Below, one piece after another: positions 1 through 64,000 of a DNA stretch of 64,000 nucleotides. How positions within the stretch are numbered: position 1 is the first letter of the stretch; every line of letters starts with the position of its first letter. The position numbers were made by a program, and so were the translations under genes. Under the pieces are notes generated by a model. That model worked only from the letters and a program-made list of their open reading frames with translations. It was not told the origin of the DNA and did no database searches. This stretch comes from Ktedonospora formicarum. GTDB taxonomy: Bacteria > Chloroflexota > Ktedonobacteria > Ktedonobacterales > Ktedonobacteraceae. The stretch covers positions 3,189,721 to 3,253,720 of the forward strand of contig NZ_BNJF01000001.1 in NCBI RefSeq assembly GCF_016587355.1, given 5' to 3'.

Positions 1-840
1 ATCCAGAGCGACCGCAACCAGACGATTGTCGCTGCCATTGACGAGCGTTTGCGCACCTTGCAATTGCGCTGCGTTGTCTGTATTCATCTGAGCGGTCTTG
101 CCATCATTGGTAGCCAGGTAGACCGTGGTGACATTGTCGCTTTGGTCCTGGTCAACAATAAAGAAGTCGCGCACAGTTGGGCAGGGCTGCCCATCGCTCC
201 CCTGGCCGAGTTGTGGCGGTACAAGCTTGCCCTGTCGAATGGCCTGGTTCGCCGAGCGGAAGAACGCCGGAGCGTTACAATAGGCGAATTGACCGAAGGG
301 GTTATTGGGAAGTCCGTTGACGCAGCGTCCCTGGCGTAGTGAGTTACCCTGTCCCTGCAACGTCAGTGTATCCCCATTATAGCCAAACCAGAGTGCCACA
401 ACGGCATTCGCGGGTAGCTTGGGCACAACTGGAGCGACCGCTGGTTCTGAGCCAGCATCGATGACTAAGGGGTTATAGATCGAAATCTGCCCTGTGGCGG
501 GATCAAAGACTGCACCCTGGACAAAGGCGGATTGGTCCGCGTTCGCTTCATTACAGGGACCGGCGTTAGGGTCAGTTGCCTGCAATTGATAAGGGGTTGC
601 CAATCCCTGGGCACTAAGTGGATTGGCGGGCACGATTAACGAGCAATTCGCGTTCGCGTCAGCAGCGTGTGTGCCTTTATGCGGCTGGTTGACAAGGACG
701 TATCCTCCGCCAAGCAGTGTGATTAGTAGTAGGGCAATGCCCAAGACGCGAAATGTTGGGAAACGTCGTTTTGAGCGCTTCAAAGAGTCTCTGCTAACAG
801 TAGGCGACTCATGTATATCAGGTCTGGGCAATGTTTGCAT
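1..840 (-). CDS. Hypothetical secreted/membrane-anchored cysteine-rich protein, paralog A. Partial: the C-terminus lies beyond the window start.
   Basis: A minus-strand reading frame is open from the window edge to an ATG at about 838-840, preceded by an AAGGAG Shine-Dalgarno. The translation starts MQTLPRPDIHE..., has an N-terminal basic and hydrophobic anchor, and aligns along its length with the product of 875..2443 (NCS/TIIVP.NPLSAQGLATPY.LQATDP..GPC.EAN...). Confidence 0.6.
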   Translation of the reverse strand, partial: MQTLPRPDIHESPTVSRDSLKRSKRRFPTFRVLGIALLLITLLGGGYVLVNQPHKGTHAADANANCSLIVPANPLSAQGLATPYQLQATDPNAGPCNEANADQSAFVQGAVFDPATGQISIYNPLVIDAGSEPAVAPVVPKLPANAVVALWFGYNGDTLTLQGQGNSLRQGRCVNGLPNNPFGQFAYCNAPAFFRSANQAIRQGKLVPPQLGQGSDGQPCPTVRDFFIVDQDQSDNVTTVYLATNDGKTAQMNTDNAAQLQGAQTLVNGSDNRLVAVALD

Positions 841-874
841 ATAAAACTCCTTTTTAACTGATGAGAGCAAGGAG

Positions 875-2443
875 CTATTTCTCATCCTTGTTCTGTCCAG
901 GCTGCGGACAATTGATGAGTACCCGGCGGGTCGCACGGTCTACGGCGAGTGTACAACTGACGCCATTGATTGTCGTGGTGCCGTTGCAGCCAGGAATTAG
1001 AACGCCATTAACGGAGCAATCCATAGGCATGTTGAACTTGATGTCCTGAATGGTTGCGTTAATGGCAACTCCGTTGTCATCTGTTTTCACTTGAATGGGT
1101 GAGTTGACGTTGAGGAGCCCCTTGCAGTCAAGACCATCTTCCTTGCCCCAGGTTGCGTTGAAGCGTTGCGCCAGGAAGGTGAAGAGGTTATTGGCTGCGT
1201 CTGTATCTGGCGATGGCTGGCGGATAGTGAAGCGTGAATCTGTGATCATACGTTGTGGAGCGACCGCAAGCAGGTTTGTGCAGTAGAGTCTGGTGCTTGC
1301 CTGACTGGCCTGCTTGATTTCTGGCTGGTTTACACCCACACGATACAGGTTAAGCTTCTGCATATTAGGCTGGTCATTATGTAAGACCATCGGGTCCCCA
1401 TTGGGAATGAGAGCAACGGGTGGCCCCTGGCGAACCATCGCGAAGAGCTCATTGAGAGCCAGTGAGGTTGACATCTGCCCCGGATCTTCCAGGTTAGGTG
1501 CCATCCAGGGCTTACAGCCAAGTGCGTTGTCCAGTGCAATAGCGACCAGGCGATTGTCGCTACCATTGTTAATAGCCTGTGCTCCCTGCAATTGTTGCGC
1601 GTTGGCGGCGCTCATCTGCGCGATTTTTCCGTCATCGGTCGCGAGGTAGGTGGTGGTGACGTTATCGCTCTGATCCTGGTCAACGACAAAGAAGTCGCGT
1701 ACGGTTGGGCAGGGGAGGCCATCTTTCCCTTTTGTGATCGCAGGCACCTTGAGTTTCCCATTCTTGATTGCCTGATTAGCAGCTGCGAAGAAGGCTGGCG
1801 CATTGCAGTAGGCATATTGCCCAAATGGATCATTAGGAAGCCCGTTGACACATTTGCCCTGTTGAAGTGCGTTACGGTTCCCTTTCAAAGTGAGAGTGTC
1901 ACCGTTGGAGCCAAACCAGAGGGCGACAATGGCATTCTGGGGCAGTTTGGGCACGACTGGTTTGACTGCTGGTGTGCTGCCTTTATCGATGATCAGGGGA
2001 TCGTATATAGAGACCTGCCCGGTCGCTGGATCGATGATCGCGCTTTGTACGAAGGCTGATTGTCCTGTGTTTGCTTCGTGACAGGGACCTTGAGCTGGAT
2101 CGGTTGCTTGTAACAGATAAGGCGTCGCTAATCCCTGCGCGCTTAGAGGATTCTGAGGTACGATAATTGTACAGTTGGGATTGTCTTCGGCGGCGTGTGT
2201 GTTCGGGTGGCTTTGGACGATAAAATAGGTGCCTGTACCTGCTAGCAGCAGAATAAGTGTGAGAGCAATACTAGCCAGGACGACTGGCTTGACGCGTTTA
2301 CGCTTTGGTGGGAGCGAGTAGTGTTCTCCACCTTCATCCTGCTCCACGTCATTGCTGTTGGATTGGGGTCGTGGGAGAGTTTGCATTGTATCGAGTGTCC
2401 CCTTTCTGATCCTTCTCTGAGAACCATCCATCACAGTGGGCAT
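875..2443 (-). CDS. Hypothetical secreted/membrane-anchored cysteine-rich protein, paralog B.
   Basis: ORF-track 522 aa. By analogy with paralog A the true start is probably the internal Met (MQTLPRPQS..., about 2386). It has a single N-terminal TM/signal segment and conserved Cys pairs. I recognise no known family. Confidence 0.65.
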   Translation of the reverse strand: MPTVMDGSQRRIRKGTLDTMQTLPRPQSNSNDVEQDEGGEHYSLPPKRKRVKPVVLASIALTLILLLAGTGTYFIVQSHPNTHAAEDNPNCTIIVPQNPLSAQGLATPYLLQATDPAQGPCHEANTGQSAFVQSAIIDPATGQVSIYDPLIIDKGSTPAVKPVVPKLPQNAIVALWFGSNGDTLTLKGNRNALQQGKCVNGLPNDPFGQYAYCNAPAFFAAANQAIKNGKLKVPAITKGKDGLPCPTVRDFFVVDQDQSDNVTTTYLATDDGKIAQMSAANAQQLQGAQAINNGSDNRLVAIALDNALGCKPWMAPNLEDPGQMSTSLALNELFAMVRQGPPVALIPNGDPMVLHNDQPNMQKLNLYRVGVNQPEIKQASQASTRLYCTNLLAVAPQRMITDSRFTIRQPSPDTDAANNLFTFLAQRFNATWGKEDGLDCKGLLNVNSPIQVKTDDNGVAINATIQDIKFNMPMDCSVNGVLIPGCNGTTTINGVSCTLAVDRATRRVLINCPQPGQNKDEK

Positions 2444-2779
2444 TCCATTTGATGTACTACGGTTGACTGTCGCTAAAATACTTGTTGTCTCAAACTGTCA
2501 TACTATCGAGCGACTGTTAGTTTGTCAGTATGTTATTTCCTGTTCTCTGTATCTCCTGTAAAGCCCTTACCTTGTAAACCTGATCTCCAGACAACTGCTG
2601 CATAATAGTAAGCATCTATGTATCAATGAAGTGATACATTAAGAAACGCACTGAAATGGCATAGCTATTTGTGGCCTGCAACTATGTATGATGGTTCTGC
2701 TAGGAATATTACCATGCTTTTTTTTGCGCTTGGCCTGCTTATATGACAATTTAGTTGTAAAGTACTAAAAATTGGTTAA

Positions 2780-2829
2780 GGTCTTATTCTAAAATTAACG
2801 CCGCTGTCGCATTCAGATTTTCGGAGAAG
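2780..2829. repeat. Dispersed palindromic repeat (REP/MITE-like family), degenerate copy.
   Basis: ggtcttat...cgccgctgtcgcattcagattttcggagaag. It shares both termini with the family consensus and sits 150 bp upstream of purH. Confidence 0.5.
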
Positions 2830-2964
2830 ATGTAGAGGCTATGGTCTGGTCTATACTGATATGGAAAGATGGCATCTGATATAGCATGGCGGTCCTGTGC
2901 TGGCAACTGCTGTGTGGTACGTTTTTGTTAGGAGCTACGAGCACATTGCAGTGCTTGGTGATGT

Positions 2965-4506
2965 TTGAAAGGTTTTTTTATGAGAGCATTGATAAGCGTG
3001 GCGAATCGCGAAGGGGTGACTCGGTTAGCTCAGGAATTGGGAGATCTGGGAGTATCGCTTTTCTCTCCAGAGAACACACGAAGGACGCTACAGGAGGCTG
3101 GAATCCAGGCCGCTCCTATTGAAGAACTTACTCAATTACCCGCCATTCTGGATGGGAAATTGCAAAAAATGCATTATACCCTCCTGGCTGGTATCATGGC
3201 GCGTCGAGACCACCCCCGCCACAAAGAGGATTTGCGTGTACATCAAATCGAGCCAATCGATGTGGTTGTGATCAACTTTCCCGCGTTTAGCGTAAAACAA
3301 GGGATATCTACAACAGAGATAATGGAACAAGTTGATATCGGTAGTGAGACACTTGTCCGAGCTGCCGCCAGCAATTTCTCAGATGTGCTGGTGCTAGTCC
3401 GCCCACAAGACTATGGCTTAGTACTTCAGGAGTGGCGAGAGCAAGGTGAGGTAAGCGAGGGGACCAGGCGTCGACTGGCTGCTATCGCTTTTCAATATGC
3501 TGCAAGTTATGCTAGCGTCATTGCTGAGTATCTGCGCTCTTCAGGTGGTGACCTCTTCCCCGATGAATTGACGCTTCCCCTACGTTATGTGCAGGCGTTA
3601 CGATACGGAGAAAATCCACAGCAGCGAGCGGCCTTATACCGTTGGGTAATGCCATCACAGCCTGACACTCCACATGGCGCGTGCGTTGAACCGTCTCTGG
3701 CAACATCAGAGATGCTACAAGGTGAGGAGCTCTCCTATAACAATTTGCTGGATCTAAATGTAGCGATTGAGGCCGCGAGTTCCTTTACGGTGCCAGCCGT
3801 GGCTATTATTAAGCATACTAATCCCTGTGGATTGGCCTGCGGGGATACGCTGCTCGAAGCATACCAGCAGGCTCACGCAGGTGATCCTATTCCCGCCAGT
3901 GGTGGTATTGTTGGTTGTAACCGAGAGGTGAATGGTGACGTCGCGCACGAACTCAGCCAGCTATTCTATGAAGCGGTGGTCGCACCCTCTTTTAGTAAAG
4001 AGGCACTCTCTCTATTACGTAAGAAGCCCGCGATGCGCCTGATAGCAACGCATTGTCTACACAAGCCGCAGAAGCGAAGCACCCATGGGCTTAAAAAAGA
4101 GTTACGACCAGAGTATCCTCTTGATGTACGCTCAATCCAGGGAGGGCTCTTGCTTCAGACACCAGATTACCAGGGGGAGCAGGAGATCGAATATACGGTT
4201 GTGACAGAGCGGGACCCCAATTTGGAAGAGGTCACAGACCTGATGTTTGCTTGGAAGGTCGTGCGTCTGGTAAAATCGAACGCGATTGTCCTGGCGCATA
4301 AACTGTCATTAATTGGGGTTGGAGCGGGACAGATGAGCCGCCTGGCGAGCGTCCAACTGGCATTGGAAAAGGCTGGGAGTCGCGCGCGTGGTTCGGTGCT
4401 TGCTGCCGATGCTTACTTCCCATTCCCCGATGGAGTCGAAGCCGCCGCTCGGGCTGGTGTGACTGCTATTATCCAACCGGGGGAGCTAGGCGTGACGAAG
4501 AAGTAA
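2965..4506 (+). CDS. purH: Bifunctional AICAR transformylase / IMP cyclohydrolase.
   Basis: N-terminal MGS-like domain ([11 protein letters not shown]..., [11 protein letters not shown]) and C-terminal AICARFT motifs ([35 protein letters not shown]). The track start is TTG 2965; an ATG at about 2980 (MRALISV) is the more likely start. Confidence 0.9.
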
Positions 4507-4608
4507 TCCAGGCTGCCAATAGCTATGCTATTGCTATGATCTTTACCAGCCGCCGCCACTATCGTCATTAAGGGATTAAATGGTTCCATTATAGATTGTT
4601 CTCTGTCC

Positions 4609-4661
4609 GCGCTGGCTCGCGGGATTGGGCATATTGCAAAACCAATCCCGCGAGCCAGCGC
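4609..4661 (+). terminator. GC-rich 20-bp perfect hairpin downstream of purH, a probable terminator (weak U-tract).
   Basis: gcgctggctcgcgggattgg / ccaatcccgcgagccagcgc with a 13-nt loop, about 100 bp after the purH stop. Confidence 0.4.
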
Positions 4662-4868
4662 ACTGAGAGGTTTGGGCTAGAAGTTAGTTAATCTCAGCAG
4701 CGTATTCTGATGCAGAGAGTGGCAGAGGGAGAGTGCGAAAGGCGGAGTAGCTCGGTGTGGGCCTTGTTGAGGGAGGCTGGGACAGGCTAAGCAGAGATAT
4801 TGATTTATTTTGGCGCAACGACTACAATACGATTACCATTACGCATGGTACTTACTCCTTATACATAC

Positions 4869-4914
4869 GGAGACCTAAGCGCTGGTTGTGCTAGCGTCGT
4901 TGCTTTCGTATAAG
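4869..4914. repeat. Dispersed palindromic repeat family copy (reverse orientation).
   Basis: ggagacctaagcgctggttgtgctagcgtcgttgctttcgtataag. It shares gagacctaagc with the copy at 10298 and the terminus gctttcgtataag. Confidence 0.5.
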
Positions 4915-4953
4915 ATTGTAGAAGTGCCTGCGTGTTCAACCAGTTTTCACTAT

Positions 4954-5002
4954 GGTCTTATGCGAAAACCGACTCCGCTAGCGCGCTCAGGTTTTCGATA
5001 GG
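4954..5002. repeat. Dispersed palindromic repeat family, compact canonical copy.
   Basis: ggtcttatgcgaaaacc-gactccgctagcgcgctca-ggttttcgatagg. It is a near-perfect palindrome with a central gctagc. Confidence 0.7.
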
Positions 5003-5042
5003 TAGTATCTGGCAAAACCCTCCGCGAAAGGAGCCGCATACG

Positions 5043-5432
5043 GTGAATAGTCCTATAGAATTGCGCAAGGTTATCTGGGGCGCGGTCTTATCCCTGGCAT
5101 GGGTCTTTACTTTTGTGTTTGTCAATGGCAACTTGGTCATTGATTGGACAAATACTGGTAACGATCTTACGCCACTCAAGCCTCTGGTCATCCTCGTTGG
5201 CTTGCTCATTATCTTCTTCTTTAATCTCTTCTATCGTTCGAATCCAGAGACAACCAAACTTAACTGGACAGTGACCCTGACAATGGTCTGGATGGCGATG
5301 ATCCTCTTCTTCCCTTTCCGCACAGACAAAGCGGGCGGCGCGATGGGTTTCTTCGCGTTGATCGGAGGATTGGCTGTCGTGGTGCTGTGGGTTCGCTTCT
5401 TCTCAGATGAGATTTTCACTTCAAAATCCTAA
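5043..5432 (+). CDS. Hypothetical integral membrane protein (3-4 TM).
   Basis: The track ORF 4932..5432 begins inside the repeat element. A GTG at about 5043 preceded by AAAGGAG is the more plausible start. The product is hydrophobic (VLSLAWVFTFVFVNG..., LVILVGLLIIFFF...). Confidence 0.4.
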   Translation: MNSPIELRKVIWGAVLSLAWVFTFVFVNGNLVIDWTNTGNDLTPLKPLVILVGLLIIFFFNLFYRSNPETTKLNWTVTLTMVWMAMILFFPFRTDKAGGAMGFFALIGGLAVVVLWVRFFSDEIFTSKS

Positions 5433-5613
5433 AGTCAGCACACATCGGTAGGGAGATATGATAGGAGGCGGCTTCTGATTGCCTGCCCCTCAACTCCCTA
5501 CCTTTTTTGTGCCCTTTGGGATTCACTCTAATAATACCCAGATAAAGGGGGAGAAGCCATCACATTGTTTCTGCGATGGCTTCTCCCCCCTTATCAATCT
5601 AATATATTGTGTT

Positions 5614-6537
5614 CTACTGTCGGTTGATGTGGTACGCGTGGGCGAAGCGCGCGGCCCAGCGGGCATTGTTGATGAGCAGAGCGACATTGGCCTCGACGCT
5701 GGTTCCACCAGTGCTTTGTGCTACGTGCCCCAGGATGAAAGGCGTCGTTGCAGCCCCTTTTACTCCTTGCTGTTGTGCCAGGCGTAGCGCTTCATCGATA
5801 GCCGCTTCTAGTGGCTTGGGATCCATGGCATGTTCGGTAGGGATGGGGCAGCCCACGACGATACCTTTGAGCCCACATTCCCATTGCTCGGAGGCGATAC
5901 GCGCCATTGTCTCAACATCATCGACACGCAAGGGGAGGCGGAAGCCACTTTCGCGTACGTAAAACGCCGGTAGCTCATCGGTCTGCCAGCCCAGGACTGG
6001 TACTCCCTGCGTCTCCAAATACTCCATAGTCAGGTCAAGATCCAGAATTGACTTTGCGCCCGCGCATACAACCATGACGGGCGTTCGACTCAGCTCCGTC
6101 AGATCTGCGGAGATGTCCATGGTTTCGGCTGCCCCACGATGGACACCACCGATACCACCCGTGGCGAAAAAGCGGATACCTGCCATGCTAGCGCAGAGCA
6201 TTGTTCCTGCGACTGTTGTTGCTCCCAGGCGTCTCGTTGCCAGAGCATAAGCAAGGTCTCGACGACTGACTTTATGGATGCCAGGAGTGGTAGCGAAGAA
6301 TTCTAGTTCTTCGCTACTCAAACCAATTTTAATTTTGCCATCGATCAGACCAATCGTTGCTGGGATGGCTCCTTCCTCACGAATAGCCTTTTCCATAGAC
6401 TGTGCCGCGTGGACGTTTTCAGGATAAGGCAATCCATGTGAGATGACAGTCGATTCCAGGGCAACTACGGCCTTTCCCTCATGTAATGCCTCTTCAACTG
6501 CGGGAGCAAATAATAATTTGGTTGATATATCGGCCAT
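5614..6537 (-). CDS. psuG: Pseudouridine-5'-phosphate glycosidase.
   Basis: 307 aa of the indigoidine synthase A-like/PsuG family. The length and motifs ...GKAVVALESTVISHGLPYPEN..., ...ATGGIGGVHRGA... match. Confidence 0.88.
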   Translation of the reverse strand: MADISTKLLFAPAVEEALHEGKAVVALESTVISHGLPYPENVHAAQSMEKAIREEGAIPATIGLIDGKIKIGLSSEELEFFATTPGIHKVSRRDLAYALATRRLGATTVAGTMLCASMAGIRFFATGGIGGVHRGAAETMDISADLTELSRTPVMVVCAGAKSILDLDLTMEYLETQGVPVLGWQTDELPAFYVRESGFRLPLRVDDVETMARIASEQWECGLKGIVVGCPIPTEHAMDPKPLEAAIDEALRLAQQQGVKGAATTPFILGHVAQSTGGTSVEANVALLINNARWAARFAHAYHINRQ

Positions 6538-6993
6538 TAGTTTCTATTTTCCTCTGGGTATTGTGTCGTATATCTCATTGATGATGCAAAGTGTCATCTG
6601 ATTTCTCCCAGCAGTATACAAGCTGGCTGTGTTTGGTGCAAACGCTTTACGATGTTCCACTGAAGTGTTAGCAAGCTTCTCTCTTTGTGTCGTCAGAAGC
6701 TTGGCCACTTGCGTGTTATGAGTAGAGGAATATAAATCTATATCTGCTCTATAATATGCTCAGAATGTCCTGTTTGCTTTGTGTGATCTTCGAGTCCATG
6801 CTATAGTAACAGATATATTGTATTCTGTGAATAAAGTGCGGCGTGACGGGTGCTGCATCTGCATGTCGGACGATTGATGTGTAACGCCAAAGATATTCTC
6901 AATCTGAGTATAGTAATCTATGTAGTCTGATGCGGGACTGGCAACCATGCTTGTATCGTGGTCTCGATATATAAAAAGGGAGTTATTACGCAT

Positions 6994-7986
6994 ATGGGTT
7001 TCGCGAAGAAACTGGCTTCAACCGCACTGTTAGTAGGCGGCGCATTGGGAGCTCTGGCTATTTATAACAAGATGGTCGAGTCGATGGCTGGCGAACTTGA
7101 TACTGTCCTCACTGGCGAGGAGCGACGCTATCCCTGGAAATATGGCGATATGTTTTACAGCGTCAAGGGGGCTCGCGACGCGAAACCTCTCCTCTTTATT
7201 CATGGTTTTGGGCCGGGCGCATCATCCTATGAGTGGCGTAAGAATCTGGATGCTCTGGCCGAGAATTTCCGTGTGTATGCTATCGACCTGCTGGGGTATG
7301 GTCTCTCGGATCGCCCAGGGGTGGCGTATGATGCCGAAACCTATGCTGACCTGATACACGATTTCCTGCGCGAGGTCATCAATAAGCCTGTCACTGTTAT
7401 TGCGCACGGCCAAAGCTGCGCCTTTGTTATCGCGGATGCCTATCGCCGCCCGGAACTCTTTGAGCGCTTGATTCTGGTTGAGCCTTCTCCATCGATCTTG
7501 CAGGAGAACTATCCGAGCCCATTAGAGAGCGCCTGGCGTCTTCTGTTGCGTGCACCAATTGTAGGACAGGCTCTTTATAATATGCTTGCCTCACGTCAGG
7601 CTATTCGAGGCTACTATGATCAACTTGGTTACCATAATCCTGGCCTGATCTCTGACGAGTTGGTCGAGTATGTCTTTACCAGCGCGCATCAGCCTGGAGC
7701 ATCTTTTGCGGGCTCGTCTTTACTCAGCAATGGCCTGACGATGGATGTGCATGAGCCATTCGCGCGCCTGCAAGTGCCCGTGCTTGCAGTGTGGGGGCGT
7801 GAGGGCGAACTAACGCCTAGCGAAGTGAGTGGGGTCTTCAAGCGTGTCAACTCCACGATAGAAGTACGCATTATGGATAAGAGTCGCTATCATTTGCAAG
7901 ATGAGCAAGCTGTGAATTTCAACAAGCTTGTGCGCGAGTTCGCGACCAATACTCCTCTTAATATAAGTACATCAACTAATCGCTAA
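6994..7986 (+). CDS. Alpha/beta-hydrolase fold protein with an N-terminal membrane anchor.
   Basis: Motifs LLFIHGFGPGASSYEW and nucleophile elbow AHGQSCAF. ATG 6994 is preceded by AAAAAGGGAG; the track start 6958 is upstream. Confidence 0.7.
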   Translation: MGFAKKLASTALLVGGALGALAIYNKMVESMAGELDTVLTGEERRYPWKYGDMFYSVKGARDAKPLLFIHGFGPGASSYEWRKNLDALAENFRVYAIDLLGYGLSDRPGVAYDAETYADLIHDFLREVINKPVTVIAHGQSCAFVIADAYRRPELFERLILVEPSPSILQENYPSPLESAWRLLLRAPIVGQALYNMLASRQAIRGYYDQLGYHNPGLISDELVEYVFTSAHQPGASFAGSSLLSNGLTMDVHEPFARLQVPVLAVWGREGELTPSEVSGVFKRVNSTIEVRIMDKSRYHLQDEQAVNFNKLVREFATNTPLNISTSTNR

Positions 7987-8124
7987 GCGCAACGTCTCAC
8001 TATAGGTTTGTGAGACTGCTAACGATGAGGAAGGGTTAGCCAGGTGATCAAGCTCACCTGGCTAACCCTTCCCATTATTATGTTTGGTTCCAGCAATGCT
8101 GTGTGCCCTTGCTTCAAAATGACC

Positions 8125-10233
8125 TTATGCCGTCAGAGCGACGACTTTAAAGCTGAAGACATTGATATCGGCATACTTGGAGCGTAGCCCCACCTGCCCT
8201 GCCTCTGTATAACGATTATCCGTGATCTGACTGACCTGCTGCCCATCGATCAGGAACGTGACGACATTCCCCTTGACCTCCAGGCGATAGGTGTGCTGGG
8301 TGTTATCTACGGTATAGTCCTGTTTGTTCGTCTCGTCAGTGGCAGAGTCGTTATCAAGGTGCGCGATATAGGCGTCGTTATTGGAGGCATTTATGCCGCC
8401 TGCATAGCCGTTCTTCCCAGTCACGCTTCTGGCTACGAGGTTGAAGTTTGCGTCGCTTGAGACGCTGTTATTATATTGTATAACCGCTTCTACCGCATAG
8501 TCGCTACTGGTTGGCTTATAGGGCGCGATAAGAGTATAGTTCCCATCCTGGTTGGTACCATCACTCCCTAGAGACCCATTGCTGATCCACTTCCATTGTT
8601 TTCCAATCTTCCAGCCATCCGCGTTTGTGTTCCAATTGGCCTGGTAGAGAATTGTCTCTGGAATCGCCGTAGGTGTAGGCGTCATGGTTGGCGTCGGTGT
8701 CATAGTTGGTGTTGGTGTTGGCGTTGGTGTGGTCTGCGTGACGGCAGTGGGCGTTGAGGCGCTTTGTTTGGGCAAGAGCATTGTGCTAGCGTAAAAGACG
8801 CCACCAGCTATAACCAGTATGAGTAACAATAATGTGATAACCAGGGCCCATACTTTACCTCTGCGCTTCTTCGGCGCTTTTGGTGGTTGTGCGAGTGTAT
8901 TCCGCTCTTGCTGGTTGCTCTTCCGTGTTGGCTGTGAGCTATGTTCCTGCGTTGTGACACTCAGGGGCACTTTAGGTTCCGCTGGTGGCGTTGGCGTCTG
9001 TGGTTGATGAATAGTCGCGAAACCACTCACATCGGGTACGGTTTTTGTTGGTTGTGCCGGTACTGATTGTGAGAAGGCTGCATAGGCGTTTGAGGGATGT
9101 GAGGGTGATGACGGTGTTGGTTGCACCGGCGCTGGGGGATGGGCTGGTGTGGTGGGTGGCACTGACTGTATAGGCGTATAGCTTGGCGTTGCAGGCGGAG
9201 GTGCTGTTCTGGTTGGTGGATAATTGGGTGCGGAAGGCACGGGATGAGAAGGGGTCATATTCGGTGTTGGTATAGAGCGTGATTGATATGGGTCGATTGG
9301 GAAAATCTGGGGTGGAGGTGGCGGAATGATGGGTGTCTGTGCTCCTGGAGGAGGTGGCGGAATGATGGGCGTAGGATTGGCGCTTAGCTGAGTGGATTCA
9401 CTTGCTTTTGCCAGAGCATCGGCAAAGTCTGTAATAGAAGGAAAGCGCTGCTCTGGACCTTTGGCAAGCGCGCGATAGAGTGTGCCAACGATGTCAGGTG
9501 CTATGCCCGGCACTTTGTCTTGTGGTGGTGGCACTGGGGCGGTAAGATGTTGCGCAATCAGTTCTGCCATAGAGCCCTTGAAGGGGGGCTCGCCCGTGAG
9601 CCATTCATAGGCTACGACTGCCAGGGCATATTGATCGCTCGCGGGCACCACACGACCTTGTGTCTGTTCGGGAGCCATGTAGATCGCTGTTCCTGTGATG
9701 TTAGGGGCGCTTTGATGGGAACTCTGGGCGATAAGCGCGATACCAAAATCACTGAGGAGCACTTCGTTGTCCTTGCTTAACAGCATATTTTCTGGTTTGA
9801 CATCACGGTGAATGATCCGCTGCTGATGCCCATACTCCAGGGCGCTTGCTGCCTGCCGCGTGTAGGTAACAATGGTAGAGAGGGGCAAACGCGTTCCACG
9901 TGGATGTAAGTTGCGTAGCGAGCCCTGTGGGGCGTAACTCATAACCAGGAAAGGCCTATCCCGCTCGACGCCGTACTCGAGAATGCGTACGATGTGCGGG
10001 TGCTCCAGATGCGCTATGGTCTGAGCCTCGGATCGAAAGTTATCAACATTCTCGCTAGTGAGTCGGATGCGCAGGACCTTGATAGCGGCTTGCGTGTGAA
10101 GGTGAATATGCTCGCCCAGGTAGACGTCAGCGAAGCCCCCCTGCCCAAGAAGCTTGATTAGCTTGTAGTTACCTAGCTGCTGATTCAACAGGTCGTCGTG
10201 ATTATCCTTCATCTTCCCCCTCTGTAACTTCAT
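8125..10233 (-). CDS. Hanks-type Ser/Thr protein kinase with a Pro-rich linker, one TM and a C-terminal extracellular jelly-roll domain (DUF1080/LamG-like).
   Basis: Kinase motifs LGQGGFADVYLGEH, HRDVKPENMLL, DFGIA, APE. The ~150-aa Pro/Thr-rich low-complexity region is followed by a TM (VWALVITLLLLILVIAGGVF). The C-terminal domain ILYQANWNTNADGWK...GQVGLRSKYADINVFSFKVVAL resembles DUF1080. Confidence 0.85.
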   Translation of the reverse strand: MKLQRGKMKDNHDDLLNQQLGNYKLIKLLGQGGFADVYLGEHIHLHTQAAIKVLRIRLTSENVDNFRSEAQTIAHLEHPHIVRILEYGVERDRPFLVMSYAPQGSLRNLHPRGTRLPLSTIVTYTRQAASALEYGHQQRIIHRDVKPENMLLSKDNEVLLSDFGIALIAQSSHQSAPNITGTAIYMAPEQTQGRVVPASDQYALAVVAYEWLTGEPPFKGSMAELIAQHLTAPVPPPQDKVPGIAPDIVGTLYRALAKGPEQRFPSITDFADALAKASESTQLSANPTPIIPPPPPGAQTPIIPPPPPQIFPIDPYQSRSIPTPNMTPSHPVPSAPNYPPTRTAPPPATPSYTPIQSVPPTTPAHPPAPVQPTPSSPSHPSNAYAAFSQSVPAQPTKTVPDVSGFATIHQPQTPTPPAEPKVPLSVTTQEHSSQPTRKSNQQERNTLAQPPKAPKKRRGKVWALVITLLLLILVIAGGVFYASTMLLPKQSASTPTAVTQTTPTPTPTPTMTPTPTMTPTPTAIPETILYQANWNTNADGWKIGKQWKWISNGSLGSDGTNQDGNYTLIAPYKPTSSDYAVEAVIQYNNSVSSDANFNLVARSVTGKNGYAGGINASNNDAYIAHLDNDSATDETNKQDYTVDNTQHTYRLEVKGNVVTFLIDGQQVSQITDNRYTEAGQVGLRSKYADINVFSFKVVALTA

Positions 10234-10297
10234 TGGAAAATCTGAGCGCGGTTGTTGCTACGAACATCGATGTTGCCTTCGCGGTCGCTAGCGGCAT

Positions 10298-10387
10298 GGG
10301 CTTTCGCATGAGACCTAAGCAAAACCAACGTCGCAAGAGCGACGTTGGTCTCGTATCAACCCGAACGTGCTCAGGTTTGTGAATAAG
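10298..10387. repeat. Dispersed palindromic repeat family, compound copy, between the two kinase genes.
   Basis: ggctttcgcatgagacctaagcaaaacc...gtgctcaggtttgtgaataag. Confidence 0.55.
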
Positions 10388-10410
10388 TAAATAAAAACAA
10401 GCTGTCCTTA

Positions 10411-12306
10411 TTATAAGGCTATGATTTTGAAGTTTGTGGCTTCGATGATCGCATTGTTGCTACGCAAACCGACCAGCCCCGGTGTCATATGCGTATCGCT
10501 GTTGGTGTGGGCTATTGGTTGTCCATCAATGATAAGCGTGATCTCGCTTTTTTGGACTTTGACGCGGAAGGTATGGCTTCCGCTGGCGAACGAATAGCCC
10601 ACGTTGGTCAGTCGCGTTTGCAAATGATTATCGTGTAGTGAGGCGATGTAGGCCCCGGCATTTCTATCCAGACCACAGGCATAGCCGCCCCCATCGCTGA
10701 AGCGTACAATGACGCCATAGTCGTCGCCATCGGCTGGTCCACCTTTGTGCTTATCCTCGTCTTTACCGCCAGGTCCACCGAAACCATTGAACGTGAGTTG
10801 GGTCTCAACGATATAACTGGCGATGGCAGGTTGGAAGGGCGCGAAGATATCCATATCGGATCTAGCGTCCTCTCTGTCAATGCCGATCTTGCCATTCATT
10901 GTATGCCAACCGCCCTTAAGATCCCAACCGTCGGCCCCCTGCGACCAGTTAGCCTGGTAGAGAATACTTCCGGGCGAGGGTTTTGTAGTGGTTGTCTTTG
11001 CTGTAGATGTTGCTACTGGTGTTTTCTGGGAGCTAGTTTGGGATGTTCCCTTCCCTAGTGGGAAGATGCTAATAAGCAGAATGATGATTAAGAGTATCAG
11101 CCCTCCTATGAGTATTAGTCGTTTGGGTGTGAGATTAGATGGAAGGCGATACCCATCGTTTGTATGCCAGGAGCGTCCAGTAGAGGCTTGCCCAACTGGA
11201 ACATAGTTGATGTTATATGAAGGCGTCTGTGATCCGTTCTGCTGTGGAGAGACGTTAATGGGCCTCTCGCTATGGACAGATCGCGATGGGAGTAGCATAC
11301 GTGGCCCAGCGGTGTTTATAGGCGGGGTTAAGGCTGGGGTCTTTTCGGTAAGACCCTCGCTCTGATATCCGATTGTATCGCCGTTCTGATGTGACAGAGG
11401 AGCATGGGGCTGGGCTGGCAAACGTAGCTTGGTTGGTTCGACGTTCTCCGTGCTAGTGTGCGTTGATGATTGGGCAGCCTGCTCAAAGGCGTTGACGAAG
11501 GCCAGGACATCGGGGAAGCGCTGTTGGGCGTCCTTTGCCAGAGCTTTTTCTAAGACCTGGGCAATCGGTTCTGGCATGAGGTGCGCATTATTGCGGGTGC
11601 GGTCGATGGCAGGAGCGTTCAGCTGTTGCGCACATACCTCGGGGAAGGAGCCACTAAAGGGCGGGTTGCCCATGAGCCATTCATACGCCACAATCGCAAG
11701 CGAGTACTGGTCACTGGCGGGTGAAGGTTTCCCCATTAGTTGTTCTGGGGCCATATAGGTCGCGGTCCCTACGACATCTAGCGTTGTCTGGCGTGAAGTC
11801 TGTGCGACCAGGGCAATCCCAAAATCGCTTAATAGAACCTCATCGTTCTGGTTGAGCAAGATATTTTCGGGCTTGATATCGCGATGGATGAGGCGCTGAC
11901 CATGTGCGTAGTGTAAGGCCCCCGCTGTTTGCTTGAGGAGCCTTATGAGTGTGGGTAGAGGGATCCGCGTGCCGCGAGGGTAGTGGCGACTGATCGCGCC
12001 ATGCGCGGCATAGCTCATAACCAGGTAAGGGAGACCATGCTCAACGCCATAATCCAGGATACGGATAATATGGGGATGCTCAAGGCGTGCGATGACCTGG
12101 GCTTCCTTCCGAAAGCTTTCCATATTCTCAGCGGTCAATGTAAGCCGTAAGACCTTAATAGCTGCATGTGTCTGAAGATGAATATGTTCGCCAAGATAAA
12201 CATCTGCGAAGCCACCCTGCCCGAGCAATCGGACCAGACGATAATTACCTAACTGTTGACCAATAAGTTGTCGCTGCTCTACAGGAACCTCGCTGTAATT
12301 GTTCAT
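10411..12306 (-). CDS. Hanks-type Ser/Thr protein kinase, paralog of 8125..10233, with the same architecture (kinase, TM, DUF1080/LamG-like ectodomain).
   Basis: LGQGGFADVYLGEH, HRDIKPENILL, DFGIA. TM LILIGGLILLIIILLISIF. C-terminal ILYQANWSQGADGWD...PGLVGLRSNNAIIEATNFKIIAL. Confidence 0.85.
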   Translation of the reverse strand: MNNYSEVPVEQRQLIGQQLGNYRLVRLLGQGGFADVYLGEHIHLQTHAAIKVLRLTLTAENMESFRKEAQVIARLEHPHIIRILDYGVEHGLPYLVMSYAAHGAISRHYPRGTRIPLPTLIRLLKQTAGALHYAHGQRLIHRDIKPENILLNQNDEVLLSDFGIALVAQTSRQTTLDVVGTATYMAPEQLMGKPSPASDQYSLAIVAYEWLMGNPPFSGSFPEVCAQQLNAPAIDRTRNNAHLMPEPIAQVLEKALAKDAQQRFPDVLAFVNAFEQAAQSSTHTSTENVEPTKLRLPAQPHAPLSHQNGDTIGYQSEGLTEKTPALTPPINTAGPRMLLPSRSVHSERPINVSPQQNGSQTPSYNINYVPVGQASTGRSWHTNDGYRLPSNLTPKRLILIGGLILLIIILLISIFPLGKGTSQTSSQKTPVATSTAKTTTTKPSPGSILYQANWSQGADGWDLKGGWHTMNGKIGIDREDARSDMDIFAPFQPAIASYIVETQLTFNGFGGPGGKDEDKHKGGPADGDDYGVIVRFSDGGGYACGLDRNAGAYIASLHDNHLQTRLTNVGYSFASGSHTFRVKVQKSEITLIIDGQPIAHTNSDTHMTPGLVGLRSNNAIIEATNFKIIAL

Positions 12307-12578
12307 TAAGCACCTTTCAAGAGAAATTTTATAAGAGGAAGAGGATGATCAATAATTTAGATAGCAATTAATATAAATGTGGTGTGCCCTGATGTGAAAC
12401 ATACTAATATTGCACTAATTACTATACAGGATATTGTCACGCAAGACAAGGTGACCGCCTCAAGGTACAGGGAATCTTTATTTGTTTGTTGGTAGCAGAC
12501 CTGACCTGTGTCGAAGGTGCGAAAAATAGAACAAACGCTCGTTACAGGGCGTCTGTTTTGTAGTACAATATTGAGTAT

Positions 12579-13052
12579 ATGCGTAATGAACTATTGTCCT
12601 GGTTTGCCCGTGAAGGTCTCCTGCTTACCAGCACTACGACAGGTGCGTATACTGATGGGGTAGACGATGAGATCAAAGTCGTCGTCAAGGCCCCGCTGGT
12701 CGCACTTAGCCGTGCTGACAGTGACTTTCGTGAATGTCCAGATCCCATAGATTTTGGCTATCCAGTTGACTGTCTGGATTATATGCTGCTCGATGATATG
12801 CATCAGTTTGTCTTATCCTGGTTCGAGCAGGCAGTGCAAGTGCGGATGGCGCATTGCTTTGTCTGTAACAAAGTACTTGACCTGGGAGAAGAGCATCCCT
12901 GGGATGCTGTCTTTGTGAGCGATCCGCTTTATTGCTGGCTGCTGGTGCATTTTGATTGTAAGCGCTACCTGAATCGTGATCTACGAGGGCGCCACCCTTT
13001 TGAAACGGGCGTGACCTCGTCCGAATACTTTGACTTCCATCTCGATCCTTGA
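12579..13052 (+). CDS. Hypothetical protein with possible Cys/His metal ligands.
   Basis: 157-aa ORF with coding-like codon usage and no recognisable domain (HCFVCNK...YCWLLVHFDCK). Confidence 0.3.
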   Translation: MRNELLSWFAREGLLLTSTTTGAYTDGVDDEIKVVVKAPLVALSRADSDFRECPDPIDFGYPVDCLDYMLLDDMHQFVLSWFEQAVQVRMAHCFVCNKVLDLGEEHPWDAVFVSDPLYCWLLVHFDCKRYLNRDLRGRHPFETGVTSSEYFDFHLDP

Positions 13053-13110
13053 ATCCACGTACCCTTTATGTATCTTCTCTTGCGCGTAAACCTTATACGG
13101 CAAAGATCGA

Positions 13111-14910
13111 ATGAAAGAGAATGTTATGGATAAAGCACAAGTCGCCTCAATGTTAGAAGAGATTGCATCTCTTCTGGCCCTCAAGGCCGATAGCAATGTA
13201 TTTGAGCAGCGAGCTTATGAGAATGCCGCGCGTGCTCTCAATAGCCTGGATGGCGATCTCACACAACTGGTGGAACAGAAGAAGCTCAAGGGGACTCCTG
13301 GTCTAGGAGCCACGCTTATCAAGCGCGTCGAAGAGGCTGTCCAGGAGGGCCACATCGCTATCCTGAATGAACTGCGAGCCAATACGCCAGCCGTGAAGCT
13401 GGAAATGATGCGCATTCCGGGAGTTGGCCCCAAGAAGATCAACGCCATGTATGATGAGTTACATCCCAAGAGCATAGCCGATCTGGAGCAGGCATGCAAA
13501 GATGATAAGGTGGCGAAGATCCCTGGTTTTGGCAAGAAGACGCAGGAGAAGATTCTTCAAGGGATTGCCTTCTTGCAGCAGCATGCGGACCGTTTCCGCT
13601 TTGATGTGGCCTTCACCGAGGCCGAGCGTATACGCGCTGCCCTTGCGACGCTCCCTGAGATTGTACGCCTGGAGGTGGCGGGAAGTCTGCGTCGCCGCCG
13701 TGAGACGGTGAAGGATATCGATATGGTCGTTAGTGTGAGCGATGGTGCCGGTCAGGATGAGCGCGAGAAAATCATGACTTTCTTTACCTCACAACCCGGC
13801 ATTCTTTCGATTACAGGGAAGGGATTGACCAAGTCGAGCGTGGTCCTTGCCAGTGGCATCGCGATGGACCTGCGTGTAGTCAGCGATAGTCAGTTCCCCT
13901 CGACCCTCCATCATTTCACGGGCTCGCGTGAGCACCATATTCCGCTCCGCAGGCGTGCGCAAAATATGGGCATGACCATCAATGACTATGGCCTCTTTAA
14001 GATTAGCGATGGAAGCGAGGAGTTGATTCCCTGCCACGAGGAGAGCGATATTTATGCTGCGCTCAATCTTGAGTATATCGCTCCTGAGTTGCGCGAAGAT
14101 ACAGGCGAGATAGAAGCCGCTGCTCAACACAAACTTCCTAAGCTTGTAGAGCAGAGTGATATGCGCGGCATCCTACATGCACACTCAACCTATAGCGATG
14201 GGCAGAGGACCATACGCGAGATGGTTGATGCATGCATTGAGCGTGGCTACTCCTACCTTGGTTTGAGCGATCACAGTAAGGCGGCGGCCTATGCTGGTGG
14301 CCTCTCAGAGGATGATGTGCGCCGACAGTGGGAAGAGATTGACCGCCTGAACGCGGAACTGAAGGGACGCTTCCGTATTCTCAAGGGCATCGAATGTGAC
14401 ATTCTAAAAGATGGCACTCTTGACTTTGAGAACGACTTGCTTGCTGGCTTTGACTTTGTGATTGTCTCAATTCACAGTAACTTTAACCTCACACCGGAGG
14501 AGCAGACGCGGCGCATGTTGCGCGCCATTGCGAATCCCTATACTTCAATTATCGCTCATCCTACGGGTCGTCTTTTGCTTGGTAGAGCAGGGTATACATT
14601 AGATATGGAGGCCGTGGTTGACGCGGCTGCGCGAGAGGGGGTCTGCATTGAGATCAATGCTCATCCATCGCGCCTGGACCTGGATTGGCGTCTGGTGCGC
14701 AAGGGCCGCGAGAAGGGCCTGAAGGTACCAATTGGACCTGATGCGCATACGACCGAGGGGCTCGATGATGTCTTCTATGGCATTGGCATCGCGCGTAAGG
14801 GCTGGCTCTCCGCTGAAGATGTTCCTAATACGCTGGAAGCGGATGAACTCTTACGCTTCTTCCAGGAGCAACGCGAGCGACGCTTGAAGCAAAGCAGCGT
14901 TGCCCACTGA
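13111..14910 (+). CDS. polX: DNA polymerase X family protein with a C-terminal PHP phosphoesterase domain.
   Basis: HhH motifs (GVGPKKI, GFGKKT), Pol-beta palm (VAGSLRRRRETVKDIDMVV) and PHP domain (HAHSTYSDGQ...SDHS...HP). Confidence 0.9.
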   Translation: MKENVMDKAQVASMLEEIASLLALKADSNVFEQRAYENAARALNSLDGDLTQLVEQKKLKGTPGLGATLIKRVEEAVQEGHIAILNELRANTPAVKLEMMRIPGVGPKKINAMYDELHPKSIADLEQACKDDKVAKIPGFGKKTQEKILQGIAFLQQHADRFRFDVAFTEAERIRAALATLPEIVRLEVAGSLRRRRETVKDIDMVVSVSDGAGQDEREKIMTFFTSQPGILSITGKGLTKSSVVLASGIAMDLRVVSDSQFPSTLHHFTGSREHHIPLRRRAQNMGMTINDYGLFKISDGSEELIPCHEESDIYAALNLEYIAPELREDTGEIEAAAQHKLPKLVEQSDMRGILHAHSTYSDGQRTIREMVDACIERGYSYLGLSDHSKAAAYAGGLSEDDVRRQWEEIDRLNAELKGRFRILKGIECDILKDGTLDFENDLLAGFDFVIVSIHSNFNLTPEEQTRRMLRAIANPYTSIIAHPTGRLLLGRAGYTLDMEAVVDAAAREGVCIEINAHPSRLDLDWRLVRKGREKGLKVPIGPDAHTTEGLDDVFYGIGIARKGWLSAEDVPNTLEADELLRFFQEQRERRLKQSSVAH

Positions 14911-15079
14911 GAAATGGTTTTGTTGCCTGATATCGAGCTCCTTTCATCCAGGAAGGCCACTTATCCGTAATAAGGGATACAGGGCTTCTCAAAAGCTGTC
15001 ATCTCTGTGATTTGACAAGCTGGCGACTCTTGAGAAGCCCTGGAGATGGGAATGATGGCACTTTTGCATTCTTCCCTAT

Positions 15080-15155
15080 GGTCTTATGCGAAAACCTGAG
15101 CGCGTACGTTACAACGAACATCAACCCTCGTATGAGGGCTGGTTTTCGCATAAGG
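15080..15155. repeat. Dispersed palindromic repeat family, canonical copy in the rplY 5' leader.
   Basis: ggtcttatgcgaaaacctgagcgcg...ggttttcgcataagg. The 14-bp termini are perfectly inverted. Confidence 0.7.
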
Positions 15156-15188
15156 AGAGTGTACTTTTGTGAGAAGGAGAGATATCGT

Positions 15189-15830
15189 ATGGCGAAACCA
15201 ATCGAAATGGATGTCACCCCACGCGAGATTATGGGGAAGAAGACGAAGAGCTTGCGACGTCAGGGGCTTCTCCCTGGTAATATTGGTGGTCACAAGCTCG
15301 ACTCTGTTGCCGTTCAGTTTGATGAGAAGACCTTCACGCGTCTACAGCGCGAGAGTCCGGTAGGCAGTATCTATTCGCTAAACCTTCCCAAAGGGAAGCC
15401 TGAGACGGTGCTAGTTCGTCATGTGCAGCACGACCCGGTTTCAACCCAGGTTCTGCATGTCGATTTCTCTCGCATTAACCTAAACGAAGAGGTGAAAATC
15501 AAGATCCCACTGCACTTCGTTGGTGAGTCGCTTGCTATCCGCGATACAAAGGGTACTCTATTACACATGGACGCGCTTGAGGTCACATGCCAGGCATCTA
15601 AGATTGTTCCGGCAATTGAAGTGGACATCGCACGGCTGGCAACGCTTGATGATGTTATCTATGCGAAGGACGTGGAACTTCCCAAGGGCTATAAGCTCGC
15701 TACGGAGCCGGAAGAGTCGGTTGCCAAGGTCGCTCCTCCGAAGGTTGAGCTACCAGAGCCTACCGAAGAGGCTCCTGTGGAGGCTGCTCCTCCTGCTCCG
15801 GCTGAAGGTGAAAGTGGGTCCACAGACTAA
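15189..15830 (+). CDS. rplY: 50S ribosomal protein L25 / general stress protein Ctc.
   Basis: MAKPIEMDVTPREIMGKKTKSLRRQGLLPGNIGG... is typical of L25/Ctc, with an acidic Pro/Ala/Glu C-terminal tail. An AAGGAGAG Shine-Dalgarno precedes it. The track ORF's N-terminal extension reads through the repeat. Confidence 0.85.
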   Translation: MAKPIEMDVTPREIMGKKTKSLRRQGLLPGNIGGHKLDSVAVQFDEKTFTRLQRESPVGSIYSLNLPKGKPETVLVRHVQHDPVSTQVLHVDFSRINLNEEVKIKIPLHFVGESLAIRDTKGTLLHMDALEVTCQASKIVPAIEVDIARLATLDDVIYAKDVELPKGYKLATEPEESVAKVAPPKVELPEPTEEAPVEAAPPAPAEGESGSTD

Positions 15831-15961
15831 GCAGCACTTTCTAGCAGTGCCTTCTTTTTATCAGGGACGCGGTGACTACCCAATATGTCTTACCGCGTCC
15901 CTCTCTGTGTTACTCGTACCTACCTGAAGTCGTCGTTGCTTATAGCCTGCTTATCCGATTG

Positions 15962-16028
15962 CTCGCCTCGGTTTATGTGAAGGTTTAGACGAAAACCAGC
16001 GTGCTATTACGCCTCGGTTTTTCACATA
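15962..16028. repeat. Dispersed palindromic repeat family copy.
   Basis: ggtttagacgaaaaccagcg... flanked by direct cgcctcggttt repeats. Confidence 0.5.
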
Positions 16029-16107
16029 TATTAGGAAATTTATAGTAACAACAATCTGGTAATTCAGCGCGTATAACAAAGGTAGGGTGTTACCAACATC
16101 GTCTAAG

Positions 16108-16193
16108 GGTCTAGATGAGAACCAATTCTTATGCGAGGGCAGGGCGGTATTCTCTCTTCTGCTGGCGCTTACGCGCTTAGGTGTTCGCATAGG
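16108..16193. repeat. Dispersed palindromic repeat family copy.
   Basis: ggtctagatgagaacc...gctggcgcttacgcgcttaggtgttcgcatagg. Confidence 0.6.
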
Positions 16194-16231
16194 AATGCAT
16201 AGAGTATTATGACCAGGAGCTAGAAGCAACC

Positions 16232-17557
16232 ATGCGCATCATGCTTGTGACCGATCAATATCCTCCAATGGTAGGAGGCGTGCCTACCGTCACGCGTGGC
16301 CTCGCGGTCGATTTCGCCAAACGTGGTCACCAGGTCTGGGTCGTCGCGCCCAGTTATGGTGCGCGCGATGTACGCCGCCTTGAGCATGACGTGCGTGTCT
16401 ATCGCTTCTCGTCTTTTGAGTGGCCGACCTACGAGGGACTCCGTATTCCTTTCTTGCCCTTTATGCCGATTCGCAACCTGATCAAGCGGAGCGATCCCGA
16501 TATTATCCATATTCACTCTCCGGTAGTCCTCGGCAATGTTGCGCAAATCCTGGCGGGAGGGTTGCGTAAGCCCGTGATCGCGACCAATCACTACTTGCCG
16601 ATCAATATGAGCCGCTCTCTCTCATCTGATCCCGTCTTTGGTAAGCCGTTTAGCAGCGTGACCTATAGCTATCTGGTCAATTTCTGTAACCGTTGCGAGT
16701 ATGTCACTGCTCCCACACAAACCGCGCTGAATTTACTCTATGAACATGGCTTGCGTGCACCTGCGCGTGCCATCTCAAATGGCATCGATATCAGCAAGTA
16801 TACGCCTGGTGAGCCCGACCCAGAGGTGCTTCGCCGCTTCGGCCTACCAGAGGATCGCCCACTAATTATTCATGTGAATCGCTTGAGTGAGGAGAAGCGC
16901 ATCGATGTGTTGATTCGCGCTCTGAAGTATATGCGCCAGCCTGCTCATGTGGCGCTGGTAGGTTCAGGACCCATGGAGAGTGAGCTGCGCGCACTGACGG
17001 CGAGCCTGCAACTGGAGGACCGTGTGAGTTTCCTCGGCTATGTGCGCGATGCTGATCTGCTCGCACTACGTCGAACCTCTACTCTCTTTGCGATTCCCTC
17101 TGAGGCGGATTTGCAGAGTCTAGCGACGATGGAGGCCATGGCTTGTGGTCTGCCTGTGCTTGCCGCTAACTCCTATGCTTTGCCCGAACTGGTGCATCAT
17201 GGCGAGAATGGTTTCCTTTTCCAACCCGGTAATAGTGAGGAGGCTGCTGGCTACCTGGATACTATGATTGAGAATGATGAGTTGCGCGCGCGTATGCGCC
17301 AGGGCAGTCTAGATATCATCGCTAAACATGATCGCCTGGCTATCCTTGACGAATGGGAAGACCTCTATCGCCGCCTCTCAATTGAATTTAAAGAGGATAA
17401 AGAGCGCAAACAGCATATGCGCACAATGCGTAAATATGGGGGTCGCATACCTCATGAGCGTAAGGGCTCGCGCTCTCGTCTGCGCCGCTCCGGCTCTACT
17501 GGTGACCTTTCTTTTGATTGGCCTGCCATCGACGGAACCTCAGACACACAAATCTAG
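16232..17557 (+). CDS. Family 4 (GT-B) glycosyltransferase with a ~70-aa basic C-terminal extension.
   Basis: N-terminal MRIMLVTDQYPPMVGGVPTVTRGLAVDFAKRGHQVWVV and C-terminal Rossmann half with E...ENGFLF, typical of GT4. Confidence 0.85.
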   Translation: MRIMLVTDQYPPMVGGVPTVTRGLAVDFAKRGHQVWVVAPSYGARDVRRLEHDVRVYRFSSFEWPTYEGLRIPFLPFMPIRNLIKRSDPDIIHIHSPVVLGNVAQILAGGLRKPVIATNHYLPINMSRSLSSDPVFGKPFSSVTYSYLVNFCNRCEYVTAPTQTALNLLYEHGLRAPARAISNGIDISKYTPGEPDPEVLRRFGLPEDRPLIIHVNRLSEEKRIDVLIRALKYMRQPAHVALVGSGPMESELRALTASLQLEDRVSFLGYVRDADLLALRRTSTLFAIPSEADLQSLATMEAMACGLPVLAANSYALPELVHHGENGFLFQPGNSEEAAGYLDTMIENDELRARMRQGSLDIIAKHDRLAILDEWEDLYRRLSIEFKEDKERKQHMRTMRKYGGRIPHERKGSRSRLRRSGSTGDLSFDWPAIDGTSDTQI

Positions 17558-17573
17558 TCGGAATATATCCCCT

Positions 17574-17640
17574 CAAAGGGAAGAGCATGATCCGCTGCTA
17601 TTTGAAGCAGATCATGCTCTTCCCTTTGTATTATCTTGTG
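17574..17640 (+). terminator. Probable intrinsic terminator of the glycosyltransferase gene.
   Basis: 19-bp perfect stem caaagggaagagcatgatc / gatcatgctcttccctttg with a 17-nt loop, starting 17 nt after the stop and followed by a U-rich tattatcttgtgtt. Confidence 0.5.
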
Positions 17641-17871
17641 TTAAAGGCAATGCTCATAAAATAGCCACAAATAACTATTTGTTCTTGTGCATCAATGTAA
17701 TGTATTGACGTTTATAATACATTTTGTTAGACTTATACGCATCGAGGCTCTGCGCGAGTTTCGACCAGGCGTGCGGCTATTGCCTTCGCGGCTCGCCCGC
17801 CACTTGGTGGGACAGGTAGGATGCACGGTTGAGGATTGGTATGTCGCGAGAAGTTGAGAGGGAAGCCTTAT

Positions 17872-18234
17872 ATGGTAGAGGAAGAGCACTCCACGCAGTC
17901 TATAGCGTCAACAGATAACAATACGACGTCCCCCACACCCAAAACTGGCCGCAAAGGTGGTAATACTGTGCGTGCCAAGTATGGCGAGGACTACTATCAG
18001 CGGATAGGGAAGAAGGGCGGTACCGTCCTGAAAGAGAAGCGTGGCACTGAGTACTATCGCACTATCGCTCAGAAAGGTGGGCGAGCCAATGTCACGAAGT
18101 ATGGTCCTGAGCACTTTTCCGCGATGGGCAAGAAGGGCGGAAACGCCACAAAAGAGAGCCAGGGGCCTGATTTCTATAGCCGTATTGGTCGCCTGGGTGG
18201 TGCGGCCAAAAGGCAGAAGAAATCTTCCTCTTAG
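17872..18234 (+). CDS. KGG-repeat general stress protein (YciG-like).
   Basis: Five repeats of G-x-KGG-x7-G-x-E/D-x-Y-x-x-I-G. ATG 17872 (MVEEEHS) is preceded by GAGAGGGAAG. Confidence 0.7.
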   Translation: MVEEEHSTQSIASTDNNTTSPTPKTGRKGGNTVRAKYGEDYYQRIGKKGGTVLKEKRGTEYYRTIAQKGGRANVTKYGPEHFSAMGKKGGNATKESQGPDFYSRIGRLGGAAKRQKKSSS

Positions 18235-18388
18235 GCACTGAGCACATATACAAATAAGCGGCGAGGATGCCAGTTGGAACGAAAAGTCGTGGTACATCAC
18301 GCATCGGGGACGTTGCCGGTTGCGTCGCTTCATATTGCCAAATTGGACCAAAAATTTTGGTGCCCGTCATACATGGCGGGCATTTAAA

Positions 18389-18434
18389 AATGACGCTATA
18401 AGATGTTGCATGCGCAACATTTTATAGCGTCATT
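18389..18434. other. 46-bp near-perfect nested palindrome between convergent genes. It may be a bidirectional terminator or a protein-binding site.
   Basis: aatgacgctataa-gatgttgcatgcgcaacat-tttatagcgtcatt. Confidence 0.35.
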
Positions 18435-18465
18435 GTAAATATAACCCAGTTTTGCGTAATGAGTA

Positions 18466-19530
18466 TTAAAGTGCGGAAGGTGTGCTATCTGCTCTGCTCT
18501 CAGCCAAATGGGCGACGCCTTCGGTGATAGCTTGCGTTACACCCGTTTCTGCGGTTTCCTTTGCCACGCGGAGCGCGTTCTTGATGGCCCTGGCATTGGA
18601 GCGACCGTGCGCAATAATAGCTGCGCCATTGACACCTAGCAGAGGCACGCCGCCGTATTCCGCGTAGTCCAGCTTCTTATAGATCTTACGCATGCCTGGT
18701 CTCAGGACTGCTGCGGCTAGCTTGCTTATCAACGAAGAGGTGAATTCCTCGCGAAGCATAGAGAAGAGCGTCTCACCAATGCCTTCGCTTAGCTTGAGTA
18801 CGACATTCCCCACAAAACCATCGCAGACCACCACATCCGCTGCCGGATGCAAAATTTCACGTCCCTCGATATTACCAATGAAATTGAGGCCCAGCCGCTC
18901 GGCATTGCGTTTTAAGAGCTGGTGGGTCTCTACGACTTGCTGGTTTCCTTTGCTCTCTTCTTCACCGTTGGCGAGCAGCGCAACGCGTGGCTTCTTGGTA
19001 TGAAATATGCGTTCCATGTAGACAGAGCCCATCAGGGCGAACTGTTGTAAATATTCTGGCTTGCAGTCCGTATTGGCGCCAACATCGATGACCAGGCAGG
19101 GGGTGCTCTTTGTGGGAAAGACGCCGCCAAGAGCTGGCCGCTCTACGCCGGGAATACGCTTCAAGGTGAAGAGTGCTGCCGCCATCATCGCGCCGCTATT
19201 TCCAGCGGAGACCGCGCCAATAGCTTTGCCATCTCGCACCAATTGTAACGCCAGGGTCATCGAGGCATTCTTCTTACGCCTGACCGCCGTCGCGGGATGT
19301 TCGTCCATATCGATGGCCTCATCTGTATGGACAATGGGTAGATCCAGGCCAGTAGTATCGTGCTTCGCCAATTCGCTCTTAAGCACCTCCTCCTGCCCTA
19401 CAAGGTAGACTCCTATACCATACTCACGTGCAGCTTGAATGGCCCCCAGCACTATCTCGCCGGGAGCCTTGTCGCCGCCCATCGCGTCAAGCGCCAAGCG
19501 CGTGGGCGTGTTAGTTGTAATGTCACTCAT
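18466..19530 (-). CDS. plsX: Phosphate acyltransferase PlsX.
   Basis: RLALDAMGGDKAPGEIVLGA..., the DVVVCDGFVGNV motif and a length of 354 aa. Confidence 0.9.
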   Translation of the reverse strand: MSDITTNTPTRLALDAMGGDKAPGEIVLGAIQAAREYGIGVYLVGQEEVLKSELAKHDTTGLDLPIVHTDEAIDMDEHPATAVRRKKNASMTLALQLVRDGKAIGAVSAGNSGAMMAAALFTLKRIPGVERPALGGVFPTKSTPCLVIDVGANTDCKPEYLQQFALMGSVYMERIFHTKKPRVALLANGEEESKGNQQVVETHQLLKRNAERLGLNFIGNIEGREILHPAADVVVCDGFVGNVVLKLSEGIGETLFSMLREEFTSSLISKLAAAVLRPGMRKIYKKLDYAEYGGVPLLGVNGAAIIAHGRSNARAIKNALRVAKETAETGVTQAITEGVAHLAESRADSTPSAL

Positions 19531-19913
19531 GCGCTTCTTTCCTCCGGTTCCCCGATGGTCTGCTTCACTAGCGCGACCAGCTTGTCCAGATCGAATGGTT
19601 TGTACACGATGTGCACAACGCCTGCATCGCGGAACTCCTGCTCTTCGTTTGCGGCCCCCAGGAACGCTGTAACCACGATGACCGGGATCTGTTTGCCTAC
19701 CCCCATCGTCATGAGCTTGAGTTCGTCACGGCCATCCAGATAAGGCATCATCAGGTCTAGCAACACCAGATCGGGCTTGTGTTCCTGAATAGAGTCATAG
19801 AAACGCAAGCTCTGGGTCGTCATAAACGTCTCATAGCCTTCATCCGCCAGTGCTTCAGTGAGCAAGTCGGCAATAGTTGGATCGTCATCCATAATCAAGA
19901 TTTTTTTTGCCAT
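19527..19913 (-). CDS. Single-domain (CheY-like) response regulator receiver protein.
   Basis: ILIMDDDP...DLVLLDLMMP...VIVVTA...K. Its stop overlaps the plsX start (ATGA, a 4-bp overlap). Confidence 0.85.
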   Translation of the reverse strand: MAKKILIMDDDPTIADLLTEALADEGYETFMTTQSLRFYDSIQEHKPDLVLLDLMMPYLDGRDELKLMTMGVGKQIPVIVVTAFLGAANEEQEFRDAGVVHIVYKPFDLDKLVALVKQTIGEPEERSA

Positions 19914-20257
19914 AGTAACAGCATCCCCTCAATTCCAAAACAGTCAGGCAGTACGGATAGCTATCGTATAACGTTCTCACGTGTGTTTTTGAAAAATGGC
20001 TCCCGGATGATTCTTGCTCCGTACAGACAAGGGTATTATACCATCATACCTACTCTGTGTACGTGAGATAAGCCCTTACGGTAACATTTATGTCATACCA
20101 GGACCAGAACCGCTAGGACCACTCTCTTAACATGTGCCTTTCTCATACCCAAGCCCAACAAGAACTGGGATATGATGTGCTCTATGAACGCTTCGCTTGA
20201 CATTTTTCCTCTGTTGTACTACTGTACAGTCGGTATATCTTTGGCTCTCTTGCTAGA

Positions 20258-22465
20258 TTGATACGTATCGAGAAAAAGGATTCCATGTCGTCCGCTGCAA
20301 CATTTTTCTGTGATCGATGTGGGGCCGCCAATCGGCCAGAAGCTCGCTTTTGTCGTGCCTGTGGGCAGGCGCTTGGTGGAGTTGACACAACGACAAACAC
20401 GATTGTTGGCCTGGGCGCTCGTAGTAGCACTGTGAGCAGTTCAACGCAGGCACCCACTCCCTCCACCAGCTCGGCTAGTAGTGCCAATAGTACGTTTCAG
20501 TTACCTACAAGCAGTACGACCATTACGGGCCTGCTTCAGCCTCAGCATATGCTGAAGCAGCGCTATATCATTCTGGCGAATGTTGGTAAAGGGGGCTTTG
20601 GAGCTGTTTACAAGGCGCTCGATTCGCAATTTGGGAACCGCCTGGTCGCCGTGAAAGAGATGAGCCAGAATAGCCTGGATGAGAATGATCGCCAATCGGC
20701 GGCGGATGCCTTTCAGCATGAGGCTGTCTTGCTGGCTGGTCTGATGCATCCAAACCTGCCGCGCATCTATGAGCAGTTTACCGATCAGGGGCGCTCTTAC
20801 CTGGTGATGGATTTCATCGAAGGAGAGCCGCTGGAGAGCCGCTTGAGCCGCCTCAAAGGCTCAACTCTTCCCATTGATCAGTCTTTGGATATTGCTATCC
20901 AGCTTTGTGACGTTCTGGAATATCTTCATTCGCGTAATCCGCCTATTATCTTCCGCGACCTTAAGCCTGCGAACGTGATGTTGACCCCAAACGGAAATGC
21001 CTTCTTGATCGATTTTGGCATTGCGCGCCACTTCAAACCGGGGAAAGCCAGGGATACTACCGCGCTTGGCTCGTCGGGCTATGCCGCTCCTGAACAGTAT
21101 GGCCGTTCACAGACCACAGAGCGCGCTGATATCTATAGTCTGGGTGCGACCCTTCACCAGTTGCTCACGGGATATGATCCCTCCGAGACGCCGTTCCATT
21201 TCTCGTCCATCCATCTGCCAGAGCATCCTGCCCTTGAAGGACTTGCTGACCTGACGATGCAGATGGTCAGCGTGCCTGTGAATGAGCGCCCCGAATCTGT
21301 TGCGAAAGTGCGTGCCGAGTTACAGCGTATCGCTACACTCTACACTACTGGGGCTGCTCTCACTTCTCCACCCACGATTTCGACGCGCATTCCGCTTATG
21401 TATCGCGCACCTGAGACCTTGCCGCCCTTACCACCTAAAACGCCAGCTATGGCGTCAAGCGCAAACACTACCGGTAAGGCCGCGAAGCGCACCACTCAAT
21501 ACCAGATTGTCAAGCAACCTAATACGGTATACATTTGCAGTGGGCATAGTGGACGTGTAACGGCGGTGGCGTGGTCGCCCGATGGTAGGTGGCTGGCTTC
21601 TGCGAGTTATGATAAGACTGTGATCATTTGGGATGCTGCCTCTGGTGATCGTGTCTGGACATATAAAGGCCACTCGGCTCGCGTCAATACTTTGTGCTGG
21701 TCACCTGATAGCAAGTATATTGCCTCTGCTGGCGATGATACAACTGTGCAGATCTGGGAATCCGCCAACGGCCATCTGACATATACCTATACCGAGCATA
21801 GCGCGCCTGTGAACGCGGTGGCGTGGTCGCCCGATGGTGATTACATTGCTTCGGGCGGTAATGATAAATTGGCGTTGGTTTGGCAGGCACAGGATCATGA
21901 GGAACTCTATCGCTATACCGAGCATAAGGATCATGTCTATGCATTGGCATGGTCGCCTGATGGTAAGTATCTGGCTTCCGCAGGTCGCGATAAACAAGTT
22001 CGCTTCTGGAACCCTTTCGCCGAATTGAAAAAGCCTCATTCGTTCTGGCAGCGTCTGACCTCCATCTTCTCAACGGAACTGGAACCCAGTGTGCTCAAAG
22101 TGCATAATGAGCGTGTCAATGCTCTCGCCTGGCATCCAAAGGAGTATTTGCTGGCTTCGGCCTCTAGCGATTCTTATGCCTGTGTCTGGGATGTGGGTAT
22201 CTCCTATACACAGCATACCAAACTTCTGCGTACTTCTGGCGGCAATAGTGCTAAGAACTCTGTTGTCTGGTCGCCGGATGGCAAACATGTCGCCATCGCG
22301 AGCAATGACAAGACTGTGCAGGTCTGGAATGTTGGTAAGGAGCGTTGCACCTTTACCTACCAGGGGCACCAGGGGTATGTCTCGTCTGTCGCCTGGTCGC
22401 CGGATGGCGCACGCCTTGCTTCCGCAGGTGTGGACCGCTCTGTGCAGGTTTGGCAAATCGTTTGA
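20258..22465 (+). CDS. Ser/Thr protein kinase with an N-terminal C4 zinc ribbon and a C-terminal WD40 beta-propeller.
   Basis: CDRCGAANRPEARFCRACG; kinase motifs VGKGGFGAVYKA, FRDLKPANVML, DFGIA; at least seven WD repeats (AWSPDGRWLASASYDKTVIIWD ...). Confidence 0.9.
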   Translation: MIRIEKKDSMSSAATFFCDRCGAANRPEARFCRACGQALGGVDTTTNTIVGLGARSSTVSSSTQAPTPSTSSASSANSTFQLPTSSTTITGLLQPQHMLKQRYIILANVGKGGFGAVYKALDSQFGNRLVAVKEMSQNSLDENDRQSAADAFQHEAVLLAGLMHPNLPRIYEQFTDQGRSYLVMDFIEGEPLESRLSRLKGSTLPIDQSLDIAIQLCDVLEYLHSRNPPIIFRDLKPANVMLTPNGNAFLIDFGIARHFKPGKARDTTALGSSGYAAPEQYGRSQTTERADIYSLGATLHQLLTGYDPSETPFHFSSIHLPEHPALEGLADLTMQMVSVPVNERPESVAKVRAELQRIATLYTTGAALTSPPTISTRIPLMYRAPETLPPLPPKTPAMASSANTTGKAAKRTTQYQIVKQPNTVYICSGHSGRVTAVAWSPDGRWLASASYDKTVIIWDAASGDRVWTYKGHSARVNTLCWSPDSKYIASAGDDTTVQIWESANGHLTYTYTEHSAPVNAVAWSPDGDYIASGGNDKLALVWQAQDHEELYRYTEHKDHVYALAWSPDGKYLASAGRDKQVRFWNPFAELKKPHSFWQRLTSIFSTELEPSVLKVHNERVNALAWHPKEYLLASASSDSYACVWDVGISYTQHTKLLRTSGGNSAKNSVVWSPDGKHVAIASNDKTVQVWNVGKERCTFTYQGHQGYVSSVAWSPDGARLASAGVDRSVQVWQIV

Positions 22466-22572
22466 TTCAGGTTCGTTTGATCTTCTCTCTCCTTTTGCGT
22501 TGATATGTGTGTATTACCTCTAAATTTGGTATTACATACTAGGATTTTCCTGAGAAGGAGCAGAGTTAGAGT

Positions 22573-24693
22573 ATGTTATTTTGCGATCAGTGTGGAGGAG
22601 CCAACGATAACAAAGCCTCTACATGCCAGTTCTGCCATAAACCCTTATCCCTCTCCCAATATGATTCCGCCGATGCTGAGGACCCTCTATCGTCGCGTCC
22701 AACGCGCAGGCAGGTTATGAAACAAGCGTTTTTGCCTGAAACTACTTCCACAGCTCTCAAGCCTGGTATCCTGTTGCATAAGCGCTATCTTCTGAAAACC
22801 GCTCTGGGTGAGGGCGGCTACGGCTTAATATTTAAGGCTGAGGATACACAACAGCGTGGTAAGCTTACCACGATTAAGGTTATCGACTTCGCTGGTCATT
22901 CCGCCTCCGATACGATTGATGCCACTGCGACCTTTTACAATGAAGCAAAGGCCCTGAGATCGTTAGAGCATCCCGGCATTCCCCACCTGCGCGAACATTT
23001 TAGGGAGGGGCAGCGCTGGTTTCTGGCCCTGGACTATGTCGAGGGGCGTACTTTAGAGGATTACTTTGCGCATCTGAGCCCAGAGGAGTACCAGGCGAAA
23101 TCAGTCACGCGTGCTCTGCTGGAAGTCGTGCAGAGACTCTGTTCCATCTTGTCTTATCTGCATAACCAGACCCCGCCGATTGTGTACCGTGACCTCAAGC
23201 CCGCGAACATTATAGTCGGTCCGCGCCAGAAAGTCTCATTGATTGATTTTGGCATCGCGCGCTCCTATCGCAAGGGGCAGGCCAAAGATACGATCCCCTT
23301 TGGCTCACCGGGTTATGCCGCGCCTGAGCAATATGGTCGGGCACAGACTACGCCACGCTCTGACATCTATAGCCTGGGGGCGCTCTTGCACCAGATGCTT
23401 ACAGGTCAGGATCCCGCTACGCACCCGTTTCACTTTCCCCCTATTCCCGTAGGTAGCGCACCCTTGGCTCTCAGAGATATTGTCGCGCGTATGCTCTCGC
23501 TTGATCCCGAGATGCGCCCCCCAGATGCGCAAAAGGTAAATGATGTGATTGGGCTGGCACTTGGCGCGTATCCCATAGCGAAAGCCGCGATTTATAGGTC
23601 ATACTCTTCGTTCGTCGATCAGCAACAAGTAGATAGGCGTAATGCGCTTGGGCTTGGCATCTTGAGCGTGGCGGTTATCTCTGGTCTGGGTGCGATATTC
23701 ATCAGCGCGGTTAATGATTTGGGTAAATATAAAGGTTCGACTGCGTTAACCCCAACGGTTGATGTCGTAACCCCAATTGTCTCGAATGAGCTTCAGCAAG
23801 AGGGCACCTATGGTTTCGATGCTCCGATAATTGCCATTGCGAATCGTACCCACTACCAGGAGAACATAGTCGCGACAGAGGATCATGCCGTGCATATCGT
23901 GTCCTTTGAAGAGGAGTTAGAGGTATATAAGGGCCATGTAGGGCCGGTCAAATATCTCGCAACTTTGCCTGCTTCTCCGTTCGTCGCATCATGCCAGGAG
24001 CGGGATCGTCAGGTGCACATCTGGACCAAGGCAGATGGTCATCTTTTAGAACGCATCAAAGTTCCTTCTCCTGTGACCTCGCTGGCTGTGGGCGATAATC
24101 TTGTTCTGGTGGCTTGTGAGGACCGATCGATCTATACCTATGATTGCTCGCATCTTTTCGCTGGTGCTCGTGCGTCTGGTTCGTATCTGAGGCTGTACTG
24201 TCATGCATCCGCGCTTGTGCGCGATCTCTATTGGTACACTGAGACTTCCCTTCTGGTAAGCGTGGACGAGAGGGGGGATATGCGCGTGTGGAGAGATGGG
24301 CGCTCGGTTTTTCAGTTTAGCCATAAGGGTCGGATTAATGAACTAAGTGGGCGCAATAATTATGTGGCCTCGGCTGGCGATGATGGGATTGTGCGGATTA
24401 GTGATGTCTTAAGCAATAAAATTATCGCGCGCTACATCGGGCATAGAGGAAGTGGAATACTCCATGTTTCCTGGCTGAGCGATACTGTACTGGCTTCCCT
24501 GGATAGTCAGGGTAGGGTCCATATCTGGGTGATAGATCCCTCAAGCTCCATTACTGAATACGATACGCCCGTGCTCACAACCATGGCTGTATCCCGGTAC
24601 CGTTTGAATTCCTGGATGGTGGGCGATAAGACATACCTAACCCTGGCTGGCAACGAGCGCACTATAGTGAAGTATCAGGTCATCCTTGTCTGA
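22573..24693 (+). CDS. Ser/Thr protein kinase with an N-terminal C4 zinc ribbon, a TM and a C-terminal degenerate beta-propeller domain.
   Basis: CDQCGGANDNKASTCQFCHK; kinase motifs LGEGGYGLIFKA, YRDLKPANIIV, DFGIA; TM LGLGILSVAVISGLGAIFISAV. A GAGAAGGAG Shine-Dalgarno lies 107 bp after the upstream kinase gene. Confidence 0.85.
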   Translation: MLFCDQCGGANDNKASTCQFCHKPLSLSQYDSADAEDPLSSRPTRRQVMKQAFLPETTSTALKPGILLHKRYLLKTALGEGGYGLIFKAEDTQQRGKLTTIKVIDFAGHSASDTIDATATFYNEAKALRSLEHPGIPHLREHFREGQRWFLALDYVEGRTLEDYFAHLSPEEYQAKSVTRALLEVVQRLCSILSYLHNQTPPIVYRDLKPANIIVGPRQKVSLIDFGIARSYRKGQAKDTIPFGSPGYAAPEQYGRAQTTPRSDIYSLGALLHQMLTGQDPATHPFHFPPIPVGSAPLALRDIVARMLSLDPEMRPPDAQKVNDVIGLALGAYPIAKAAIYRSYSSFVDQQQVDRRNALGLGILSVAVISGLGAIFISAVNDLGKYKGSTALTPTVDVVTPIVSNELQQEGTYGFDAPIIAIANRTHYQENIVATEDHAVHIVSFEEELEVYKGHVGPVKYLATLPASPFVASCQERDRQVHIWTKADGHLLERIKVPSPVTSLAVGDNLVLVACEDRSIYTYDCSHLFAGARASGSYLRLYCHASALVRDLYWYTETSLLVSVDERGDMRVWRDGRSVFQFSHKGRINELSGRNNYVASAGDDGIVRISDVLSNKIIARYIGHRGSGILHVSWLSDTVLASLDSQGRVHIWVIDPSSSITEYDTPVLTTMAVSRYRLNSWMVGDKTYLTLAGNERTIVKYQVILV

Positions 24694-24716
24694 CACTTCA
24701 CTATATAGATGTCTGG

Positions 24717-26381
24717 TTATGCAGGCTGCTCTGCCTGAGCTGAAACTCCATCAGGTGTGAGCAGGCTCTTGACCTTCTCTTTACCTAGTGAGAGCATCAG
24801 CGTTGGGATGCGTGGTCCCGTATCCGAGGCACAGATGAGCGTATAGATCGCTACAAAGAAGGCGCGCTGGGCTTGTTTGAGCTCTGGTGTAGCAGGAGCG
24901 TCAGCAGGGAGACCACGAACCTGTTTGGGAATGCGGTACATGAGGTCTGTTAAGGCGTCAAGGCTCCAGGCGTTCTCAAACTCCTCTACCAGCAGATGCA
25001 AGGCGGCCTGCTCGCTCTCCGGCAACTGGGTATATGCTTCAGCGTCAAAGGAGGTACGAATTGTGGTGCGCTCATCCTCTGGTAGATAGTTGTTGACCCA
25101 GTTAAGAGCGCAGGTCAGGCGTGGCTCTAGCTGGGTTGGCTCGATCTGGCGCTCTTCCTTGAGGGTCTGGGTGGCGATACGCAACACCTGCTCTACGTTG
25201 CCCTGTGTGACATCCATCGTCGAGGTCAGTAGCGAGAAGGGGACATTGCGTTCCGCGCGCTTAATCGATCCTGCGGAGCCTTGAGTCGCGCGCTTATACG
25301 CGAGTTGATTGGCCTCATTTGCCTTGCCGCTTGCTATCTGACGTGAGAGTGAATCCCATTCGTCATACAGACGTAATAGTCCCTGTCCATAGTCGATCAT
25401 AAAGGGCTGATTGTTGGCGCGGCGGATATAGAGCCAGCGCAGGATGGCCGGTTCCAGAATGGCGAGTGCGGAAGCCAGAGAGGCATTTGTGCCAGCCGAA
25501 CTGGAGATCTTGACGCGTCCCTCCATGCCTACAAAGGCGTAAGATGCGTACTGTGGTGTCGGCGAGTGAAAGATCTCCTGCACGATGCGTTGCCCAACAG
25601 TAAAGCTGCTGCCGGGCGTCGAGTGATCTGCGCCTGCTGGCTCAAAGTCAACTTCCGCGAAACTCCAGCGCATCGGCCAGTCTACCTTCCAGACCAGTTT
25701 GCCTGAGATCTTCTCATCCAGACTGAACGAGCCATGATGCTGGCAATTCTGGCAGGTATATTCGATACGTGCCGTCGCTTCGTCATAGTGTTGAACTTGA
25801 GTCGTATCTTTGCCACAGGATTCACAATAGACCCGATAGGGGTAGTAAGCAGCGCGGCGCTCGTTAATACTCTCTTGCTGCCCCTGGTGTGTTTGATACT
25901 CAGATAGGATATCAAAGAGTTCGCCTCGATGTGCCATCGCGAACTTGACCTTTTCGGTATAGCGTCCCTCACGATAGGCCAGAGACTGGCGTACATGTGT
26001 CATAGGGACTCCCAGATGGGCCAGTCCTTCGCTGAATTCCGTAATATAGCGCTCAGCGTATGACGCGTATTCCCCAAAGGGATCGGGAACGTCACACAGG
26101 GGTTGCCCGATATATTGTTCAAAGGATGTTTGAATGCCAGCGGGAATCTTGCGCAGGCGATCATAATCATCCCAGAATTGGATATGCTCAACTTGCCAGC
26201 CGCGAGCGCGCAGCTCTTCAGCGACGATGTGAACGGTCATAATTTCGCGCAGGTTACCCAGGTGGACTGTCCCTGAGGGACTGAGCCCAGAGGCGCAGAT
26301 AATCGTGGCGTGCTCGCCCTTCACCTGTCGCACATGCTGTTCTACACGGTCGCTGATCCTCGCGACCCAATCAGACTTCAT
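24717..26381 (-). CDS. lysK: Class I lysyl-tRNA synthetase.
   Basis: Class-I signature SGLSPSGTVHLGNLRE (HIGN-type) and KISSSAGT (KMSKS-type), with the Zn-binding CESCGK...CQNCQHHG. The start is at the internal ATG (MKSDWVARI), not the track's upstream start. Confidence 0.85.
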   Translation of the reverse strand: MKSDWVARISDRVEQHVRQVKGEHATIICASGLSPSGTVHLGNLREIMTVHIVAEELRARGWQVEHIQFWDDYDRLRKIPAGIQTSFEQYIGQPLCDVPDPFGEYASYAERYITEFSEGLAHLGVPMTHVRQSLAYREGRYTEKVKFAMAHRGELFDILSEYQTHQGQQESINERRAAYYPYRVYCESCGKDTTQVQHYDEATARIEYTCQNCQHHGSFSLDEKISGKLVWKVDWPMRWSFAEVDFEPAGADHSTPGSSFTVGQRIVQEIFHSPTPQYASYAFVGMEGRVKISSSAGTNASLASALAILEPAILRWLYIRRANNQPFMIDYGQGLLRLYDEWDSLSRQIASGKANEANQLAYKRATQGSAGSIKRAERNVPFSLLTSTMDVTQGNVEQVLRIATQTLKEERQIEPTQLEPRLTCALNWVNNYLPEDERTTIRTSFDAEAYTQLPESEQAALHLLVEEFENAWSLDALTDLMYRIPKQVRGLPADAPATPELKQAQRAFFVAIYTLICASDTGPRIPTLMLSLGKEKVKSLLTPDGVSAQAEQPA

Positions 26382-26398
26382 GAAACAAAGCTCCTTCT

Positions 26399-26445
26399 GC
26401 TTATTTGAAAACCTGAGCGTGGTAGTTGTTCCTACAAAAATACCG
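26399..26445. repeat. Dispersed palindromic repeat family, degenerate copy in the lysK 5' region.
   Basis: ttatttgaaaacctgagcgtgg... shares the left terminus and ctgagcg core. Confidence 0.45.
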
Positions 26446-26482
26446 GCATCACTGTCGTGACCGGTACAGACCCTCATTAGCG

Positions 26483-26540
26483 GGCTGACTCGCTCAGCTT
26501 TATGTAAACCAGGTCTGCCGTTCAGGCTTTCGAATAAAGA
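26483..26540. repeat. Dispersed palindromic repeat family, degenerate copy.
   Basis: gctgactcgctcag...ggtctgccgttcaggctttcgaataaag. Confidence 0.4.
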
Positions 26541-26826
26541 TCCTTATTAGTTTCCACAGGCATAGACCCGTATAAGAACATAATGAAGTGAATAGAGATA
26601 ACTCTTGAATAGTATATTGGATATTGGCAAGAGGAGGAGTAGAAGAGACGAGGACGCGTGCCATCATTGCTGTCCATGGTAGCACACGTCCCGGTCGTTC
26701 AGAAATTTGCCCTTTTAGCATATCGAAAAAAAACAATTCTGGCAAGTCTCTCATATGAGTCTTGTCTTGATATACTACTAATAAGGCAATCTCTCGCTTG
26801 GCCTGAGGACCTGGATGAGCCACAAA

Positions 26827-28014
26827 TTAGTGGAGCTGATCGAGGAGCGCGCGCCCAATCACAATACGCTGAATCTGATTGGTGCCTTCAAAAATCTGCG
26901 CCACCTTTACATCGCGCATATAGCGCTCAACGGGATAATCTCGTACATAGCCTGCGCCACCAAGAACCTGGATCGCATTGGTTGTGACCTCCATTGCGGT
27001 ATCAGTAGCGAAGCACTTTGCCATGGCGCTATACATCGAGGTCTGCCGTGATGGCTGTTGTGACTGATCCAACTTATACGCGGCTTCATAAACAAGCAGG
27101 CGCGCAGCCTCGATCTTCATCGCCATATCAGCGAGCATAAACTCGATAGCCTGGAAGGTTCCGATGGGTCTCCCGAACTGCTGACGCTCCTGAGCGTACT
27201 GGCGTGCTGTCTCGAAGGCCGCTTGTGCCACGCCAACAGCGATAGCACCGATATTGATACGACCACCATCGAGCGAAGAGAGCGCGATCTTGAAGCCAGT
27301 TCCCTCGTCCCCCAGGCGGTGTGTAGCCGGGATGATGCAATTCTCAAAGATCAATTCGCGCGTAGGCGAGGAGTGTAGTCCCATCTTACGCTCAGTCTTG
27401 CCAAAGAGGAAGCCAGGAGTGCCCTTCTCTATAACAAAGCAGCTAATGCCCGAAGATTCACTGCCAGTTGTTGTGCGTGCCATAAGCAGATAGATATCGG
27501 CCTCACCGGCGTTAGTGACCCATAGTTTATTGCCGTTGAGTGTATAACTATCTCCCGCGCGTTCGGCCCGACATTGTAAACTGGCGGCGTCCGAACCTGC
27601 GGAGGCTTCGCTTAGTGAGAAAGCGCCGAGTAGCTCGCCCGAGGCAAGTTTGTCTACCCAGCGTGCTCGTTGTTCTTCATTGCCAAAGCGCGCGATTGAT
27701 CCAGTTACCATATTATGAACAGAGAGCCCTACGGCAGTAGCCATGTCTCCCTGGGCCAGTTCTTCATAAGCCAGGGCGGCGGTCAGGCGTGGTAGCAGAT
27801 TGCCCCCCAGTTCTTCAGGTGTGGTCATGCCCATCAGACCCAATCCGGCCATTTGAGTAAAGGTTTTGCGTGGAAAGTGGTTATTTTCATCCCACATTTC
27901 GGCATGGGGCGTGATTTCTTGTTGTGTGAAGCGGCGAACCATGTCGCGAATGTCTGATTGCTCTTCATTGAGGTCAAATTTCACGGCACTCTCCTTTGTG
28001 CTGCCTTGTCGCAT
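26827..28014 (-). CDS. Acyl-CoA dehydrogenase.
   Basis: FDLNEEQSDIRDMVRRF..., ...YEGTNQIQRIVIGRAL..., and a C-terminal 4-helix domain. The start is probably the ATG at 28014 (MRQGST...); the track's GTG at 28104 adds 30 aa. Confidence 0.8.
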   Translation of the reverse strand: MRQGSTKESAVKFDLNEEQSDIRDMVRRFTQQEITPHAEMWDENNHFPRKTFTQMAGLGLMGMTTPEELGGNLLPRLTAALAYEELAQGDMATAVGLSVHNMVTGSIARFGNEEQRARWVDKLASGELLGAFSLSEASAGSDAASLQCRAERAGDSYTLNGNKLWVTNAGEADIYLLMARTTTGSESSGISCFVIEKGTPGFLFGKTERKMGLHSSPTRELIFENCIIPATHRLGDEGTGFKIALSSLDGGRINIGAIAVGVAQAAFETARQYAQERQQFGRPIGTFQAIEFMLADMAMKIEAARLLVYEAAYKLDQSQQPSRQTSMYSAMAKCFATDTAMEVTTNAIQVLGGAGYVRDYPVERYMRDVKVAQIFEGTNQIQRIVIGRALLDQLH

Positions 28015-28288
28015 CGAACTGTGGATGCGCGTGAGTGTGTCCCTGCTCTTATCATACCATGTCGTTTCATGTGCCTGAGTGAATAGAAGACCCAGGCGTA
28101 ACACTTTGCCATATTTATCGATTTATCTAGTGAGATATCACCTTTCGCTTCTGTGTTTACCCTGGAAAGAGAAACGCGACAGTTTCGCGACAGTTTTATG
28201 ATGGCGCTGTGACACGGCTCAAGTAGTATTAGCAGCAGAGAAATGGAAACGGGCTACAAAGCCAGGGGATAAAGGAAAGGGTACTGCT

Positions 28289-28465
28289 ATGATGTTCGAT
28301 GTGACAGATACACTACTAGAGTCATTTTACGCGTACACAAATTGGGCTATCGAGGATGATTCCTGTGACGTTGAGTTGGTACAAGAGCCTGAGATGATGA
28401 ACCAGGAGTGGACGGAAGAAGATGAAGAGATCGCGAGGCACACGACCGTCTTGCTTGCTTCATAA
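28289..28465 (+). CDS. Hypothetical small acidic protein (58 aa).
   Basis: It lies below the ORF-track length cutoff. The ATGATG start is preceded by AAAGGAAAGGG and the reading frame is open to a TAA. The sequence is MMFDVTDTLLESFYAYTNWAIEDDSCDVELVQEPEMMNQEWTEEDEEIARHTTVLLAS. Confidence 0.25.
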   Translation: MMFDVTDTLLESFYAYTNWAIEDDSCDVELVQEPEMMNQEWTEEDEEIARHTTVLLAS

Positions 28466-28525
28466 TTTGCGCCAGCTCTACAAGTAGAAAGAGTTAAACT
28501 GCCTATGGTTCGCAGGAGTTATAGA

Positions 28526-28562
28526 GCAAGGGCTGCTTTGCCGATAGAAAAGCAGCCCTTGC
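28526..28562. terminator. Probable bidirectional terminator hairpin.
   Basis: 14-bp perfect stem gcaagggctgcttt / aaagcagcccttgc with an 8-nt loop, 45 bp beyond the stop of the minus-strand gene at 28608. Confidence 0.4.
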
Positions 28563-28607
28563 TATGCACTATGGAGCACATATGGCATGTTGCGGTAGCT
28601 AGAAGCG

Positions 28608-30146
28608 CTAGTCCGAGCTCTTTGCTTGCTTGACCTGCTGCTTGGCGTGCCTCCAAAGGGCAATCCACTCCTCAATATCATATGACGTTAGCTCACGTTG
28701 CTCCTGGCGCGCGAAAGCCTCCATGGCCTGGAAGCGCTGGCGAAATTTGCGGTTCGACGCGCGCAAAGCCTCTTCCGCATCGATCTTGTACCAGCGCGCG
28801 AGCTTGGCGGCAAGAAAGAGAATGTCGCCTAGTTCTTCGTGCTGTTCCTCCTGTGTATTGGCCTGTCGAAGCTCCTGTAGTTCCTCATCAAGCTTGGCGA
28901 TGACCTGCTCCAAATTTTCGAATTCAAACCCTGTCTTCGCTGCTCGCTTCTGATATTCTTGAGCCACCATCAGCGCGGGCGTTGCCTGAGGAATGTCCTT
29001 GAAGATCGTTTCCTGTTTCTCATTTAAAGTGCCTGCTTGCAGGCGTTCCTGGCGCTTAATTTCTTCCCAGTTCTGCGCGACCTGCCCGGCATTGTGGGCC
29101 TCAGTATCGCCAAAGACATGTGGATGGCGGCGCAGCATCTTGGCATTAATATTCTCATAGACATCGCCAATGGAGAAGCTACCTTCCTGGCGTGCGATCT
29201 CAGCGTGGAGGTAAACTTGAAGCAGAAGATCACCAAGCTCATCAGCGAGCTTTTGCATGTCATTTTCTTCTATAGCCTCAACAACCTCGTAGGTCTCCTC
29301 AATCACATAGCGTATAAGCGTTTGATGCGTCTGCTGACGGTCCCAGGGGCAACCATCGGGCTCGCGACGTAAACGCTTGGTAATATATCGTAGCGTATCG
29401 GGTAGGCGCAGTGGTGTCAGTTGATCTAGCGGGGGCACGTAGAGCGTGCTCAGATGGTTCGCATAGTTGTTGTGATCCAGAGCGTAGAGCGGCATTTCGA
29501 GTGCCTCTTCCTCAGAGGCGACTCCGGCGGCGCGTACCAGCCTGACTGGCCATTCATCAGGGTAGCATTCGCTCAGTGTGAGCTTGACCTGGCTCGCTAG
29601 ACGACGATTATATACCTGAGTAACCATAAGGGGTGCGGTGGGGATAAGCGTACCAGCGATCTCATCGCTTTCCAGCCCGGCCAGGATTGTCGCGTCAACG
29701 ATCTGGAGGCCCGTATCAAATGGGTCGAGCCCGAGCAAGCTACAAACTGGCTCCATGAACGAGAGCCCCGCGACGACTGAAGTTGTCAGCCCTTGCGCGC
29801 GAGCTGTCTCCAGCACGATCCGCACTGATATCTCGCCCATCAAGGGATGACCGGGTACGGCATAAATGATAGGTGTTTGCGCTCCTAGCGCACAGACCTC
29901 ATCTGCGATACGCTGATAGAGCGACTGCCAGTTTGAGGACTCGTCATAAAAGCTATCAAAGGAGTTGATACGAAGTGTAGGTAACTCCTGGCGCAACTGG
30001 TCTACAGTTGGATGAACCACGGTGCGAAAGTAGACGACTTGCCCTTCCTGTGCCGCGGCAGCCAGCAAGGCATGGGCCTGTACCGTGAGATCCTGTGTGC
30101 TACCGGGTCCTAGTCCAAGGATCGTAATGGATGGTGTTGTCTTCAT
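28608..30146 (-). CDS. Fused tetrapyrrole (corrin/porphyrin) methylase-like domain and MazG nucleoside-triphosphate pyrophosphohydrolase (YabN-like).
   Basis: The N-terminal TP-methylase fold (ITILGLGPGS...VPGHPLMGE) is followed by MazG motifs (RLRREPDGCPWDRQQTHQTL..EETYEVVEAIE, second EE..E...GDLLF). Confidence 0.85.
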   Translation of the reverse strand: MKTTPSITILGLGPGSTQDLTVQAHALLAAAAQEGQVVYFRTVVHPTVDQLRQELPTLRINSFDSFYDESSNWQSLYQRIADEVCALGAQTPIIYAVPGHPLMGEISVRIVLETARAQGLTTSVVAGLSFMEPVCSLLGLDPFDTGLQIVDATILAGLESDEIAGTLIPTAPLMVTQVYNRRLASQVKLTLSECYPDEWPVRLVRAAGVASEEEALEMPLYALDHNNYANHLSTLYVPPLDQLTPLRLPDTLRYITKRLRREPDGCPWDRQQTHQTLIRYVIEETYEVVEAIEENDMQKLADELGDLLLQVYLHAEIARQEGSFSIGDVYENINAKMLRRHPHVFGDTEAHNAGQVAQNWEEIKRQERLQAGTLNEKQETIFKDIPQATPALMVAQEYQKRAAKTGFEFENLEQVIAKLDEELQELRQANTQEEQHEELGDILFLAAKLARWYKIDAEEALRASNRKFRQRFQAMEAFARQEQRELTSYDIEEWIALWRHAKQQVKQAKSSD

Positions 30147-30258
30147 AGAATATTTCTATCGAATAGTAAAACTGAATATGCTGCAACGTAAATACCAGCA
30201 CTAGTGTAGCTGGTGGATTGGGGCGTGTCAAACCTGATATCTCTAAATTATTATGAGT

Positions 30259-30395
30259 GCCATCCATTTGCCTGAGCGCGTTAGCGCTAGCCGGCGACTA
30301 GGCGGCGTTGGCAAATGCTTTTGAGAGCAAGCCATCCATTTGCCTGAGCGCGTTAGCGCTAGCCGGCGACTAGGCGGCGTTGGCAAATGCTTTTT
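30259..30395. repeat. Tandem direct repeat, two copies of a 72-bp unit (the second truncated), related to the dispersed palindromic family.
   Basis: gccatccatttgcctgagcgcgttagcgctagccggcgactaggcggcgttggcaaatgctttt x2. Its reverse complement aligns with the core of the 51914 copy. The ORF 30243..30443 on the minus strand is an artefact of the repeat. Confidence 0.8.
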
Positions 30396-30521
30396 AAGGC
30401 ATGGTCTGCGCCTACTAGAAGTCGGCATTGTCGAAAGAGCCACAACGTGCTATTCTTCATAGGAGAATATTGTATAGTTGCCCGGACTGTCGTGTGGGGC
30501 AACGTAAGGAGGGACTAATCT

Positions 30522-31037
30522 ATGGCGTCCGTACAGAGCCAGAAACCAACCTGCCCGGTGTGTAACCAGGCGGATAAAGTTAAAACGATGCAAGCGGCTT
30601 ACGACGCTGGTGTGGAGGCGTGCGCGCCACCCGAAGTACCAGCGAAAAATGTCTCCATGTCGCGAACCATTATCAGCTGTATTGTCCTGGTTGGCATTTG
30701 TATCTTTTTCGTTATTGTGCTTATCGGTGGCATGGAAGCGAATTTGGATGCTACGCTCATGCTTGTGCTAGTGGCTCTGACACTTTGTGCGATTATTCTG
30801 GCATTGGTGTTCTCATTCCTCGCGTTCCAGCGTATTGTCAAAGGGGATAATGAGGCGAACCTGCGTCTCCCAGCGTGGGAAAGCGCGATGGAGGAGTGGC
30901 AGCACCTTTACTATTGCGCACGCGATAAGGCTGTTTTTGATCCTCGCAAAGACAAGGCCGTCAGCGCTACCGAACTGGCAAATCTGCGTGATTTCGACTC
31001 GCGTCAACCCAAGCTCCAGGCCGCAGCCCAGCATTAA
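30522..31037 (+). CDS. Hypothetical membrane protein with an N-terminal CxxC half-ribbon and two TM helices.
   Basis: CPVCNQADKV; TM helices IISCIVLVGICIFFVIVLIGG and LMLVLVALTLCAIILALVFSFLAF. Confidence 0.45.
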   Translation: MASVQSQKPTCPVCNQADKVKTMQAAYDAGVEACAPPEVPAKNVSMSRTIISCIVLVGICIFFVIVLIGGMEANLDATLMLVLVALTLCAIILALVFSFLAFQRIVKGDNEANLRLPAWESAMEEWQHLYYCARDKAVFDPRKDKAVSATELANLRDFDSRQPKLQAAAQH

Positions 31038-31093
31038 AGACGAAGGGCATATCCATAAAAGGCGGTCGCCGGGATTATTTATTACGCCCATGT

Positions 31094-31157
31094 GGTCTTA
31101 GATGAGAACCAAAGCCGTGCCAGCGGCCAGAGTTTTGCTCAGGTTCTCTTATAAGAC
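31094..31157. repeat. Dispersed palindromic repeat family copy between convergent genes.
   Basis: ggtcttagatgagaacc...agttttgctcaggttctcttataagac. Confidence 0.6.
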
Positions 31158-31217
31158 ATGCATGGCGCACCTGCGACGCCTTTTTTGCATGGATTCGTAT
31201 GGGCGAGCGGAATTACT

Positions 31218-32792
31218 CTAGCCCCCCGCCAGCATGTTCTCATCTGTTGAATGTCTTCGTGCCGCATGCCAATTGGGGTTAGTATTCTCATCAAAAGTAT
31301 CTGGTGCTGGACCACGGGACCCAAGATTCTGCTCGTTCCTCAGAGCTTCTGTGTAGAGATTCTCAGCCGCGCGTTGAGGATCGAAACTGACCGACTGGCT
31401 CGCCTCTGGATTGCGCGCGATTGCCTCAAAGCGCTGAGCCAGGTTGCGAATCGTTTGTGGATCACTGATCTTCCCCTCCTGGACTTGCCGATAAGCTTTG
31501 ATGAGTACTTCTTCCTTGAAGACAGGTGGTGGACCAGCGGGTGTCGGTTCTACCTCACTCTTAGGTGTTGGTGGAGGTGCCTGGCGGGTATTGTGTGCTT
31601 GAGCCTCTTCAAATTGGTAATCGCGTTCGGAGGGAGCGGTATTAACGAGATGTGCGCCGTGTGGCGTGAGCGCGACATCGCGAATACGTATCCAGTTGAT
31701 TTGAATGCCCCAGGTTGATGCCTGCTCACTCATAAATTGGTAGAGATAGCCATTGACCTGCTCCCAACGTGCACCACTTGGAGCCGCTTCAAGGGATGGG
31801 TTTAAGGCTGGGCGTGAATGTAAACCATTGGGCCAGGCGATAAAGTCGTCAGGCGTAAAGGTCGTTGCAATAGTCTGAATCGCGCCCAGGAAGAGCTCGC
31901 GCAAGCTGGTTTCCCAGGAGGTTGCCTGAATTGTCGCCAGGTAAGCATCCTCGGGCAGAAGTTGGTAGGAGATGGCTGCGCGCAAGATGACATCTTCATC
32001 GCGTGAGAGTTGTACACGTTGTGTTGGGCAGATCCACTGAACCTCACCAACATTGTATTCTTGAAGTACACGGTCCCAGGGAAGGAGCAAGTGCGGTCCG
32101 GGGAAGAGGGTTCGCCGATATTTCCCAAAGGATGACACGATCACCACGGAGCCTTCTGGTACGGACTGGAGATAGCGTCGCACCAAAAAGACGCAGAGCG
32201 CGACAATAAGGATCAGCATCAGTATGCCCGAAATAGCCCCAAAGGACGCGAAGGCACCCAAGAGCAGGAACAGGAAGAAGCCTAGCAGGGTAAAGGGATA
32301 CCAAAGATCATTGATTGTGCCGAAGTAATAAACCACAGTTCCCTGAGCGATGGCAATGAGTATCAGTAATACTACGAGAGGCCAGAACATGACCTGTGAT
32401 GCTGCCGCGTGCCCATTTAGGACAGAAGGAAGGACAAATAGAGCGGTCAGACCTCCAAAGATGAGAGGCGCACCAATGTATAATATATAGTTACCCAGTG
32501 TGCGCAATAAGGCTTCACGCCGATCCGCTGGCGATATTTGAGCCTCCTCCTCTATGCCTGGTGAATCCGTCGGGCGGCCCCGGTAACTTCGCGCCTCCTG
32601 CGAGGTGGGTGCATAGGCATCGGCATCTACAAAGGGTGGCTCTTGCTCAATACCTACATATTCATCATGCTCGGGATCATAGTAATACGCTTGCTGGTGG
32701 GAGGAGTCTGACTGAGGGTCGTCCTGCCCACTGGATCGAGGCGTTCGCCAGGTTGCTCCTGAATCCATCCCATCAGAAGACATGCATTGCAC
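31218..32792 (-). CDS. SPFH (band-7/stomatin/prohibitin-like) domain membrane protein with a disordered N-terminus and a disordered C-terminal tail.
   Basis: A 4-TM region is followed by an SPFH-like VVIVSSFGKYRRTLFPGPHLLLPWDRV... Confidence 0.55.
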   Translation of the reverse strand: MQCMSSDGMDSGATWRTPRSSGQDDPQSDSSHQQAYYYDPEHDEYVGIEQEPPFVDADAYAPTSQEARSYRGRPTDSPGIEEEAQISPADRREALLRTLGNYILYIGAPLIFGGLTALFVLPSVLNGHAAASQVMFWPLVVLLILIAIAQGTVVYYFGTINDLWYPFTLLGFFLFLLLGAFASFGAISGILMLILIVALCVFLVRRYLQSVPEGSVVIVSSFGKYRRTLFPGPHLLLPWDRVLQEYNVGEVQWICPTQRVQLSRDEDVILRAAISYQLLPEDAYLATIQATSWETSLRELFLGAIQTIATTFTPDDFIAWPNGLHSRPALNPSLEAAPSGARWEQVNGYLYQFMSEQASTWGIQINWIRIRDVALTPHGAHLVNTAPSERDYQFEEAQAHNTRQAPPPTPKSEVEPTPAGPPPVFKEEVLIKAYRQVQEGKISDPQTIRNLAQRFEAIARNPEASQSVSFDPQRAAENLYTEALRNEQNLGSRGPAPDTFDENTNPNWHAARRHSTDENMLAGG

Positions 32793-32851
32793 CTTCCTCT
32801 CGTTTCATTCCCAATAGCTCTTATTATGTGAACGTCAGATGTTCTTCTTTT

Positions 32852-33823
32852 TTATACCACACGAACCGCAACCGCCACCTCCTCCGGTGCCACAACCGCC
32901 GCTACCACAGGAGCATGCTCCCCCCTTCCCACAGCCGCAGGAGCCACCAGAAGATTTTTTGACGCCACAGGAGCCACAGCCACCCCCTTTGATGAAGGCT
33001 CTTCATCGAGAGGAATCTGAATAGTTGCCTCGCTCTCAAGCATTACCTCAACTGAGTTCTTCGGAACATTGATCGCGACCACCTTGCCGGGACCACTGGG
33101 AGTATTGAGGATCGCGCCGATCTGAGGCATCTGTTGTTTGGCCTGGATATAGTTCTCGTTCTCATAGGAGAGGCAACACATCAGGCGGCCACAGACACCA
33201 GAGATTTTGGAGGGATTGAGAGGAAGACCCTGTTCTTTCGCCATTTTAATGGAGACAATACCAAAGTCCGTAATCCAGGAACTACAACAGAGCGTTTTGC
33301 CACAAGGACCAATTCCACCCTGGAGCTTGGCCTGATCGCGTGCTCCTATCTGGCGTAGCTCAATGCGAGTACGGAAGGTCGCGGCGAGATCACGAACTAG
33401 TCCTCGAAAATCGACGCGTTCGTCGGCGGTAAAATAGAAGGTGAGGCGGCTCCCATCAAAGGTGTATTCGGACTCGACTAGCTTCATTGGGAGTTTGTGC
33501 TGGGTGATGCGCTCGGCACAGCGAACCATTGCCTCCTTTTCCTTTTGCTTAAAGGAGAGGAGCATGCGTAGTTCATCTTCAGTGGCGAGGCGCTGAATTG
33601 GCTTCAGGGGATCGGTAAGGTCCTCTTCCACAAACTTCTTCGAAGCTATGACGACGCGTCCAGCTTCGACCCCACGCACAGTTTCGACAATAACATATTG
33701 TCCATTAGTGAAAGTTTGCCCCTGGGGATCAAAGTAGTAGATGCGTCCAGCCGGTCGAAAGCGAACGCCAACTACGACAATGGTTTTGGCTGTATCTGTT
33801 GCGGAAGTGCTTACCAGATCCAT
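32852..33823 (-). CDS. ricT: PSP1 C-terminal domain protein YaaT/RicT.
   Basis: Signature GIGPCGKTLCCSSWITDF...GVCGRLMCCLSYENENY. The C-terminal Pro/Val/Ala-rich tail is encoded by GC-rich repeats. Confidence 0.8.
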   Translation of the reverse strand: MDLVSTSATDTAKTIVVVGVRFRPAGRIYYFDPQGQTFTNGQYVIVETVRGVEAGRVVIASKKFVEEDLTDPLKPIQRLATEDELRMLLSFKQKEKEAMVRCAERITQHKLPMKLVESEYTFDGSRLTFYFTADERVDFRGLVRDLAATFRTRIELRQIGARDQAKLQGGIGPCGKTLCCSSWITDFGIVSIKMAKEQGLPLNPSKISGVCGRLMCCLSYENENYIQAKQQMPQIGAILNTPSGPGKVVAINVPKNSVEVMLESEATIQIPLDEEPSSKGVAVAPVASKNLLVAPAAVGRGEHAPVVAAVVAPEEVAVAVRVV

Positions 33824-34052
33824 GTACGCTCTTCTTACTAGACTAGTGTGGCGGAGAAATGAGCGTGTTGCTGAGGAATGTAGTGCTGGATATCTGATGC
33901 TTACTCAGTGGAAGGACACACTCATCTGCCACAAACTGACCGGTTGACACAAGTGAGGGATGCAGCCTCGTTGATGCACCCGGCGAGTTGTCTGTGTGTC
34001 ATTAACTGTATATGTCACGAATCACAGGCAAAACTCGCTCTCATTGTAAAGA

Positions 34053-34634
34053 TTACATCTCATTCGTCAAGAGGATAGCCTCGGCTACCTCACGCATGGA
34101 CTTGCGGTTATTCATGCTGGCCTTCTGGATCTTGCGGAATGCATCTTGCTCGCTGAGACCCTGCTTCTCCATGAGCAAGCCTTTGGCGCGCTCGACAATT
34201 TTACGTGTCTCAAGAGTTTCGCTCAGGGAGCGAGCTTTTTCCTCCATGGCGCGGAACTCATTGTAGCGTGCCAGGGCGACCTCAATAGCGGGTGTCACTT
34301 CGCTTTCACGGAGTGGCTTCACAATGTAGTTTACCACCCCGGCCTCCTTTGCGCGCTCGACGAGTGGCTGATCGCCAAATGCCGTAAGCAGCAACACTGG
34401 CGCAATTTTTTCTTGCGTTAATGTTTCTGCGGCAGCGATTCCATCCATGTCAGGCATGCGAATGTCCATAATAACCAGATCAGGCCTTAGCTCGCGAGCC
34501 AGGTTGACGGCGCTCAAGCCGTCGCCAGCCTCACCAATTACCAGGTAGCCCTGTTTGACCAGGACATCCTTTAGATCCATGCGTTGAATAGCTTCATCAT
34601 CAGCAATAATAATACGTGTTGGCATACGTGTCAC
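34053..34634 (-). CDS. Response regulator with an ANTAR RNA-binding antiterminator output domain (AmiR/NasR-like).
   Basis: Receiver IIIADDEAIQRMDLKDVL...DLVIMDIRMPDMDG...K, then the ANTAR helix pair ...ETRKIVERAKGLLMEKQGLSEQDAFRKIQKASMNNRKSMREVAEAIL. Confidence 0.85.
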   Translation of the reverse strand: MTRMPTRIIIADDEAIQRMDLKDVLVKQGYLVIGEAGDGLSAVNLARELRPDLVIMDIRMPDMDGIAAAETLTQEKIAPVLLLTAFGDQPLVERAKEAGVVNYIVKPLRESEVTPAIEVALARYNEFRAMEEKARSLSETLETRKIVERAKGLLMEKQGLSEQDAFRKIQKASMNNRKSMREVAEAILLTNEM

Positions 34635-34664
34635 CTCAAAGCCTTGATCTTCTCCACCATATAA

Positions 34665-34728
34665 GGTCTTAGACGAAAACCAAACCCGCTCTTGCGGCTA
34701 GCGCTGCGCGCTTAGGTTTTCGGATAGG
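34665..34728. repeat. Dispersed palindromic repeat family copy in the 5' region of the ANTAR regulator gene.
   Basis: ggtcttagacgaaaacc...gcggctagcgctgcgcgcttaggttttcggatagg. Confidence 0.7.
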
Positions 34729-34826
34729 AATAAGTTCGAAAAACACTTTCGACGTACAAAAGAAAGTATATCATACCTGTTTTGGTGAGTCGATAGGCAA
34801 ATCAGCAGGCGCAGGAGGCCTTATTT

Positions 34827-35897
34827 CTAGGCAACCTGTACAAGCTCGTTTTCATGGAGCAAATGCGCCAGTGCCTTCGCCTCGCGAATAATACGCGTGA
34901 GTGTTTCTGGCTCGATAGACTGGCGACCATCACACAAGGCAACGCTGGGATCGCAATGTGTTTCGATAATCAATCCCTGTGCCCCGGCAGCTATGCTAGC
35001 ACGAGCCATCGTTGGTACTAGTTCGCGTCGTCCAGTGGCGTGACTGGGGTCGACGACAACTGGTAAATGCGTCATCTCCTGAAGCAGTGGCACACACGTT
35101 AGATCAAGTACATTGCGGGTCTTCGGATCATAGCTACGAATGCCGCGCTCGCAGAGAATGACATTGGGGTTTCCTGCCGCCATGATGTATTCTGCGGCGA
35201 GCAGCCACTCTTCGACCGTCGAGGAGAGACCACGTTTGAGCAAGACAGGGTGCTTCGAGGGATGCTTGCCAACCGCGCGAAGGAGTGCGTAGTTCTGGAC
35301 ATTGCGTGCGCCAATTTGAAATACATCAGCGTATTCGGCTACCATGTCAACCATCTCCGTCTCCATGACCTCGGTAACAACAGGCAGCCCGGTTTGTTCA
35401 CGGGCTTCCGCAAGCAACTTCAGACCCTCGACACCCAGCCCCTGGAACTGGTAGGGCGAGGTGCGAGGCTTGAAGGCTCCACCACGTAGTACATTGGCCC
35501 CAGCGGCTTTGACCGCGTGGGCTGTCTTGAGTAATTGTTCGCGGCTTTCAACAGCGCACGGACCCGCCATGATGACCGGAGATGCGGATGCCTCACCTAC
35601 GGTAACCGTGTCACAGGTGTGATCTGCACCTATCAGGATGCGGGTATTCGTGGTTTGGAAAGAGCGACTGACGAGCTGGTAAGGGGTTTTTAGGGGAAGG
35701 ACTTCGGCGACTGCGGGTTGCTGGAGGAGGAGTTGCTGGACCTGAGTATCAATTAACGCACCATCGAGAGCTATGACCTCACGTTCAGCGGTACGCGTAC
35801 TGGCGATGGGGGCGCGACTCTCTGTGACACGACATAAGAGTGTCATCAGGTGAGCACGTTCTTCGCTAGAAGCTTCGGGACGAATAGTGATAATCAT
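34827..35897 (-). CDS. aroG: 3-deoxy-7-phosphoheptulonate (DAHP) synthase, type I-beta, with an N-terminal ferredoxin-like/ACT regulatory domain.
   Basis: Catalytic core AGPCAVESREQ...GAFKPRTSPY.FQG...KRG...VDPSH..G matches the KDO8PS-like DAH7PS family. The ~75-aa N-terminal domain resembles the Thermotoga-type allosteric domain. The start is at the internal ATG 35897 (MIITIRPE), preceded by GAGGAAAG. Confidence 0.9.
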   Translation of the reverse strand: MIITIRPEASSEERAHLMTLLCRVTESRAPIASTRTAEREVIALDGALIDTQVQQLLLQQPAVAEVLPLKTPYQLVSRSFQTTNTRILIGADHTCDTVTVGEASASPVIMAGPCAVESREQLLKTAHAVKAAGANVLRGGAFKPRTSPYQFQGLGVEGLKLLAEAREQTGLPVVTEVMETEMVDMVAEYADVFQIGARNVQNYALLRAVGKHPSKHPVLLKRGLSSTVEEWLLAAEYIMAAGNPNVILCERGIRSYDPKTRNVLDLTCVPLLQEMTHLPVVVDPSHATGRRELVPTMARASIAAGAQGLIIETHCDPSVALCDGRQSIEPETLTRIIREAKALAHLLHENELVQVA

Positions 35898-36010
35898 GAG
35901 TTCTTTCCTCTTTCTATTGTGTGAACAACGGTTCTCCGTTTGCCTATTGCTGAGTAGAGCTCCTTCGAAAGTCAAAGCTGCTGTGGCGTTCTGACTTTCG
36001 AATAAAGAGA

Positions 36011-36041
36011 AACAAAAAAGCAGAGGAATTTTCCTCTGCTT
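36011..36041 (-). terminator. Intrinsic terminator inside the aroG leader (the attenuator terminator).
   Basis: Minus-strand RNA aagcagagga-aaat-tcctctgctt followed by UUUUUUG, about 115 nt upstream of the aroG start. Confidence 0.6.
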
Positions 36042-36088
36042 ATCCCAGCATGCTGGTGGTTTTTTTGCTCAGCCAAAGTGGCCCACCA

Positions 36089-36163
36089 TCATGCTGGGGG
36101 GCTAAACCAATAATAAAAATGCTGCATTTTCGGTTGTGCGACAAGGCATGTATCGCTGAGCAT
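36089..36163 (-). CDS. Putative attenuation leader peptide (24 aa) rich in aromatic codons.
   Basis: atg ctc agc gat aca tgc ctt gtc gca caa ccg aaa atg cag cat ttt tat tat tgg ttt agc ccc cca gca tga, giving MLSDTCLVAQPKMQHFYYWFSPPA. The stop codon lies inside a 16-bp stem. Confidence 0.45.
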   Translation of the reverse strand: MLSDTCLVAQPKMQHFYYWFSPPA

Positions 36164-36233
36164 ATGTTTTACCAACTGTGTGTATTTTGTGAGTAATATG
36201 GCTTCGATGCTCTTTACATCTAGCCTTTGATAG

Positions 36234-36263
36234 ATTATAAGCGCTGCCACGCAATAATGTCAA
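36234..36263 (-). promoter_or_regulatory. Consensus sigma-70-type promoter for the aroG leader.
   Basis: On the minus strand: TTGACA, an 18-nt spacer, then TATAAT. The predicted TSS is about 60 nt upstream of the leader ORF. Confidence 0.55.
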
Positions 36264-36313
36264 GAGGAACTGGACTGTTTAGGTACGATTAGGAAGAATG
36301 GCTCGGTCTTGTC

Positions 36314-36360
36314 AAAAAGCAGAGGTTCTGGATATTTACCCAGAACCTCTGCTTTTCTGT
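36314..36360 (-). terminator. Intrinsic terminator for the upstream minus-strand operon (37992 to 36377), bidirectional in shape.
   Basis: 14-bp stem agcagaggttctgg / ccagaacctctgct flanked by A-run and T-run, 20 bp after the stop at 36377. Confidence 0.6.
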
Positions 36361-36376
36361 GATGCTAAAGGATACT

Positions 36377-37150
36377 TTAGCGCTTCTTTGAACGGCGCTG
36401 TGTGGTGCGGTACTCGCGATAGAGCGAATCTGACTCGCCACTGACACCCTGGCGGATTGTCTGCTGTGGCGCTTTGGGCGTCGCTGGCGAAGACGACGAA
36501 CGCCCTGATGTCTGTTTGCCTCTTGTCGCGGTGTTGCCGGTCAGGCTGCGTGGAATCAGGTCAAAACGAGCCAGGACAACGAGCAGAATAACCAGTGTGA
36601 CCAGGTACGTTAGCGTTGAGGTCGTCAACTTCATAGACAGACCGAAGAGATTAAAGTTCGTGACTAGGCGCTCAAGGCCCAGGTTTTTGATGGCCTGCGT
36701 CTCATAGAGGCCGGCGAAGTTCGCAACAAGCAGGTACAGCGCCATACCAATGATCCAGCGTGTCTTAAAGCCGCTGGCAGGTCTGGTACCTGGGCGAGCG
36801 TTCGCGGTTGTTTTGGGTGCGGGAGCCTTCTCTTTCTCTTCTGCGCCTTTGCCGTGGGTTGCCCGCGCCAAGCGAGCGCGCGTGGCCTCTTCTTTGCTGG
36901 TAGTCGCCTGATCCTCGCTCTTGCCAACACGTGAGAAGAAACTGCGGCGAGGTTTAGCCTCGCTTACTGGCGCTTCCGCTTCAGCGAGTGCTACAGAGCT
37001 CTCACTTTGGGTTTCACCCTCTTCTGTATCTGTTACTGTCTCTTGATCGAGCTCATCATTTTGCACTAGCGTTGGGCGGTTAGTGCGTGTGCGGCGGCGA
37101 CGACCGGAACGTCCGGTGCTAACTGTATACTCCTGGGAATCCTGACTCAT
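36377..37150 (-). CDS. Hypothetical membrane protein with a highly charged disordered N-terminus (~130 aa) and two TM helices.
   Basis: It is translationally coupled to the upstream gene (ATGA overlap at 37147-37150). TM helices WIIGMALYLLVANFAG and LTYLVTLVILLVVLARF. Confidence 0.5.
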   Translation of the reverse strand: MSQDSQEYTVSTGRSGRRRRTRTNRPTLVQNDELDQETVTDTEEGETQSESSVALAEAEAPVSEAKPRRSFFSRVGKSEDQATTSKEEATRARLARATHGKGAEEKEKAPAPKTTANARPGTRPASGFKTRWIIGMALYLLVANFAGLYETQAIKNLGLERLVTNFNLFGLSMKLTTSTLTYLVTLVILLVVLARFDLIPRSLTGNTATRGKQTSGRSSSSPATPKAPQQTIRQGVSGESDSLYREYRTTQRRSKKR

Positions 37151-37992
37151 GATTGGTCTCCTGGTTTTTCTGGGTTAGGTCTCTGTTCCGGCTCATAATA
37201 CTGAGGCGATTCAGGCCTGCCCGTCTCTTCATTCTCAAATCGTTCCTGCTTTCCCTGCTCATTGGTAAATTTGGGTTCGGCTTCACCTGGCTGCTCTTTA
37301 TAACTTGAGCTTTCAGAGAAGCTTGAGTCTCTAGGTGGTTGCTCAGGCGTTATAGGTGGAACTGGAATTGGAGCGACAGGATAAGCGGGCACTGGCGACT
37401 GAGCCGGATAATTCGGTGCCTGTTGGGGCGCGGCCCCACGAGCATAGTGCGATGCCGATGGGGATTGTTGCCCCAGCCCTGAGTATGCGGGCTGTTGTGG
37501 CGGAATATATGCCTGCTGCTGCTGCTGAGGTGGTTGAGGTGTGCGAGGTGGCTCAGCAGCCGTGAGACCTGCGCGGGCAATCTCATCATCGCGACCGGGG
37601 GCATTACCACCGCTCACGCCAATACCACCAATGGTCGCGCCATTGATGCGAATAGGCCAACCGCCTGCGGACATAATAAACTTGCCGTTCGTCATCTCGG
37701 ACATGCTGGAGGCAAATCCTGGAATAGCGGCTCCCCACTGCGCAACGGAATCAGTTGGTTGATTGAACATGACCGCAGTGCTGGCCTTCGCGATACTCAT
37801 ATTGCCTGTCGCCCAGCCGTAAGGCGACATCATGCGCTCGAAGAGTACCAGGTGTCCGCCTGAGTCTACAATAGCGATGCTAACAGGACTACGTAGTTCG
37901 CGTGCGCGCTGTTTGCTTGCTTCCAATATCCTACGCGCGATGTCAATAGAGATGCTCACAGCCAAGAACTCCTTACTATAACGATGAAACAA
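37147..37992 (-). CDS. GlcG/HbpS-like (DUF336) domain protein with a ~130-aa Pro/Gln-rich disordered C-terminal tail.
   Basis: SIAIVDSGGHLVLFERM...SIAKASTA...GGWPIRINGATIGGIGVSGGNAPGRDDEIA matches the GlcG/DUF336 pattern. Confidence 0.7.
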   Translation of the reverse strand: MFHRYSKEFLAVSISIDIARRILEASKQRARELRSPVSIAIVDSGGHLVLFERMMSPYGWATGNMSIAKASTAVMFNQPTDSVAQWGAAIPGFASSMSEMTNGKFIMSAGGWPIRINGATIGGIGVSGGNAPGRDDEIARAGLTAAEPPRTPQPPQQQQQAYIPPQQPAYSGLGQQSPSASHYARGAAPQQAPNYPAQSPVPAYPVAPIPVPPITPEQPPRDSSFSESSSYKEQPGEAEPKFTNEQGKQERFENEETGRPESPQYYEPEQRPNPEKPGDQS

Positions 37993-38477
37993 ATAGGCGC
38001 AGGTGTGCCGCGCTTCGATAACGCGGCTGGCATCTAAGGTTGATAGTATTTTATATTTTGATACAGCCCAGGCGTGCCAGATTACGCGGTGTTCTTTTCA
38101 TCGCAGACTCCGTTGATAAGAGTGTGGATTGATGTGTAAGCGCTACCTATTATTGAGGCTGGCGCATCTTTCTTTGCCCGGCGTCTACTGCAACCTGGAA
38201 AAGTCCAGGTCATTCCGTATCTGGCCTATTGTACCGCACCATGTGTATCCATGCAATGTGTTCAATTAAGGGTCGCAAGTATAGCAACGGGTTATGGCAA
38301 CATATTGATGTCTCTGACATTCTCTTTCGGCTTTCCTACTTAAGAAGTGTAGCCAGAAGCCAGGTTGATATGACTATGCTCCTATCATAAGTCTGACAAC
38401 CCAGGGCTTGTATAAGAGATGGATCAATCCCTCTGCCTGTGGATCGTAATGAGCGCACAAGCTTCATTTGAGGAGGC

Positions 38478-39314
38478 TTAGGAGGCTGGGCGCTCGATAA
38501 GTCTAACCTTCTCCTTACGCCATTCCAGCTTACTATACTTCTCCGCGACGAGCTGGTGTGCTAGCTCCCATTCGGAAGGCAGGAGTTCTCCAGGCACAAA
38601 ATCATGCTGTAGAAAGGTGCTAAAACCATGCCGAAAGGCGTTAGCGACGTCGTCCCAGGTTGCGGTGGGAGCCAGAGTGTGGAGTGGGGTCGTCTTCTCG
38701 TTATATTGTGCCAGTGCTTCCGTCCGTGCCTCTGCCGAAGGGAAGCGCAGAAACGAGAAGAATTCTTCCGCCCGGTCATCCAGGGGTAACGAGCCTTGCT
38801 GGAGAAGCGATGCATCCTTCCAGACTTGAGCACTGCCTACCAGCTTATAGCCACCACTGGTAAGATCTGCCTGTGTCGAAGAGGCGAAGCAGGCTGCCGA
38901 GGGATTCTTATGTACGCGCTCATCGCTGATCTCCGCCTGAATTCCCAGTTCTTGCAGGGCTGTAAGTAGACCCTGTGAAAGGTAAGCGTAGGCGGCAACA
39001 ACCCCCGAGGGAATGCCATCCCGCTTTCCAATGACAATACTGTATGTGAACTCGTCGCGGTGGTAGACAGCACGCCCGCCTGTGGGACGCCGGACCAGGA
39101 TGACCGCATGCTGTTGACAGCGCTCCTGCTCAATCTCGCGCTCAATACTCTGGAAGCGTCCAAGGGTGATAGATGGTTGCTTCCAGCGGAAGACGCGCAG
39201 CGTGGGAGGTACCTGTCCTGCAATATGATGAGTCAGTATGGCCTCGTCCAGTGCCATATTCAAGGCGGCATCTTGCACGCCGGTAGAAACGAAACGATAA
39301 GCGGTCGTTGACAT
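38478..39314 (-). CDS. Lipoate-protein ligase / octanoyltransferase family protein (BPL/LPL catalytic domain).
   Basis: ...LNMALDEAIL...PTLRVFRWKQPSITLGRFQ...RRPTGGRAVYHRDEFTYS...KLVGSAQ... is typical of the LplA/LipB fold. The start is the internal ATG 39314 (MSTTAYRF). Confidence 0.75.
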   Translation of the reverse strand: MSTTAYRFVSTGVQDAALNMALDEAILTHHIAGQVPPTLRVFRWKQPSITLGRFQSIEREIEQERCQQHAVILVRRPTGGRAVYHRDEFTYSIVIGKRDGIPSGVVAAYAYLSQGLLTALQELGIQAEISDERVHKNPSAACFASSTQADLTSGGYKLVGSAQVWKDASLLQQGSLPLDDRAEEFFSFLRFPSAEARTEALAQYNEKTTPLHTLAPTATWDDVANAFRHGFSTFLQHDFVPGELLPSEWELAHQLVAEKYSKLEWRKEKVRLIERPAS

Positions 39315-39499
39315 AGAGACACAACTCCTACTAGCTAATTGCAGTATCCTCAGACGGATCGAAAGAAAGATCCGCAAACTCAGCAGTGGTCACCTATCTC
39401 CGACCGACATCGATAAGCGGAGTATAGAGGTGGAAAGCCGAATAGGTCAAGTGATTATATTTAGGGTAAATACCTCAAAAAAGAATCCCAAATAATGCT

Positions 39500-40690
<1,191 letters not shown>

Positions 40691-40854
40691 TTACCTTGAA
40701 TGTAACTCTTCAGGTTGTGCTAGCCTGTTGCCTATTGTCTCATGAGAGTCAAGATTCTGGTGTTTGATCTCGAGCCGCGAATGCGCCAAAAAGCACAAGA
40801 TATGAAATATACATAAAAATATGAAGAGATATGTACATAATCGGCGTAAAACTC

Positions 40855-40883
40855 TTGAAAATCAAGTAAAGATAGTGTATGCT
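40855..40883 (+). promoter_or_regulatory. Candidate sigma-70-type promoter of the zinc-ribbon protein gene.
   Basis: TTGAAA, a 17-nt spacer, then TATGCT. This leaves a ~150-nt GC-rich leader before a TTG start with a perfect TAAGGAGGT Shine-Dalgarno. Confidence 0.4.
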
Positions 40884-41033
40884 GTTTCCCGGTATCCCAT
40901 CTCGGTCTCGCGTACGGTGCTCGTCCAGAGTTTACATACTTCCCTCGCTGGTAAGGGGAAAGAACCACTGGTGACATCTGCTAGGAGAAGGACCTGGAGG
41001 TTTACCATTCATTCACTCTAAGGAGGTCCCTAG

Positions 41034-41342
41034 TTGAGCTTCGTTGACAAAACCCTGAAGTGCCGTGATTGCGGAAATGATTTCGTCTTCACTGCCGGAG
41101 AGCAAGAGTTTTACCAGCAAAAGGGCTTGATGAACCAGCCGAGTCGTTGCCGCCCCTGCCGTGAGGCGCGCCGCAACTCAATGGGTTCTACTGGTCGTTC
41201 CGAGCGTGCCCCGCGAGAGATGCACACCGTTATTTGTGCCGAGTGCGGTACCGAGACGCAGGTTCCTTTCCTTCCTACGAAGGATCGCCCAGTCTATTGC
41301 AGCTCCTGCTTTGATAAAGTACGTGGAGTTGCCCGCAGCTAA
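41034..41342 (+). CDS. Small protein with two CxxC...CxxC zinc-ribbon units (zf-trcl-like); possibly nucleic-acid binding.
   Basis: CRDCGNDFVFTAGEQEFYQQKG..PSRCRPCR and CAECGTETQVPFLPTKDRPVYCSSC. TTG start with a strong Shine-Dalgarno. Confidence 0.6.
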   Translation: MSFVDKTLKCRDCGNDFVFTAGEQEFYQQKGLMNQPSRCRPCREARRNSMGSTGRSERAPREMHTVICAECGTETQVPFLPTKDRPVYCSSCFDKVRGVARS

Positions 41343-42502
41343 AGCGCGCACAGGAAGCGAGCGTTTATTTGAAAGAGAAGACCCGATATCGCTTTCAGCG
41401 AGGCGGCTTGCGGCTTGCATGAGACGCTGTGGCGCTTATGAGCAAGGACGCGATAGTATGCTCTACACTGAGGCAGCATATAGAAATCTTATCTATTCAT
41501 AACCTCTCGTTTTCAGCTACATAACAAAGGGCTAGATTGGGGTATGTTCTCGATCTAGCTTTTTACTTTTGTGCTAATATAGTGGTGTTATACGGCTTTA
41601 CTAGCCAATTGATGTAGTTCTACCATGAGATGGTATGTTAGCGCTCTTAGGGCTTGTCAAGCCATTTGTCTGCATGATGCCGAATGTCATACCACATATC
41701 ATTTATGGCAGGGCTTTGTTGACGCTTGAGCTCGTCTTGTCGTTTTTGTTCTTCCAGCGGCAAAGATTTACGCTTCTGCTTGAACAAGAAGAGTATCAAG
41801 AAGCCGAGTCCTGTTATAAGGAAGGTGCTAACGATTGCCGCGTTCCCATCCCCTATTTTGATTGTGCTTCCTAATAGCAGCACCAATAGTAGCTCCCAGG
41901 ACAAGAACTGCAATCTCGATATACTTCATGTTCCCCTCCAGAGGTATTATTATGCGCTCTTTTGCAGTAATGTATATGCTACCTATTTCGGACGAGGACA
42001 GGAGCTAAAGATCAAATATACATGTCAGCACACTTTTTGCGTACTAGCCTGCTCAGAATCCCTTGCGAACAGACAATGCTATGCGTCTTGAGTGAAGGAT
42101 TCTCATTTACTCTTCGGAAGATCTCACATTACAGTGGCTTGCAGCGTGAAAGTGTGTGCTCTGAGATGTTTCAAATCCGAAGAGGTAATACTCATCAATA
42201 ATTAAGCATGCAAGCAGGATATACTAGGAATATAGTGACGTGTTGGCGCGTTTAAACGTATTACAAGGTAAGACTACTGTACCTCCTTGATCGGTTGTGC
42301 GCGCTGACTACACACCTGAGCTTTTTAATTTTTGCTCTTCTGTGGAGTCTTAGCTTGACAGAGGGGTACCGCACTTTATAATAAAGTAATAAGTCCTCAA
42401 ATGAAAACCAATGGCACTATTGTCACTTGTGCTTATGTATTCAGGTTTTCAAAAAAGGAGTACACCCATTACTCGTAGACAGAAAGCCCTACCTTCAAGA
42501 GG

Positions 42503-42601
42503 AGGCATTTCTTACGGGTGCTTTGTGTGGGAAGAGACCGCGCAAATAGGTCTTGCCACAAAATGAAAAGGTATATCACGAAGCACCCGTAAGAAATGCC
42601 T
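42503..42601. repeat. 21-bp perfect inverted repeat with a 57-bp spacer (MITE-like, or a long structured-RNA stem).
   Basis: aggcatttcttacgggtgctt ...57 nt... aagcacccgtaagaaatgcct. The spacer carries an inner agacc/ggtct pair. Confidence 0.6.
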
Positions 42602-42697
42602 TCTCTCCCACTTTTATCGCTATTTTGTAAGGTCGGGGAAAATATCCGGTATTTAGAGCGAGAGAAAATGGGGAGAGCGTAATTGCTCGTGTCCCAG

Positions 42698-42796
42698 GGC
42701 TTATGCGAAAATCACACTCTTGGGAAAGGTTACCTCGAGGTAGAACAGAGAGACCGCTGTCGTGGCGAGCGCTCATATGTTCAGATTTTCAAAGGG
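42698..42796. repeat. Dispersed palindromic repeat family copy in the rel 5' region.
   Basis: ggcttatgcgaaaatc ... gctcatatgttcagattttcaaaggg. Confidence 0.55.
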
Positions 42797-42950
42797 GGCG
42801 AGCACTGGGTTACAGTATGGATTGAAAGAATGCAGCCGAGAAGGATGTCAATATACGCTTCCTGTGACGTACTTGGCTGAAGGGTTTGACTTGTCGGGAT
42901 ATTACATGGCTACCAATTTTGAGAGAAGCATCCAAGATTCGGAGAGGACA

Positions 42951-45293
42951 ATGATCCTGAAAACGGGAGAATCTCAAACGAATCTAGCACCTTCACAGAT
43001 GACAATTGAAGATTTGCTTACCGAAGCGCGCCAGTATCTCTCTGAGAGTGACCTGGAACGAATAAGGTGTGCCTATGAACTGGCAAAAGAGGCGCACAAG
43101 GGCGTTGTGCGCAAGTCAGGTGAGCCATATATCCAGCATCCCCTGGAGGTCGCGTTGCTATTAGCGGGCATGCGTATCGATGCTGAAGGCATTATGGCGG
43201 CATTACTTCATGATGTCGTAGAGGATACTGATGCTTCCTTAGAAGAGCTTAGGGAACAGTTTGGTAGCCAGGTGGCGAGCATTGTTGATGGGGTCACCAA
43301 GTTTGATGCACTGGCTGGAAAGCCCGGCAATACTTCTCCTCAACTAGGAAAAGAGCCTATTCCCGTGGAGCCACCTCCCACACTTTCAGTCGTGGATAAG
43401 CGTCGCCAGCGATCCGAAACTGTACGCAAGATGTTGTTGGCGATGGCTGAAGACCCGCGCGTTGTCGTGCTCAAACTAGCTGATCGTGTGCATAATATGC
43501 GCACGTTGGCGGCGATGACACCTGCTCAACAGCAGAATAAAACGCGTGAGACGAGCGAGATTTACGCGCCCCTGGCGCGCCGCCTGGGGATGATGCAGGT
43601 GCAGGCTGAGTTAGAAGATCTGGTGCTGTGTTATCAAGATCCTGAGCGGTATGCCTGGCTGAAGCGGGAGGTCGAGGAGGAAGTTCAACGGCGTGAGCCA
43701 TTCATCACTGAAGTCTGCCGTATTCTGAACGGAGAGATGAAACGGGCGGGTATTCATGCCGAGATACAAGCCTGGCGCAAGCATCTGGCGAGTATCAACC
43801 GTAAACTTGGGTATGGTCAACCGACGGCTGGTGATCTTGGTCGTATACACGATCTGGTTTCATTTCGCATTCTTGTGGATACCGATAATGAGTGTTACCT
43901 TGCTCTTGGTCATATTCATGCCCTTTGGCGACCCAAAGATGGCCGTATTAAGGACTTTATCGCGACTCCCAAGCTGAATGGTTACCAATCTCTCCACACT
44001 ACTGTTTTCTGCTTTGATAATCGCCTCGCCGAGATCCAGATTCGTACCCACGATATGCAGCGAACCGCCGAATATGGTATTGCCAGCTATTGGTATCTCA
44101 AAGATCGTATGGTTAGTGAAGAGCCATCACCCAATAGCTGGAAACTCTCATACAAAGAGATGGTTGCCTGGATTGAGCAACTACGGCAATGGCAGCGTGA
44201 ATTGCCTCAGAGCGCGGATGAGTTTGTAGAGGCCGTTAAGGGAGACATCTTTCAAGAACAGATTTTTGTTTTCACCCCCAAGGGTGAGGTCAAGGACCTG
44301 CCACGCGGCTCTACGCCTCTGGATATGGCGTATCGTATTCATACAGATATTGGCGATCATTGCGCCGGGGCGCGCATCATTACCAATATGGATGATACTG
44401 GACGGCTGGTCACACGCCTGGTGCCATTAGACTATGAGCTCAAGGGCGGCGAGATTGTCGATATCATGGTTAATCGAACAGTGCATCCAACGCGCGATTG
44501 GCTTAGCTTCGCGCGAACCGCTGCCGCGCGTAATAAGATCCGTCGCTATCTTAAAACATATGAGCGTGAAATTAACTTGCAGCTTGGTAAGGAGCGCCTT
44601 GATCTTGCGTTGAAGACCGATGGATCTGTTGGTCTGAACGAGCATGTCGAGGAACTTCTGGTGAAGGCGCGTGAGGAAGATAAATCGGGCGACCTGCGCA
44701 AATATGCCAGCTATGAGGATATCTACATTGCTATCGGTCGCGAAGATTTGCATGTAGAAGAGGTGATGAAACACCTTATGCCCTTGGTGCGGCAGATTGG
44801 AATGCTGGTGCAGTCTGAGAATGCTGAGCAGAAGTCAGAGAACGATAATGAGGGGATGGGCGTTGTTAAACTTGCCCAGTGCTGTTGTCCCTTGCCTGGT
44901 GATGAAATAGTTGGTATGCTCAGCCCCAACGAGGGTATGTTTGTACATCGTCGTGATTGTCTACGTGTTAGCAGACAAAGGGAGAATGCCAGGGCTGTTA
45001 TCGACTTGAACTGGCTTCAGATTGAACCCGAAACCTATCTCTCGCCAGTGACGATTGTGGCGCATGATCGTTCCGGATTGCTGCGGGATGTGGCGGCGGT
45101 GGTGGCCGATGCAGGTGTCAATATGACCACAGTTACATCAACCACGAATCCATCTGTCCATAAAGCCGTTATCACGGCTACTCTAGAGGTCGCAGCCACC
45201 GAAGGAGTGCTTGACCAGATCGAGCGTATCCTTCGCCGTCTGCGTCAGGTGAAGAACGTTGTGAGTGTCGAGCGAGCCATCAATACCCGCTAA
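42951..45293 (+). CDS. rel: Bifunctional (p)ppGpp synthetase/hydrolase Rel (RelA/SpoT homolog), full-length with HD, synthetase, TGS, CC and ACT domains.
   Basis: Intact HD motifs (HKG..RKSGEPYIQHPLEV...LLHDVVEDTD; EDPRVVVLKLADRVHNMRTL). Synthetase motifs (FRILVDT, GRIKDFIATPKLNGYQSLHTTV, EIQIRT, RXKD type). C-terminal TGS/ACT. The start is at ATG 42951 (GGAGAGG Shine-Dalgarno); the track ORF begins upstream inside the repeat. Confidence 0.9.
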   Translation: MILKTGESQTNLAPSQMTIEDLLTEARQYLSESDLERIRCAYELAKEAHKGVVRKSGEPYIQHPLEVALLLAGMRIDAEGIMAALLHDVVEDTDASLEELREQFGSQVASIVDGVTKFDALAGKPGNTSPQLGKEPIPVEPPPTLSVVDKRRQRSETVRKMLLAMAEDPRVVVLKLADRVHNMRTLAAMTPAQQQNKTRETSEIYAPLARRLGMMQVQAELEDLVLCYQDPERYAWLKREVEEEVQRREPFITEVCRILNGEMKRAGIHAEIQAWRKHLASINRKLGYGQPTAGDLGRIHDLVSFRILVDTDNECYLALGHIHALWRPKDGRIKDFIATPKLNGYQSLHTTVFCFDNRLAEIQIRTHDMQRTAEYGIASYWYLKDRMVSEEPSPNSWKLSYKEMVAWIEQLRQWQRELPQSADEFVEAVKGDIFQEQIFVFTPKGEVKDLPRGSTPLDMAYRIHTDIGDHCAGARIITNMDDTGRLVTRLVPLDYELKGGEIVDIMVNRTVHPTRDWLSFARTAAARNKIRRYLKTYEREINLQLGKERLDLALKTDGSVGLNEHVEELLVKAREEDKSGDLRKYASYEDIYIAIGREDLHVEEVMKHLMPLVRQIGMLVQSENAEQKSENDNEGMGVVKLAQCCCPLPGDEIVGMLSPNEGMFVHRRDCLRVSRQRENARAVIDLNWLQIEPETYLSPVTIVAHDRSGLLRDVAAVVADAGVNMTTVTSTTNPSVHKAVITATLEVAATEGVLDQIERILRRLRQVKNVVSVERAINTR

Positions 45294-45823
45294 GTGTATA
45301 TGTGCATATTTGCGGGTATTGGTGCTACGAGATAAATGTCAGGATAAGCCTGGCGCTCAAAGAGCATTTGATAACGTACAGAACATAGTGCCTACACTGA
45401 GAGCTCAATTCTTCAAGGCATCTTCATAAGTGATGCTGCTTTACACTAGCTACATATGAACTACAGTTTCCCACCACGTAATTTGTCCTAGCCCATAAGA
45501 CGTGCGCGAGTGTATCCTTGTCATAAGGTGTACTACTATATGCTAATGTGTGGTTGGTATTGGATGTTTCTGGCTGTTTTGATTGTTTATATCTATGGGA
45601 GGGCCCGTAGGAAGATTGTCGTGTTAAATGGGCCTGTAGGGGCGCTGTGTTCAACAACATCTAATGTCAAACGTATACTAAGCAGAGTGCAAGTTACCAG
45701 GGATGGTTTTCATGTGAGTGGTGCTCGAATATCTACTACAAGGCTAAGATATGCATGGCTATGCCGTCTTACCAGATATTGGGTAGATATTTTTCAGTAG
45801 AACTCACTAAACAAAGAACTACT

Positions 45824-48307
45824 ATGATTCACATAGAGAAACACGTGGCACTTCATAACGAAACTACCACACAAATTGCTTCATTACGCCAGCAAATACG
45901 CACCTACATGTCAGACGACGATGTAGCAATGGTTGAACGCGCACTTCACCTGGTATTAGAGGCTTGTGGCATTGTAGAGGCTGGAGAGCGTCTGGTGCCT
46001 CCCCTTGAGTATGCGTTAGGCATCGCAGATATCCTCGCAAGCATGCATATGGATGCTGCAGGTGTTGCCGCTGGCTTGGTCTTTGAGGCCGCCGACGCTG
46101 ATCTGGTAAGTCTGGAAGAGATTGAGGAGGGTGTTGGGAGCGCAACGTCGCGCGTGGTTGGTAGCATGGAGCGTTTCAACATTCTGGAGCGCAAGAAGAT
46201 GAACGCGACCGCCGCCAGTGTTGCCTTGAGCGCGCAGAATGTCCAGACTTCAGCTATCAAGAAGGGCCATGACGAGAGGGAAGAGGGAGGAACAAGCTCA
46301 GCGAGCGAGAAGAAGCCTCGCGTACGAGAAGCCTTGCGTCGTCAGCAGGCCGAAACAGTCCGTAAGATGTTTGTGGCAATGGCGGAGGACCCGCGTGTCG
46401 TCTCCCTTAAACTAGCATACAGGCTTTTTGTGATGCGCCATATGTCCCAACCTGATTACCAGGGGGATCGACAAGAGATGCTAGCGACGGCTGAGGAGAC
46501 GCGCGAGATTTATGCACCCCTGGCTGGTCGCCTGGGTATGTCTCGAGTTGAAGGCGAGCTCGAAGATCTGACATTCCAGCTTTTGGAGCCTGAGAAGTAT
46601 CAATGGGTGAAGGGCATTGTCGAGGCTGAGAGAATACAATGGCGTTCTTATGTCGATCAGGTGTGTGAGATTCTCAGGAATGAAATGAAGGCTATAGGCG
46701 TGAGAGCCGAGGTTTCAGGACGCGTGAAGCGGTATTATAGCTTTTATCGCAAGCTAGAGCGCAATGCGGGCGACGTGGATGGCGATTTTGAGGTTTTGAA
46801 GGAAACCGCAGATGTGAATCAGATCCATGACCTGATAGCTTTTCGTATCCTGGTCGATACCACCCCTGATTGCTATGTCGCCTTGGGACATGTGCATAGC
46901 CTCTGGAAACCCAAGGAAGGGCGTATCAAGGACTATATCGCGAATCCCAAGCCTAATGGCTATAGCGCGCTTCATACGACTGTTTTCTGTCAGGATAATC
47001 AGCTTGTCGAGATTCAGATACGCACGCATACGATGCATGAGATGGCGGAATATGGCGTTGCTATGCATTGGCACTATAAGGATGTTGGCGACAATGCCTC
47101 CTCAACCGCTAAGGAACTTCTGACCTGGATTAACCAACTGGCTGAGTGGCAGCATGAAATCAAGGCCGCTGATGGCAGCGATTCGGATTTTGTTGATGCT
47201 ATCAAGGATGACCTATTTCAGGAACAAATCTTCATTTTTACGCCAAAAGGAGAGGTGAAGGACCTGCCGGTTGGCTCAACACCACTGGATTTTGCCTATC
47301 GTATCCACAGCAAAATAGGTGATAGTTGCGCGGGTGCGCGCATCATTACTCATGCCGAAGGACCTGATGGTGGTCGTCTCCTGACTCGGATGGTGCCTCT
47401 AGATTATGAGCTGAAGAGCGGGGAGATCGTTGACATTGTTACCAATCGCACGGCGCATCCTACACGCGATTGGCTCAGCTTCGCACGGACTGCTGCCGCA
47501 CGCAATAAAATTCGCCGCTATCTCAAGATTCATGAGCGCGATATCAATATCCAGATTGGTAAGGAGCGCCTCGATAAGGTGATTAAGGCAATTGCGGGTC
47601 TGCGTGGGATGGAGGTGATTACCGAGGATTTAGAGAACTGGCTTTGCCAGGAACTCCATATGGACTCGTTTGAGGATATCCTTTCCGCCATTGGCGCGGA
47701 TGATATGAGACCCCATGGTGTCGCGGTCAAGATTCAGGAGTACTTCCAGGGGCGTGAGGGGCGTGAGAATAGAGAAGAGTCCGAAGAGCCTGTACTACCT
47801 ACCGTTAATCGGCAACCCGCTGCTAATCTGCAAGTAGCAGGTGTAGATGGTTTGTTGACCCGGTTGGCGAATTGCTGTTGCCCCTTGCCTGGAGACGAGA
47901 TTGCCGGTTTTATTAGTCGAGGCAAGGGCGTGATTGTCCATCGCGCGGATTGCCCTAATGTCGTGCGTTTACGCGAGCGTAGTGGGGAACGCTTTATTAC
48001 AGTGAGTTGGCAAGGTATGAGCCAGCCACGCTATCATGTTCCTATTATTGTCTTCGCGCGTGATCGCGCAGGCTTGATACGCGATATCGCTACCGCCATC
48101 TCCGAATATGGGTTGAACCTGCTGGCAATCAATACGCATGCTAATAGCCATCAAGAGCGCATTCTCGTCACTGCAACACTGGAGATGAATGACCTTGAAG
48201 TGATGCCACGTGTCTTTAAACGCCTGGAGAAGGTCAAAGATGTGTTGCAAGTAGAGCGCGATATGGGACATAAACGGGCGCCATTGTCCTCAGGAGCAGA
48301 TGCATAG
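45824..48307 (+). CDS. RelA/SpoT-family (p)ppGpp synthetase paralog with a degenerate (probably inactive) HD hydrolase domain.
   Basis: It has the same domain order as rel, with intact synthetase motifs (FRILVDT, GRIKDYIANPKPNGYSALHTTV, EIQIRT). The HD motifs are lost: HP becomes PP, LLHDVVEDTD becomes LVFEAADAD, and LADRVHNMRT becomes LAYRLFVMRH. The start is uncertain (ATG 45755, 45761 or 45824). Confidence 0.85.
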   Translation: MIHIEKHVALHNETTTQIASLRQQIRTYMSDDDVAMVERALHLVLEACGIVEAGERLVPPLEYALGIADILASMHMDAAGVAAGLVFEAADADLVSLEEIEEGVGSATSRVVGSMERFNILERKKMNATAASVALSAQNVQTSAIKKGHDEREEGGTSSASEKKPRVREALRRQQAETVRKMFVAMAEDPRVVSLKLAYRLFVMRHMSQPDYQGDRQEMLATAEETREIYAPLAGRLGMSRVEGELEDLTFQLLEPEKYQWVKGIVEAERIQWRSYVDQVCEILRNEMKAIGVRAEVSGRVKRYYSFYRKLERNAGDVDGDFEVLKETADVNQIHDLIAFRILVDTTPDCYVALGHVHSLWKPKEGRIKDYIANPKPNGYSALHTTVFCQDNQLVEIQIRTHTMHEMAEYGVAMHWHYKDVGDNASSTAKELLTWINQLAEWQHEIKAADGSDSDFVDAIKDDLFQEQIFIFTPKGEVKDLPVGSTPLDFAYRIHSKIGDSCAGARIITHAEGPDGGRLLTRMVPLDYELKSGEIVDIVTNRTAHPTRDWLSFARTAAARNKIRRYLKIHERDINIQIGKERLDKVIKAIAGLRGMEVITEDLENWLCQELHMDSFEDILSAIGADDMRPHGVAVKIQEYFQGREGRENREESEEPVLPTVNRQPAANLQVAGVDGLLTRLANCCCPLPGDEIAGFISRGKGVIVHRADCPNVVRLRERSGERFITVSWQGMSQPRYHVPIIVFARDRAGLIRDIATAISEYGLNLLAINTHANSHQERILVTATLEMNDLEVMPRVFKRLEKVKDVLQVERDMGHKRAPLSSGADA

Positions 48308-48667
48308 CGAAGCACCGAAGTGGTCTATATTGTGTGGTAGATGTTGGTCCAAGTGAGAGCGAGAAAAAATCCCTGGTGTGGGCTGCCTCTGGAAAAGAAC
48401 AATGAAGCTTGGTTTGGTAGAAGGAATGTATGGAGGACAACCACCAGGGATTGCCTTTATTATAAGCAACATTCTTGCATCTGTATATTGCTAGATATGG
48501 CTAGATTCTGCCTTGCCCCAACTGAAAGTATAAGTAGCTACTACTTGCCAGATGTTTGGGCTCAGAAATAGGTATCAGGAAGCAGGAAATTCCCGCGTAA
48601 GAGTGACTGGTTGGGAGACTGTCGCTCGCAAGGCGTTTGGCTCGGTTAGGTGTAGAGCTATAAATAC

Positions 48668-48727
48668 TAGTAAGCCCCCACAGGAGGAGAGGCCAGGATC
48701 AGGTGACCCTCCCCTCCTGTGGGGGCT
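48668..48727. terminator. GC-rich 18-bp perfect hairpin between relA-like and the sigma factor gene; a probable terminator for the minus-strand sigma gene.
   Basis: gtaagcccccacaggagg / cctcctgtgggggcttac with a 23-nt loop, about 70 bp after the sigA stop. Confidence 0.5.
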
Positions 48728-48793
48728 TACTAACACACTATGTTGTGTAATATGCCTGCTCATGCAGCATAGAAATTCATGTTGAATGACTGA

Positions 48794-50056
48794 CTAGCCT
48801 CGTAAACGCTCTAAGACGGGTGGTTGGCGTAATTTTGCAAGCGCACCCGCTTCGATCTGGCGGACGCGTTCGCGCGTAATACCGAGTTCGCGGCCAACCT
48901 GTTCTAGAGGATGGGCCTGACCGTTTCCCAGCCCGAAGCGCAACTGAAGTACGAGCTGCTCGCGCGGGGTTAACACTGACGCAAGTACGCGCTGTACCTC
49001 ATCTTTGAGTGTCTGGGTTGTCGCCAGTTCTTCTGGTGATGCCGAATCGGTGTCGGGAAGCACATCACCTAATTCCTGATCATCATCTTCACCCACAGGA
49101 AGTTCCAGCGAGACAGGAGCGCCAGGAGCGGCCTGTAGCTCAATCATGCGCACGGGATCAAGCCCAGTAGCCTCGGCCAATTCTTGTTCACTGGGTTCGC
49201 GTCCAAGCTCTTGTAGAAGGCGCTGACGTTCACGGCGAATACGGTTGAGGGCTGTATTCACATAGACTGGCAGGCGAATGGTGCGCCCTTTGTCTGCGAC
49301 GGCGCGGCTGATGGCCTGGCGAATCCACCATGTCGCGTGTGTAGAGAAGCGGTGCCCACGACGCCAATCATAGCGCTGTACAGCGCGGATGAGACCAATA
49401 TTGCCTTCTTGAATAAGATCCAGCAGGGTCAGTCCGCGTCCGACATAGCGTTTCGCGATGCTGACGACCAGGCGTAGGTTCGCGAGAATGAATTGCTTCA
49501 TCGCGTCACGATCTCCCGCCTCGATATGCTGAGCCAATTCCACCTCACGCTCATGCGTAATCATGGGGACGCGTCCAATTTCTCGCAGATATGTCATAAC
49601 CGCATCAGATTCGCCTGCATCGGCCCCATTAACGACATTCTCTTCCTGATCTTCAGAGCGACGGCGGCGATTTGCGGGACGGCGCGTAGCAGGCTGAGCG
49701 GTAGTTGACGTGATTGTGGGAAGTGTGAGAAGAGTCTCGTCAATATCTGCGGCATGAGAATCCAGGTGCTCTTCATCCACCCCTTCTTCATCATGAAGAT
49801 CTTCAACAAGTGCTGAATCGTCATCTAAATCGAGAGGCGCAGTGTCTGAAAGATCGTGGTCTAAATCCAGATGATCCTCGCTCAATTCTGCGTCTTCGTT
49901 TGTCTCTTCTCTCCCCGCTTCCACTGGTGTATGTGGAAGATTCTTGGTAAGCAATTGTTCAACGATGGTATCGTAGGATTGCTTCTCCGAATCTGATTTT
50001 TTGCGAGATGTATTACCAAGCGTATTTCCCGTCATGGCACGCTTTACGTCTATCAT
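48794..50056 (-). CDS. sigA: RNA polymerase sigma-70 family factor (group 1/2, SigA-like) with a long acidic N-terminal region.
   Basis: Region 2 ...LIQEGNIGLIRAVQRYDWRRGHRFSTHATWWIRQAISRAVADKGRTIRLP. Region 4.2 LTPREQLVLQLRFGL...LEQVGRELGITRERVRQIEAGALAKLR. The N-terminal D/E-rich ~170 aa is like region 1.1. Confidence 0.85.
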   Translation of the reverse strand: MIDVKRAMTGNTLGNTSRKKSDSEKQSYDTIVEQLLTKNLPHTPVEAGREETNEDAELSEDHLDLDHDLSDTAPLDLDDDSALVEDLHDEEGVDEEHLDSHAADIDETLLTLPTITSTTAQPATRRPANRRRRSEDQEENVVNGADAGESDAVMTYLREIGRVPMITHEREVELAQHIEAGDRDAMKQFILANLRLVVSIAKRYVGRGLTLLDLIQEGNIGLIRAVQRYDWRRGHRFSTHATWWIRQAISRAVADKGRTIRLPVYVNTALNRIRRERQRLLQELGREPSEQELAEATGLDPVRMIELQAAPGAPVSLELPVGEDDDQELGDVLPDTDSASPEELATTQTLKDEVQRVLASVLTPREQLVLQLRFGLGNGQAHPLEQVGRELGITRERVRQIEAGALAKLRQPPVLERLRG

Positions 50057-50280
50057 TGTGCGCCCTCCATGAAAAAATGGTATATCCTAAGCAGCAAGAT
50101 ATATTTCATCGGTTTGGTCCTACACTCAGGAAAGCGAGCCTTCATCGGACCAAGGAGTCCGTCGTACGCCGAGTGGGAGGAATTCAATGATGTGTACCCT
50201 ATCTACTAGATAGCAACAAAGCCAGGTCGGAAATTATTCCTAAACCAATTATAACCTATGGCCCCCTTTCATTCTAGTCC

Positions 50281-51072
50281 TTATGACTCATTTTTTCGCC
50301 AAAGGCTGGCAAAACTGTACAAACTCGTATAAAATTTGTCTTTTTTATGTATACGTTTGACACCCCTGGAAAGTGCCAGAATGAGTCCGGACACTCTCCT
50401 ATTCTTAGGTTTTAGGTGAGAGCTAACATTGCTCTCACGCCCGGATTTTTCGGGTAAGAGAGCATAACGCTGCAATAATTTGCGTCCAAGAGAAAGCGCA
50501 AATAGTGAAATTATGCCTCCAATAATGATGAGTGAAGAGGTGGTAAGAAGTTGAGCCCCATACTGCCAGTTTGCACCAAGAAAGAAGCCTAGCATAAGGG
50601 GAAGTAATGCTCCAATGGTTTCACCAACAATATCAAGCAAGAGAAAGCGCGGAAAGGGATAGAATTCCAGCCCCGCGAGCAAATTCACCGGGCCGCCAAA
50701 GCCTGAGGCAAGGAAGCGCGAGAGAAAGATTGCCCAGTCACCATGCCGTCGGAAGTAGTTATGAGAGCGTTTCAAGGTCCGCTGGGAGAGAAAACGATTA
50801 TGTGGGTGCTTTTGGATCCATCGAGAAAGTGAGAGTCCGCAGCAACGCCCGAGCCAGTATCCTACGCTATCGCCACATACTGAGGCGCTAACAATGACAA
50901 GTGTCAAGCTGAAGAGATTAAAGCGCTCAAGTGCCGCGAGTGTGCCAGCCACTATCACAATGAGGCTAATTGGAAGCGGTAAGCCGATGGCGGCGACGAA
51001 GACTACAAGCCACAAAGCAGGATAGCCGAACTGCTGAAGCCAGAGTAGGAGTGTTGGGAGCAACTCTTGCAA
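50281..51072 (-). CDS. DedA/SNARE-associated (VTT-domain) family membrane protein.
   Basis: ...FGYPALWLVVFVAAIGLPLP..., F.G.GR..LS.. style reentrant-loop motifs, and a basic C-terminal extension. Confidence 0.7.
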   Translation of the reverse strand: MQELLPTLLLWLQQFGYPALWLVVFVAAIGLPLPISLIVIVAGTLAALERFNLFSLTLVIVSASVCGDSVGYWLGRCCGLSLSRWIQKHPHNRFLSQRTLKRSHNYFRRHGDWAIFLSRFLASGFGGPVNLLAGLEFYPFPRFLLLDIVGETIGALLPLMLGFFLGANWQYGAQLLTTSSLIIIGGIISLFALSLGRKLLQRYALLPEKSGRESNVSSHLKPKNRRVSGLILALSRGVKRIHKKDKFYTSLYSFASLWRKNES

Positions 51073-51408
51073 GGTTCTGAATCCCTTCTGCTGTCGCCGA
51101 TATCTGGCACTTGAGATTGTGTCATCTTAGTATGCCCAACATATGAGCCAGGCTGTCAACTAGAACGTATAGGTGACCTCTCTTGATACAGTGATGTTAT
51201 CGATGTTGCCTATGCGCGGGATGAGAGGCGTGTAAATTTGTTACGCTTTATGTTGAATATACCACATATCTATTATGCTTGTGTTTCAGTATTGCTCACA
51301 GGCAAGATATTGCGATTTCACACCTGCGCGCTGTGGGGAATAGGAAAATCTTGAGTATAGAGAGCATTTTGTTGACGCCAACACTCCGAATTCTCTAGAA
51401 TAGGCCTC

Positions 51409-51861
51409 ATGAATATCACTACTAATACACCAATAACAGTCGCTATCAAGCGTATAGATACAACGCTTCCGCTGCCAGGCCATGCGACGGGAGGATCGGT
51501 TGGCTTTGATCTGGTGTGCCGCGAGACGGTCACCATAGAGCCGCGAGAATTGGGACGCGTGCCCGGAAATGTCATTGTACAGACGCCGCCGGGATACATG
51601 CTAATGCTAACTATGCGGAGCAGCACCGCGAAACGCAAGGGGTTGCTCATGCCGAATGGAGTCGGGATTATTGATCAGGATTACAGCGGCGAGGGCGATG
51701 AAATTCTGATCTCAGTATATAACTTCCGCGATGAGCCTGTTACAGTGGAACGCGGCGAGCGGATTGCGCAAGGCATCTTTGTTCCCATTGCTCAAGTAGC
51801 CTGGAATGAGGTTGACGAAATGGGCCAAACGAGAGGAGGCTTTGGCAGTACCGGCCACTAA
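51409..51861 (+). CDS. dut: dUTP diphosphatase.
   Basis: Motifs ATGGSVGFDL, GLLMPNGVGIIDQDYSGE, RIAQ, and the C-terminal motif V GGFGSTG. Confidence 0.9.
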   Translation: MNITTNTPITVAIKRIDTTLPLPGHATGGSVGFDLVCRETVTIEPRELGRVPGNVIVQTPPGYMLMLTMRSSTAKRKGLLMPNGVGIIDQDYSGEGDEILISVYNFRDEPVTVERGERIAQGIFVPIAQVAWNEVDEMGQTRGGFGSTGH

Positions 51862-51913
51862 GCCTGCGAGCATATCTGGTAATTTGCTGTGGTCTATGCT
51901 ACGATACTACTAC

Positions 51914-51983
51914 GGTCTTATACGAAAACCAATGTCGCCTGAACGGCGGCTAGCACTGCCGCGCTCAGATTTTCGGATATAGA
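51914..51983. repeat. Dispersed palindromic repeat family, canonical copy between dut and the J-domain gene.
   Basis: ggtcttatacgaaaacc...cggcggctagcactgccgcgctcagattttcggatat. Confidence 0.7.
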
Positions 51984-52036
51984 GTACGTTAAAAGGCTCT
52001 GTTAGCTTTCACTTGTTGCATTGAGGCACAGCATAC

Positions 52037-52375
52037 ATGCCAATAAAAAACTACTATACCATCCTGGGCGTTCCGCAGAACGCGACGCCGGAGCATATTA
52101 AGAAGATGTATCGTAAGCAGGTCCGCCAGTATCACCCAGACCTGCATCATGGAGCTCCAGACGCTCGCATCAAGCTGCTGAACGAGGCTTATGGCGTCTT
52201 AAGCAATTACCAGAAGCGCGCTATGTATGATATTCAACTTCTGGAAGAGATACGTGATCTGCGTATTCTGGAAACGATTCGCGAACATCATCTTGCGCGT
52301 AAACAGAGAATGACCTGGGCTCAGGGTATGGTTGGCTTTGTGCGTGAGCTCAAAAAAGAGATGCGCGGCTCATAG
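52037..52375 (+). CDS. J-domain (DnaJ N-terminal domain) protein, small, with no zinc-finger or substrate-binding domains.
   Basis: YYTILGVPQNATPEHIKKMYRKQVRQYHPDL...AYGVLSNYQKRAMYD, including the HPD motif. Confidence 0.8.
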   Translation: MPIKNYYTILGVPQNATPEHIKKMYRKQVRQYHPDLHHGAPDARIKLLNEAYGVLSNYQKRAMYDIQLLEEIRDLRILETIREHHLARKQRMTWAQGMVGFVRELKKEMRGS

Positions 52376-52409
52376 AGCTAGCGCATCTCTTTTTATTTGA
52401 GTACGTGTC

Positions 52410-53711
52410 TTAGCTATTCGCCATGATGGCTTCAATTTCCTCAATCGTTTTGGGGGCGTTGCCTGTAGTGATCTCGCAGCCCTCCTCTGTGACGATTACA
52501 TTATCCTCAATACGGATGCCTATACCACGATAGCGTGGGTCCACATTTTCCGCGTTCTCTGGGATATACAGGCCTGGTTCAATCGTAAAGACCATACCGG
52601 GTACCAGCGTCGCGCTCCGACCCTTGGGAGTGACACGATAGGGGCCACGATCATGCACATCCAGACCGAGCCAGTGGCAGGTACCATGCATATAGAATTG
52701 GCGGTAGCTCTTCTCCTCGATATTCTTATGCACGTCTCCTTGGAGAATGCCAAGCGCTACCAGTCCCGATGTAAGGACTTCCACAGCCGTATTATGAATG
52801 TCCGCCAGGTCCCTGCCCGGAGCAGTGGCTGCGATACATGCCTCCTCCGCCTCAAGTACAATCTCGTATAAGGCTCGCTGTTCAGGCGTGAAGCGCCCAT
52901 TGATGGGATAGGTGCGGGTGATATCCGCGCTATAGTACTGGTAGTCCGCGCCTGAGTCGATGAGGAGCAGTTCGCCATCGCGCATCTGGCGGTTATTCTG
53001 GTCATAGTGGAGAATGGTCGCGTTAGGACCAGAGCCGACGATGGGCGAGTAGCCATGGCGCATGCTGCCATGCTTGAGATAGCCATAGTCAAGCACGGCC
53101 TGGATCTCATATTCATACATGCCTGGCTTGAGCGCTTTCAGCACCTCACGATAGGCATTGCCGCTGATCTGAGCCGCTTTACGCATAGTTTCTAGCTCGT
53201 CCGCATCTTTGATGGCGCGTAGCTCATTAAGAATGGAGCCAGGGTCGACCAGTTGGCGTGGACCTCTACCCATCGCACTGCGGAAGCGATTAATGAATGT
53301 TAGCATCTCTTCGTCGAAGGCATGCTCCTTGCCACTATTATAGTAGAGCGTCTCACAGCCTTTCAGATAATCAGGCAGTTTCTCGTCAAGCTGGTCCAGC
53401 GTATAGGCTGCGTCTGCTCCATAGGTCTCGATAGCCCCTTCAACGCCTGCACGTCTGCCTGTCCAGGTCTCCTGCTGGGGGTCACGTGGACGTACAAAGA
53501 GAATGAAGTGGTGTTCGGGATGTTCAGGGGCAAGAACACAGATCGTCTCTGGCTCAGTAAAGCCGGTCAGGTAATAGAAGTCACTATCCTGCCGGTAGCT
53601 GATCTCGATATTATGACCGCCGCTGCGCAGGAATTCGGGTGCGCTCCGGAAGATGGCGACGCCACCTTGCATTTTCTCCATGAACGCCTGGCGTTTGGTT
53701 GCATGTGACAT
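52410..53711 (-). CDS. pepP: Xaa-Pro aminopeptidase (M24B family).
   Basis: N-terminal creatinase-like domain plus pita-bread metal ligands (DSGADYQYYSADITRT, HGTCHWLGLDVHD, TIEPGLY, IRIED). Confidence 0.9.
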   Translation of the reverse strand: MSHATKRQAFMEKMQGGVAIFRSAPEFLRSGGHNIEISYRQDSDFYYLTGFTEPETICVLAPEHPEHHFILFVRPRDPQQETWTGRRAGVEGAIETYGADAAYTLDQLDEKLPDYLKGCETLYYNSGKEHAFDEEMLTFINRFRSAMGRGPRQLVDPGSILNELRAIKDADELETMRKAAQISGNAYREVLKALKPGMYEYEIQAVLDYGYLKHGSMRHGYSPIVGSGPNATILHYDQNNRQMRDGELLLIDSGADYQYYSADITRTYPINGRFTPEQRALYEIVLEAEEACIAATAPGRDLADIHNTAVEVLTSGLVALGILQGDVHKNIEEKSYRQFYMHGTCHWLGLDVHDRGPYRVTPKGRSATLVPGMVFTIEPGLYIPENAENVDPRYRGIGIRIEDNVIVTEEGCEITTGNAPKTIEEIEAIMANS

Positions 53712-53788
53712 TGATTGACCTCCAGATGATATGAAATATCTACTCTTGCTCGATGGACAGGTGTGAATGCGTTGGAACTGATGACCAG

Positions 53789-54598
53789 TTAGTCAACACC
53801 CCAGGTCTTTCCATTAGGGCCTGCGGTCAGGATTTGTGGGCCCTTCCGTGTGAGTGCGATGGTATGCTCAAAGTGTGCACTGGGTGCGCCATCACTGGTG
53901 ACTAGCGTCCAATGGTCGGAGAGCTGACGGAAATCTGAGCGCTCGTAGCTGACCATTGGCTCTATTGCGATGACGAGACCGGGTTGTAGCATGAAATCCT
54001 GATTGATCTGGAACTGGCGAGTATAGTAATTGGGGACCTGGGGTGGCTCCCACATGTTTTTTCCAATGCCATGGCCTACCAGTCCTTCAATGACAACAAA
54101 ACCAGCCTTCTCTACATATTCTTGCATTTTGCGTGCGACCTGGCTCCACATACGGCACTTTGGAATCTGTTCAATAGCAAGGCGTAGCGCTCCCTCTGTT
54201 ACCTCAAGCAATTGCTGAGCGCGCGTGCTTATATTCCCTACTGCGTATGTTCTTGCGGCATCGCCGCACCAGTCATTAAGCTTCGCACCGATGTCAACAC
54301 TTACGATATCGCCTTCACAGAGCCTGCGCTCGCCTGGGATACCATGTACGATCTGCTCATTTACGGATATACAGCTAGAGGCAGGGAAAGGGACTTTTCC
54401 AGGTACGCCTTTAAAGAGAGCCGACGCCTGCTGATCCAGAATACATTGTTCAATGGCCGCATTAATCTCGGCTGTTGATACGCCAGGCTTGATGAACTCG
54501 GCGGCAGCCTGGTGCGCATTCCATACTACAAGCCCTGCCTTGCGCATCGCGGCAATATCTTTCTCACTTTTTAAAGTATAGTCCATTGGATGCTCCAT
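53789..54598 (-). CDS. map: Methionine aminopeptidase, type I.
   Basis: CISVNEQIVHGIP, DIVSVDIG, GHGIG, IAIEPM, and FEHT as the C-terminal ligand. Confidence 0.9.
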   Translation of the reverse strand: MEHPMDYTLKSEKDIAAMRKAGLVVWNAHQAAAEFIKPGVSTAEINAAIEQCILDQQASALFKGVPGKVPFPASSCISVNEQIVHGIPGERRLCEGDIVSVDIGAKLNDWCGDAARTYAVGNISTRAQQLLEVTEGALRLAIEQIPKCRMWSQVARKMQEYVEKAGFVVIEGLVGHGIGKNMWEPPQVPNYYTRQFQINQDFMLQPGLVIAIEPMVSYERSDFRQLSDHWTLVTSDGAPSAHFEHTIALTRKGPQILTAGPNGKTWGVD

Positions 54599-55021
54599 GA
54601 CTTCTCTGTGCCAGAGGCGCTTTGTAAGGGAAGGGGTGTAGCGTGGACAGGCTCATCAAATGCGCCTGCCCACGCTACACCCCTTCCCCTGAAGCATTAG
54701 AATAATTCTTCAGTACCTCTGGCTGCGCCTATATCTCATGATTCCTTGTGAAGCACCTCGGGCCTTGGGTAGTCTCTGACCTGAAGTTGTATGTATTGGA
54801 GATATATTAGAAACTATCATAAACCACATCTGGCGAAGTTGCAAATAGCGAGCAGGCTTATCTTCGAGTACATTCAAAGATCAGAAATATATTATATTGA
54901 GAATGGATGCTATGGGTTTACTGTGCCAGCTTGGTTGGGAGCCGAAATCAATAGAAATAGACCTGTTTTTGTCACCTATACAATAGCTGTAGTGAGTTTT
55001 ATCTTCTTTTAAGTATGTAGA

Positions 55022-55830
55022 ATGGTGGAGAGCATAATGACCGCTTTAGTCAAAAAGAAAGTAATACTTACAGCTTTCAGCTCGATAATCGCGATGCTGC
55101 TCTGGCTGAGTAACATATCTCCTGCGCTTGCTTCTTCAAAGCACGCGTTAGCTGCTTCCACTCCAAAGAGGCACCATCGCTCGCTGCCAAGTCTTCTGAT
55201 AAAGGGTATGAGGATTACAGGTGTAATCCCAGAACAAGGTATTCTTTCAATTGTGGTGACGCACAGATCAATAATCAGTACAATCAGGGAGGCGTGAGCA
55301 ACAATAGTAGCGACATTTATATAGGGAGCAATCAGGGCAACAGTGGCAACCAGGGGAACAACTGGGGGAACAATCAGGATAATGATAGCAATAGTGGCAA
55401 TCAGGTGAACAATCAGAGCTATTCCGTGGGTACCCAGGTCAATAATCAATATAACCAGTCTACTCAGGGAGGCTATAGCAACAACAGTAGTGACATTTAT
55501 TGGGGGAATGATCAAGGTAACAGTGGCAACCATGGATATAATGCAGGGCTCAATCAGGATAATTCGAGCAACAGTGGCAATCAGGTGAACAATCAGGGAA
55601 ACACGATTGGAGCCCAGTTGAATGCCCAAGGAAGCAAGGTAAACAATAAGGGGAGCGCCATTGGTTATCAGGAAAATCACAACACGTATACACTCTTACC
55701 TGCTCTTCTTCAAGGTAGCAACGTGAATACTGATGGGACCACGGTTAACGAGCAGGAAAATCACAACACATATAAGCTGCTACCTAACCTTCCTCTTTTG
55801 GAGCTAACAACACACTCTAAAAAAAGGTAG
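55022..55830 (+). CDS. Secreted Asn/Gly/Gln/Ser-rich repeat protein, apparently split by a frameshift between a signal-peptide ORF and the repeat body.
   Basis: ORF 55022..55297 encodes a canonical signal peptide (MTALVKKKVILTAFSSIIAMLLWLSNISPALA). The repeat ORF is open in another frame from about 55114 to 55830 with no ATG/GTG/TTG before 55294. It holds two ~55-aa repeats (SNNSSDIY.G.NQGNSGN...NSGNQVNNQ). The long minus-strand ORF 55009..55680 is the antisense artefact of these codons. Confidence 0.45.
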
Positions 55831-56252
55831 CTGGGCTAATGAGCTGTAAACCAGCGTAGAAATCATGCTAAAATTCCACAAACAAAGCACAAATAAACCG
55901 ATAGCTGACAGAATCAGCTGTCGGTTTAGGTATTAAGAAGCTCAACTATTGGTTGCTATTTCCCGAAGTGATGACCTATTTCTTCAGCAGCCTCTAAATT
56001 AGCGGATTAAAAAATAAGAATTAATATTTCCATTTGGATTATCTTCACAGGCTCATTTTTATACCAAAAATAGAGTAAGGTATCAAAAAAATTTTTTAAT
56101 CCATGTAAAACAAGTTCAAGAGCAAAATTAAAAACTTTGAAAAATGATATGATATTTATTGCTATGAGCGTAAAGGCATTCATCTGTGCATGCTTTGCTC
56201 CAAAATTGCTAATGCGGTCCTCTCAAGTATATTAGAAGAAAGCAGGCTTTCA

Positions 56253-57917
56253 ATGGCGCAGGCAAGAGCTGCAAATATGCAGAATTATGAGGATGAGCGG
56301 CGCGACTTCCAGCTAGACGTGCCAGAGTATTTCAACTTCACGACCGACGTAATTGGGAAGTGGGCTCGTGATCGCGACAAGCTCGCTATGTTATGGTTGG
56401 GGCCGGGAGGTGAGGAAAGGCGGCTTACCTTCGCGCATTTTTCTGAGCGCTCCAGCAGAGCCGCGAATGCCTTTGCTGGACTTGGTATTGGTAAGGGCGA
56501 TACTGTTCTGGTGATGTTGCCACGTATCCCTGAGTGGTGGGAATGCGTTCTGGGGCTCACAAAACTGGGTGCGATCTTTATTCCCTCAACTACGCTCCTG
56601 ACACCAAAGGATATCCAGTTTCGCGTAGAGATCGCGAGTGTGAAAACTATCATTACTGATGACGAGGGTGCTGCCAAGTTTGAGCAGATCCGTTCGCACT
56701 GCCCCACTATCAAGCAAGCGATCCTGGTTGGTAATCGTCAGGCCGAAGAAGGGTGGTGCAACTATGAGCGTCTTGTAACTGAGGCTTCACCCGAGTTTAC
56801 AGGACCAAAGACGCGTAGCGACGATCCCTGCCTGGTTTATTTTACTTCTGGCACCGTTGGCAATCCCAAGATGGTGCTACATACACAGGCAAGTTGCCCC
56901 ATTGGGCATACGATTACAGGCAAATACTGGCTGGACCTGAATGAGAATGACCTTCATTTGAATCTGACGGAGAATGGATGGGCGAAGGCCGCCTGGTCCT
57001 CACTCTATGGCCCCTGGAGCATGGGTGCGGCCCTCTTCGTGCAGGATGCGCGTGGTAAGTTCAATGCCCTTGAGATTCTTGAATTGCTCCATACTTATCC
57101 AATTACAACCTTCTGCGCGGCTCCTACGGCCTATCGTATGCTGGTGCTTGAAGAGCCACTGGCTTATTTGCAGACCCATCCCCCAAAGGCGCTACGGCAT
57201 TGTGTGGGCGCGGGTGAGCCACTGAATCCGGAGGTAATTCGCATCTGGGAGGAAAAGACAGGATTGACCATACGCGATGGCTATGGACAGACTGAGACGG
57301 TATTGCTCTGTGGCAATTTCCCACCTCTTCCAGTCAAGCCGGGTTCGATGGGTAAGCCCTCGCCTGGTTTTGATGTTAGTGTGATTGATCACGATGGCAA
57401 TGAGTTGCCACCCAATAAAGAGGGGGACATTGCTGTTCGTATCAAGCCAGAGCGACCTACCTGGATGTTTCGCGAGTACTGGCAAAACCCGGAGGCTACA
57501 CAGGCTAGCCTGCGCGGAGATTGGTATATCACAGGTGACCGAGCTTATAAAGACGATGATGGCTACTTCTGGTTTGTCGGCAGGGCTGACGATGTGATCA
57601 TTACGGCGGGTTATCGCGTAGGTCCCTTTGAGGTTGAGAGTGCGTTGAAAGAGCATCCAGCGGTAGCCGAATCTGCCGTAGTTGCTAGCCCCAATGAGAT
57701 GCGCGGTGAAGTTGTCAAAGCCTTTGTCGTCCTTGCGCCAGGCCATCAGGCATCGGATACACTAGCACATGAGTTGCAGGAGCATGTCAAGCGCGTGACG
57801 GCTCCCTACAAATATCCACGGGAGGTTGCATTTGTCGAGACACTGCCAAAGACGATCTCAGGTAAGATCAGGCGTGTCGAATTGCGTGAAGCCGAGCGCC
57901 AGAAGAAAGCCTGGTAG
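56253..57917 (+). CDS. AMP-dependent acyl-CoA synthetase/ligase (medium-chain acyl-CoA synthetase-like).
   Basis: AMP-binding motifs YFTSGTVGNPKMV, GYGQTE, DWYITGDRAYKDDDGYFWFVGRADDVI, ISGKIRR. The start is at ATG 56253 (MAQARAANM). Confidence 0.85.
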   Translation: MAQARAANMQNYEDERRDFQLDVPEYFNFTTDVIGKWARDRDKLAMLWLGPGGEERRLTFAHFSERSSRAANAFAGLGIGKGDTVLVMLPRIPEWWECVLGLTKLGAIFIPSTTLLTPKDIQFRVEIASVKTIITDDEGAAKFEQIRSHCPTIKQAILVGNRQAEEGWCNYERLVTEASPEFTGPKTRSDDPCLVYFTSGTVGNPKMVLHTQASCPIGHTITGKYWLDLNENDLHLNLTENGWAKAAWSSLYGPWSMGAALFVQDARGKFNALEILELLHTYPITTFCAAPTAYRMLVLEEPLAYLQTHPPKALRHCVGAGEPLNPEVIRIWEEKTGLTIRDGYGQTETVLLCGNFPPLPVKPGSMGKPSPGFDVSVIDHDGNELPPNKEGDIAVRIKPERPTWMFREYWQNPEATQASLRGDWYITGDRAYKDDDGYFWFVGRADDVIITAGYRVGPFEVESALKEHPAVAESAVVASPNEMRGEVVKAFVVLAPGHQASDTLAHELQEHVKRVTAPYKYPREVAFVETLPKTISGKIRRVELREAERQKKAW

Positions 57918-57930
57918 ATATTGACAGATA

Positions 57931-57985
57931 AAGTGCGAGGGTAGGGGCAGTTATCAGCTGCCCCTACCCTCGCACTTTGTTTTAT
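57931..57985 (+). terminator. Strong intrinsic terminator of the acyl-CoA synthetase gene.
   Basis: 20-bp perfect stem aagtgcgagggtaggggcag / ctgcccctaccctcgcactt with a 7-nt loop, followed by TGTTTTAT, 14 nt after the stop. Confidence 0.8.
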
Positions 57986-58034
57986 GAAGGAACGAGTGAT
58001 ATAGTACTGTTCTACTAGTATTGCATAACTACGG

Positions 58035-59018
58035 TCATCCCAACCGGGGCCCAGGAGTAATACCATTGCCCGTCAGAAACCCTGGTATTGACACAGCCAT
58101 GTGAGCCATCCGAGATGGTTCCATCAGGTAGGCGATGCGGGTCCTGTGACCCTGGCCCAAAGTCATTGTATTCGCGCCATCCAGCAGTATGTATGTAGAT
58201 GCCCCGGTGGTCAGGTGGAGTGCGTAATCTACATGCTCTGGCGAATAGTAGTATGGAGAACTCGCCGGCCAGGGAGAATAGAACGTCAAATTGGCACCCT
58301 TATCGAGAACCTTAAAGGTCCCAGCAGGCGTATACAGTTCCGGGCGACCGCTAGCGATAGGGAAACTGCGTACGAGTGCTCCATTTTCGTAGGCGTAGAG
58401 ATATTGCGTTGAAAGATTGACGTATATGGATTTACCTGTCGCGACTGGCGCGGGAGGTGCTGCGGGAGCAGGACCAGGCGCGCCAACTAGCGGTAGATTG
58501 TTCTGAGTAGGTGGAGGCGTGGGCGTTGGCGCGGCCTTAGTAGTGCTCAGCAGGTTTCCAAAGATATATTGCGGAGCGTCGTTACGATCAGAGATGCGAT
58601 ACCATGTCGAGAGACCGTTGACAACCTCTCCTTGTGCGCTTCCATAGACTGTGATAGCGGTTGAGCCTGTAAAGCTCTTCAAGATTGTGCCGTCAGTGCT
58701 TGGAGCGTTACGTACATTTGCCAACCCTATGGTATACATTGTGGTGGGGTCCGTCCAGATAATCTGGATGTTAGGCTCGGAACCTGTGGTGGGTGTTGTC
58801 AAAGTGACAGGTGTGATCTCCGATTTGGGGTGTGTATTCTTGATCTCGGTTGTGTTCTCTACGGCTTTCTGTGGCGGCGTTGTTGTGGATGATAGAACTT
58901 TGGTGGTTTCAGGTCCATTACTGCCACAGCCGATTATGAGAAGAGATAACAAGAGAAGAGGAAGAAGAATACATAGTAGAGGAGATTGACGAGCTTTTTT
59001 TAACATACATGTCCTCAT
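58035..59018 (-). CDS. Lipoprotein L,D-transpeptidase (YkuD domain) with an SH3b-like domain; the catalytic SHGC motif is encoded out of frame, an apparent 1-nt frameshift near 58200.
   Basis: Lipobox LLIIGCGS; SH3b-like YTIGLANVRNAPSTDGTILK...WYRISD; L,D-transpeptidase N-half ...SFPIASGRPELYTPAGTFKV...YALHLTTG in the track frame. The -1 frame downstream of the C4 run (58202-58205) reads GIYIHTAGWREYNDFGPGSQDPHRLPDGTISDGSHGCVNT...* and stops at about 58014. Confidence 0.65.
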   Translation of the reverse strand: MRTCMLKKARQSPLLCILLPLLLLSLLIIGCGSNGPETTKVLSSTTTPPQKAVENTTEIKNTHPKSEITPVTLTTPTTGSEPNIQIIWTDPTTMYTIGLANVRNAPSTDGTILKSFTGSTAITVYGSAQGEVVNGLSTWYRISDRNDAPQYIFGNLLSTTKAAPTPTPPPTQNNLPLVGAPGPAPAAPPAPVATGKSIYVNLSTQYLYAYENGALVRSFPIASGRPELYTPAGTFKVLDKGANLTFYSPWPASSPYYYSPEHVDYALHLTTGASTYILLDGANTMTLGQGHRTRIAYLMEPSRMAHMAVSIPGFLTGNGITPGPRLG

Positions 59019-59345
59019 AAGAAATCATCATATTTATAATCATAAATATACAGAAGTTATAGTCAAAACACAAGAGCTACTCAGCAGTTTGCTGGAGCTT
59101 CCCAAGCTTTCCTATGTGCTAGAGCTAAACTTCCGCGTACTGAGTGGGGAGGCTGTTCTTTCAACATAGGTGATTCATTGTAGCTGGGGAAGAGTACATG
59201 TATAATAGGTAGTGTTAAAGGCTTGCGTATACATGCGCTTTACTACAAGTATTTTTCATTCTCTTAAACAATAACTATGCTACTATCGTGGCTGGCGCTA
59301 TTGCGCTCAAGTTTTTGAGAGGTAGTTTATTTAAGGAGCTAGGTT

Positions 59346-59876
59346 ATGCTGAAGCGATGGATGTGGGTGAGCACATGCATCTGGGTGCTAGGGATGGGAT
59401 GGATCGCGCTGGGTGTGTATGGAGCCTTAAATGTTTCTCTGGCGCGTTCGATGTTACCTTCAGCTAGTCTCGGATGGGTGCTGCTAGATATGTTATGGTG
59501 GCCAGGCTACATACGTGGATTTGTCTTTGGTGGTGTCCTGACATATAGTGGTGTTGGCATCTTGTTATTAGGGCTGAGTACGGGTCGGGCGCGGATGGTG
59601 TACTGGTGCTTGCAGATTGCTATCTGGTGCATCGGGATCAATACATGGTATCAGCGATTAGGAAGTTATCAGCCGCGCCTATTTGGGATTATCGTACCTG
59701 ACAATCCCGCATGGTTTGTGGGGACCTTAATCTGTTCGCTGGTCCTGCTGGTGGGTATTGTGCCAGTAATGCGTTTTCTACACTGGTTGCTTACAATATC
59801 CTCGCTGAATGCGCGCGTGAATAATGTCAAGGCCGAGGATGCGCGGCATAGTATCAAAGGGGAAGCGGGCCAGTGA
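59346..59876 (+). CDS. Hypothetical integral membrane protein (4 TM, Trp-rich).
   Basis: MLKRWMWVSTCIWVLGMGWIALGVYG... is strongly hydrophobic. I recognise no domain. Confidence 0.45.
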   Translation: MLKRWMWVSTCIWVLGMGWIALGVYGALNVSLARSMLPSASLGWVLLDMLWWPGYIRGFVFGGVLTYSGVGILLLGLSTGRARMVYWCLQIAIWCIGINTWYQRLGSYQPRLFGIIVPDNPAWFVGTLICSLVLLVGIVPVMRFLHWLLTISSLNARVNNVKAEDARHSIKGEAGQ

Positions 59877-59888
59877 GACCCGCCCCCT

Positions 59889-60605
59889 TTAGAGAAGCAA
59901 GTGATTAAGGATCACAGGATTTTCCTGTACGCGCTCAATAAACATATCGAGTTGATCCTGTGTCATACCCCCATTTGTGACCTCCGTTTGCAGGGCGCTA
60001 TGCAGCGCATTACTGATGAGTTGCTGCTGCTGGCTATTATTTAGCCCTTGGTTGCTCGCGATTTGTGCGATGGTCTGACCATTTTGTAGATCTTGTGTCA
60101 ACTGGGCGTCTGAGAGCTTTAGTTCTTTAGCTAGCTGCGTCTTAATATCCGTCGTATGGTTGCGTAGTGAATTTACAATATTATTTCCGCGATTGAGCAG
60201 GTTGGGAGCGCTCTGGTTGTTGTGGGTATTACTCACGCCAGGAACTGAGAGAATCGCGGGAGGTCGACCATTATTGATGCGCGAATATGTTGTGTGCAGC
60301 CTGGGCAACACGGCCAATACGCCAATCGCCACAAGTACAAGCGCGATAATGATAGCGGCGGCGCTGAGATAAATAAGCTTGCGTCCATTGCGTTGAGCGC
60401 GTGATCTGGGATGAGCGTACTGATGGTTGTTAGGGCGAATGATTTGTGTTCGTTCGTTATGGTAATCTGCCCGGTAGGGGTCCACATCCGCACGTGGCAG
60501 GGGTGATGATTGCATAGGGGGCTGATAGGATGCAGGTTCTTCATGCGGGCGCGCGCTATGTGGCTGCTGATATTTGAGATTCTGAGTTCGTGCCTTTTGT
60601 TTCAT
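59889..60605 (-). CDS. Hypothetical membrane-anchored protein with C-terminal helical repeats (paralog of 60789..61436).
   Basis: A disordered N-terminus and a TM (LIYLSAAAIIIALVLVAIGVLAVL), then LAKELKLSDAQLTQDLQNGQTIAQIASNQGLN, which is shared with the neighbouring gene. Confidence 0.5.
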   Translation of the reverse strand: MKQKARTQNLKYQQPHSARPHEEPASYQPPMQSSPLPRADVDPYRADYHNERTQIIRPNNHQYAHPRSRAQRNGRKLIYLSAAAIIIALVLVAIGVLAVLPRLHTTYSRINNGRPPAILSVPGVSNTHNNQSAPNLLNRGNNIVNSLRNHTTDIKTQLAKELKLSDAQLTQDLQNGQTIAQIASNQGLNNSQQQQLISNALHSALQTEVTNGGMTQDQLDMFIERVQENPVILNHLLL

Positions 60606-60788
60606 AAGTAGATAGCCCTCCTCTGTGATTAATGCATCCTTTGGGCGACGGGGCCGTTCCCCTACGCCTCCAAATTTCAGTATAGGATGAGGCTGTGTTG
60701 GAGTATTTGCATAAAAGCAAAGTGCCGCCCCTTATTCGTGATGAGGTAGGGCGGCACTGATATTGGTATTGTTGGTAAAAGTTTACTA

Positions 60789-61436
60789 TTATTTGACCCT
60801 GTTGATGAGTTTGTGAATCACATCTGCACGTTTCTTCAGCGCATTATCGAACTGAGTTACCTCATCTTTGGTGAGTTTGCCTTCAGAGACTCCCTGATTG
60901 AGGACTGTATCTACATCCTTCTTGATTGCTTGCTCAAGATCCTTCGCGGAGACTCCCTGAGCCTTGGCGATGTCAACTAGCTTTTTCCCATCTTTAAGCT
61001 GTTTGGTGAGGTCATCGCTGCTCAATTTGAGGTCTTTAGTGAGCGCGTTGACCAGATCGGTGCGATGATCCCTTAGATACTGGAGCGCATTCGCGTTTTC
61101 AACGCGCTGCCCATTCCAGCCGCACCACTGGCGCTTGCTTAGATTTTGTTTGGCTTTATCGGCCTGATCCTGTGTGATCTTACCATCCTTAACCATCTGG
61201 TCAAGCACATCACTGATGCTCTCCTGACGGTCTTTGTTAAGTTGATCTGTTGAGACATTGAGGCGCTTGGCTAAATCCTGCTGAAACTGCTGGCAATAGG
61301 TATCGGTTTTGTTAGTATCTGTCTGGTTAAATGTATTATGTGCGAGTGCAGAGAGTGGACCAAAGAAGAATGCCCCGAAGAGGATAGCCGCAACGAGCAC
61401 TATGCAGCCGGAGCCAACTATAAGCAATCTTTTCAT
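60789..61436 (-). CDS. Hypothetical membrane-anchored/secreted protein with helical KDLKLS..L...L..GK.L..IA..QG repeats.
   Basis: The start is probably MKRLLIVGSG (the track starts 12 codons upstream at 61472). Signal/TM LLIVGSGCIVLVAAILFGAFFF. Repeated L..DL.K.L...Q...L motifs with two Cys. Confidence 0.5.
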   Translation of the reverse strand: MKRLLIVGSGCIVLVAAILFGAFFFGPLSALAHNTFNQTDTNKTDTYCQQFQQDLAKRLNVSTDQLNKDRQESISDVLDQMVKDGKITQDQADKAKQNLSKRQWCGWNGQRVENANALQYLRDHRTDLVNALTKDLKLSSDDLTKQLKDGKKLVDIAKAQGVSAKDLEQAIKKDVDTVLNQGVSEGKLTKDEVTQFDNALKKRADVIHKLINRVK

Positions 61437-61704
61437 TGTGGAATTTCTCCTTGTACATATAACTGGTGGCATTGCCTTGCCAGCGAAAAGGCGCCTTAAT
61501 CATTGATATGGCTCTATTGTATGCAGGAAATATGAATGTTTCCTCTCCTAGAATTCAAGATTTGCTCAAGATTGAGCGCGGAGAGGGCAAAAAACCTGCT
61601 TTTAGGTCAAGGCTATGCTAAGATTTGCCTAGACACAGGTTTTTCATACCACTCAGGATAGTTGAGTGCCGGGGGTCTCTATAAGACCTGAGTAGAGGAA
61701 GGTA

Positions 61705-62418
61705 ATGGCGCAGAAAATCTTAATCATAGAGGACGAGGAAGGGATTGTACATCTTCTAAATCTCTATTTGCGTAACGCTGATTTTGAGACAGTGGTTGCG
61801 CGTGATGGTGCGGATGGCTTGGCCTTGCACGCGCGCGAGCATCCTGATCTGATTATTCTGGATATTATGTTGCCTGCTATAGATGGTTTTGAGGTCTGTC
61901 GGCGTATCCGTGAGTGGTCACAGACCCCTATCTTGATACTGACGGCGCGAAGTGATGAGGATGATCGGATTAATGGCTTAGAGTTAGGCGCTGATGATTA
62001 TTTGATGAAACCCTTTAGTCCCCGCGAACTGGTGAGCCGGGTGCGGGCGATTCTACGCCGCGTGACAAAGCAGGAAGCGAGCGCTCCAGTACAAGAAAAG
62101 GAAGAGCATCGTCTGGTGCTACGTTTTCCAGGCTTGACGATTGATGTGCCCGCGAGGCGTGTTGAAGTACAAGGGCGCGAGATTGCTCTCACCCCAACAG
62201 AATTTGATTTGCTCTCGCTCATGGCCCAGGCTCCAGATCGTGTGTTTACACGTGAGATCCTGATGAACAAAGTTTGGGGCTACGACTATATGGGCGATGG
62301 GCACACTATTGATGTCCATATCAGTGCACTCCGGCGCAAAATTGAGACGGACGCCCAGCGTTATATTAAGACTGTGTGGCGCGTTGGCTATCGCTTTGAG
62401 GTGAGCCACATCCGTTGA
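61705..62418 (+). CDS. OmpR/PhoB-family two-component response regulator (receiver plus winged helix).
   Basis: ILIIEDEEGI...DLIILDIMLP..DG...PILILTARSDEDDRI.GLELGADDYLMKPFSPRELV, and the C-terminal wHTH ...TPTEFDLL..VWGYDYMGDGHTIDVHISALRRKIE...VGYRF. Confidence 0.9.
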   Translation: MAQKILIIEDEEGIVHLLNLYLRNADFETVVARDGADGLALHAREHPDLIILDIMLPAIDGFEVCRRIREWSQTPILILTARSDEDDRINGLELGADDYLMKPFSPRELVSRVRAILRRVTKQEASAPVQEKEEHRLVLRFPGLTIDVPARRVEVQGREIALTPTEFDLLSLMAQAPDRVFTREILMNKVWGYDYMGDGHTIDVHISALRRKIETDAQRYIKTVWRVGYRFEVSHIR

Positions 62419-62463
62419 TGGACGCAATGAAAACCTACCCATAGAGATAAGGGAGCCTGAAAG

Positions 62464-64000
62464 ATGACGCAGAAATGGACAAAGCCAGAGCGCATGCGCT
62501 GGTGGCAGAGTATTCGCTGGCGATTAGCCGTGGGCTCGGTTACTGTTACCATGCTGGCGATGCTTCTTTTGGTAACGACAGCTATTCTGGCGGCACTCTA
62601 TTTCTATGAGAGTGAGCAAAATGCTCGTTTAAGCGATACTGCGAGTTTGAATGCCCAGCGTGTAGGGGTGCAGTATAGCCAGGAGACTCTGCAAGGGCAG
62701 AAAGATGTGGAGGCATTGCGTAGTTCAGCGCAAAAGGTGCTTCCAGCCTATACCTTGAAGAATGTGCAGGATCAATCCGTTGTCAGTGTTATTTTGTCCC
62801 AGAATAATCGTATCGTCTATCCCTTGTTTCTAGCGAAAGCGACCGCTACAGGGCCGCGTGATGGGCAGTCACGTGCATTATATACCGCTTTGCAACGCTT
62901 GCTCGATCCATCACAGCAGGGGCGTTATTACTCGACCTTCCGTACGGCCCTGGCACAGGCGCATCAGGGAAAGGCCATTGCTTATTCACCAGGCAACGGT
63001 TTATTACCACGGACCTTCGCTCTAAATCCTATCTTTGCTGAAGGGCGTGAGGAAGGTGAGGTTGTTGGCGTCTTATTGGCTGCTTCACGTTCGACCATTG
63101 ATCAAACTCTGCCGCAGTTTATCCTGAATGTAGGAGGTGTTATCGCTGTTGGTCTAGGTGTTATCGCGCTTCTGGCTGCCTTGGCGGCGGTTATCTATGC
63201 GCGTACTATTACTCGCCCGTTGGGGGCAATGACGGTCGCAACGCGCCAAATGGTTTCGGGGAATTATAGTGTGCGTGTTCGTGATCCTGCACAGGGTGAG
63301 CTAGGCGAACTGGCGCAGACTTTCAATGAGATGGCGGCGCAATTGCATCGCGATGTCGAAGTCTTGCGTGAGCAGGAACTATGGCGACGCGAACTAGTCA
63401 TGAATATTACTCATGACCTTGCGACACCGCTGACCGCAATTGCGGGCCTGGGAGAGGCTCTGGTAGATGGTGTGAATCAGAGTCGCGAGGACTACGAAGC
63501 CACCGGGCGCGTAATTGTGCGCGAGACATTACGTCTGCGTCGTCTGGTAAAGGATCTGCATGTCATGTCCAAGGTTGAGGCTGGCGCGCTCCATCCCCAA
63601 CAGCGGGCACTGAGAATGGCGGCGCTGGTAGACGAGACATTAGCTGTACTCATCCCAGAGTTTGAGCGTGCGGGTGTGGAGCCGCGCAATGATATTGCCT
63701 TTGATCTACCCCAGGTCTGGGCCGATGCGGACATGGTTACACGTGTTGTCTCCAACCTGTGCGACAATGCCTTGCAGCATACGTCAGCAGGTGGAAGTAT
63801 TGTATTAGAGGCGCGTGTGCTTAACAATGAATTGCTTATATCAGTGACAGATAGTGGAAAAGGTATTGCACCAGAGGCGCTCCCAAAGATCTTTGAGCGC
63901 TTTTATCGTGCGGATGGCTCACGACAATCGCGCGTTGGCGGCAGTGGACTGGGGCTCTCTATTGTCAAAGCCATTGTAGAGGCGCATGGAGGAAGGGTAT
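62464..64000 (+). CDS. Sensor histidine kinase (two TM, HAMP, HisKA, HATPase_c); 3'-partial at the window end.
   Basis: TM LAVGSVTVTMLAMLLLVTTAILAALYF and second TM VGGVIAVGLGVIALLAALAAVIYA. HAMP PLGAMTVATRQMVSGNYSVRV...FNEMAAQL. H-box NITHDLATPLTAI. N-box/G-boxes CDNALQHT..GG, DSGKGI, GGSGLGLSIVKAIVEAHGG. It runs off the window and is absent from the ORF track. Confidence 0.85.
   Translation, partial: MTQKWTKPERMRWWQSIRWRLAVGSVTVTMLAMLLLVTTAILAALYFYESEQNARLSDTASLNAQRVGVQYSQETLQGQKDVEALRSSAQKVLPAYTLKNVQDQSVVSVILSQNNRIVYPLFLAKATATGPRDGQSRALYTALQRLLDPSQQGRYYSTFRTALAQAHQGKAIAYSPGNGLLPRTFALNPIFAEGREEGEVVGVLLAASRSTIDQTLPQFILNVGGVIAVGLGVIALLAALAAVIYARTITRPLGAMTVATRQMVSGNYSVRVRDPAQGELGELAQTFNEMAAQLHRDVEVLREQELWRRELVMNITHDLATPLTAIAGLGEALVDGVNQSREDYEATGRVIVRETLRLRRLVKDLHVMSKVEAGALHPQQRALRMAALVDETLAVLIPEFERAGVEPRNDIAFDLPQVWADADMVTRVVSNLCDNALQHTSAGGSIVLEARVLNNELLISVTDSGKGIAPEALPKIFERFYRADGSRQSRVGGSGLGLSIVKAIVEAHGGRV

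Follow-up and report, generated by a model that had tools for sequence, protein, structure and literature searches.

A dense family of short intergenic repeats, probably MITE-like, in the gene leaders of Ktedonospora formicarum

Ktedonospora formicarum is a soil bacterium of the Ktedonobacteria, in the phylum Chloroflexota. Members of this class combine very large genomes with complex development and long stretches between genes; to our knowledge, their repeat content is previously undescribed. In a 64-kb stretch of the K. formicarum genome (hereafter the window), an initial annotation reported an abundant family of palindromic repeats, lying mostly in front of genes, and offered three roles for it: a REP-like element, a MITE or a set of protein-binding sites. 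The L25 protein encoded in the window matches that of K. formicarum with 100% identity. The locus raises the question of whether such a family exists, and what kind of element it represents.

A covariance model (R1) trained on 16 copies was searched against the window and returned 15 matches (31-72 bits, E <= 7e-6). The top score among motif-seeded loci from unrelated genomes, which served as the control, was 24.8 bits. Two of the matches, 42393-42457 and 59260-59322, lay outside the training set and had been missed before. The motif GGTCTTATRCGAAAACC occurs nine times with up to three mismatches, against 0.19 expected from shuffled sequence, and the over-represented 8-mer CGAAAACC occurs eight times against 1.2 expected. 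The family is therefore real, as claimed, with 15 strong and three degenerate copies by covariance model, and these 18 copies take up 10% of the intergenic DNA of the window (Table 1). All 15 locations first proposed contain family sequence, those at 15962-16028, 26399-26540 and 35965-36007 being weak or degenerate (12-22 bits). The supposed single copy at 10298-10387 in fact joins the 5' arm from a copy on the minus strand (10228-10315) to a complete plus-strand copy (10316-10388), and what were listed as separate copies at 26399-26445 and 26483-26540 form opposite ends of a single ~145-nt composite. The copies are 49-145 nt long and share a mean pairwise identity of 60% (maximum 82%, tandem pair excluded); they are old and heterogeneous and do not resemble the products of a recent burst. 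The curated covariance models of Rfam 15 gave no match at gathering thresholds and, in E-value mode, none on any catalogued copy. A weak chance match to a microRNA model (4602-4668) partly overlaps an uncatalogued, weak R1 match of 14 bits (4628-4680). No matching description was found in the literature searched. The family is previously undescribed, and it belongs to a familiar kind of bacterial repeat.

Table 1. Repeat copies and associated predicted sites in the window
Feature	Position	Strand	Remarks
Copy, somewhat decayed, purH leader	2780..2832	+	R1 44.3 bits; fold no better than shuffles
Copy, leader of 166-aa gene, antisense to gene	4862..4917	-	R1 32.9 bits; absent in orthologous K. 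robiniae leader
Copy, shortest intact form	4954..5005	+	R1 49.1 bits; TAT at 4951-4953 and 5006-5008
Copy, ends 15 nt before kinase ATG 10212	10228..10315	-	R1 43.9 bits; flanks TTA/TTA
Copy, head-to-head with 10228..10315	10316..10388	+	R1 39.6 bits
Copy, rplY leader, 31 nt before ATG 15189	15080..15159	+	R1 54.8 bits on minus strand; fold z = -4.3
Degenerate copy, rplY-glycosyltransferase spacer	15982..16030	-	only 12.3 bits; arm motifs present
Copy, 35 nt before glycosyltransferase ATG 16232	16107..16196	+	R1 46.4 bits
Composite or nested copy, ~145 nt, ends 15 nt before lysK ATG 26381	26397..26541	-	R1 20-22 bits, both strands
Tandem pair of variant, 72-nt period, 96% identical	30259..30398	-	R1 59.9 and 59.4 bits; repeat family D10; alignment A2
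Copy between convergent genes	31094..31158	+	R1 53.4 bits; fold z = -5.3
Best-scoring copy, ANTAR response-regulator leader, antisense to gene	34665..34730	+	R1 72.4 bits; flanks TAA/TAA
Short degenerate hairpin akin to right end of family, aroG leader	35957..36009	-	R1 20.7 bits
Copy missed initially, rel leader	42393..42457	+	R1 31.5 bits, outside training set
Long copy, rel leader, 110 nt before ATG 42908	42697..42797	+	R1 44.0 bits
Copy between dut and J-domain gene, 52 nt before ATG 52037	51914..51984	+	R1 66.8 bits; flanks TAC/TAC
Copy missed initially, 23 nt before ATG 59346	59260..59322	+	R1 38.9 bits, outside training set; clean Y-shaped fold, z = -4.3
purH promoter-like site	2743-2772		promoter scan; copy 2780..2832 starts ~8 nt after site
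Conserved promoter upstream of 4954..5005	4800-4828		promoter scan
Promoter-like site upstream of 26397..26541 (lysK)	26745-26717
Promoter upstream of 34665..34730 (ANTAR)	34793-34765
rel promoter	42355-42382		scores 12/12; copy 42393..42457 starts ~10 nt after -10 box
Terminator-scan flags	4879-4897; 15125-15138; 15141-15122; 15999-16012; 16013-15998; 31128-31113; 34700-34712; 59294-59307

Each unit is bounded by imperfect terminal inverted repeats, GGTCTTATRCGAAAACC ... GGTTTTCG(N)ATAGGNAG, which enclose a variable hairpin and a conserved one and give a Y-shaped fold with a three-way junction. The order from 5' to 3' is GGTCTTATRCGAAAACC, a variable hairpin of 4-6 bp, CTAGCGC-loop-GCGCTYAG and GTTTTCG(N)ATAGGNAG. 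Pairing of GGTCTTATRCGAAAACC with GGTTTTCG(N)ATAGG forms an outer helix of 12 modelled pairs, with 82% of cells paired. The element had been called a near-perfect palindrome, which is wrong: only arms of 8-13 bp pair, and the core is asymmetric, CTAGCGC..GCGCTYAG adjoining the right arm only. The sequence 'cctgagcgcg', taken for the left half of that palindrome, comes from a copy or core that faces the other way. The rplY-leader copy scores best on the minus strand because its core is inverted between plus-oriented termini. Conservation is higher in the internal motif GCGCTCAG (0.9-0.99) than in the terminal repeats (0.6-0.8). Base-pair covariation exceeds that of shuffles in all three helices, and double-change cells in the internal hairpin number 22, where shuffles give 9.2 +/- 2.7. 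Fold stability is uneven among 14 copies, five lying at z <= -3.8 and four folding no better than shuffles. The tandem variant keeps the conserved core with different arms that are nevertheless complementary (GCATTTGCC / GGCAAATGG), and the aroG-leader hairpin is 80% identical over 35 nt to 26506-26540 (repeat D18).

All 18 copies are non-coding. With four start codons refined (lysK ATG 26381, kinase ATG 10212, rplY ATG 15189 and GTG 5043 of the 166-aa gene), elements and coding sequences share 0 bases, with 79% of the region coding, so the claim that no copy lies in a CDS holds. The described position upstream of start codons is borne out as well: 17 of the 18 copies lie in spacers facing a gene start, 31094..31158 being the only exception, and 10 are within 60 nt of a start codon (22% expected, P = 0.002). 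Orientation relative to the gene is mixed, with about nine sense and four antisense copies. Five loci have promoter-like sites upstream of their copies; in three, relatives without the element share the promoter. This sequence evidence indirectly supports the proposal that the copies are transcribed as 5'-UTR hairpins.

Comparison with relatives revealed differences in presence or absence at four loci: the rplY leader, the rplY-glycosyltransferase spacer, the leader of the 166-aa gene, and the ANTAR and rel leaders. At two of them a filled site could be matched with a clean empty site, and both empty sites carry the target trinucleotide once. The rplY leader of K. robiniae contains an insert of ~87 nt with a GAA duplication, and the same point is empty (TTTGCAAGAA|GGAGAATT) in L041, a soil relative that is ~90% identical. 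K. formicarum has a separate insertion ~18 nt upstream of that point, absent from both L041 and the closer relative L044; this leader received insertions independently in two lineages. Copy 4954..5005 is flanked by TAT on both sides, and the empty site of K. robiniae has a single TAT. Copies 15982..16030 and 16107..16196 are absent from K. robiniae, L041 and L043. T. hazakensis lacks the ANTAR-leader copy and conserves both the promoter and the RBS-proximal part of the leader. In L046 the rel promoter is conserved, copy 42393..42457 is absent and copy 42697..42797 has no counterpart. A search for target-site duplications had been suggested; exact 3-bp direct repeats (TAT, TAA, TAC, TTA, TTC) flank five of 13 copies, against 1.5 expected (permutation P = 0.012).

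MITEs are defined by a length below 500-800 bp, terminal repeats of at least 10-15 bp, duplications of 2-10 bp and A/T-rich intergenic targets (PMC11602168, PMC10969869), and the features of the repeat family fit these published criteria. The copies have no ORF and are too short for a transposase; their modelled outer helix lies in the ~10-30 bp range of terminal inverted repeats; they are numerous, dispersed and mainly intergenic, bear short duplications, and are polymorphic between related genomes. The family is thus probably one of MITE-like, non-coding elements of 50-145 bp in Ktedonobacteraceae, tolerated in or targeted to A/T-rich leaders and co-transcribed as hairpins. Among the three roles first offered, that of a MITE is the one that the terminal repeats, 3-bp duplications and filled and empty sites uphold; the REP-like role is poorly supported and that of a binding site unsupported. 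Pfam searches found no transposase gene in the window, and no autonomous partner or transposase with matching ends was found in the window or in related loci. The sole insertion sequence seen in the related loci, an IS630-family element of K. robiniae, has ends unrelated to the repeat, and a scan of a genome collection gave only chance matches.

A transposase encoded elsewhere in the genome would recognize the two imperfect terminal repeats, insert the unit at A/T-rich trinucleotides, mostly TAN, and duplicate 3 bp, as a DDE enzyme making staggered cuts would. Insertions in K. formicarum have built up almost exclusively in non-coding DNA; the majority are in 5' leaders, with a promoter older than the insertion on one side and the ribosome-binding site on the other. 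This bias most likely reflects a preference for A/T-rich leader targets together with purifying selection against insertions in coding sequences, promoters and terminators. The copies would be transcribed together with purH, rplY, lysK, rel and further genes, including those for the kinase and the regulator, and form Y-shaped stem-loops whichever way they are oriented. Should they influence mRNA stability, processing or attenuation, this would be a side effect and not the family's raison d'être. However, simple recognition of terminal repeats by a transposase does not account for the stronger conservation of the core relative to the termini, the intact core of the tandem variant or the compensatory changes. 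The age and heterogeneity of the copies also count against a MITE, as do exact duplications in only a minority of them; the older copies lack the direct repeats, as decayed insertions would.

Alternatively, the family may have been exapted as a cis-acting RNA leader module and be maintained by selection. A nuclease of the RNase III/E/J type or an RNA-binding protein of the host would bind or cleave the Y-shaped RNA with its near-invariant GCGCUCAG and so set mRNA stability or translation of the carrier genes. The covariation in three helices, the stronger conservation of the core, the folds of several copies far better than shuffles, and the clustering downstream of promoters and just before ribosome-binding sites agree with this proposal, and Correia and ERIC elements are known substrates of RNase III or RNase E (PMC10969869). 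We nevertheless consider it unlikely: leaders carry both orientations, rplY was hit independently, and at different sites, in two lineages but carries no insertion in two others, four copies do not fold better than shuffles, one copy lies between convergent genes, and no Rfam family matches. A more specific version, in which the near-invariant junction makes the RNA a shared module for one trans-acting factor and the repeat a regulon spread by a mobile element, seems quite unlikely; it is fitted, and not proven, by the core conservation, the compensatory changes, the arm-exchanged variant and the clustering near ribosome-binding sites. Transposition would, in that case, have linked rel, rplY, lysK, purH, kinases and regulators in one shared post-transcriptional circuit.

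A REP/REPIN-type element, moved as a single-stranded DNA hairpin by a RAYT (an IS200/IS605-like Y1 transposase), is improbable. Like REP, BIME and REPIN sequences, the family is extragenic, palindromic and very dense, its stems evolve by compensatory change, and a short conserved motif stands at the hairpin foot. REPs, however, are hairpins of 20-40 nt marked by a conserved tetranucleotide on the 5' side; they do not duplicate their target, are found chiefly behind genes and go together with a RAYT gene. The units found here are 50-145 nt with a three-way junction and lie at the 5' ends of genes; their 5' flanks are variable, with no fixed tetranucleotide, and a Pfam search of the window gave no RAYT gene. 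Y1 transposases of the IS200/IS605 and RAYT families are not known to duplicate their target, whereas the copies here are bordered by 3-bp direct repeats that vary in sequence, and the empty sites are consistent with duplication. A mobile transcriptional attenuator or terminator is very improbable. Whichever way a copy is read, its G+C-rich internal hairpin precedes GGUUUUCG, with the CGAAAACC arm giving the matching A-tract, and a terminator scan flagged the internal hairpin with the right arm at about eight places in six or seven copies. Only four U residues are present, though, and the long outer stem sequesters them; in the rplY, lysK, purH and rel leaders, efficient termination would be deleterious, and the genuine terminators of the window are long, perfect hairpins without a U-tract. 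It is extremely unlikely that the half-sites CGAAAACC / GGTTTTCG bind a global regulator or nucleoid protein. The over-representation of 8-mers would agree with such sites, but the spacing of the half-sites ranges from 12 to ~110 nt, the tandem variant has entirely different arms with the core kept, and copies are gained and lost between relatives.

Among known repeats, the probable MITE-like family resembles the Correia repeat-enclosed elements, MITEs of Neisseria, which are small (~100-155 bp) and intergenic, have terminal inverted repeats and a short A/T-rich target duplication, are often co-transcribed with their neighbours as hairpins, reach hundreds of copies and are cleavable by RNase III (in part from PMC10969869). 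There is no sequence similarity, however, and the host phyla differ; the Correia duplication is TA, whereas that of K. formicarum is 3 bp of variable sequence, and the K. formicarum core is a two-hairpin junction of very variable length. ERIC/IRU elements of Enterobacteria are likewise old, heterogeneous, imperfect palindromes, intergenic, transcribed and present in both orientations, with internal insertions and deletions and with presence or absence between related species. They differ in a length of ~127 bp, a conserved central inverted repeat, a mostly 3' or intercistronic position and their sequence, and a leader bias is not an ERIC feature. Integron attC sites share conserved inverted ends, a centre variable in length and sequence and a hairpin fold. 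This identity was rejected: the R''/R' core sites (RYYYAAC ... GTTRRRY) are absent, the termini being CGAAAACC/GGTTTTCG, and the repeats do not follow promoterless cassettes, the flanking housekeeping genes having their own promoters.

The family thus fills about a tenth of the intergenic DNA of a housekeeping region and lengthens the leaders of central genes; that of rel is ~520 nt here and ~225 nt in a relative. Unrecognized, such elements lead to distorted calls of gene starts, as in four of the longest ORFs in the window, which start spuriously inside or beyond a copy, and they could pass for riboswitch-like conserved structures. Were the whole genome equally dense, copies would number in the thousands and offer a useful marker for strain typing. 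The family would also be a natural experiment on how hairpin insertions are tolerated in 5' leaders.

The initial annotation had proposed a palindromic repeat family with at least 15 copies, and its abundance was well above chance: the 17-mer GGTCTTATRCGAAAACC, with up to three mismatches, gave nine matches against 0.19 expected, and the 8-mer CGAAAACC occurred eight times in the window against 1.2 expected. A covariance model of the family (R1) was built from an alignment (A2) of 13 window copies and three copies of relatives. With filters off, R1 confirmed the family with 15 window matches of 31-72 bits, including 59260-59322 (38.9 bits) and 42393-42457 (31.5 bits), which were outside the training set and absent from the initial list. 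Three weaker matches (26397-26541, 35957-36009 and 15982-16030) scored 12-22 bits. Because the top score in 250 kb of unrelated control loci, selected for exact arm or core motifs, was only 24.8 bits, the 15 strong copies are secure; the three weak ones rest on further evidence besides the score. Some boundaries in the initial list had to be redrawn: 10298-10387, listed as one copy, comprises an arm of a minus-strand copy and an entire plus-strand copy, and 26399-26445 and 26483-26540, listed separately, are the two ends of one composite. Copies occur on average every 3.6 kb; together they cover 1307 bp, or about 10% of the window's 12.7 kb of intergenic DNA.

The surrounding DNA is an ordinary housekeeping region with a GC content of about 0.52 and positive GC skew throughout. 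It carries purH, psuG, Ser/Thr kinase genes, polX, rplY, plsX, lysK, an acyl-CoA dehydrogenase gene, aroG, an ANTAR response regulator gene, tgt, two RelA/SpoT paralogues, a sigma-70 factor gene, dut and the peptidase genes pepP and map. The L25 protein (15189-15830) is 100% identical to that of K. formicarum, 77% to that of an uncultured organism, 72% to that of Ktedonobacter robiniae, 68% to that of a forest-soil contig and 53% to that of Thermosporothrix hazakensis; the nearest Rel relative (P0149) is 86% identical.

After four start codons were refined, no copy overlapped a coding sequence, as had been claimed, although the region is 79% coding; the probability of this is about 0.21^18 for 18 independent random placements. 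Of the 18 copies, 17 occupy spacers facing a gene start and one is between convergent genes. The reported bias towards start codons also held: once other copies were collapsed out, 10 of the 18 insertion points were no more than 60 nt from a start codon, whereas uniform intergenic placement predicts 22% (binomial P = 0.002, which is indicative since adjacent copies are not fully independent). Promoter-like sites were found upstream of copies (see the table), and at least nine copies are accordingly expected to be transcribed as parts of 5' leaders, as predicted from sequence. A convincing -35/-10 pair directed outward was found at neither end of the element, the sole exception among promoter signals at element ends being a possible -35 in the degenerate copy at 16019. 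About nine copies are sense and four antisense with respect to the downstream gene, a mixture that is consistent with insertion in random orientation and speaks against a sequence-specific RNA function.

The longest-ORF starts of the kinase gene (10233), rplY (15012), lysK (26477), aroG (35975) and rel (42762) are spurious, lying inside or upstream of copies; each true start comes after a ribosome-binding site (RBS) immediately downstream of the element. The public rel annotation (764 aa) uses a start different from that conserved in relatives (ATG 42908). The aroG (DAHP synthase) leader of about 330 nt opens with a promoter, followed by a hairpin, a terminator-like hairpin with a T-run, a hairpin related to the repeat family and an RBS. 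Such an arrangement resembles that of a transcription attenuator or of a riboswitch not yet recognised, and no Rfam family matched the leader. The rel leader spans about 520 nt, compared with about 225 nt behind the shared promoter in the Rel-bearing contig L046, and holds two copies and a unique hairpin. The RelA/SpoT paralogues form a tandem pair in K. formicarum and L046 alike. The 5' leader of a small zinc-ribbon gene is nearly identical in L046 (74% Rel) despite diverged flanking DNA, and may be a conserved leader RNA. Many genes are followed by long, nearly perfect, unique hairpins with stems of 19-38 bp, mostly lacking a U-tract; these are outside the repeat family and are probably terminators of this lineage.

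Locations of features in the window and in the K. robiniae locus L035
Feature	Location	Strand	Gene or sequence	Remark
Promoter-like site	42355-42382	+	rel	12/12 consensus; common to a relative without the element
Promoter-like site	34793-34765	-	ANTAR regulator	common to a relative without the element
Promoter-like site	4800-4828	+	166-aa gene	common to a relative without the element
Promoter-like site	26745-26717	-	lysK	upstream of copy
Promoter-like site	2743-2772	+	purH	upstream of copy
Flanking repeat	copy 4954		TAT	
Flanking repeat	copy 34665		TAA	
Flanking repeat	copy 51914		TAC	
Flanking repeat	copy 10315	-	TTA	
Flanking repeat	K. robiniae rplY copy		TTC	
Leader	within 35900-36263	-	aroG	
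Promoter	36263-36234	-	aroG	12/12 consensus
Leader hairpin	36044-36098	-	aroG	
Terminator-like hairpin and T-run	36041-36018	-	aroG	
Leader (RelA/SpoT pair)	within 42355-42908		rel	
Unique hairpin	42498-42606		rel	109 nt, 30-nt arms
RelA/SpoT paralogue	45755-48307			
Gene	41034-41342		zinc ribbon	
Promoter-like site	40855-40883		zinc ribbon	
Leader	~40891-40935		zinc ribbon	
Long hairpin	4609-4661			
Long hairpin	5541-5595			
Long hairpin	8029-8072			
Long hairpin	17574-17628			
Long hairpin	18384-18439			
Long hairpin	48668-48732			
Long hairpin	54628-54688			
Long hairpin	57930-57978			
Long hairpin	L035 2691-2766			
Long hairpin	L035 5125-5198			
Long hairpin	L035 7091-7169			
Coding repeats (tandem or dispersed)	55271-55794		ORF(s) without known function	180-nt and 84-nt periods
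Duplication	2-538 and 1530-2066		within ORF(s) without known function	~500 nt, 1528 nt apart, near window start

The A2 consensus is GGTCTTATGCGAAAACC AA CGCCGC-loop-GCGG CTAGCGC-loop-GCGCTCAG GTTTTCG(G)ATAGG(N)AG. An outer helix pairs both arms through eight core pairs (CGAAAACC/GGTTTTCG) and four to five imperfect outer pairs. It encloses two hairpins: the first, of 4-6 bp, differs in sequence among copies, and the second has the conserved stem AGCGC/GCGCU. The element, described initially as a near-perfect palindrome, therefore folds instead into a Y-shaped three-way junction, which carries the motif GCGCUCAG. The left-hand 'cctgagcgcg' of the earlier description is present in some copies, but it is the same core in the opposite orientation. 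Insertions in loops and between helices make the copies vary in size from 49 to 145 nt; K. robiniae-type copies have a CCCCATTCGGGG hairpin within the second loop. The rplY copy has termini in the plus orientation and an inverted core, which could arise if the inverted arms of the element recombined with each other.

Standard pairs occupied 81% of A2 cells, compared with 75% in column shuffles, and 22 cells were changed on both sides, compared with 9.2 +/- 2.7 (0 of 500 shuffles as high). When partners were slid as a control, pairing fell to 27-46%. Compensatory series were seen in the first hairpin (CCGC/GCGG, GCCAC/GUGGC, GUCAC/GUGAC and CGUCGC/GCGACG) and in the arms (CGAAAACC/GGUUUUCG, UGAGAACC/GGUUCUCU and GCAUUUGCC/GGCAAAUGG). 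Folding energies of five of 14 copies had z scores of -3.8 to -5.3, with none of 200 shuffles equally stable, and four (2780, 10228, 42697 and 51914) folded no better than shuffles. By the strand asymmetry of G-U pairs, the canonical orientation folds better in nine copies and the reverse in five, which is no decisive difference.

Syntenic loci of K. robiniae (L035), T. hazakensis (L036) and Ktedonobacter sp. SOSP1-52 (L042) were compared, together with a soil relative (L041) of about 90% DNA identity to K. robiniae, the contig L046, and L043-L045, the closest K. formicarum relative available for comparison. In the L041 rplY leader, TTTGCAAGAA runs uninterrupted into GGAGAATT; precisely at this junction, K. 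robiniae has an element of about 87 nt and a second GAA. The K. formicarum insertion is a different one, about 18 nt farther upstream, at a site that is empty in L044 and L041. Therefore, the rplY leader was hit independently in two lineages. The promoter (TTGATT-17-TACAAT) and RBS region of the 166-aa gene are common to K. robiniae and K. formicarum, and the K. formicarum leader has about 170 nt extra, holding two copies. One of these, 4954-5005, has TAT at both flanks, and the K. robiniae site has a single TAT. In the spacer between rplY and the glycosyltransferase gene, four genomes can be aligned across the terminator hairpin and flanks, and only that of K. formicarum has the two copies. 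The ANTAR-regulator leader shares its promoter and RBS-proximal part with T. hazakensis, and the rel promoter is common to L046; both relatives lack elements there. R1 found no copies in 21 kb of SOSP1-52, 20 kb of T. hazakensis, L043-L045 or L046, and just the three training copies in K. robiniae and L041.

A check for target-site duplications revealed exact 3-bp direct repeats flanking five copies, all of which have the right end ...ATAGGNAG or a close variant. When 5' and 3' flanks were paired by permutation, the mean was 1.5 matches, and five or more occurred in 1.2% of permutations. Two more copies have repeats with one mismatch (K. formicarum rplY, TAT/TGT; 16108, AAG/AAT). The 5' flank is TAN in seven of nine cases (repeat-analysis entry D5), a sign that A/T-rich targets are preferred. 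Duplications of 3 bp that vary in sequence point to a DDE transposase making staggered cuts. Y1/HUH enzymes (IS200/IS605, RAYT) are not known to produce target duplications, and those seen here therefore argue against them. The window has no transposase, integrase or RAYT gene. An IS630-family element with an HTH and DDE_3 transposase lies between purH and the next gene in K. robiniae (L035 ~830-2010), with no insertion at the same site in K. formicarum; it was rejected as the autonomous partner, its terminal repeat CTAGTGTTTAGTTCGGTTAG being unrelated.

The copies are short, non-coding, dispersed, intergenic and polymorphic between relatives, with terminal inverted repeats and 3-bp duplications, and match the MITE criteria of PMC11602168 and PMC10969869. 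They failed the feature tests for REP/REPIN, and also for attC sites, since integron core sites are missing. The topology is superficially like that of hammerhead or other small ribozymes, but the CUGANGA...GAAA core is missing and there is no Rfam match; the loops of 3-5 nt are unlike the A/G pattern of an ANTAR dual-hexaloop target. Rfam 15, in gathering and E-value modes, matched none of the catalogued copies. Scanning the 17-mer through a genome collection lacking the source genome gave 34 single, scattered matches in unrelated taxa, none in Ktedonobacteria, which is at or below chance. Three metagenome-contig matches to arm, gap and core-arm were all within coding sequences of unrelated contigs and are due to chance, and BLAST of one copy against plasmid and phage collections gave short chance matches only. 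Full-text literature on Ktedonobacter or Ktedonobacteria repeats, MITEs and insertion sequences yielded nothing relevant, and the main text of a large prokaryotic MITE census (PMC11602168) does not mention Chloroflexi or Ktedonobacteria.

The copies are old, with a mean identity of 60% and a maximum of 82% excluding the tandem pair. Copy 4954 resembles the copies of K. robiniae and L041 more closely than it resembles most of those in K. formicarum, which dates the family to before these genera split. The best-conserved columns are CGCGCTCAGG rather than the terminal repeats; the tandem variant at 30259-30398 retains the core with both arms swapped for another complementary pair, and the first hairpin covaries. 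Together, these features leave room for a structural requirement beyond end binding by a transposase. It could concern transposition itself, with a folded DNA substrate. That it concerns RNA, through exaptation as a leader module, is unlikely. A terminator scan found an internal hairpin with GGTTTTCG at about eight places in six or seven copies, and a weak attenuating effect is therefore conceivable; strong attenuation in the leaders of essential genes is unlikely.

The best functional parallels to the family are the Correia elements of Neisseria and the enterobacterial ERIC elements, co-transcribed hairpin MITEs with which it shares no sequence. In this 52% GC genome, A/T-rich trinucleotides would concentrate around promoters and leaders and draw insertions there, and selection would remove those in genes, promoters and terminators. 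The copies probably form a MITE-like family whose leader bias reflects both this trinucleotide preference and selection against such hits.

Follow-up and report, generated by a model that had tools for sequence, protein, structure and literature searches.

The window analyzed here, a stretch of 64,000 nt from Ktedonospora formicarum, carries on its minus strand a gene for DAHP synthase (DAHPS; 35897–34827), the carbon entry point for all three aromatic amino acids. The 356-residue product is 100% identical to the K. formicarum protein, has an N-terminal ferredoxin-like regulatory domain and matches the Pfam family DAHP_synth_1 at 8e-77. Its residues 2–347 align to the DAH7PS of T. maritima (1RZM/1VR6/3PG9), which places the enzyme in type I-beta and corrects an earlier note on this DNA, where the gene had been called aroG-type (I-alpha). 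A gene for an ANTAR-domain response regulator lies directly downstream, both in the window and in other Ktedonobacteria. Upstream of the DAHPS gene, a re-reading of the window recovered all of the leader features on the minus strand, at the coordinates given in the earlier note:

36234–36263, minus strand: sigma-70-type promoter, with TTGACA (36263–36258), an 18-nt spacer and TATAAT (36239–36234), matching the consensus at 12 of 12 positions.
36089–36163, minus strand: leader ORF of 24 codons plus UGA, MLSDTCLVAQPKMQHFYYWFSPPA, ending in HFYYWFSPPA before the stop.
36155–36162, minus strand: S1, UGCUCAGC, comprising the last two bases of the AUG and codons 2–3; the 5' strand of helix S1:L.
36104–36118, minus strand: sensor codons UUU UAU UAU UGG UUU (F16, Y17, Y18, W19, F20).
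36083–36098, minus strand: A, CCCAGCAUGAUGGUGG, the 5' strand of hairpin A:A', which holds the UGA (36091–36089).
36072–36082, minus strand: inner hairpin GCCA-CUU-UGGC, stacked atop A:A'.
36066–36073, minus strand: L, GCUGAGCA, the 3' strand of S1:L, located in the bulge on the 3' side of hairpin A:A'.
36060–36066, minus strand: A-tract (seven A) between L and A', conserved as an A-rich segment of 5–10 nt.
36044–36059, minus strand: A', CCACCAGCAUGCUGGG, the 3' strand of hairpin A:A'.
36011–36041, minus strand: intrinsic terminator T, AAGCAGAGGA-AAAU-UCCUCUGCUU, then UUUUGUU.
35964–36002, minus strand: perfect 11-bp hairpin in the spacer between T and DAHPS, species-specific.
34827–35910, minus strand: the presumed regulated gene, DAHPS, with its Shine-Dalgarno sequence.

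The promoter, the aromatic leader ORF, the Shine-Dalgarno sequence (GAGGAAAG, 35910–35903, ahead of the ATG at 35897) and the canonical intrinsic terminator had all been claimed before, and they stand as described. The stem-loop of T proper occupies 36041–36018, with a 10-bp stem and a 4-nt loop followed by UUUUUUGUU; the leader stop (36089) and the start of the T 5' arm (36041) are about 47–48 nt apart. The leaders of K. racemifer, D. kobayashii, a MAG, K. rubrisoli and T. tsumagoiensis carry TTGACA/TATAAT-like pairs at the corresponding place, and promoter-like sites in the region number seven, with 1.9 expected. The 338-nt leader folds with a z-score of −5.9 relative to shuffled sequences.

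A unit with a complete promoter and a strong terminator could be an independent small gene, encoding a micropeptide or a small RNA, with DAHPS transcribed separately; attenuator-derived small RNAs with functions in trans are known from other systems (rnTrpL, PMC7968998). We consider such an arrangement exceedingly improbable. The unit always lies immediately upstream of DAHPS and is co-oriented with it: a DAHPS ortholog follows on the same strand, 25–454 nt away, in 114 of 114 testable metagenome loci, and, as far as these genomic neighborhoods indicate, the leader is found only before DAHPS. The spacers between T and the ATG, which are unrelated in sequence among orthologs, measure 25–46 nt in many relatives, too short for a promoter; those of 25–28 nt simply leave no room for a separate one. 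The corresponding interval of the window is likewise free of promoter-like sites, and relatives show no conservation over the first two thirds of the peptide. The 11-bp hairpin in this interval exists and is perfect, as the earlier note had stated, but the resemblance to a dispersed repeat family that was also claimed for it did not hold up: the window holds no second copy and the orthologous spacers lack it, so that it belongs to no sequence family. It is outside the conserved element.

How strongly is the leader ORF constrained? Homologous leaders were gathered from metagenomes by means of a DNA-pattern scan; on the protein-anchored side, a scan of genome contigs gave about eight Chloroflexota loci, and protein look-ups added two with DNA; a contig-index query with the exact sequence of the window's protein had no hit. 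The frame from AUG to UGA is kept in 97 unique homologous leaders, over lengths of 20–26 codons, and each of these peptides contains 5–7 aromatic residues, with Trp always among them. Every relative has a sensor run of the form [FY][YWSC][YF]WF. Within this run, Y-to-W swaps, which require two substitutions (TAT to TGG), recur; the constraint therefore acts on aromatic codons and not on nucleotides. Synonymous changes (TAT/TAC, TTT/TTC, CCC/CCT, CCA/CCG) occur among the ORFs, and the sensor-codon stretch lies in no conserved helix, as judged by covariation and by the RNAalifold consensus. The N-terminal part of the peptide is variable, and the C-terminal nine residues together with the UGA are invariant in Ktedonobacteria. 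An SD-like GGA is located at −11/−12 in 61 of the 97 leaders. From these substitution patterns, we conclude that the leader ORF is conserved in its coding pattern. Translation continuing past the UGA, or in another ORF spanning T, was considered and set aside: the frame that follows the UGA stays open through T in K. formicarum and closes at once in D. kobayashii, and a mini-ORF that overlaps the stop codon (AUGAUGGUG) ends in L in most species, its length shifting with 1-nt indels.

The hairpin that holds the stop codon, said earlier to contain one mismatch, has 15 of 16 pairs in the window and covaries among relatives. For A, 99.8% of cells across the relatives are paired, and the base-most A:A' pair changes from U-A to C-G in six sequences. 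The inner hairpin covaries as GCCA/UGGC, GCCC/GGGC and GCUC/GAGC, with 13 cells changed on both sides. In the helix registers, 99% of cells pair, as compared with 30–55% in slid registers, and changes on both sides amount to 19 cells vs. 3.6 in shuffles. The RNAalifold consensus comprises A:A', the inner hairpin and T. The 5' half of A is invariant in the metagenome set because the search pattern fixed it; the same 5'-half sequence is present in five protein-anchored loci. The complementarity between the start-codon region (gctcagc) and the hairpin loop (gctgagc) to which the earlier note had pointed turned out to be a genuine covarying helix, S1:L: the true register has 97.9% of its cells paired (15–43% when slid), with compensatory changes from C-G to U-A in six sequences and from A-U to G-C in one. 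Because L is part of the bulge on the 3' side of A:A', the helix S1:L interleaves with A:A' in the manner of a pseudoknot. Judged by covariation, then, A:A', the inner hairpin and S1:L are real helices, and the aromatic-codon ORF and the hairpins alike are conserved across Ktedonobacteria. The A-tract and the preceding GAGC are also complementary to the U-tract UUUUUUGUUU. A helix between the two tracts (GAGCAAAAAA with UUUUUUGUUU) was not supported as a covarying closing helix: among about 10 instances of a G-to-A change in the U-tract, only one has a compensating change.

The invariant C-terminus of the peptide and its UGA invite comparison with arrest peptides of the TnaC/SpeFL kind. On that account, nascent FYYWFSPPA would sense free aromatics from within the exit tunnel and hold the ribosome on the UGA, covering A and favoring termination. 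Pro-Pro-Ala-stop could terminate slowly, and the predicted sign (A' free and termination when amino acids are abundant) would be the same as in a tRNA-charging model. However, the SPPA-stop codons constitute the 5' strand of A:A' and covary with A', so that their conservation is already explained. The ORF also extends 10 codons past TPPA in the relative L014, and past ASPA in L016, and replacement of Y by W, S, C or F is tolerated at the aromatic positions, which fits codon sensing better than a tunnel-contact motif. We therefore view an arrest peptide as very unlikely.

T is intrinsic, not Rho-type, with a calculated stability of about −15.7 kcal/mol. Its stem (GCAGAGG/CCUCUGC) is invariant in 87–88 of 88 leaders, and its A-rich loop varies in length, counted as 5–10 or as 4–9 nt. 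The spacer between the base of A:A' and T is 0–2 nt in 88 of 88, and its bases vary. In the earlier note, the locus had been assigned to trp/pheA-type attenuation with overlapping terminator and antiterminator hairpins, and folds lacking such a mutually exclusive pair had been named in advance as evidence against that classical mechanism. The layout of promoter, aromatic ORF, stop-codon hairpin, terminator and DAHPS is indeed conserved, but the overlapping alternative hairpins were not borne out. For each of six species, we set the ribosome footprint in turn on the first aromatic codon, on Y, on W, on the final F and on the stop codon, and T was present in every one of the resulting MFE folds. 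Folds of transcripts ending before the T 3' arm contained no stable trap for the T 5' arm, and a duplex search of both T arms against the whole leader gave best values of −6 to −8 kcal/mol in conserved segments, vs. about −15 to −16 kcal/mol for T. Because T is kept in all constrained folds and shares no strand with an alternative helix, a classical antiterminator was rejected as the main mechanism. The constrained folds kept A:A' with the ribosome on F16–Y18 and lost it with the ribosome on the stop codon; the sensor codons end 5 nt before A.

A weak and partly topological RNA switch can nevertheless be drawn from these elements. In this scheme, A:A' would trap L while S1 (GCUCAGC) paired with the T 5' arm (GCAGAGG) as a short antiterminator; a ribosome on A would permit S1:L and free T. 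S1 does resemble the T 3' arm, and L the T 5' arm; the S1:T5' duplex is worth −6.0 kcal/mol. In three of the six species, transcripts ending before the T 3' arm pair the start-codon region with the T 5' arm whenever A:A' is present, and these nested MFE folds change to S1:L with the ribosome on the stop codon. Moreover, the S1 variants observed are all C to U, such that both pairings are kept, and the switch would account for the sequence invariance of both T and S1. Against it, S1:T5' consists of five base pairs with an internal A-A mismatch, and T (about −15 kcal/mol) displaces it in all full-length folds. L is transcribed ahead of the T 5' arm, and S1:L should therefore form before S1:T5'; a queued second ribosome would cover S1 during a stall; and relatives of the L014/L015 type have kept T with no evident S1-like partner. 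The invariance of T also means that it supplies no covariation for testing S1:T5'. On the whole, we judge this switch to be improbable.

The constancy of T could alternatively reflect a trans-acting factor, either an aromatic-sensing RNA-binding protein or the neighboring ANTAR regulator, that would decide termination at the T hairpin, with the leader peptide as a second input or a timing device. A stem that is invariant in 88 leaders despite variation in loop length is unusual for a plain terminator. The same stem, moreover, is common to other Chloroflexota classes in which the remaining leader has diverged, being present in loci L014, L015 and L030 (Thermomicrobiaceae and Limnocylindrales-like), and the ANTAR gene adjoins DAHPS. 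Even so, neither a PADLOC or Rfam-type signature nor an Rfam match was found: Rfam leader families were absent from this region of the window even at E-values up to 10, and none reached the gathering score in 18 related loci. A mechanism based on protein only would also leave the conserved aromatic codons and reading frame unexplained. We accordingly rate a trans-acting factor as quite improbable. As regards ANTAR proteins specifically, their targets consist of a tandem pair of short hairpins, each with a hexanucleotide loop, of which the second overlaps a terminator. The present leader has instead a 20-bp irregular stem and T with its variable A-rich loop, with no pair of hexaloop hairpins, and in L015, which has the same T, the leader precedes DAHPS-aroA-aroE with no ANTAR gene; ANTAR control was rejected as unlikely. 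In 1.2 Mb of loci, the T motif occurred only at DAHPS leaders and at one neighboring terminator in the window. The idea that T belongs to a dispersed repeat family or marks a regulon was rejected on this distribution.

Comparative evidence indicates that this is a genuine regulatory leader of a known general kind, present in Ktedonobacteria and related Chloroflexota. It probably functions as a ribosome-mediated transcription attenuator that adjusts read-through into DAHPS to the charging state of tRNA-Phe, tRNA-Tyr and tRNA-Trp. In the mechanism that we propose, transcription would start from the consensus promoter, and a pioneer ribosome would translate the 24-codon leader. When aromatic aminoacyl-tRNAs are abundant, the ribosome would arrive at the UGA within A, and A' would consequently stay single-stranded. 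S1 would pair with L, shutting the leader to further initiation; T would form freely, and transcription would end about 150 nt past the leader AUG. If the supply of any one of these three aminoacyl-tRNAs ran low, the ribosome would stall on F16–F20, 0–8 nt upstream of A. A would then be free to pair with A', giving a helix of about 20 bp with the stalled ribosome at its foot, set against the T 5' arm. The abutting A:A' would hinder completion of the T stem in the RNA exit channel, and RNA polymerase would enter the DAHPS gene. S1:L is probably an anti-antiterminator, favoring termination when the leader is untranslated.

We infer the direction of this regulation from one rare variant lineage and from physiological expectation. 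The variants L090/L131 have, in place of T, a strand complementary to A', and the same U-tract follows. A' is the 5' arm of the terminator there, and only one of A:A' and the terminator can form at a time, as in the classical design; in L090, the terminator includes pairing between the A-tract and the U-tract. With A' serving as a terminator arm, A:A' would represent the read-through state. A strand-sharing antiterminator is found only in this rare variant.

The least certain step is the steric coupling of A:A' to T in the rest of the family, which we regard as plausible and short of probable. The fuller proposal, in which antitermination takes place by steric hindrance or ribosome proximity in several Chloroflexota classes, with a stall-dependent A:A' abutting T and the S1:L pseudoknot resetting the system, is a tentative one and, taken as a whole, rather doubtful. 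We know of no precedent for such a steric or proximity block of a terminator. The invariance of the T stem across Chloroflexota classes, which a pure steric model does not explain, hints at a sequence-specific partner.

In attenuators of the pyrBI/pyrE type, a nearby ribosome blocks the terminator hairpin with no antiterminator helix; the leader ORF of pyrBI extends into the terminator, and pausing of RNA polymerase at low UTP serves as the signal. If the steric model is right, the DAHPS leader would be similar in that the nearness of a ribosome, and not a competing helix, prevents termination. It differs from pyrBI in that its ORF stops well short of T (by the 47–48 nt given above), so that the layout for ribosome occlusion is lacking; the ribosome would come near T only via A:A', and the signal would be ribosome stalling. 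With the E. coli leaders trpL-trpE, pheL-pheA, pheST and hisL, the element has in common a short translated ORF in which codons for the product of the pathway are clustered and an intrinsic terminator before the gene, stop and sensor codons placed so that the position of the ribosome would decide the RNA helix, and a helix that would close off the leader start once a first ribosome has passed. In contrast to the E. coli type, the alternative helix has no strand in common with T and instead abuts it at 0–2 nt; S1:L, the counterpart of a 1:2 helix, is interleaved with A:A' and has no bases in common with it; and Phe, Tyr and Trp codons are mixed in a single leader, which would control the common first step of the pathway. 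The Rfam families Trp_leader, Phe_leader, His_leader, Thr_leader and Leu_leader have no match here. Because Rfam holds no family that matches the leader, it is a candidate new RNA family for annotation.

Textbook control of DAHPS is exerted by repressors (TyrR, TrpR) and by feedback inhibition. In a whole bacterial class and in other Chloroflexota relatives, one leader peptide would read the charging of Phe, Tyr and Trp tRNAs jointly. The family also provides a natural test case for terminator regulation without an overlapping antiterminator, with about 100 natural variants, a fixed helix-to-terminator spacing of 0–2 nt, a covarying start-codon pseudoknot and, in L090/L131, one natural variant that has reverted to the classical design.

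In the earlier note, a leader mixing Phe, Tyr and Trp codons before DAHPS had been called unusual and not seen described; a precedent for an aromatic leader at such a gene does exist. In C. glutamicum, the aroR peptide, a Phe-Tyr-Phe leader, attenuates the DAHPS gene aroF (PMC11802643; predicted in PMC4046766). According to Neshat et al. 2014, as cited in PMC11802643, Phe limitation stalls ribosomes and leads to more read-through; in the same secondary account, Tyr supply is without effect and a Trp codon is not reported (PMC11802643). The functional layout, an aromatic-codon leader before a DAHPS gene, is the same, and the likeness is one of design only: the Chloroflexota leaders belong to a different phylum, have 5–7 aromatic codons, always with Trp, and precede a Thermotoga-type I-beta DAHPS.

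Among 74 loci of other phyla, 17 also have an aromatic-rich leader ORF ahead of the I-beta DAHPS gene, 12 of the 17 with a terminator; control searches gave 0 antisense and 0 intragenic. These leaders (Geobacter/Geomonas, Smithella, Terriglobia/Bryobacteraceae, Calditrichota, Oscillibacter) have five or six aromatics in a seven-residue window, then a terminator and DAHPS, and their sequences are unrelated to those of the Chloroflexota family. This pattern suggests that aromatic-leader control of DAHPS arose repeatedly in other phyla. In several of them (L066, L039, L026), constrained folds contain an ordinary antiterminator that overlaps the terminator 5' arm, whereas the Chloroflexota family does without one.

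Every item of the layout described in the earlier note (promoter, aromatic leader ORF, hairpin, terminator and DAHP synthase, or DAHPS, gene) is present in the window. L alone denotes an RNA segment here, and L-numbers are handles of related loci.

Elements of the DAHPS leader of Ktedonospora formicarum (NZ_BNJF01000001.1).
36263-36234, minus: sigma-70 promoter, TTGACA, 18 nt, TATAAT (12/12 match)
between promoter and leader ORF, minus: 5' UTR, 64 nt
36163-36089, minus: leader ORF, 24 codons, MLSDTCLVAQPKMQHFYYWFSPPA-stop
36162-36155, minus: S1, start-codon segment, UGCUCAGC
36098-36083, minus: A, 5' strand of the long hairpin, with the leader UGA inside
36073-36066, minus: L, segment in the A:A' loop, GCUGAGCA
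36059-36044, minus: A', 3' strand of the long hairpin
36041-36018, minus: stem of the intrinsic terminator T (-15.7 kcal/mol), two bases past A' and followed by a U-tract
36002-35964, minus: perfect hairpin of 11 bp, 3' of T and 5' of the DAHPS Shine-Dalgarno (SD)
35897-34827, minus: DAHPS gene, 356 aa, preceded by its SD

The fold of the whole leader had z = -5.9 relative to shuffled versions. The 11-bp hairpin, previously likened to a dispersed repeat family, proved to be single-copy in the window and without a counterpart in relatives' leaders; it is a K. formicarum-specific feature. The window has about 20 further long hairpins between genes, unrelated to it in sequence. The encoded protein, 100% identical to K. 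formicarum DAHP synthase, aligned over its full length with the enzyme of Thermotoga maritima (1RZM, 1VR6 and Tyr-bound 3PG9), which assigns it to type I-beta, with an N-terminal regulatory domain, and not to the aroG type as had been supposed.

Is this arrangement kept in relatives? Protein similarity alone led to five loci (K. racemifer, Dictyobacter kobayashii, a Chloroflexia MAG, Ktedonosporobacter rubrisoli and Tengunoibacter tsumagoiensis; DAHPS identity to the window protein, 62-81%). All five carry the leader unit 5' of DAHPS: a TTGACA/TATAAT-like promoter, an ORF starting AUGCUCAG and ending ...[FY]YYWFSPPA-UGA, and the hairpin and terminator of the K. formicarum leader. No similarity between these species extends to the 5' UTR, the initial 10-15 codons or the spacer before the gene. 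Scanning metagenomes for a 24-nt pattern taken from the W-F-S-P-P-A-stop region yielded 120 loci; pooled with the protein-found loci, they gave 97 distinct leaders. The AUG-to-UGA frame is intact in all 97, with a length of 20-26 codons and 5-7 aromatic residues per peptide. Both synonymous codons are in use for Phe and for Tyr, and Tyr is recurrently swapped for Trp (TAT to TGG) or Phe. A GGA resembling an SD is most frequent at -11/-12 relative to the leader AUG (61/97), a spacing similar to that of the DAHPS gene's own SD. Judged from these sequences, the pattern is that of a translated regulatory leader, not of a conserved peptide or a chance ORF; a TnaC-like arrest peptide is a rival reading of the same ORF. 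The element occurs only before DAHPS: of 114 loci whose downstream sequence was long enough to judge, all have a same-strand ortholog, which begins 25-454 nt (median 40) past a reference point near the terminator end. Another rival holds that the leader unit is an independent small gene. That the element is real and functional is well supported by the comparison.

An AUG shares bases with the leader stop (GCAUGAUGG; 36092-36069, minus) and opens a mini-ORF (AUG AUG GUG GGC CAC UUU GGC UGA) that ends at a UGA inside L. Because its length changes with 1-nt indels (e.g. in related locus L084), this mini-ORF probably arises incidentally from the helix sequence.

RNAalifold, applied to 88 distinct cores, returned A:A', a stacked 4-bp inner hairpin and T. 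By pair counting, 99.1% of cells are paired, vs. 30-55% with partners slid, and both-side changes occur in 19 cells, vs. 3.6 in shuffles. Since the search pattern preset the 5' half of A, only A' and the inner hairpin could vary in the metagenome set. The base-most A:A' pair changes from U-A to C-G in six sequences, and the inner hairpin occurs as GCCA/UGGC, GCCC/GGGC and GCUC/GAGC. Neither S1 nor L falls within the search pattern; their pairing reaches 97.9% of cells, vs. 15-43% in slid registers. Six sequences, Met-Phe-Ser leaders carrying GCUGAAC, have U-A in place of C-G, one has G-C in place of A-U, and several changes lead to wobble pairs. The complementarity of the start-codon region (gctcagc) to the loop (gctgagc), pointed out in the earlier note, is borne out as a covarying long-range helix, S1:L, which on these counts is the best-supported helix of the leader. 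Since the A:A' loop holds L and the S1:L loop in turn holds A, these helices are predicted to interleave as a pseudoknot. Relatives keep the aromatic-codon ORF and the hairpins, with covariation, as the attenuator proposal implied.

The T stem (GCAGAGG/CCUCUGC) is invariant in 87-88 of the 88 sequences, with a loop of 5 to 10 nt. The base of A:A' lies 0, 1 or 2 nt from that of T (39, 42 and 7 of 88, respectively), and the spacer bases are variable. Segment GAGCAAAAAA (the end of L plus an A-tract; 36060-36070) is complementary to the terminator tail UUUUUUGUUU (36011-36019, minus), conserved G included. This helix could arise only in read-through transcripts and would enclose A' and T; it was set aside, as covariation does not back it: of about 10 G-to-A changes in the tail, 1 is compensated.

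Attenuators of the trp or pheA type have a terminator and an antiterminator with a strand in common, and overlapping alternative hairpins of this type had been proposed here. A ribosome footprint was placed on the first aromatic codon, Tyr, Trp, the last Phe or the stop codon in six species. T was kept in the minimum-free-energy fold at every position in all six, with no exclusion between terminator and antiterminator. When transcripts were truncated ahead of the T 3' arm, no stable trap for the T 5' arm appeared, and the best duplexes of the T arms with conserved upstream segments reached -6 to -8 kcal/mol, vs. about -15 to -16 for T. With T in all constrained folds and competing duplexes too weak, a classical shared-strand antiterminator was rejected as the main mechanism; T shares no strand with one. 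In these models, the ribosome does decide A:A' formation. With sensor codons F16, Y17, Y18, W19 and F20, A:A' was intact with the ribosome on F16-Y18, lost its lowest pairs on W19, and was lost on F20 or the UGA.

A rare variant of the Ktedonobacteria leader bears on the sign of regulation. In loci L090 and L131, whose leaders are identical, T is lost. The strand standing in for it, AGCACACUGGUGG, is complementary to A' and has the same U-tract behind it; A' serves as the terminator's 5' arm, with the A-tract paired to the U-tract. Such a transcript can form either A:A' or the terminator, as in a classical attenuator of three segments, and S1:L can coexist only with the terminator fold. Because A:A' excludes the terminator in this variant, we infer by analogy that A:A' is the read-through state, and that a ribosome on the stop codon, or S1:L without translation, would favor termination. 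This sign matches the physiological need of a biosynthetic gene.

The element is most likely a ribosome-mediated attenuator in which one leader would respond to the charging of tRNA-Phe, tRNA-Tyr and tRNA-Trp. Its parts are established by comparison across loci: translation-type ORF conservation, S1:L, A:A', the inner hairpin, T, the UGA in A, and the abutment of A:A' on T. A stall on F/Y/W would let A:A' form, and A:A' would reduce termination at T. For the latter step we tentatively prefer a steric explanation, itself somewhat doubtful when taken on its own: with the stalled ribosome 0-8 nt from the foot of A:A', a rigid helix of ~20 bp, 0-2 nt from T, would occupy the entry of the terminator foot into the RNA exit channel. 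With A covered by a ribosome that is terminating translation, T would lie about 35 nt of flexible unpaired RNA away from that ribosome and could form. Steric hindrance leaves the sequence invariance of T unaccounted for. One rival is a weak antiterminator between S1 and the 5' arm of T, enabled when A:A' traps L; the pairing appears in some nested folds, with a duplex of -6 kcal/mol. Another is a trans-acting factor recognising T. Under the preferred attenuator reading, the leader would work as a leader-peptide attenuator, the part of the trp/pheA-type claim that stands, yet without the shared-strand antiterminator that defines the classical family.

An ANTAR-domain response regulator (34053-34634, minus) and a PSP1-domain protein (32852-33823, minus) are encoded 3' of DAHPS, an order kept in K. 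rubrisoli, T. tsumagoiensis and one more Ktedonobacteria contig (L081 and L082 are the loci cited). The regulator is an unlikely partner of the leader, in which no hexaloop hairpins or dual hexaloop target were seen; moreover, downstream of DAHPS in locus L015, which has an identical T, the place of the ANTAR gene is taken by aroA and aroE. On the other side of the leader, the terminator of the upstream gene (36377-37150), at 36315-36356 (minus), has the arms of T (AAAGCAGAGG...CCUCUGCUUUU) plus a UUCUGG/CCAGAA extension. The 9-mer AAGCAGAGG is confined to these two terminators in the 64 kb (4 matches vs. 0.7 expected), and K. racemifer has an unrelated terminator at the upstream-gene position. 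The upstream copy may be a local duplication of T.

Rfam returned no family match in the window at permissive E-values and none at gathering score in 18 related loci. To call the leader undescribed was nevertheless too strong, because aroF (DAHPS) of Corynebacterium glutamicum is under attenuation by a Phe-Tyr-Phe leader peptide, aroR, with a response to Phe and none to Tyr (PMC11802643, citing Neshat et al. 2014; PMC4046766). This is the one clear precedent in the searchable literature; aroR has Phe-Tyr-Phe, whereas the Chloroflexota leader mixes Phe, Tyr and Trp codons. An early Actinobacteria survey reported no RNA element associated with Phe or Tyr genes (PMC1262725), and the searchable literature held no report for Ktedonobacteria or Chloroflexota. 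The Chloroflexota family, the three-amino-acid codon mix, the start-codon pseudoknot and the non-overlapping, abutting terminator appear to be unreported.

The leader design extends past the Ktedonobacteria.

Related leaders in other Chloroflexota.
L014 (Thermomicrobiaceae), 1-130: ...WYYYFTPPA..., 11-bp A:A' abutting AAGCAGAGGC...GCCUCUGUUUUUUGUUUG
L015 (Limnocylindrales-like), 2190-2370: MSHYFYFRCPA-stop, GCCCGGC:GCCGGGC helix, identical T
L030 (Limnocylindrales-like), 1680-1850: MTRTFYFRCPA-stop, GCCCGGC:GCCGGGC helix, identical T
L016 (Thermomicrobiales), 2300-2470: ...WFYFGFFYASPA..., FFYASPA; A' abuts a CCGAGG/CCUCGG terminator

A helix over Pro-Ala codons adjoins the terminator in all four; L014, L015 and L030 keep the T stem GCAGAGG/CCUCUG(C) and the UUUUUUGUUUG tail, the rest having diverged. 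Gene order in L015 is leader, DAHPS-aroA-aroE.

Among type I-beta DAHPS loci of other phyla, 17 of 74 show a short ORF that starts with ATG and contains five or more aromatic residues in seven (antisense and intragenic controls, 0 each), followed in 12 of the 17 by a terminator-like hairpin. Such ORFs lie upstream of DAHPS in L026, L031, L035, L036, L039, L042, L047, L049, L057, L058, L059, L066, L070, L075 and L076; the hosts are Acidobacteriota, Geobacter/Geomonas, Smithella, Calditrichota, Verrucomicrobiia and Oscillibacter. Their sequences (e.g. MKTNRFYIAFSFYFWFGFYFRPSARVVV-stop and MFGTDASSFWYFTYRYWGFAPSR-stop) are unrelated to the Chloroflexota leader. Constrained folds of the Geobacter (L066), Smithella (L039) and acidobacterial (L026) leaders gave an ordinary antiterminator overlapping the terminator, whereas T of the K. 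formicarum type overlaps none. In many further Chloroflexota (L004, L005, L013, L017, L029, L043, L048 and L060), the I-beta DAHPS lies directly 3' of a gene ending ...HVYLR.A..LRPD, which we tentatively take to resemble an AroH-type chorismate mutase; in L005 and L029, an aromatic-rich leader ORF about 550-590 nt upstream would precede that gene.

Follow-up and report, generated by a model that had tools for sequence, protein, structure and literature searches.

A tandem pair of long RelA/SpoT homologues in Ktedonospora formicarum suggests a Rel duplication independent of RelA and SpoT

Organization of the tandem locus

The window analysed here, a 64,000-nucleotide stretch of the Ktedonospora formicarum genome, contains two full-length RelA/SpoT-homologue (RSH) genes lying head to tail on the + strand. 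The maximal ORFs span 42762..45293 (at most 843 aa) for the upstream gene, copy 1, and 45755..48307 (at most 850 aa) for the downstream gene, copy 2. They are separated by 461 bp, in keeping with a sequence-only reading of this DNA that had described an adjacent long RSH pair of shared domain order about 460 bp apart. The encoded proteins are 44% identical over 828 columns, and Pfam searches confirmed a long RSH architecture with the same domain order in both (HD_4, RelA_SpoT, TGS, RelA_AH_RIS, ACT_4). The features of the locus are as follows.

42355..42382, + strand: candidate sigma-70-like promoter upstream of copy 1, TTGACA-16-TATAAT, 12/12 matches in a consensus scan (pattern match only)
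42906..45293, + strand: copy 1, long RSH with intact hydrolase site and atypical synthetase site (ORF, Pfam, start by N-terminal conservation)
43071..43592, + strand: copy 1 HD (hydrolase) domain (Pfam HD_4, 170 bits)
43770..44105, + strand: copy 1 SYNTH domain (Pfam RelA_SpoT, 97.8 bits; alignments)
45294..45823, + strand: spacer between the inferred coding sequences of copies 1 and 2
45824..48307, + strand: copy 2, long RSH with pseudo-hydrolase domain and canonical RXKD synthetase (ORF, Pfam, Ktedonobacter comparison)
45908..46540, + strand: copy 2 pseudo-HD domain (alignments, conservation)
46244..46318, + strand: predicted disordered, variable core of the enlarged pseudo-HD loop of copy 2 (alignment; pLDDT <50, residues 134-158 of protein model P0001)
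46718..47083, + strand: copy 2 SYNTH domain (Pfam RelA_SpoT, 126.7 bits)
47228..47443, + strand: copy 2 TGS domain (Pfam)
48029..48259, + strand: copy 2 ACT (RRM) domain (Pfam ACT_4, 57.9 bits)

Conservation with Ktedonobacter suggests that the true starts are ATG 42906 for copy 1 ('MATNFE', 795 aa) and ATG 45824 for copy 2 ('MIHIEKH', 827 aa); in Ktedonobacter, an in-frame stop lies upstream of the position matching the latter. A start for copy 1 at 42951 (M64), as proposed earlier, falls within the conserved N-terminus and was replaced by the likely start at 42906. The NCBI model of copy 2 (P0001, 820 aa) begins at V31, and copy 2 is 100% identical to a K. formicarum protein recorded as '(p)ppGpp synthetase'.

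The preferred starts imply a spacer of 530 bp. Within it, a block of 45 nt (45669-45713) is 91% identical to Ktedonobacter and is overlapped by a promoter-like site found by consensus scan (45651-45679). The length of the spacer, together with its own promoter-like site, speaks against strict co-transcription of the pair in K. formicarum. The spacer matched no Rfam family, and scanning 40500-49500 against Rfam at E values up to 1 detected no riboswitch or leader before either gene, returning only two sub-threshold matches to miRNA models, both on one hairpin.

Both proteins exceed the cut-off of 499.2 bits for the TIGR00691 'spoT_relA' family, at 601.9 bits for copy 1 and 526.8 for copy 2. Neither reaches the RelA equivalog NF008124 (cut-off 728 bits; copy 2 at 479.6, copy 1 at 397), and copy 1 reaches 508.2 bits with the SpoT equivalog NF008303, for which the cut-off is 947. 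Solved RelA/Rel structures are matched by both proteins with E values of 1e-127 to 1e-139, the best match being E. coli RelA (5iqr, E = 7e-127) for copy 2 and M. smegmatis Rel (8fr8, E = 1.7e-139) for copy 1. When modelled with AF2, copy 2 matches structures of RelA, Rel and SpoT.

Catalytic sites of the two copies

Copy 2 had been described as hydrolase-degenerate, and alignment bears this out, since its catalytic columns are replaced rather than conserved. Residues Y86/F110/E111/D114/A115/Y222/V226 stand in place of H53/H77/D78/E81/D82/D144/N148 of RelSeq. Among 78 copy-2 orthologues, the H77 column holds F or Y, D78 is E and E81 is D (78/78 each), D82 is A (74/78), D144 is Y (78/78) and N148 is A, V or T. 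Six of the seven hydrolase columns are replaced across the clade and the replacements are near-invariant; the exception is the H53 column, which contains Tyr in K. formicarum and His in 65/78 orthologues. Two of the altered signatures quoted in the earlier reading, LVFEAADAD and LAYRLFVMRH, are present, but a third, 'PP for HP', was out of register, as both BLAST and MAFFT align RelSeq H53 with Tyr86 ('PPLEYAL') and not with 'PP'. As judged from these alignments, the metal site of the copy 2 hydrolase is destroyed.

The strict conservation of the replacements, which include potential ligands (E111, D114 and Y222), and the frequent His at the H53 column could be taken to mean that copy 2 hydrolyses (p)ppGpp through a non-canonical site, for example one formed by this His with the conserved Glu, Asp and Tyr. 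We regard this as highly improbable because the Mn ligands H77, D78 and D144 are replaced in every copy-2 orthologue, and all four ligands in K. formicarum, because ED and N148 of the catalytic site have been lost as well, and because degeneration of this kind yields a RelA that is inactive as a hydrolase (PMC8012599, PMC9974481).

While the catalytic residues have been lost, the pseudo-HD domain is still under constraint and, in the AF2 model, confidently folded: its mean identity to orthologues is 64%, as compared to 76% for the HD domain of copy 1, and its pLDDT is about 85-94. The enlarged loop of this domain sits at the position of the 'H-loop' of E. coli RelA (residues 114-130), for whose role we follow PMC8012599. 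The flanks of the loop are invariant among orthologues (N112, L114, E115, R116, K118 and K157-E170).

The synthetase site of copy 2 is canonical (R323, K325, D359, R364, R390-x-K392-D393, E419 and H438) and these residues are invariant in 78/78 orthologues, with the exception of K392 (K in 75, R in 3). All of the synthetase motifs listed previously as intact (FRILVDT, GRIKDYIA and EIQIRT) were found as quoted, and copy 2 does carry RXKD rather than EXDD, the motif reading R390-I-K392-D393 (R in 78, K in 75 and D in 78 orthologues) where E. coli RelA has EFDD. In the TGS domain, His518 occupies the position of E. coli RelA H432 and is His in 78/78 orthologues; three zinc-finger Cys are present too, and the R629 position is occupied by a basic residue. 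From the canonical state of the synthetase site, TGS His, zinc-finger Cys and ACT domain we infer that copy 2 would synthesize (p)ppGpp on starved ribosomes.

Alternatively, copy 2 might be a decaying or non-catalytic duplicate, such as a pseudoenzyme scaffold, that makes no alarmone; one of its catalytic domains is already dead, and ACT is its least conserved region (52% identity to orthologues). This is most unlikely given that 78 genomes carry an intact ORF at 58-82% identity, that the synthetase columns examined are invariant or nearly so, and that more than 190 columns are invariant across 49 orthologues.

The opposite pattern is seen in copy 1. Its HD residues are all canonical (H126, H150, D151, E154, D155, D241 and N245 in the 843-aa numbering), giving HHDEDDN for the full RelSeq catalytic set, and the hydrolase motifs YIQHPLEV, LLHDVVEDT and LADRVHNMRT are complete, as had been claimed. 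These residues are kept in 68-69 of the 69 extracted copy-1 sequences, one of which is a mis-assigned copy 2. The SYNTH domain, however, has A337, W338, Y443 and L446 where E. coli RelA has G251, R252 (RelSeq R241), H354 and Y357. Reference representatives (n=140) have G in 122, R in 139, H in 139 and Y in 137 at these four positions, whereas the copy-1 clade (n=68) has A in 56, W in 61, Y in 68 and L or M in 66. In E. coli RelA, synthesis is abolished by G251E and reduced by H354Y (PMC4154780). RelSeq R241 stacks on the adenine of ATP (PMC7983052), and the equivalent Arg is among the residues altered in the pseudo-SYNTH domain of the hydrolase-only SpoT of A. baumannii (PMC9974481), although the Trp found here could still permit adenine stacking.

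The earlier label of 'bifunctional Rel' for copy 1 therefore agrees with the complete hydrolase site but is insecure for the synthetase, owing to conserved substitutions at positions that are 87-99% invariant elsewhere. Nevertheless, copy 1 retains its catalytic D364 and E424 (D264 and E323 in RelSeq numbering), along with K243, R269, RXKD, Y308 and H312 (RelSeq numbering), the TGS His and the zinc-finger Cys. Mean SYNTH identity among orthologues is 81%, as against 83% for copy 2. Retention of the catalytic residues in a strongly conserved domain means that copy 1 may still be an active synthetase; on the basis of its substitutions, this activity is probably weak or specialised, and SpoT-like.

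These same retained features would fit a model in which copy 1, as a fully bifunctional Rel, handles the stringent response by itself, with no reciprocal loss of function. Copy 2 would then be an accessory synthetase for another signal, a role that has been proposed for second long RSHs such as RshB. The joint use of Rel and RshB by P. gingivalis provides a parallel (PMC6994654). We consider this model unlikely for several reasons. At positions on which 87-99% of 140 reference long RSHs agree, 61-68 of the 68 copy-1 orthologues differ, and one of these differences is the very H354Y substitution described as lowering synthesis by RelA. Copy 1 also scores only 97.8 bits against Pfam RelA_SpoT where copy 2 scores 126.7, and its orthologue in a sister lineage has lost the catalytic Glu.

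Conservation and origin of the pair

In 78/80 Ktedonobacteria genomes, Thermogemmatispora included, copy 2 is directly preceded by copy 1, and the tandem pair is not a local oddity of K. formicarum. The same tandem RSH layout occurs in a sister lineage (GCA_027459785.1, GCA_021778805.1 and ENA contigs). There, the HD signature of the upstream gene is intact, but D or N takes the place of the catalytic Glu (E323) in 26/26 clusters, H predominates at Q325 and the AAHW motif has disappeared; loss of synthetase residues next to an intact HD, as in SpoT[Hs], is thus a feature of the sister-lineage upstream proteins and not of K. formicarum copy 1. In the downstream gene of the sister lineage, HD is degenerate and SYNTH is intact. 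Among metagenomic representatives, the P0124 cluster sits in a tandem pair (locus L083), a divergent HD-degenerate relative, P0243, is not in tandem with another RSH. Other HD-degenerate RXKD proteins were found among the representatives as a whole.

Neighbour-joining (NJ) trees based on Kimura distances placed copies 1 and 2 in one clade, apart from E. coli RelA, in 49/50 bootstraps. With a larger set that included the sister-lineage pairs, the upstream-type clade was recovered in 93/100, the downstream-type clade in 97/100 and both together in 70-77/100, such that support for monophyly of the pair is moderate; E. coli RelA again sat elsewhere, the smallest clade uniting it with copy 2 comprising 79-112 of 170 taxa. 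The C-terminal domains alone gave no resolution by NJ. These trees should be read in light of a reference set made up of the 150 best matches to copy 2 rather than a designed taxon sample, with named Chloroflexota outgroups left out; an alignment of 161 sequences was made with MAFFT in a faster mode. Copies 1 and 2 also have in common lineage-specific insertions in the HD loop and TGS. The two copies match each other at 617 bits, and in the library-wide ranking for copy 2, copy 1 and the clade score about 620-680 bits. Among 1.84 billion cluster representatives, no other lineage exceeded 474 bits against copy 2, the metagenomic representatives above this value but outside the tally (P0123, P0124 and P0243) belonging to the same clade. 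The trees, the library-wide similarity ranking and the shared insertions all support the previous suggestion that the RelA-like paralogue arose independently.

A horizontal gain of a proteobacterial RelA that landed by chance beside a resident rel is an alternative source of copy 2. Copy 2 does score slightly higher against the NCBIfam RelA model (479.6 bits) than against SpoT/Rel (440), and higher against the E. coli RelA structure (427.7 bits) than against M. smegmatis Rel (401.5), while its 'FEAADA' resembles 'FPLADA' of E. coli RelA. The RelA score is, however, far under the equivalog cut-off, the motif is RXKD and not EXDD, and the trees join copy 2 to copy 1, the HD-loop and TGS insertions being common only to the two copies. 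RelA-type representatives vary at the HD columns, and the 'FEAADA'/'FPLADA' resemblance is therefore not a clade character. The GC content of copy 2 is similar to that of its flanks and the neighbours are housekeeping genes. We give this origin very little credence.

The duplication is old and pre-dates both the split of Ktedonobacterales from Thermogemmatispora and that from the sister lineage. Synonymous sites between the copies are saturated, and their best DNA match is 68%. The copies share 79% identity in TGS, for which gene conversion was considered and rejected due to low third-codon-position identity at identical residues (0.43 in TGS, 0.31-0.70 overall).

A putative division of synthetase and hydrolase functions

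We propose, with a probability of about 0.75, that a tandem duplication of Rel, independent of RelA/SpoT, has produced a synthetase-only copy 2 whose hydrolase partner is copy 1. An ancestral bifunctional Rel would have duplicated in the common ancestor of Ktedonobacteria and the sister lineage, separately from the duplication behind RelA and SpoT in beta/gammaproteobacteria. Copy 2 would then have become a stringent factor with synthetase activity only (denoted [hS] among RSH proteins), with HD kept as a folded, regulatory pseudo-HD, and is predicted to make (p)ppGpp on starved ribosomes as do Rel and RelA. Copy 1 would supply the hydrolase needed by a synthetase-only partner, as spoT does in relA+ E. 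coli, while its own synthetase site appears to have been remodelled (G251A, R252W and H354Y) and that of the same gene in the sister lineage to have become fully pseudo-synthetase. Tandem linkage would ensure that maker and breaker are co-inherited. The outcome is likely to be a reciprocal subfunctionalisation into a hydrolase-biased and a synthetase-only copy. A more tentative extension, to which we assign somewhat less than an even chance, is that the linked pair is an independent replay of the whole RelA/SpoT story caught at two stages, in which copy 2 never acquired EXDD and the upstream copy is becoming hydrolase-only, partially in Ktedonobacteria and completely in the sister lineage.

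Copy 2 resembles E. coli-type RelA [hS] in being full-length, in keeping a dead HD alongside intact synthetase, TGS, zinc-finger and ACT regions, and in sharing its genome with a second long RSH that has the hydrolase. It differs in not being orthologous (RXKD in place of EXDD, a score below the NCBIfam cut-off, grouping with copy 1), in having other HD replacements that are fixed, in its much larger H-loop and in adjoining its hydrolase partner, relA and spoT being unlinked in E. coli. Copy 1, with a perfect HD and an altered synthetase site, is comparable to SpoT [HS] and to the SpoT [Hs] of Moraxellaceae (PMC9974481), the adenine-stacking Arg being changed in both copy 1 and A. baumannii SpoT; the sister-lineage upstream protein, without the catalytic Glu, is analogous to SpoT[Hs]. 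Copy 1 nevertheless differs from SpoT in scoring 508 bits against a cut-off of 947, in keeping the catalytic Asp and Glu and in its independent origin. With respect to bifunctional Rel [HS] (RelSeq, M. smegmatis/M. tuberculosis Rel and B. subtilis Rel), which represents the ancestral type, both copies have RXKD, but copy 2 is without the hydrolase residues and copy 1 is non-canonical at G251, R252 and H354 (E. coli RelA numbering).

Lineage-specific second long RSHs have been described as RshA (Actinobacteria), RshB (Bacteroidetes), RshC and RshD (Atkinson et al. 2011, PMC3153485), and the HD domain of RshB as diverged 'similar to that for RelA'. As with copies 1 and 2, these reflect duplication of Rel within one lineage, and their existence, together with that of other HD-degenerate RXKD proteins, means that an independent origin is not unprecedented. 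They occur in other phyla, however, whereas the Ktedonobacteria pair is in conserved tandem with changes in both partners. The survey of Atkinson et al. (2011) recorded Chloroflexi only with a single Rel[HS] and did not include Ktedonobacteria (PMC3153485), and the main text of Jimmy et al. (2020) does not itemise its 13 long-RSH subfamilies. A literature search combining Ktedonobacter with ppGpp retrieved only unrelated soil-ecology work.

RelA and SpoT are the textbook split of a bifunctional enzyme into the maker and the breaker of one signal. Current models explain this split by restricted conformational states of the proteins (PMC9974481). An independent split of this kind in a distant phylum is a natural replicate. 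It has other replacement residues, still carries RXKD, shows a larger H-loop and keeps its genes in conserved tandem, and it can separate necessary consequences of hydrolysis loss from proteobacterial accidents in RelA. If the reading of the pair as a replay is true, these proteins would be natural intermediates for testing the switches from bifunctional Rel to each monofunctional state.

These findings also bear on annotation, as the orthologues of both genes go by several names in public records: '(p)ppGpp synthetase', 'RelA/SpoT family protein' or 'bifunctional (p)ppGpp synthetase/hydrolase'. The last of these is probably a misnomer for copy 2 and perhaps for copy 1 as well. Finally, Ktedonobacteria live in soil as filamentous spore formers and have large genomes, and alarmone control of development is of interest in organisms with such a lifestyle.

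Architecture of the pair and the degenerate hydrolase domain of the downstream copy

As the sequence-only reading had it, two full-length RelA/SpoT homologues (RSHs) with identical domain order lie head to tail on the forward strand.

42762..45293, +, copy 1 (upstream long RSH), maximal ORF, at most 843 aa
45755..48307, +, copy 2 (downstream long RSH), maximal ORF, at most 850 aa

Conservation with Ktedonobacter places the probable starts at 42906 ('MATNFE...', 795 aa) and at 45824 ('MIHIEKH...', 827 aa, with an in-frame stop 5' of this start in Ktedonobacter), giving a spacer of 530 bp. The copies share 44% identity across 828 alignment columns, and each has the complete Pfam long-RSH series (HD_4, RelA_SpoT, TGS, RelA_AH_RIS and ACT_4), the TGS histidine (E. 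coli RelA H432) and three zinc-finger cysteines. Both exceed the NCBIfam cut-off for the RelA/SpoT subfamily (499.2 bits; copy 1 601.9, copy 2 526.8) and fall short of the RelA (728 bits) and SpoT (947 bits) equivalog cut-offs. Of these two models, copy 1 fits SpoT better than RelA (508 versus 397 bits) and copy 2 fits RelA better than SpoT (480 versus 440 bits), a tendency repeated by the top solved structures, which are M. smegmatis Rel (8fr8, 470 bits) for copy 1 and ribosome-bound E. coli RelA (5iqr, 428 bits) for copy 2. An AlphaFold2 model of copy 2 from 49 orthologues (mean pLDDT 66.8; about 85-94 in the degenerate hydrolase region) resembles RelA, Rel and SpoT structures. A K. formicarum protein 100% identical to copy 2 is annotated as '(p)ppGpp synthetase'.

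The hydrolase domain (HD) of copy 2 is degenerate, as proposed: all seven catalytic columns, RelSeq H53/H77/D78/E81/D82/D144/N148, are replaced, by Y86, F110, E111, D114, A115, Y222 and V226. The proposed 'PP for HP' replacement was out of register, because Tyr86 is the residue aligned with H53. Among 78 copy-2 orthologues, His occupies the H53 column in 65 and the other columns hold, in order, F/Y, E (78/78), D (78/78), A (74/78), Y (78/78) and A/V/T. Outside the H53 column, the replacements are not random decay. Mean identity to orthologues is 64% for this pseudo-HD and 76% for the HD of copy 1. The claim of an intact RXKD-type synthetase also stands, since RelSeq R241, K243, D264, R269, the RXKD motif, Y308, H312, E323 and Q325 are invariant or nearly so in copy 2 orthologues, as are the positions of E. 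coli RelA G251 and H354. The loop at the site of the E. coli RelA 'H-loop' (residues 114-130), which governs synthetase activity in that enzyme (PMC8012599), is greatly enlarged, with invariant flanks and a variable core predicted to be disordered.

An altered synthetase in the upstream copy and its counterpart in a sister lineage

Copy 1 had been called a bifunctional Rel. Its hydrolase set is indeed complete, with H126, H150, D151, E154, D155, D241 and N245 (numbered in the 843-aa ORF) at the seven RelSeq positions, but its synthetase domain (SYNTH) deviates at several columns on which at least 90% of reference long RSHs nominally agree.

SYNTH columns deviating in the copy-1 clade, compared at columns with >=90% agreement among 140 reference long RSHs
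E. coli RelA G251: references G 122/140; copy-1 clade A 56/68, never G
E. coli RelA R252 (RelSeq R241): references R 139/140; copy-1 clade W 61/68
E. coli RelA H354: references H 139/140; copy-1 clade Y 68/68
E. coli RelA Y357: references Y 137/140; copy-1 clade L/M 66/68

In earlier mutagenesis cited in a passage of PMC4154780, ppGpp synthesis by E. coli RelA was abolished by G251E and reduced by H354Y. The ATP adenine is sandwiched between R241 and R269 (PMC7983052), and in A. baumannii, whose SpoT is hydrolase-only, the substitutions in the pseudo-SYNTH include one at the Arg equivalent to R241 (PMC9974481). Three points speak against lost function in copy 1: both the catalytic Asp and the catalytic Glu are retained, SYNTH is conserved among orthologues much as that of copy 2 (81% and 83%), and Trp at the R241 position could still stack on adenine. 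The synthetase of copy 1 is thus altered, though not demonstrably dead. This deviation is a previously unreported feature. For copy 1 of this genome, the zinc-finger/RIS residue equivalent to E. coli RelA R629 is E724 (44931-44933); its counterpart is K, R or Q in the 68 copy-1 orthologues and K in copy 2. The R629E substitution in RelA impairs recruitment to the ribosome.

Among cluster representatives, three metagenomic proteins (P0123, P0124 and P0243) are closer to copy 2 than is any other lineage, and they led to contigs from MAGs with a tandem pair of the same layout.

L083:296-4839, tandem RSH pair, metagenomic
L086:10001-14524, tandem RSH pair, metagenomic
L087:10001-14650, tandem RSH pair, metagenomic

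In the upstream proteins of this sister lineage (26 clusters) the HD signature is perfect. Asp or Asn replaces the catalytic Glu of their synthetase in every cluster, His mostly replaces Q325, and Pro, Ala or Ser stands at G251; they also lack the AAHW motif. Their downstream partner combines a degenerate HD with a canonical synthetase. Judged by these residues, reciprocal loss is complete in the sister lineage, which shows the end state. P0243 (JGI sample 3300047160) belongs to the copy-2-type clade as a divergent, stand-alone protein, with HND in place of RXKD, no Pfam HD_4 match and no adjacent second RSH on its 12.7-kb contig, which carries a Cas12f1-like_TNB (TnpB-type) gene about 6.5 kb upstream.

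Origin, linkage and genomic setting

A search of 1.84 billion cluster representatives with copy 2 returned its own clade first (1084 bits), then P0123 (677 bits) and P0124 (625 bits), and nothing above 474 bits outside that clade and P0123, P0124 and P0243; copy 1 matches copy 2 with 617 bits. Neighbour-joining trees (Kimura distances; distance-based only, without named Chloroflexota outgroups) grouped copies 1 and 2 in 49/50 bootstraps. With the sister pairs added, the upstream and downstream types formed clades (93/100 and 97/100) that were united in 70/100 replicates at full length and 77/100 with the HD excluded; the C-terminal domains alone did not resolve their grouping. Insertions in the HD loop and TGS are common to both copies and absent from other aligned Rel and SpoT proteins; E. 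coli RelA, which clusters elsewhere with other EXDD sequences, carries just a short insertion in the HD loop. The simplest reading of these data is one old tandem duplication, which would be independent of the proteobacterial one, as first suggested. Synonymous sites are saturated between the copies, and no sign of gene conversion between them was found.

Scanning a single genome for each species yielded 452 relatives of copy 2. The best 80, examined for context, are all from Ktedonobacteria (phylum Chloroflexota), Thermogemmatispora included, at 58-82% identity. Copy 1 lies directly upstream on the same strand in 78/80, a count that takes in three loci with copy 1 as a contig-edge remnant or frame-shift-split match. 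One of the other two is cut at a contig edge; the second (L054:1-4700) has 2.3 kb upstream of copy 2 without copy 1 and is the sole such locus (>2 kb upstream) among the 80. Spacer length varies between a few bases and some 700 bp. The pair is ancient, and its linkage is stable.

The pair sits among ordinary chromosomal genes (tgt, lipoate-protein ligase, a treble-clef zinc-finger protein, a sigma-70 factor on the opposite strand, a VTT/DedA-type membrane protein, dUTPase and two M24 peptidases), and GC content around the pair gives no island signature. The treble-clef protein (41034-41342, same strand, upstream) has 102 aa and two zinc-finger domains (zf_Tbcl and zf_Tbcl_2). The ~1.5 kb 5' of copy 1 (41343-42905) has slightly lower GC, no ORF of at least 100 aa with coding signs, short Ktedonobacter-conserved blocks and a 12/12 sigma-70 consensus match at 42355-42382, implying a long leader or an unannotated element. 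A 45-nt block in the spacer between the copies is conserved with Ktedonobacter and overlaps a promoter-like site. Where copy 2 and the sigma-70 gene converge, the spacer holds (at 48370-48503 and 48665-48735) a 136-nt block, 82% identical to Ktedonobacter, and a nearby palindromic hairpin matched on both strands by two miRNA models far below threshold; this element is probably a bidirectional terminator.

Place among long RSHs

A 2011 survey, with Ktedonobacteria outside its sample, gave Chloroflexi a single Rel[HS], already knew the lineage-specific second long RSHs RshA-D, and described HD divergence in RshB as 'similar to that for RelA' (PMC3153485). RelA[hS], SpoT[HS] and SpoT[Hs] form an established framework of subfunctionalisation (PMC9974481). 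Copy 2 is not alone in pairing a dead HD with RXKD, because other cluster representatives also combine a degenerate HD with RXKD. Outside the clade, a fast MAFFT alignment apparently places P0183, P0200, P0204, P0208, P0225 and P0260 in this class, which suggests further independent hydrolase losses. Our literature search turned up no work on the alarmone enzymes of Ktedonobacteria. A 2020 update divides long RSHs into 13 subfamilies.

We infer the enzymatic roles of copy 1, copy 2 and the sister-lineage proteins from their residues. The main interpretation, a tandem pair of independent origin with a hydrolase-dead downstream copy, holds, and the pair would best be filed as an independently arisen long-RSH paralogue pair with a putative division of labour, forming a new subgroup. 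To this our analysis adds the age and stable linkage of the pair, its modified upstream partner and the end state seen in the sister lineage.
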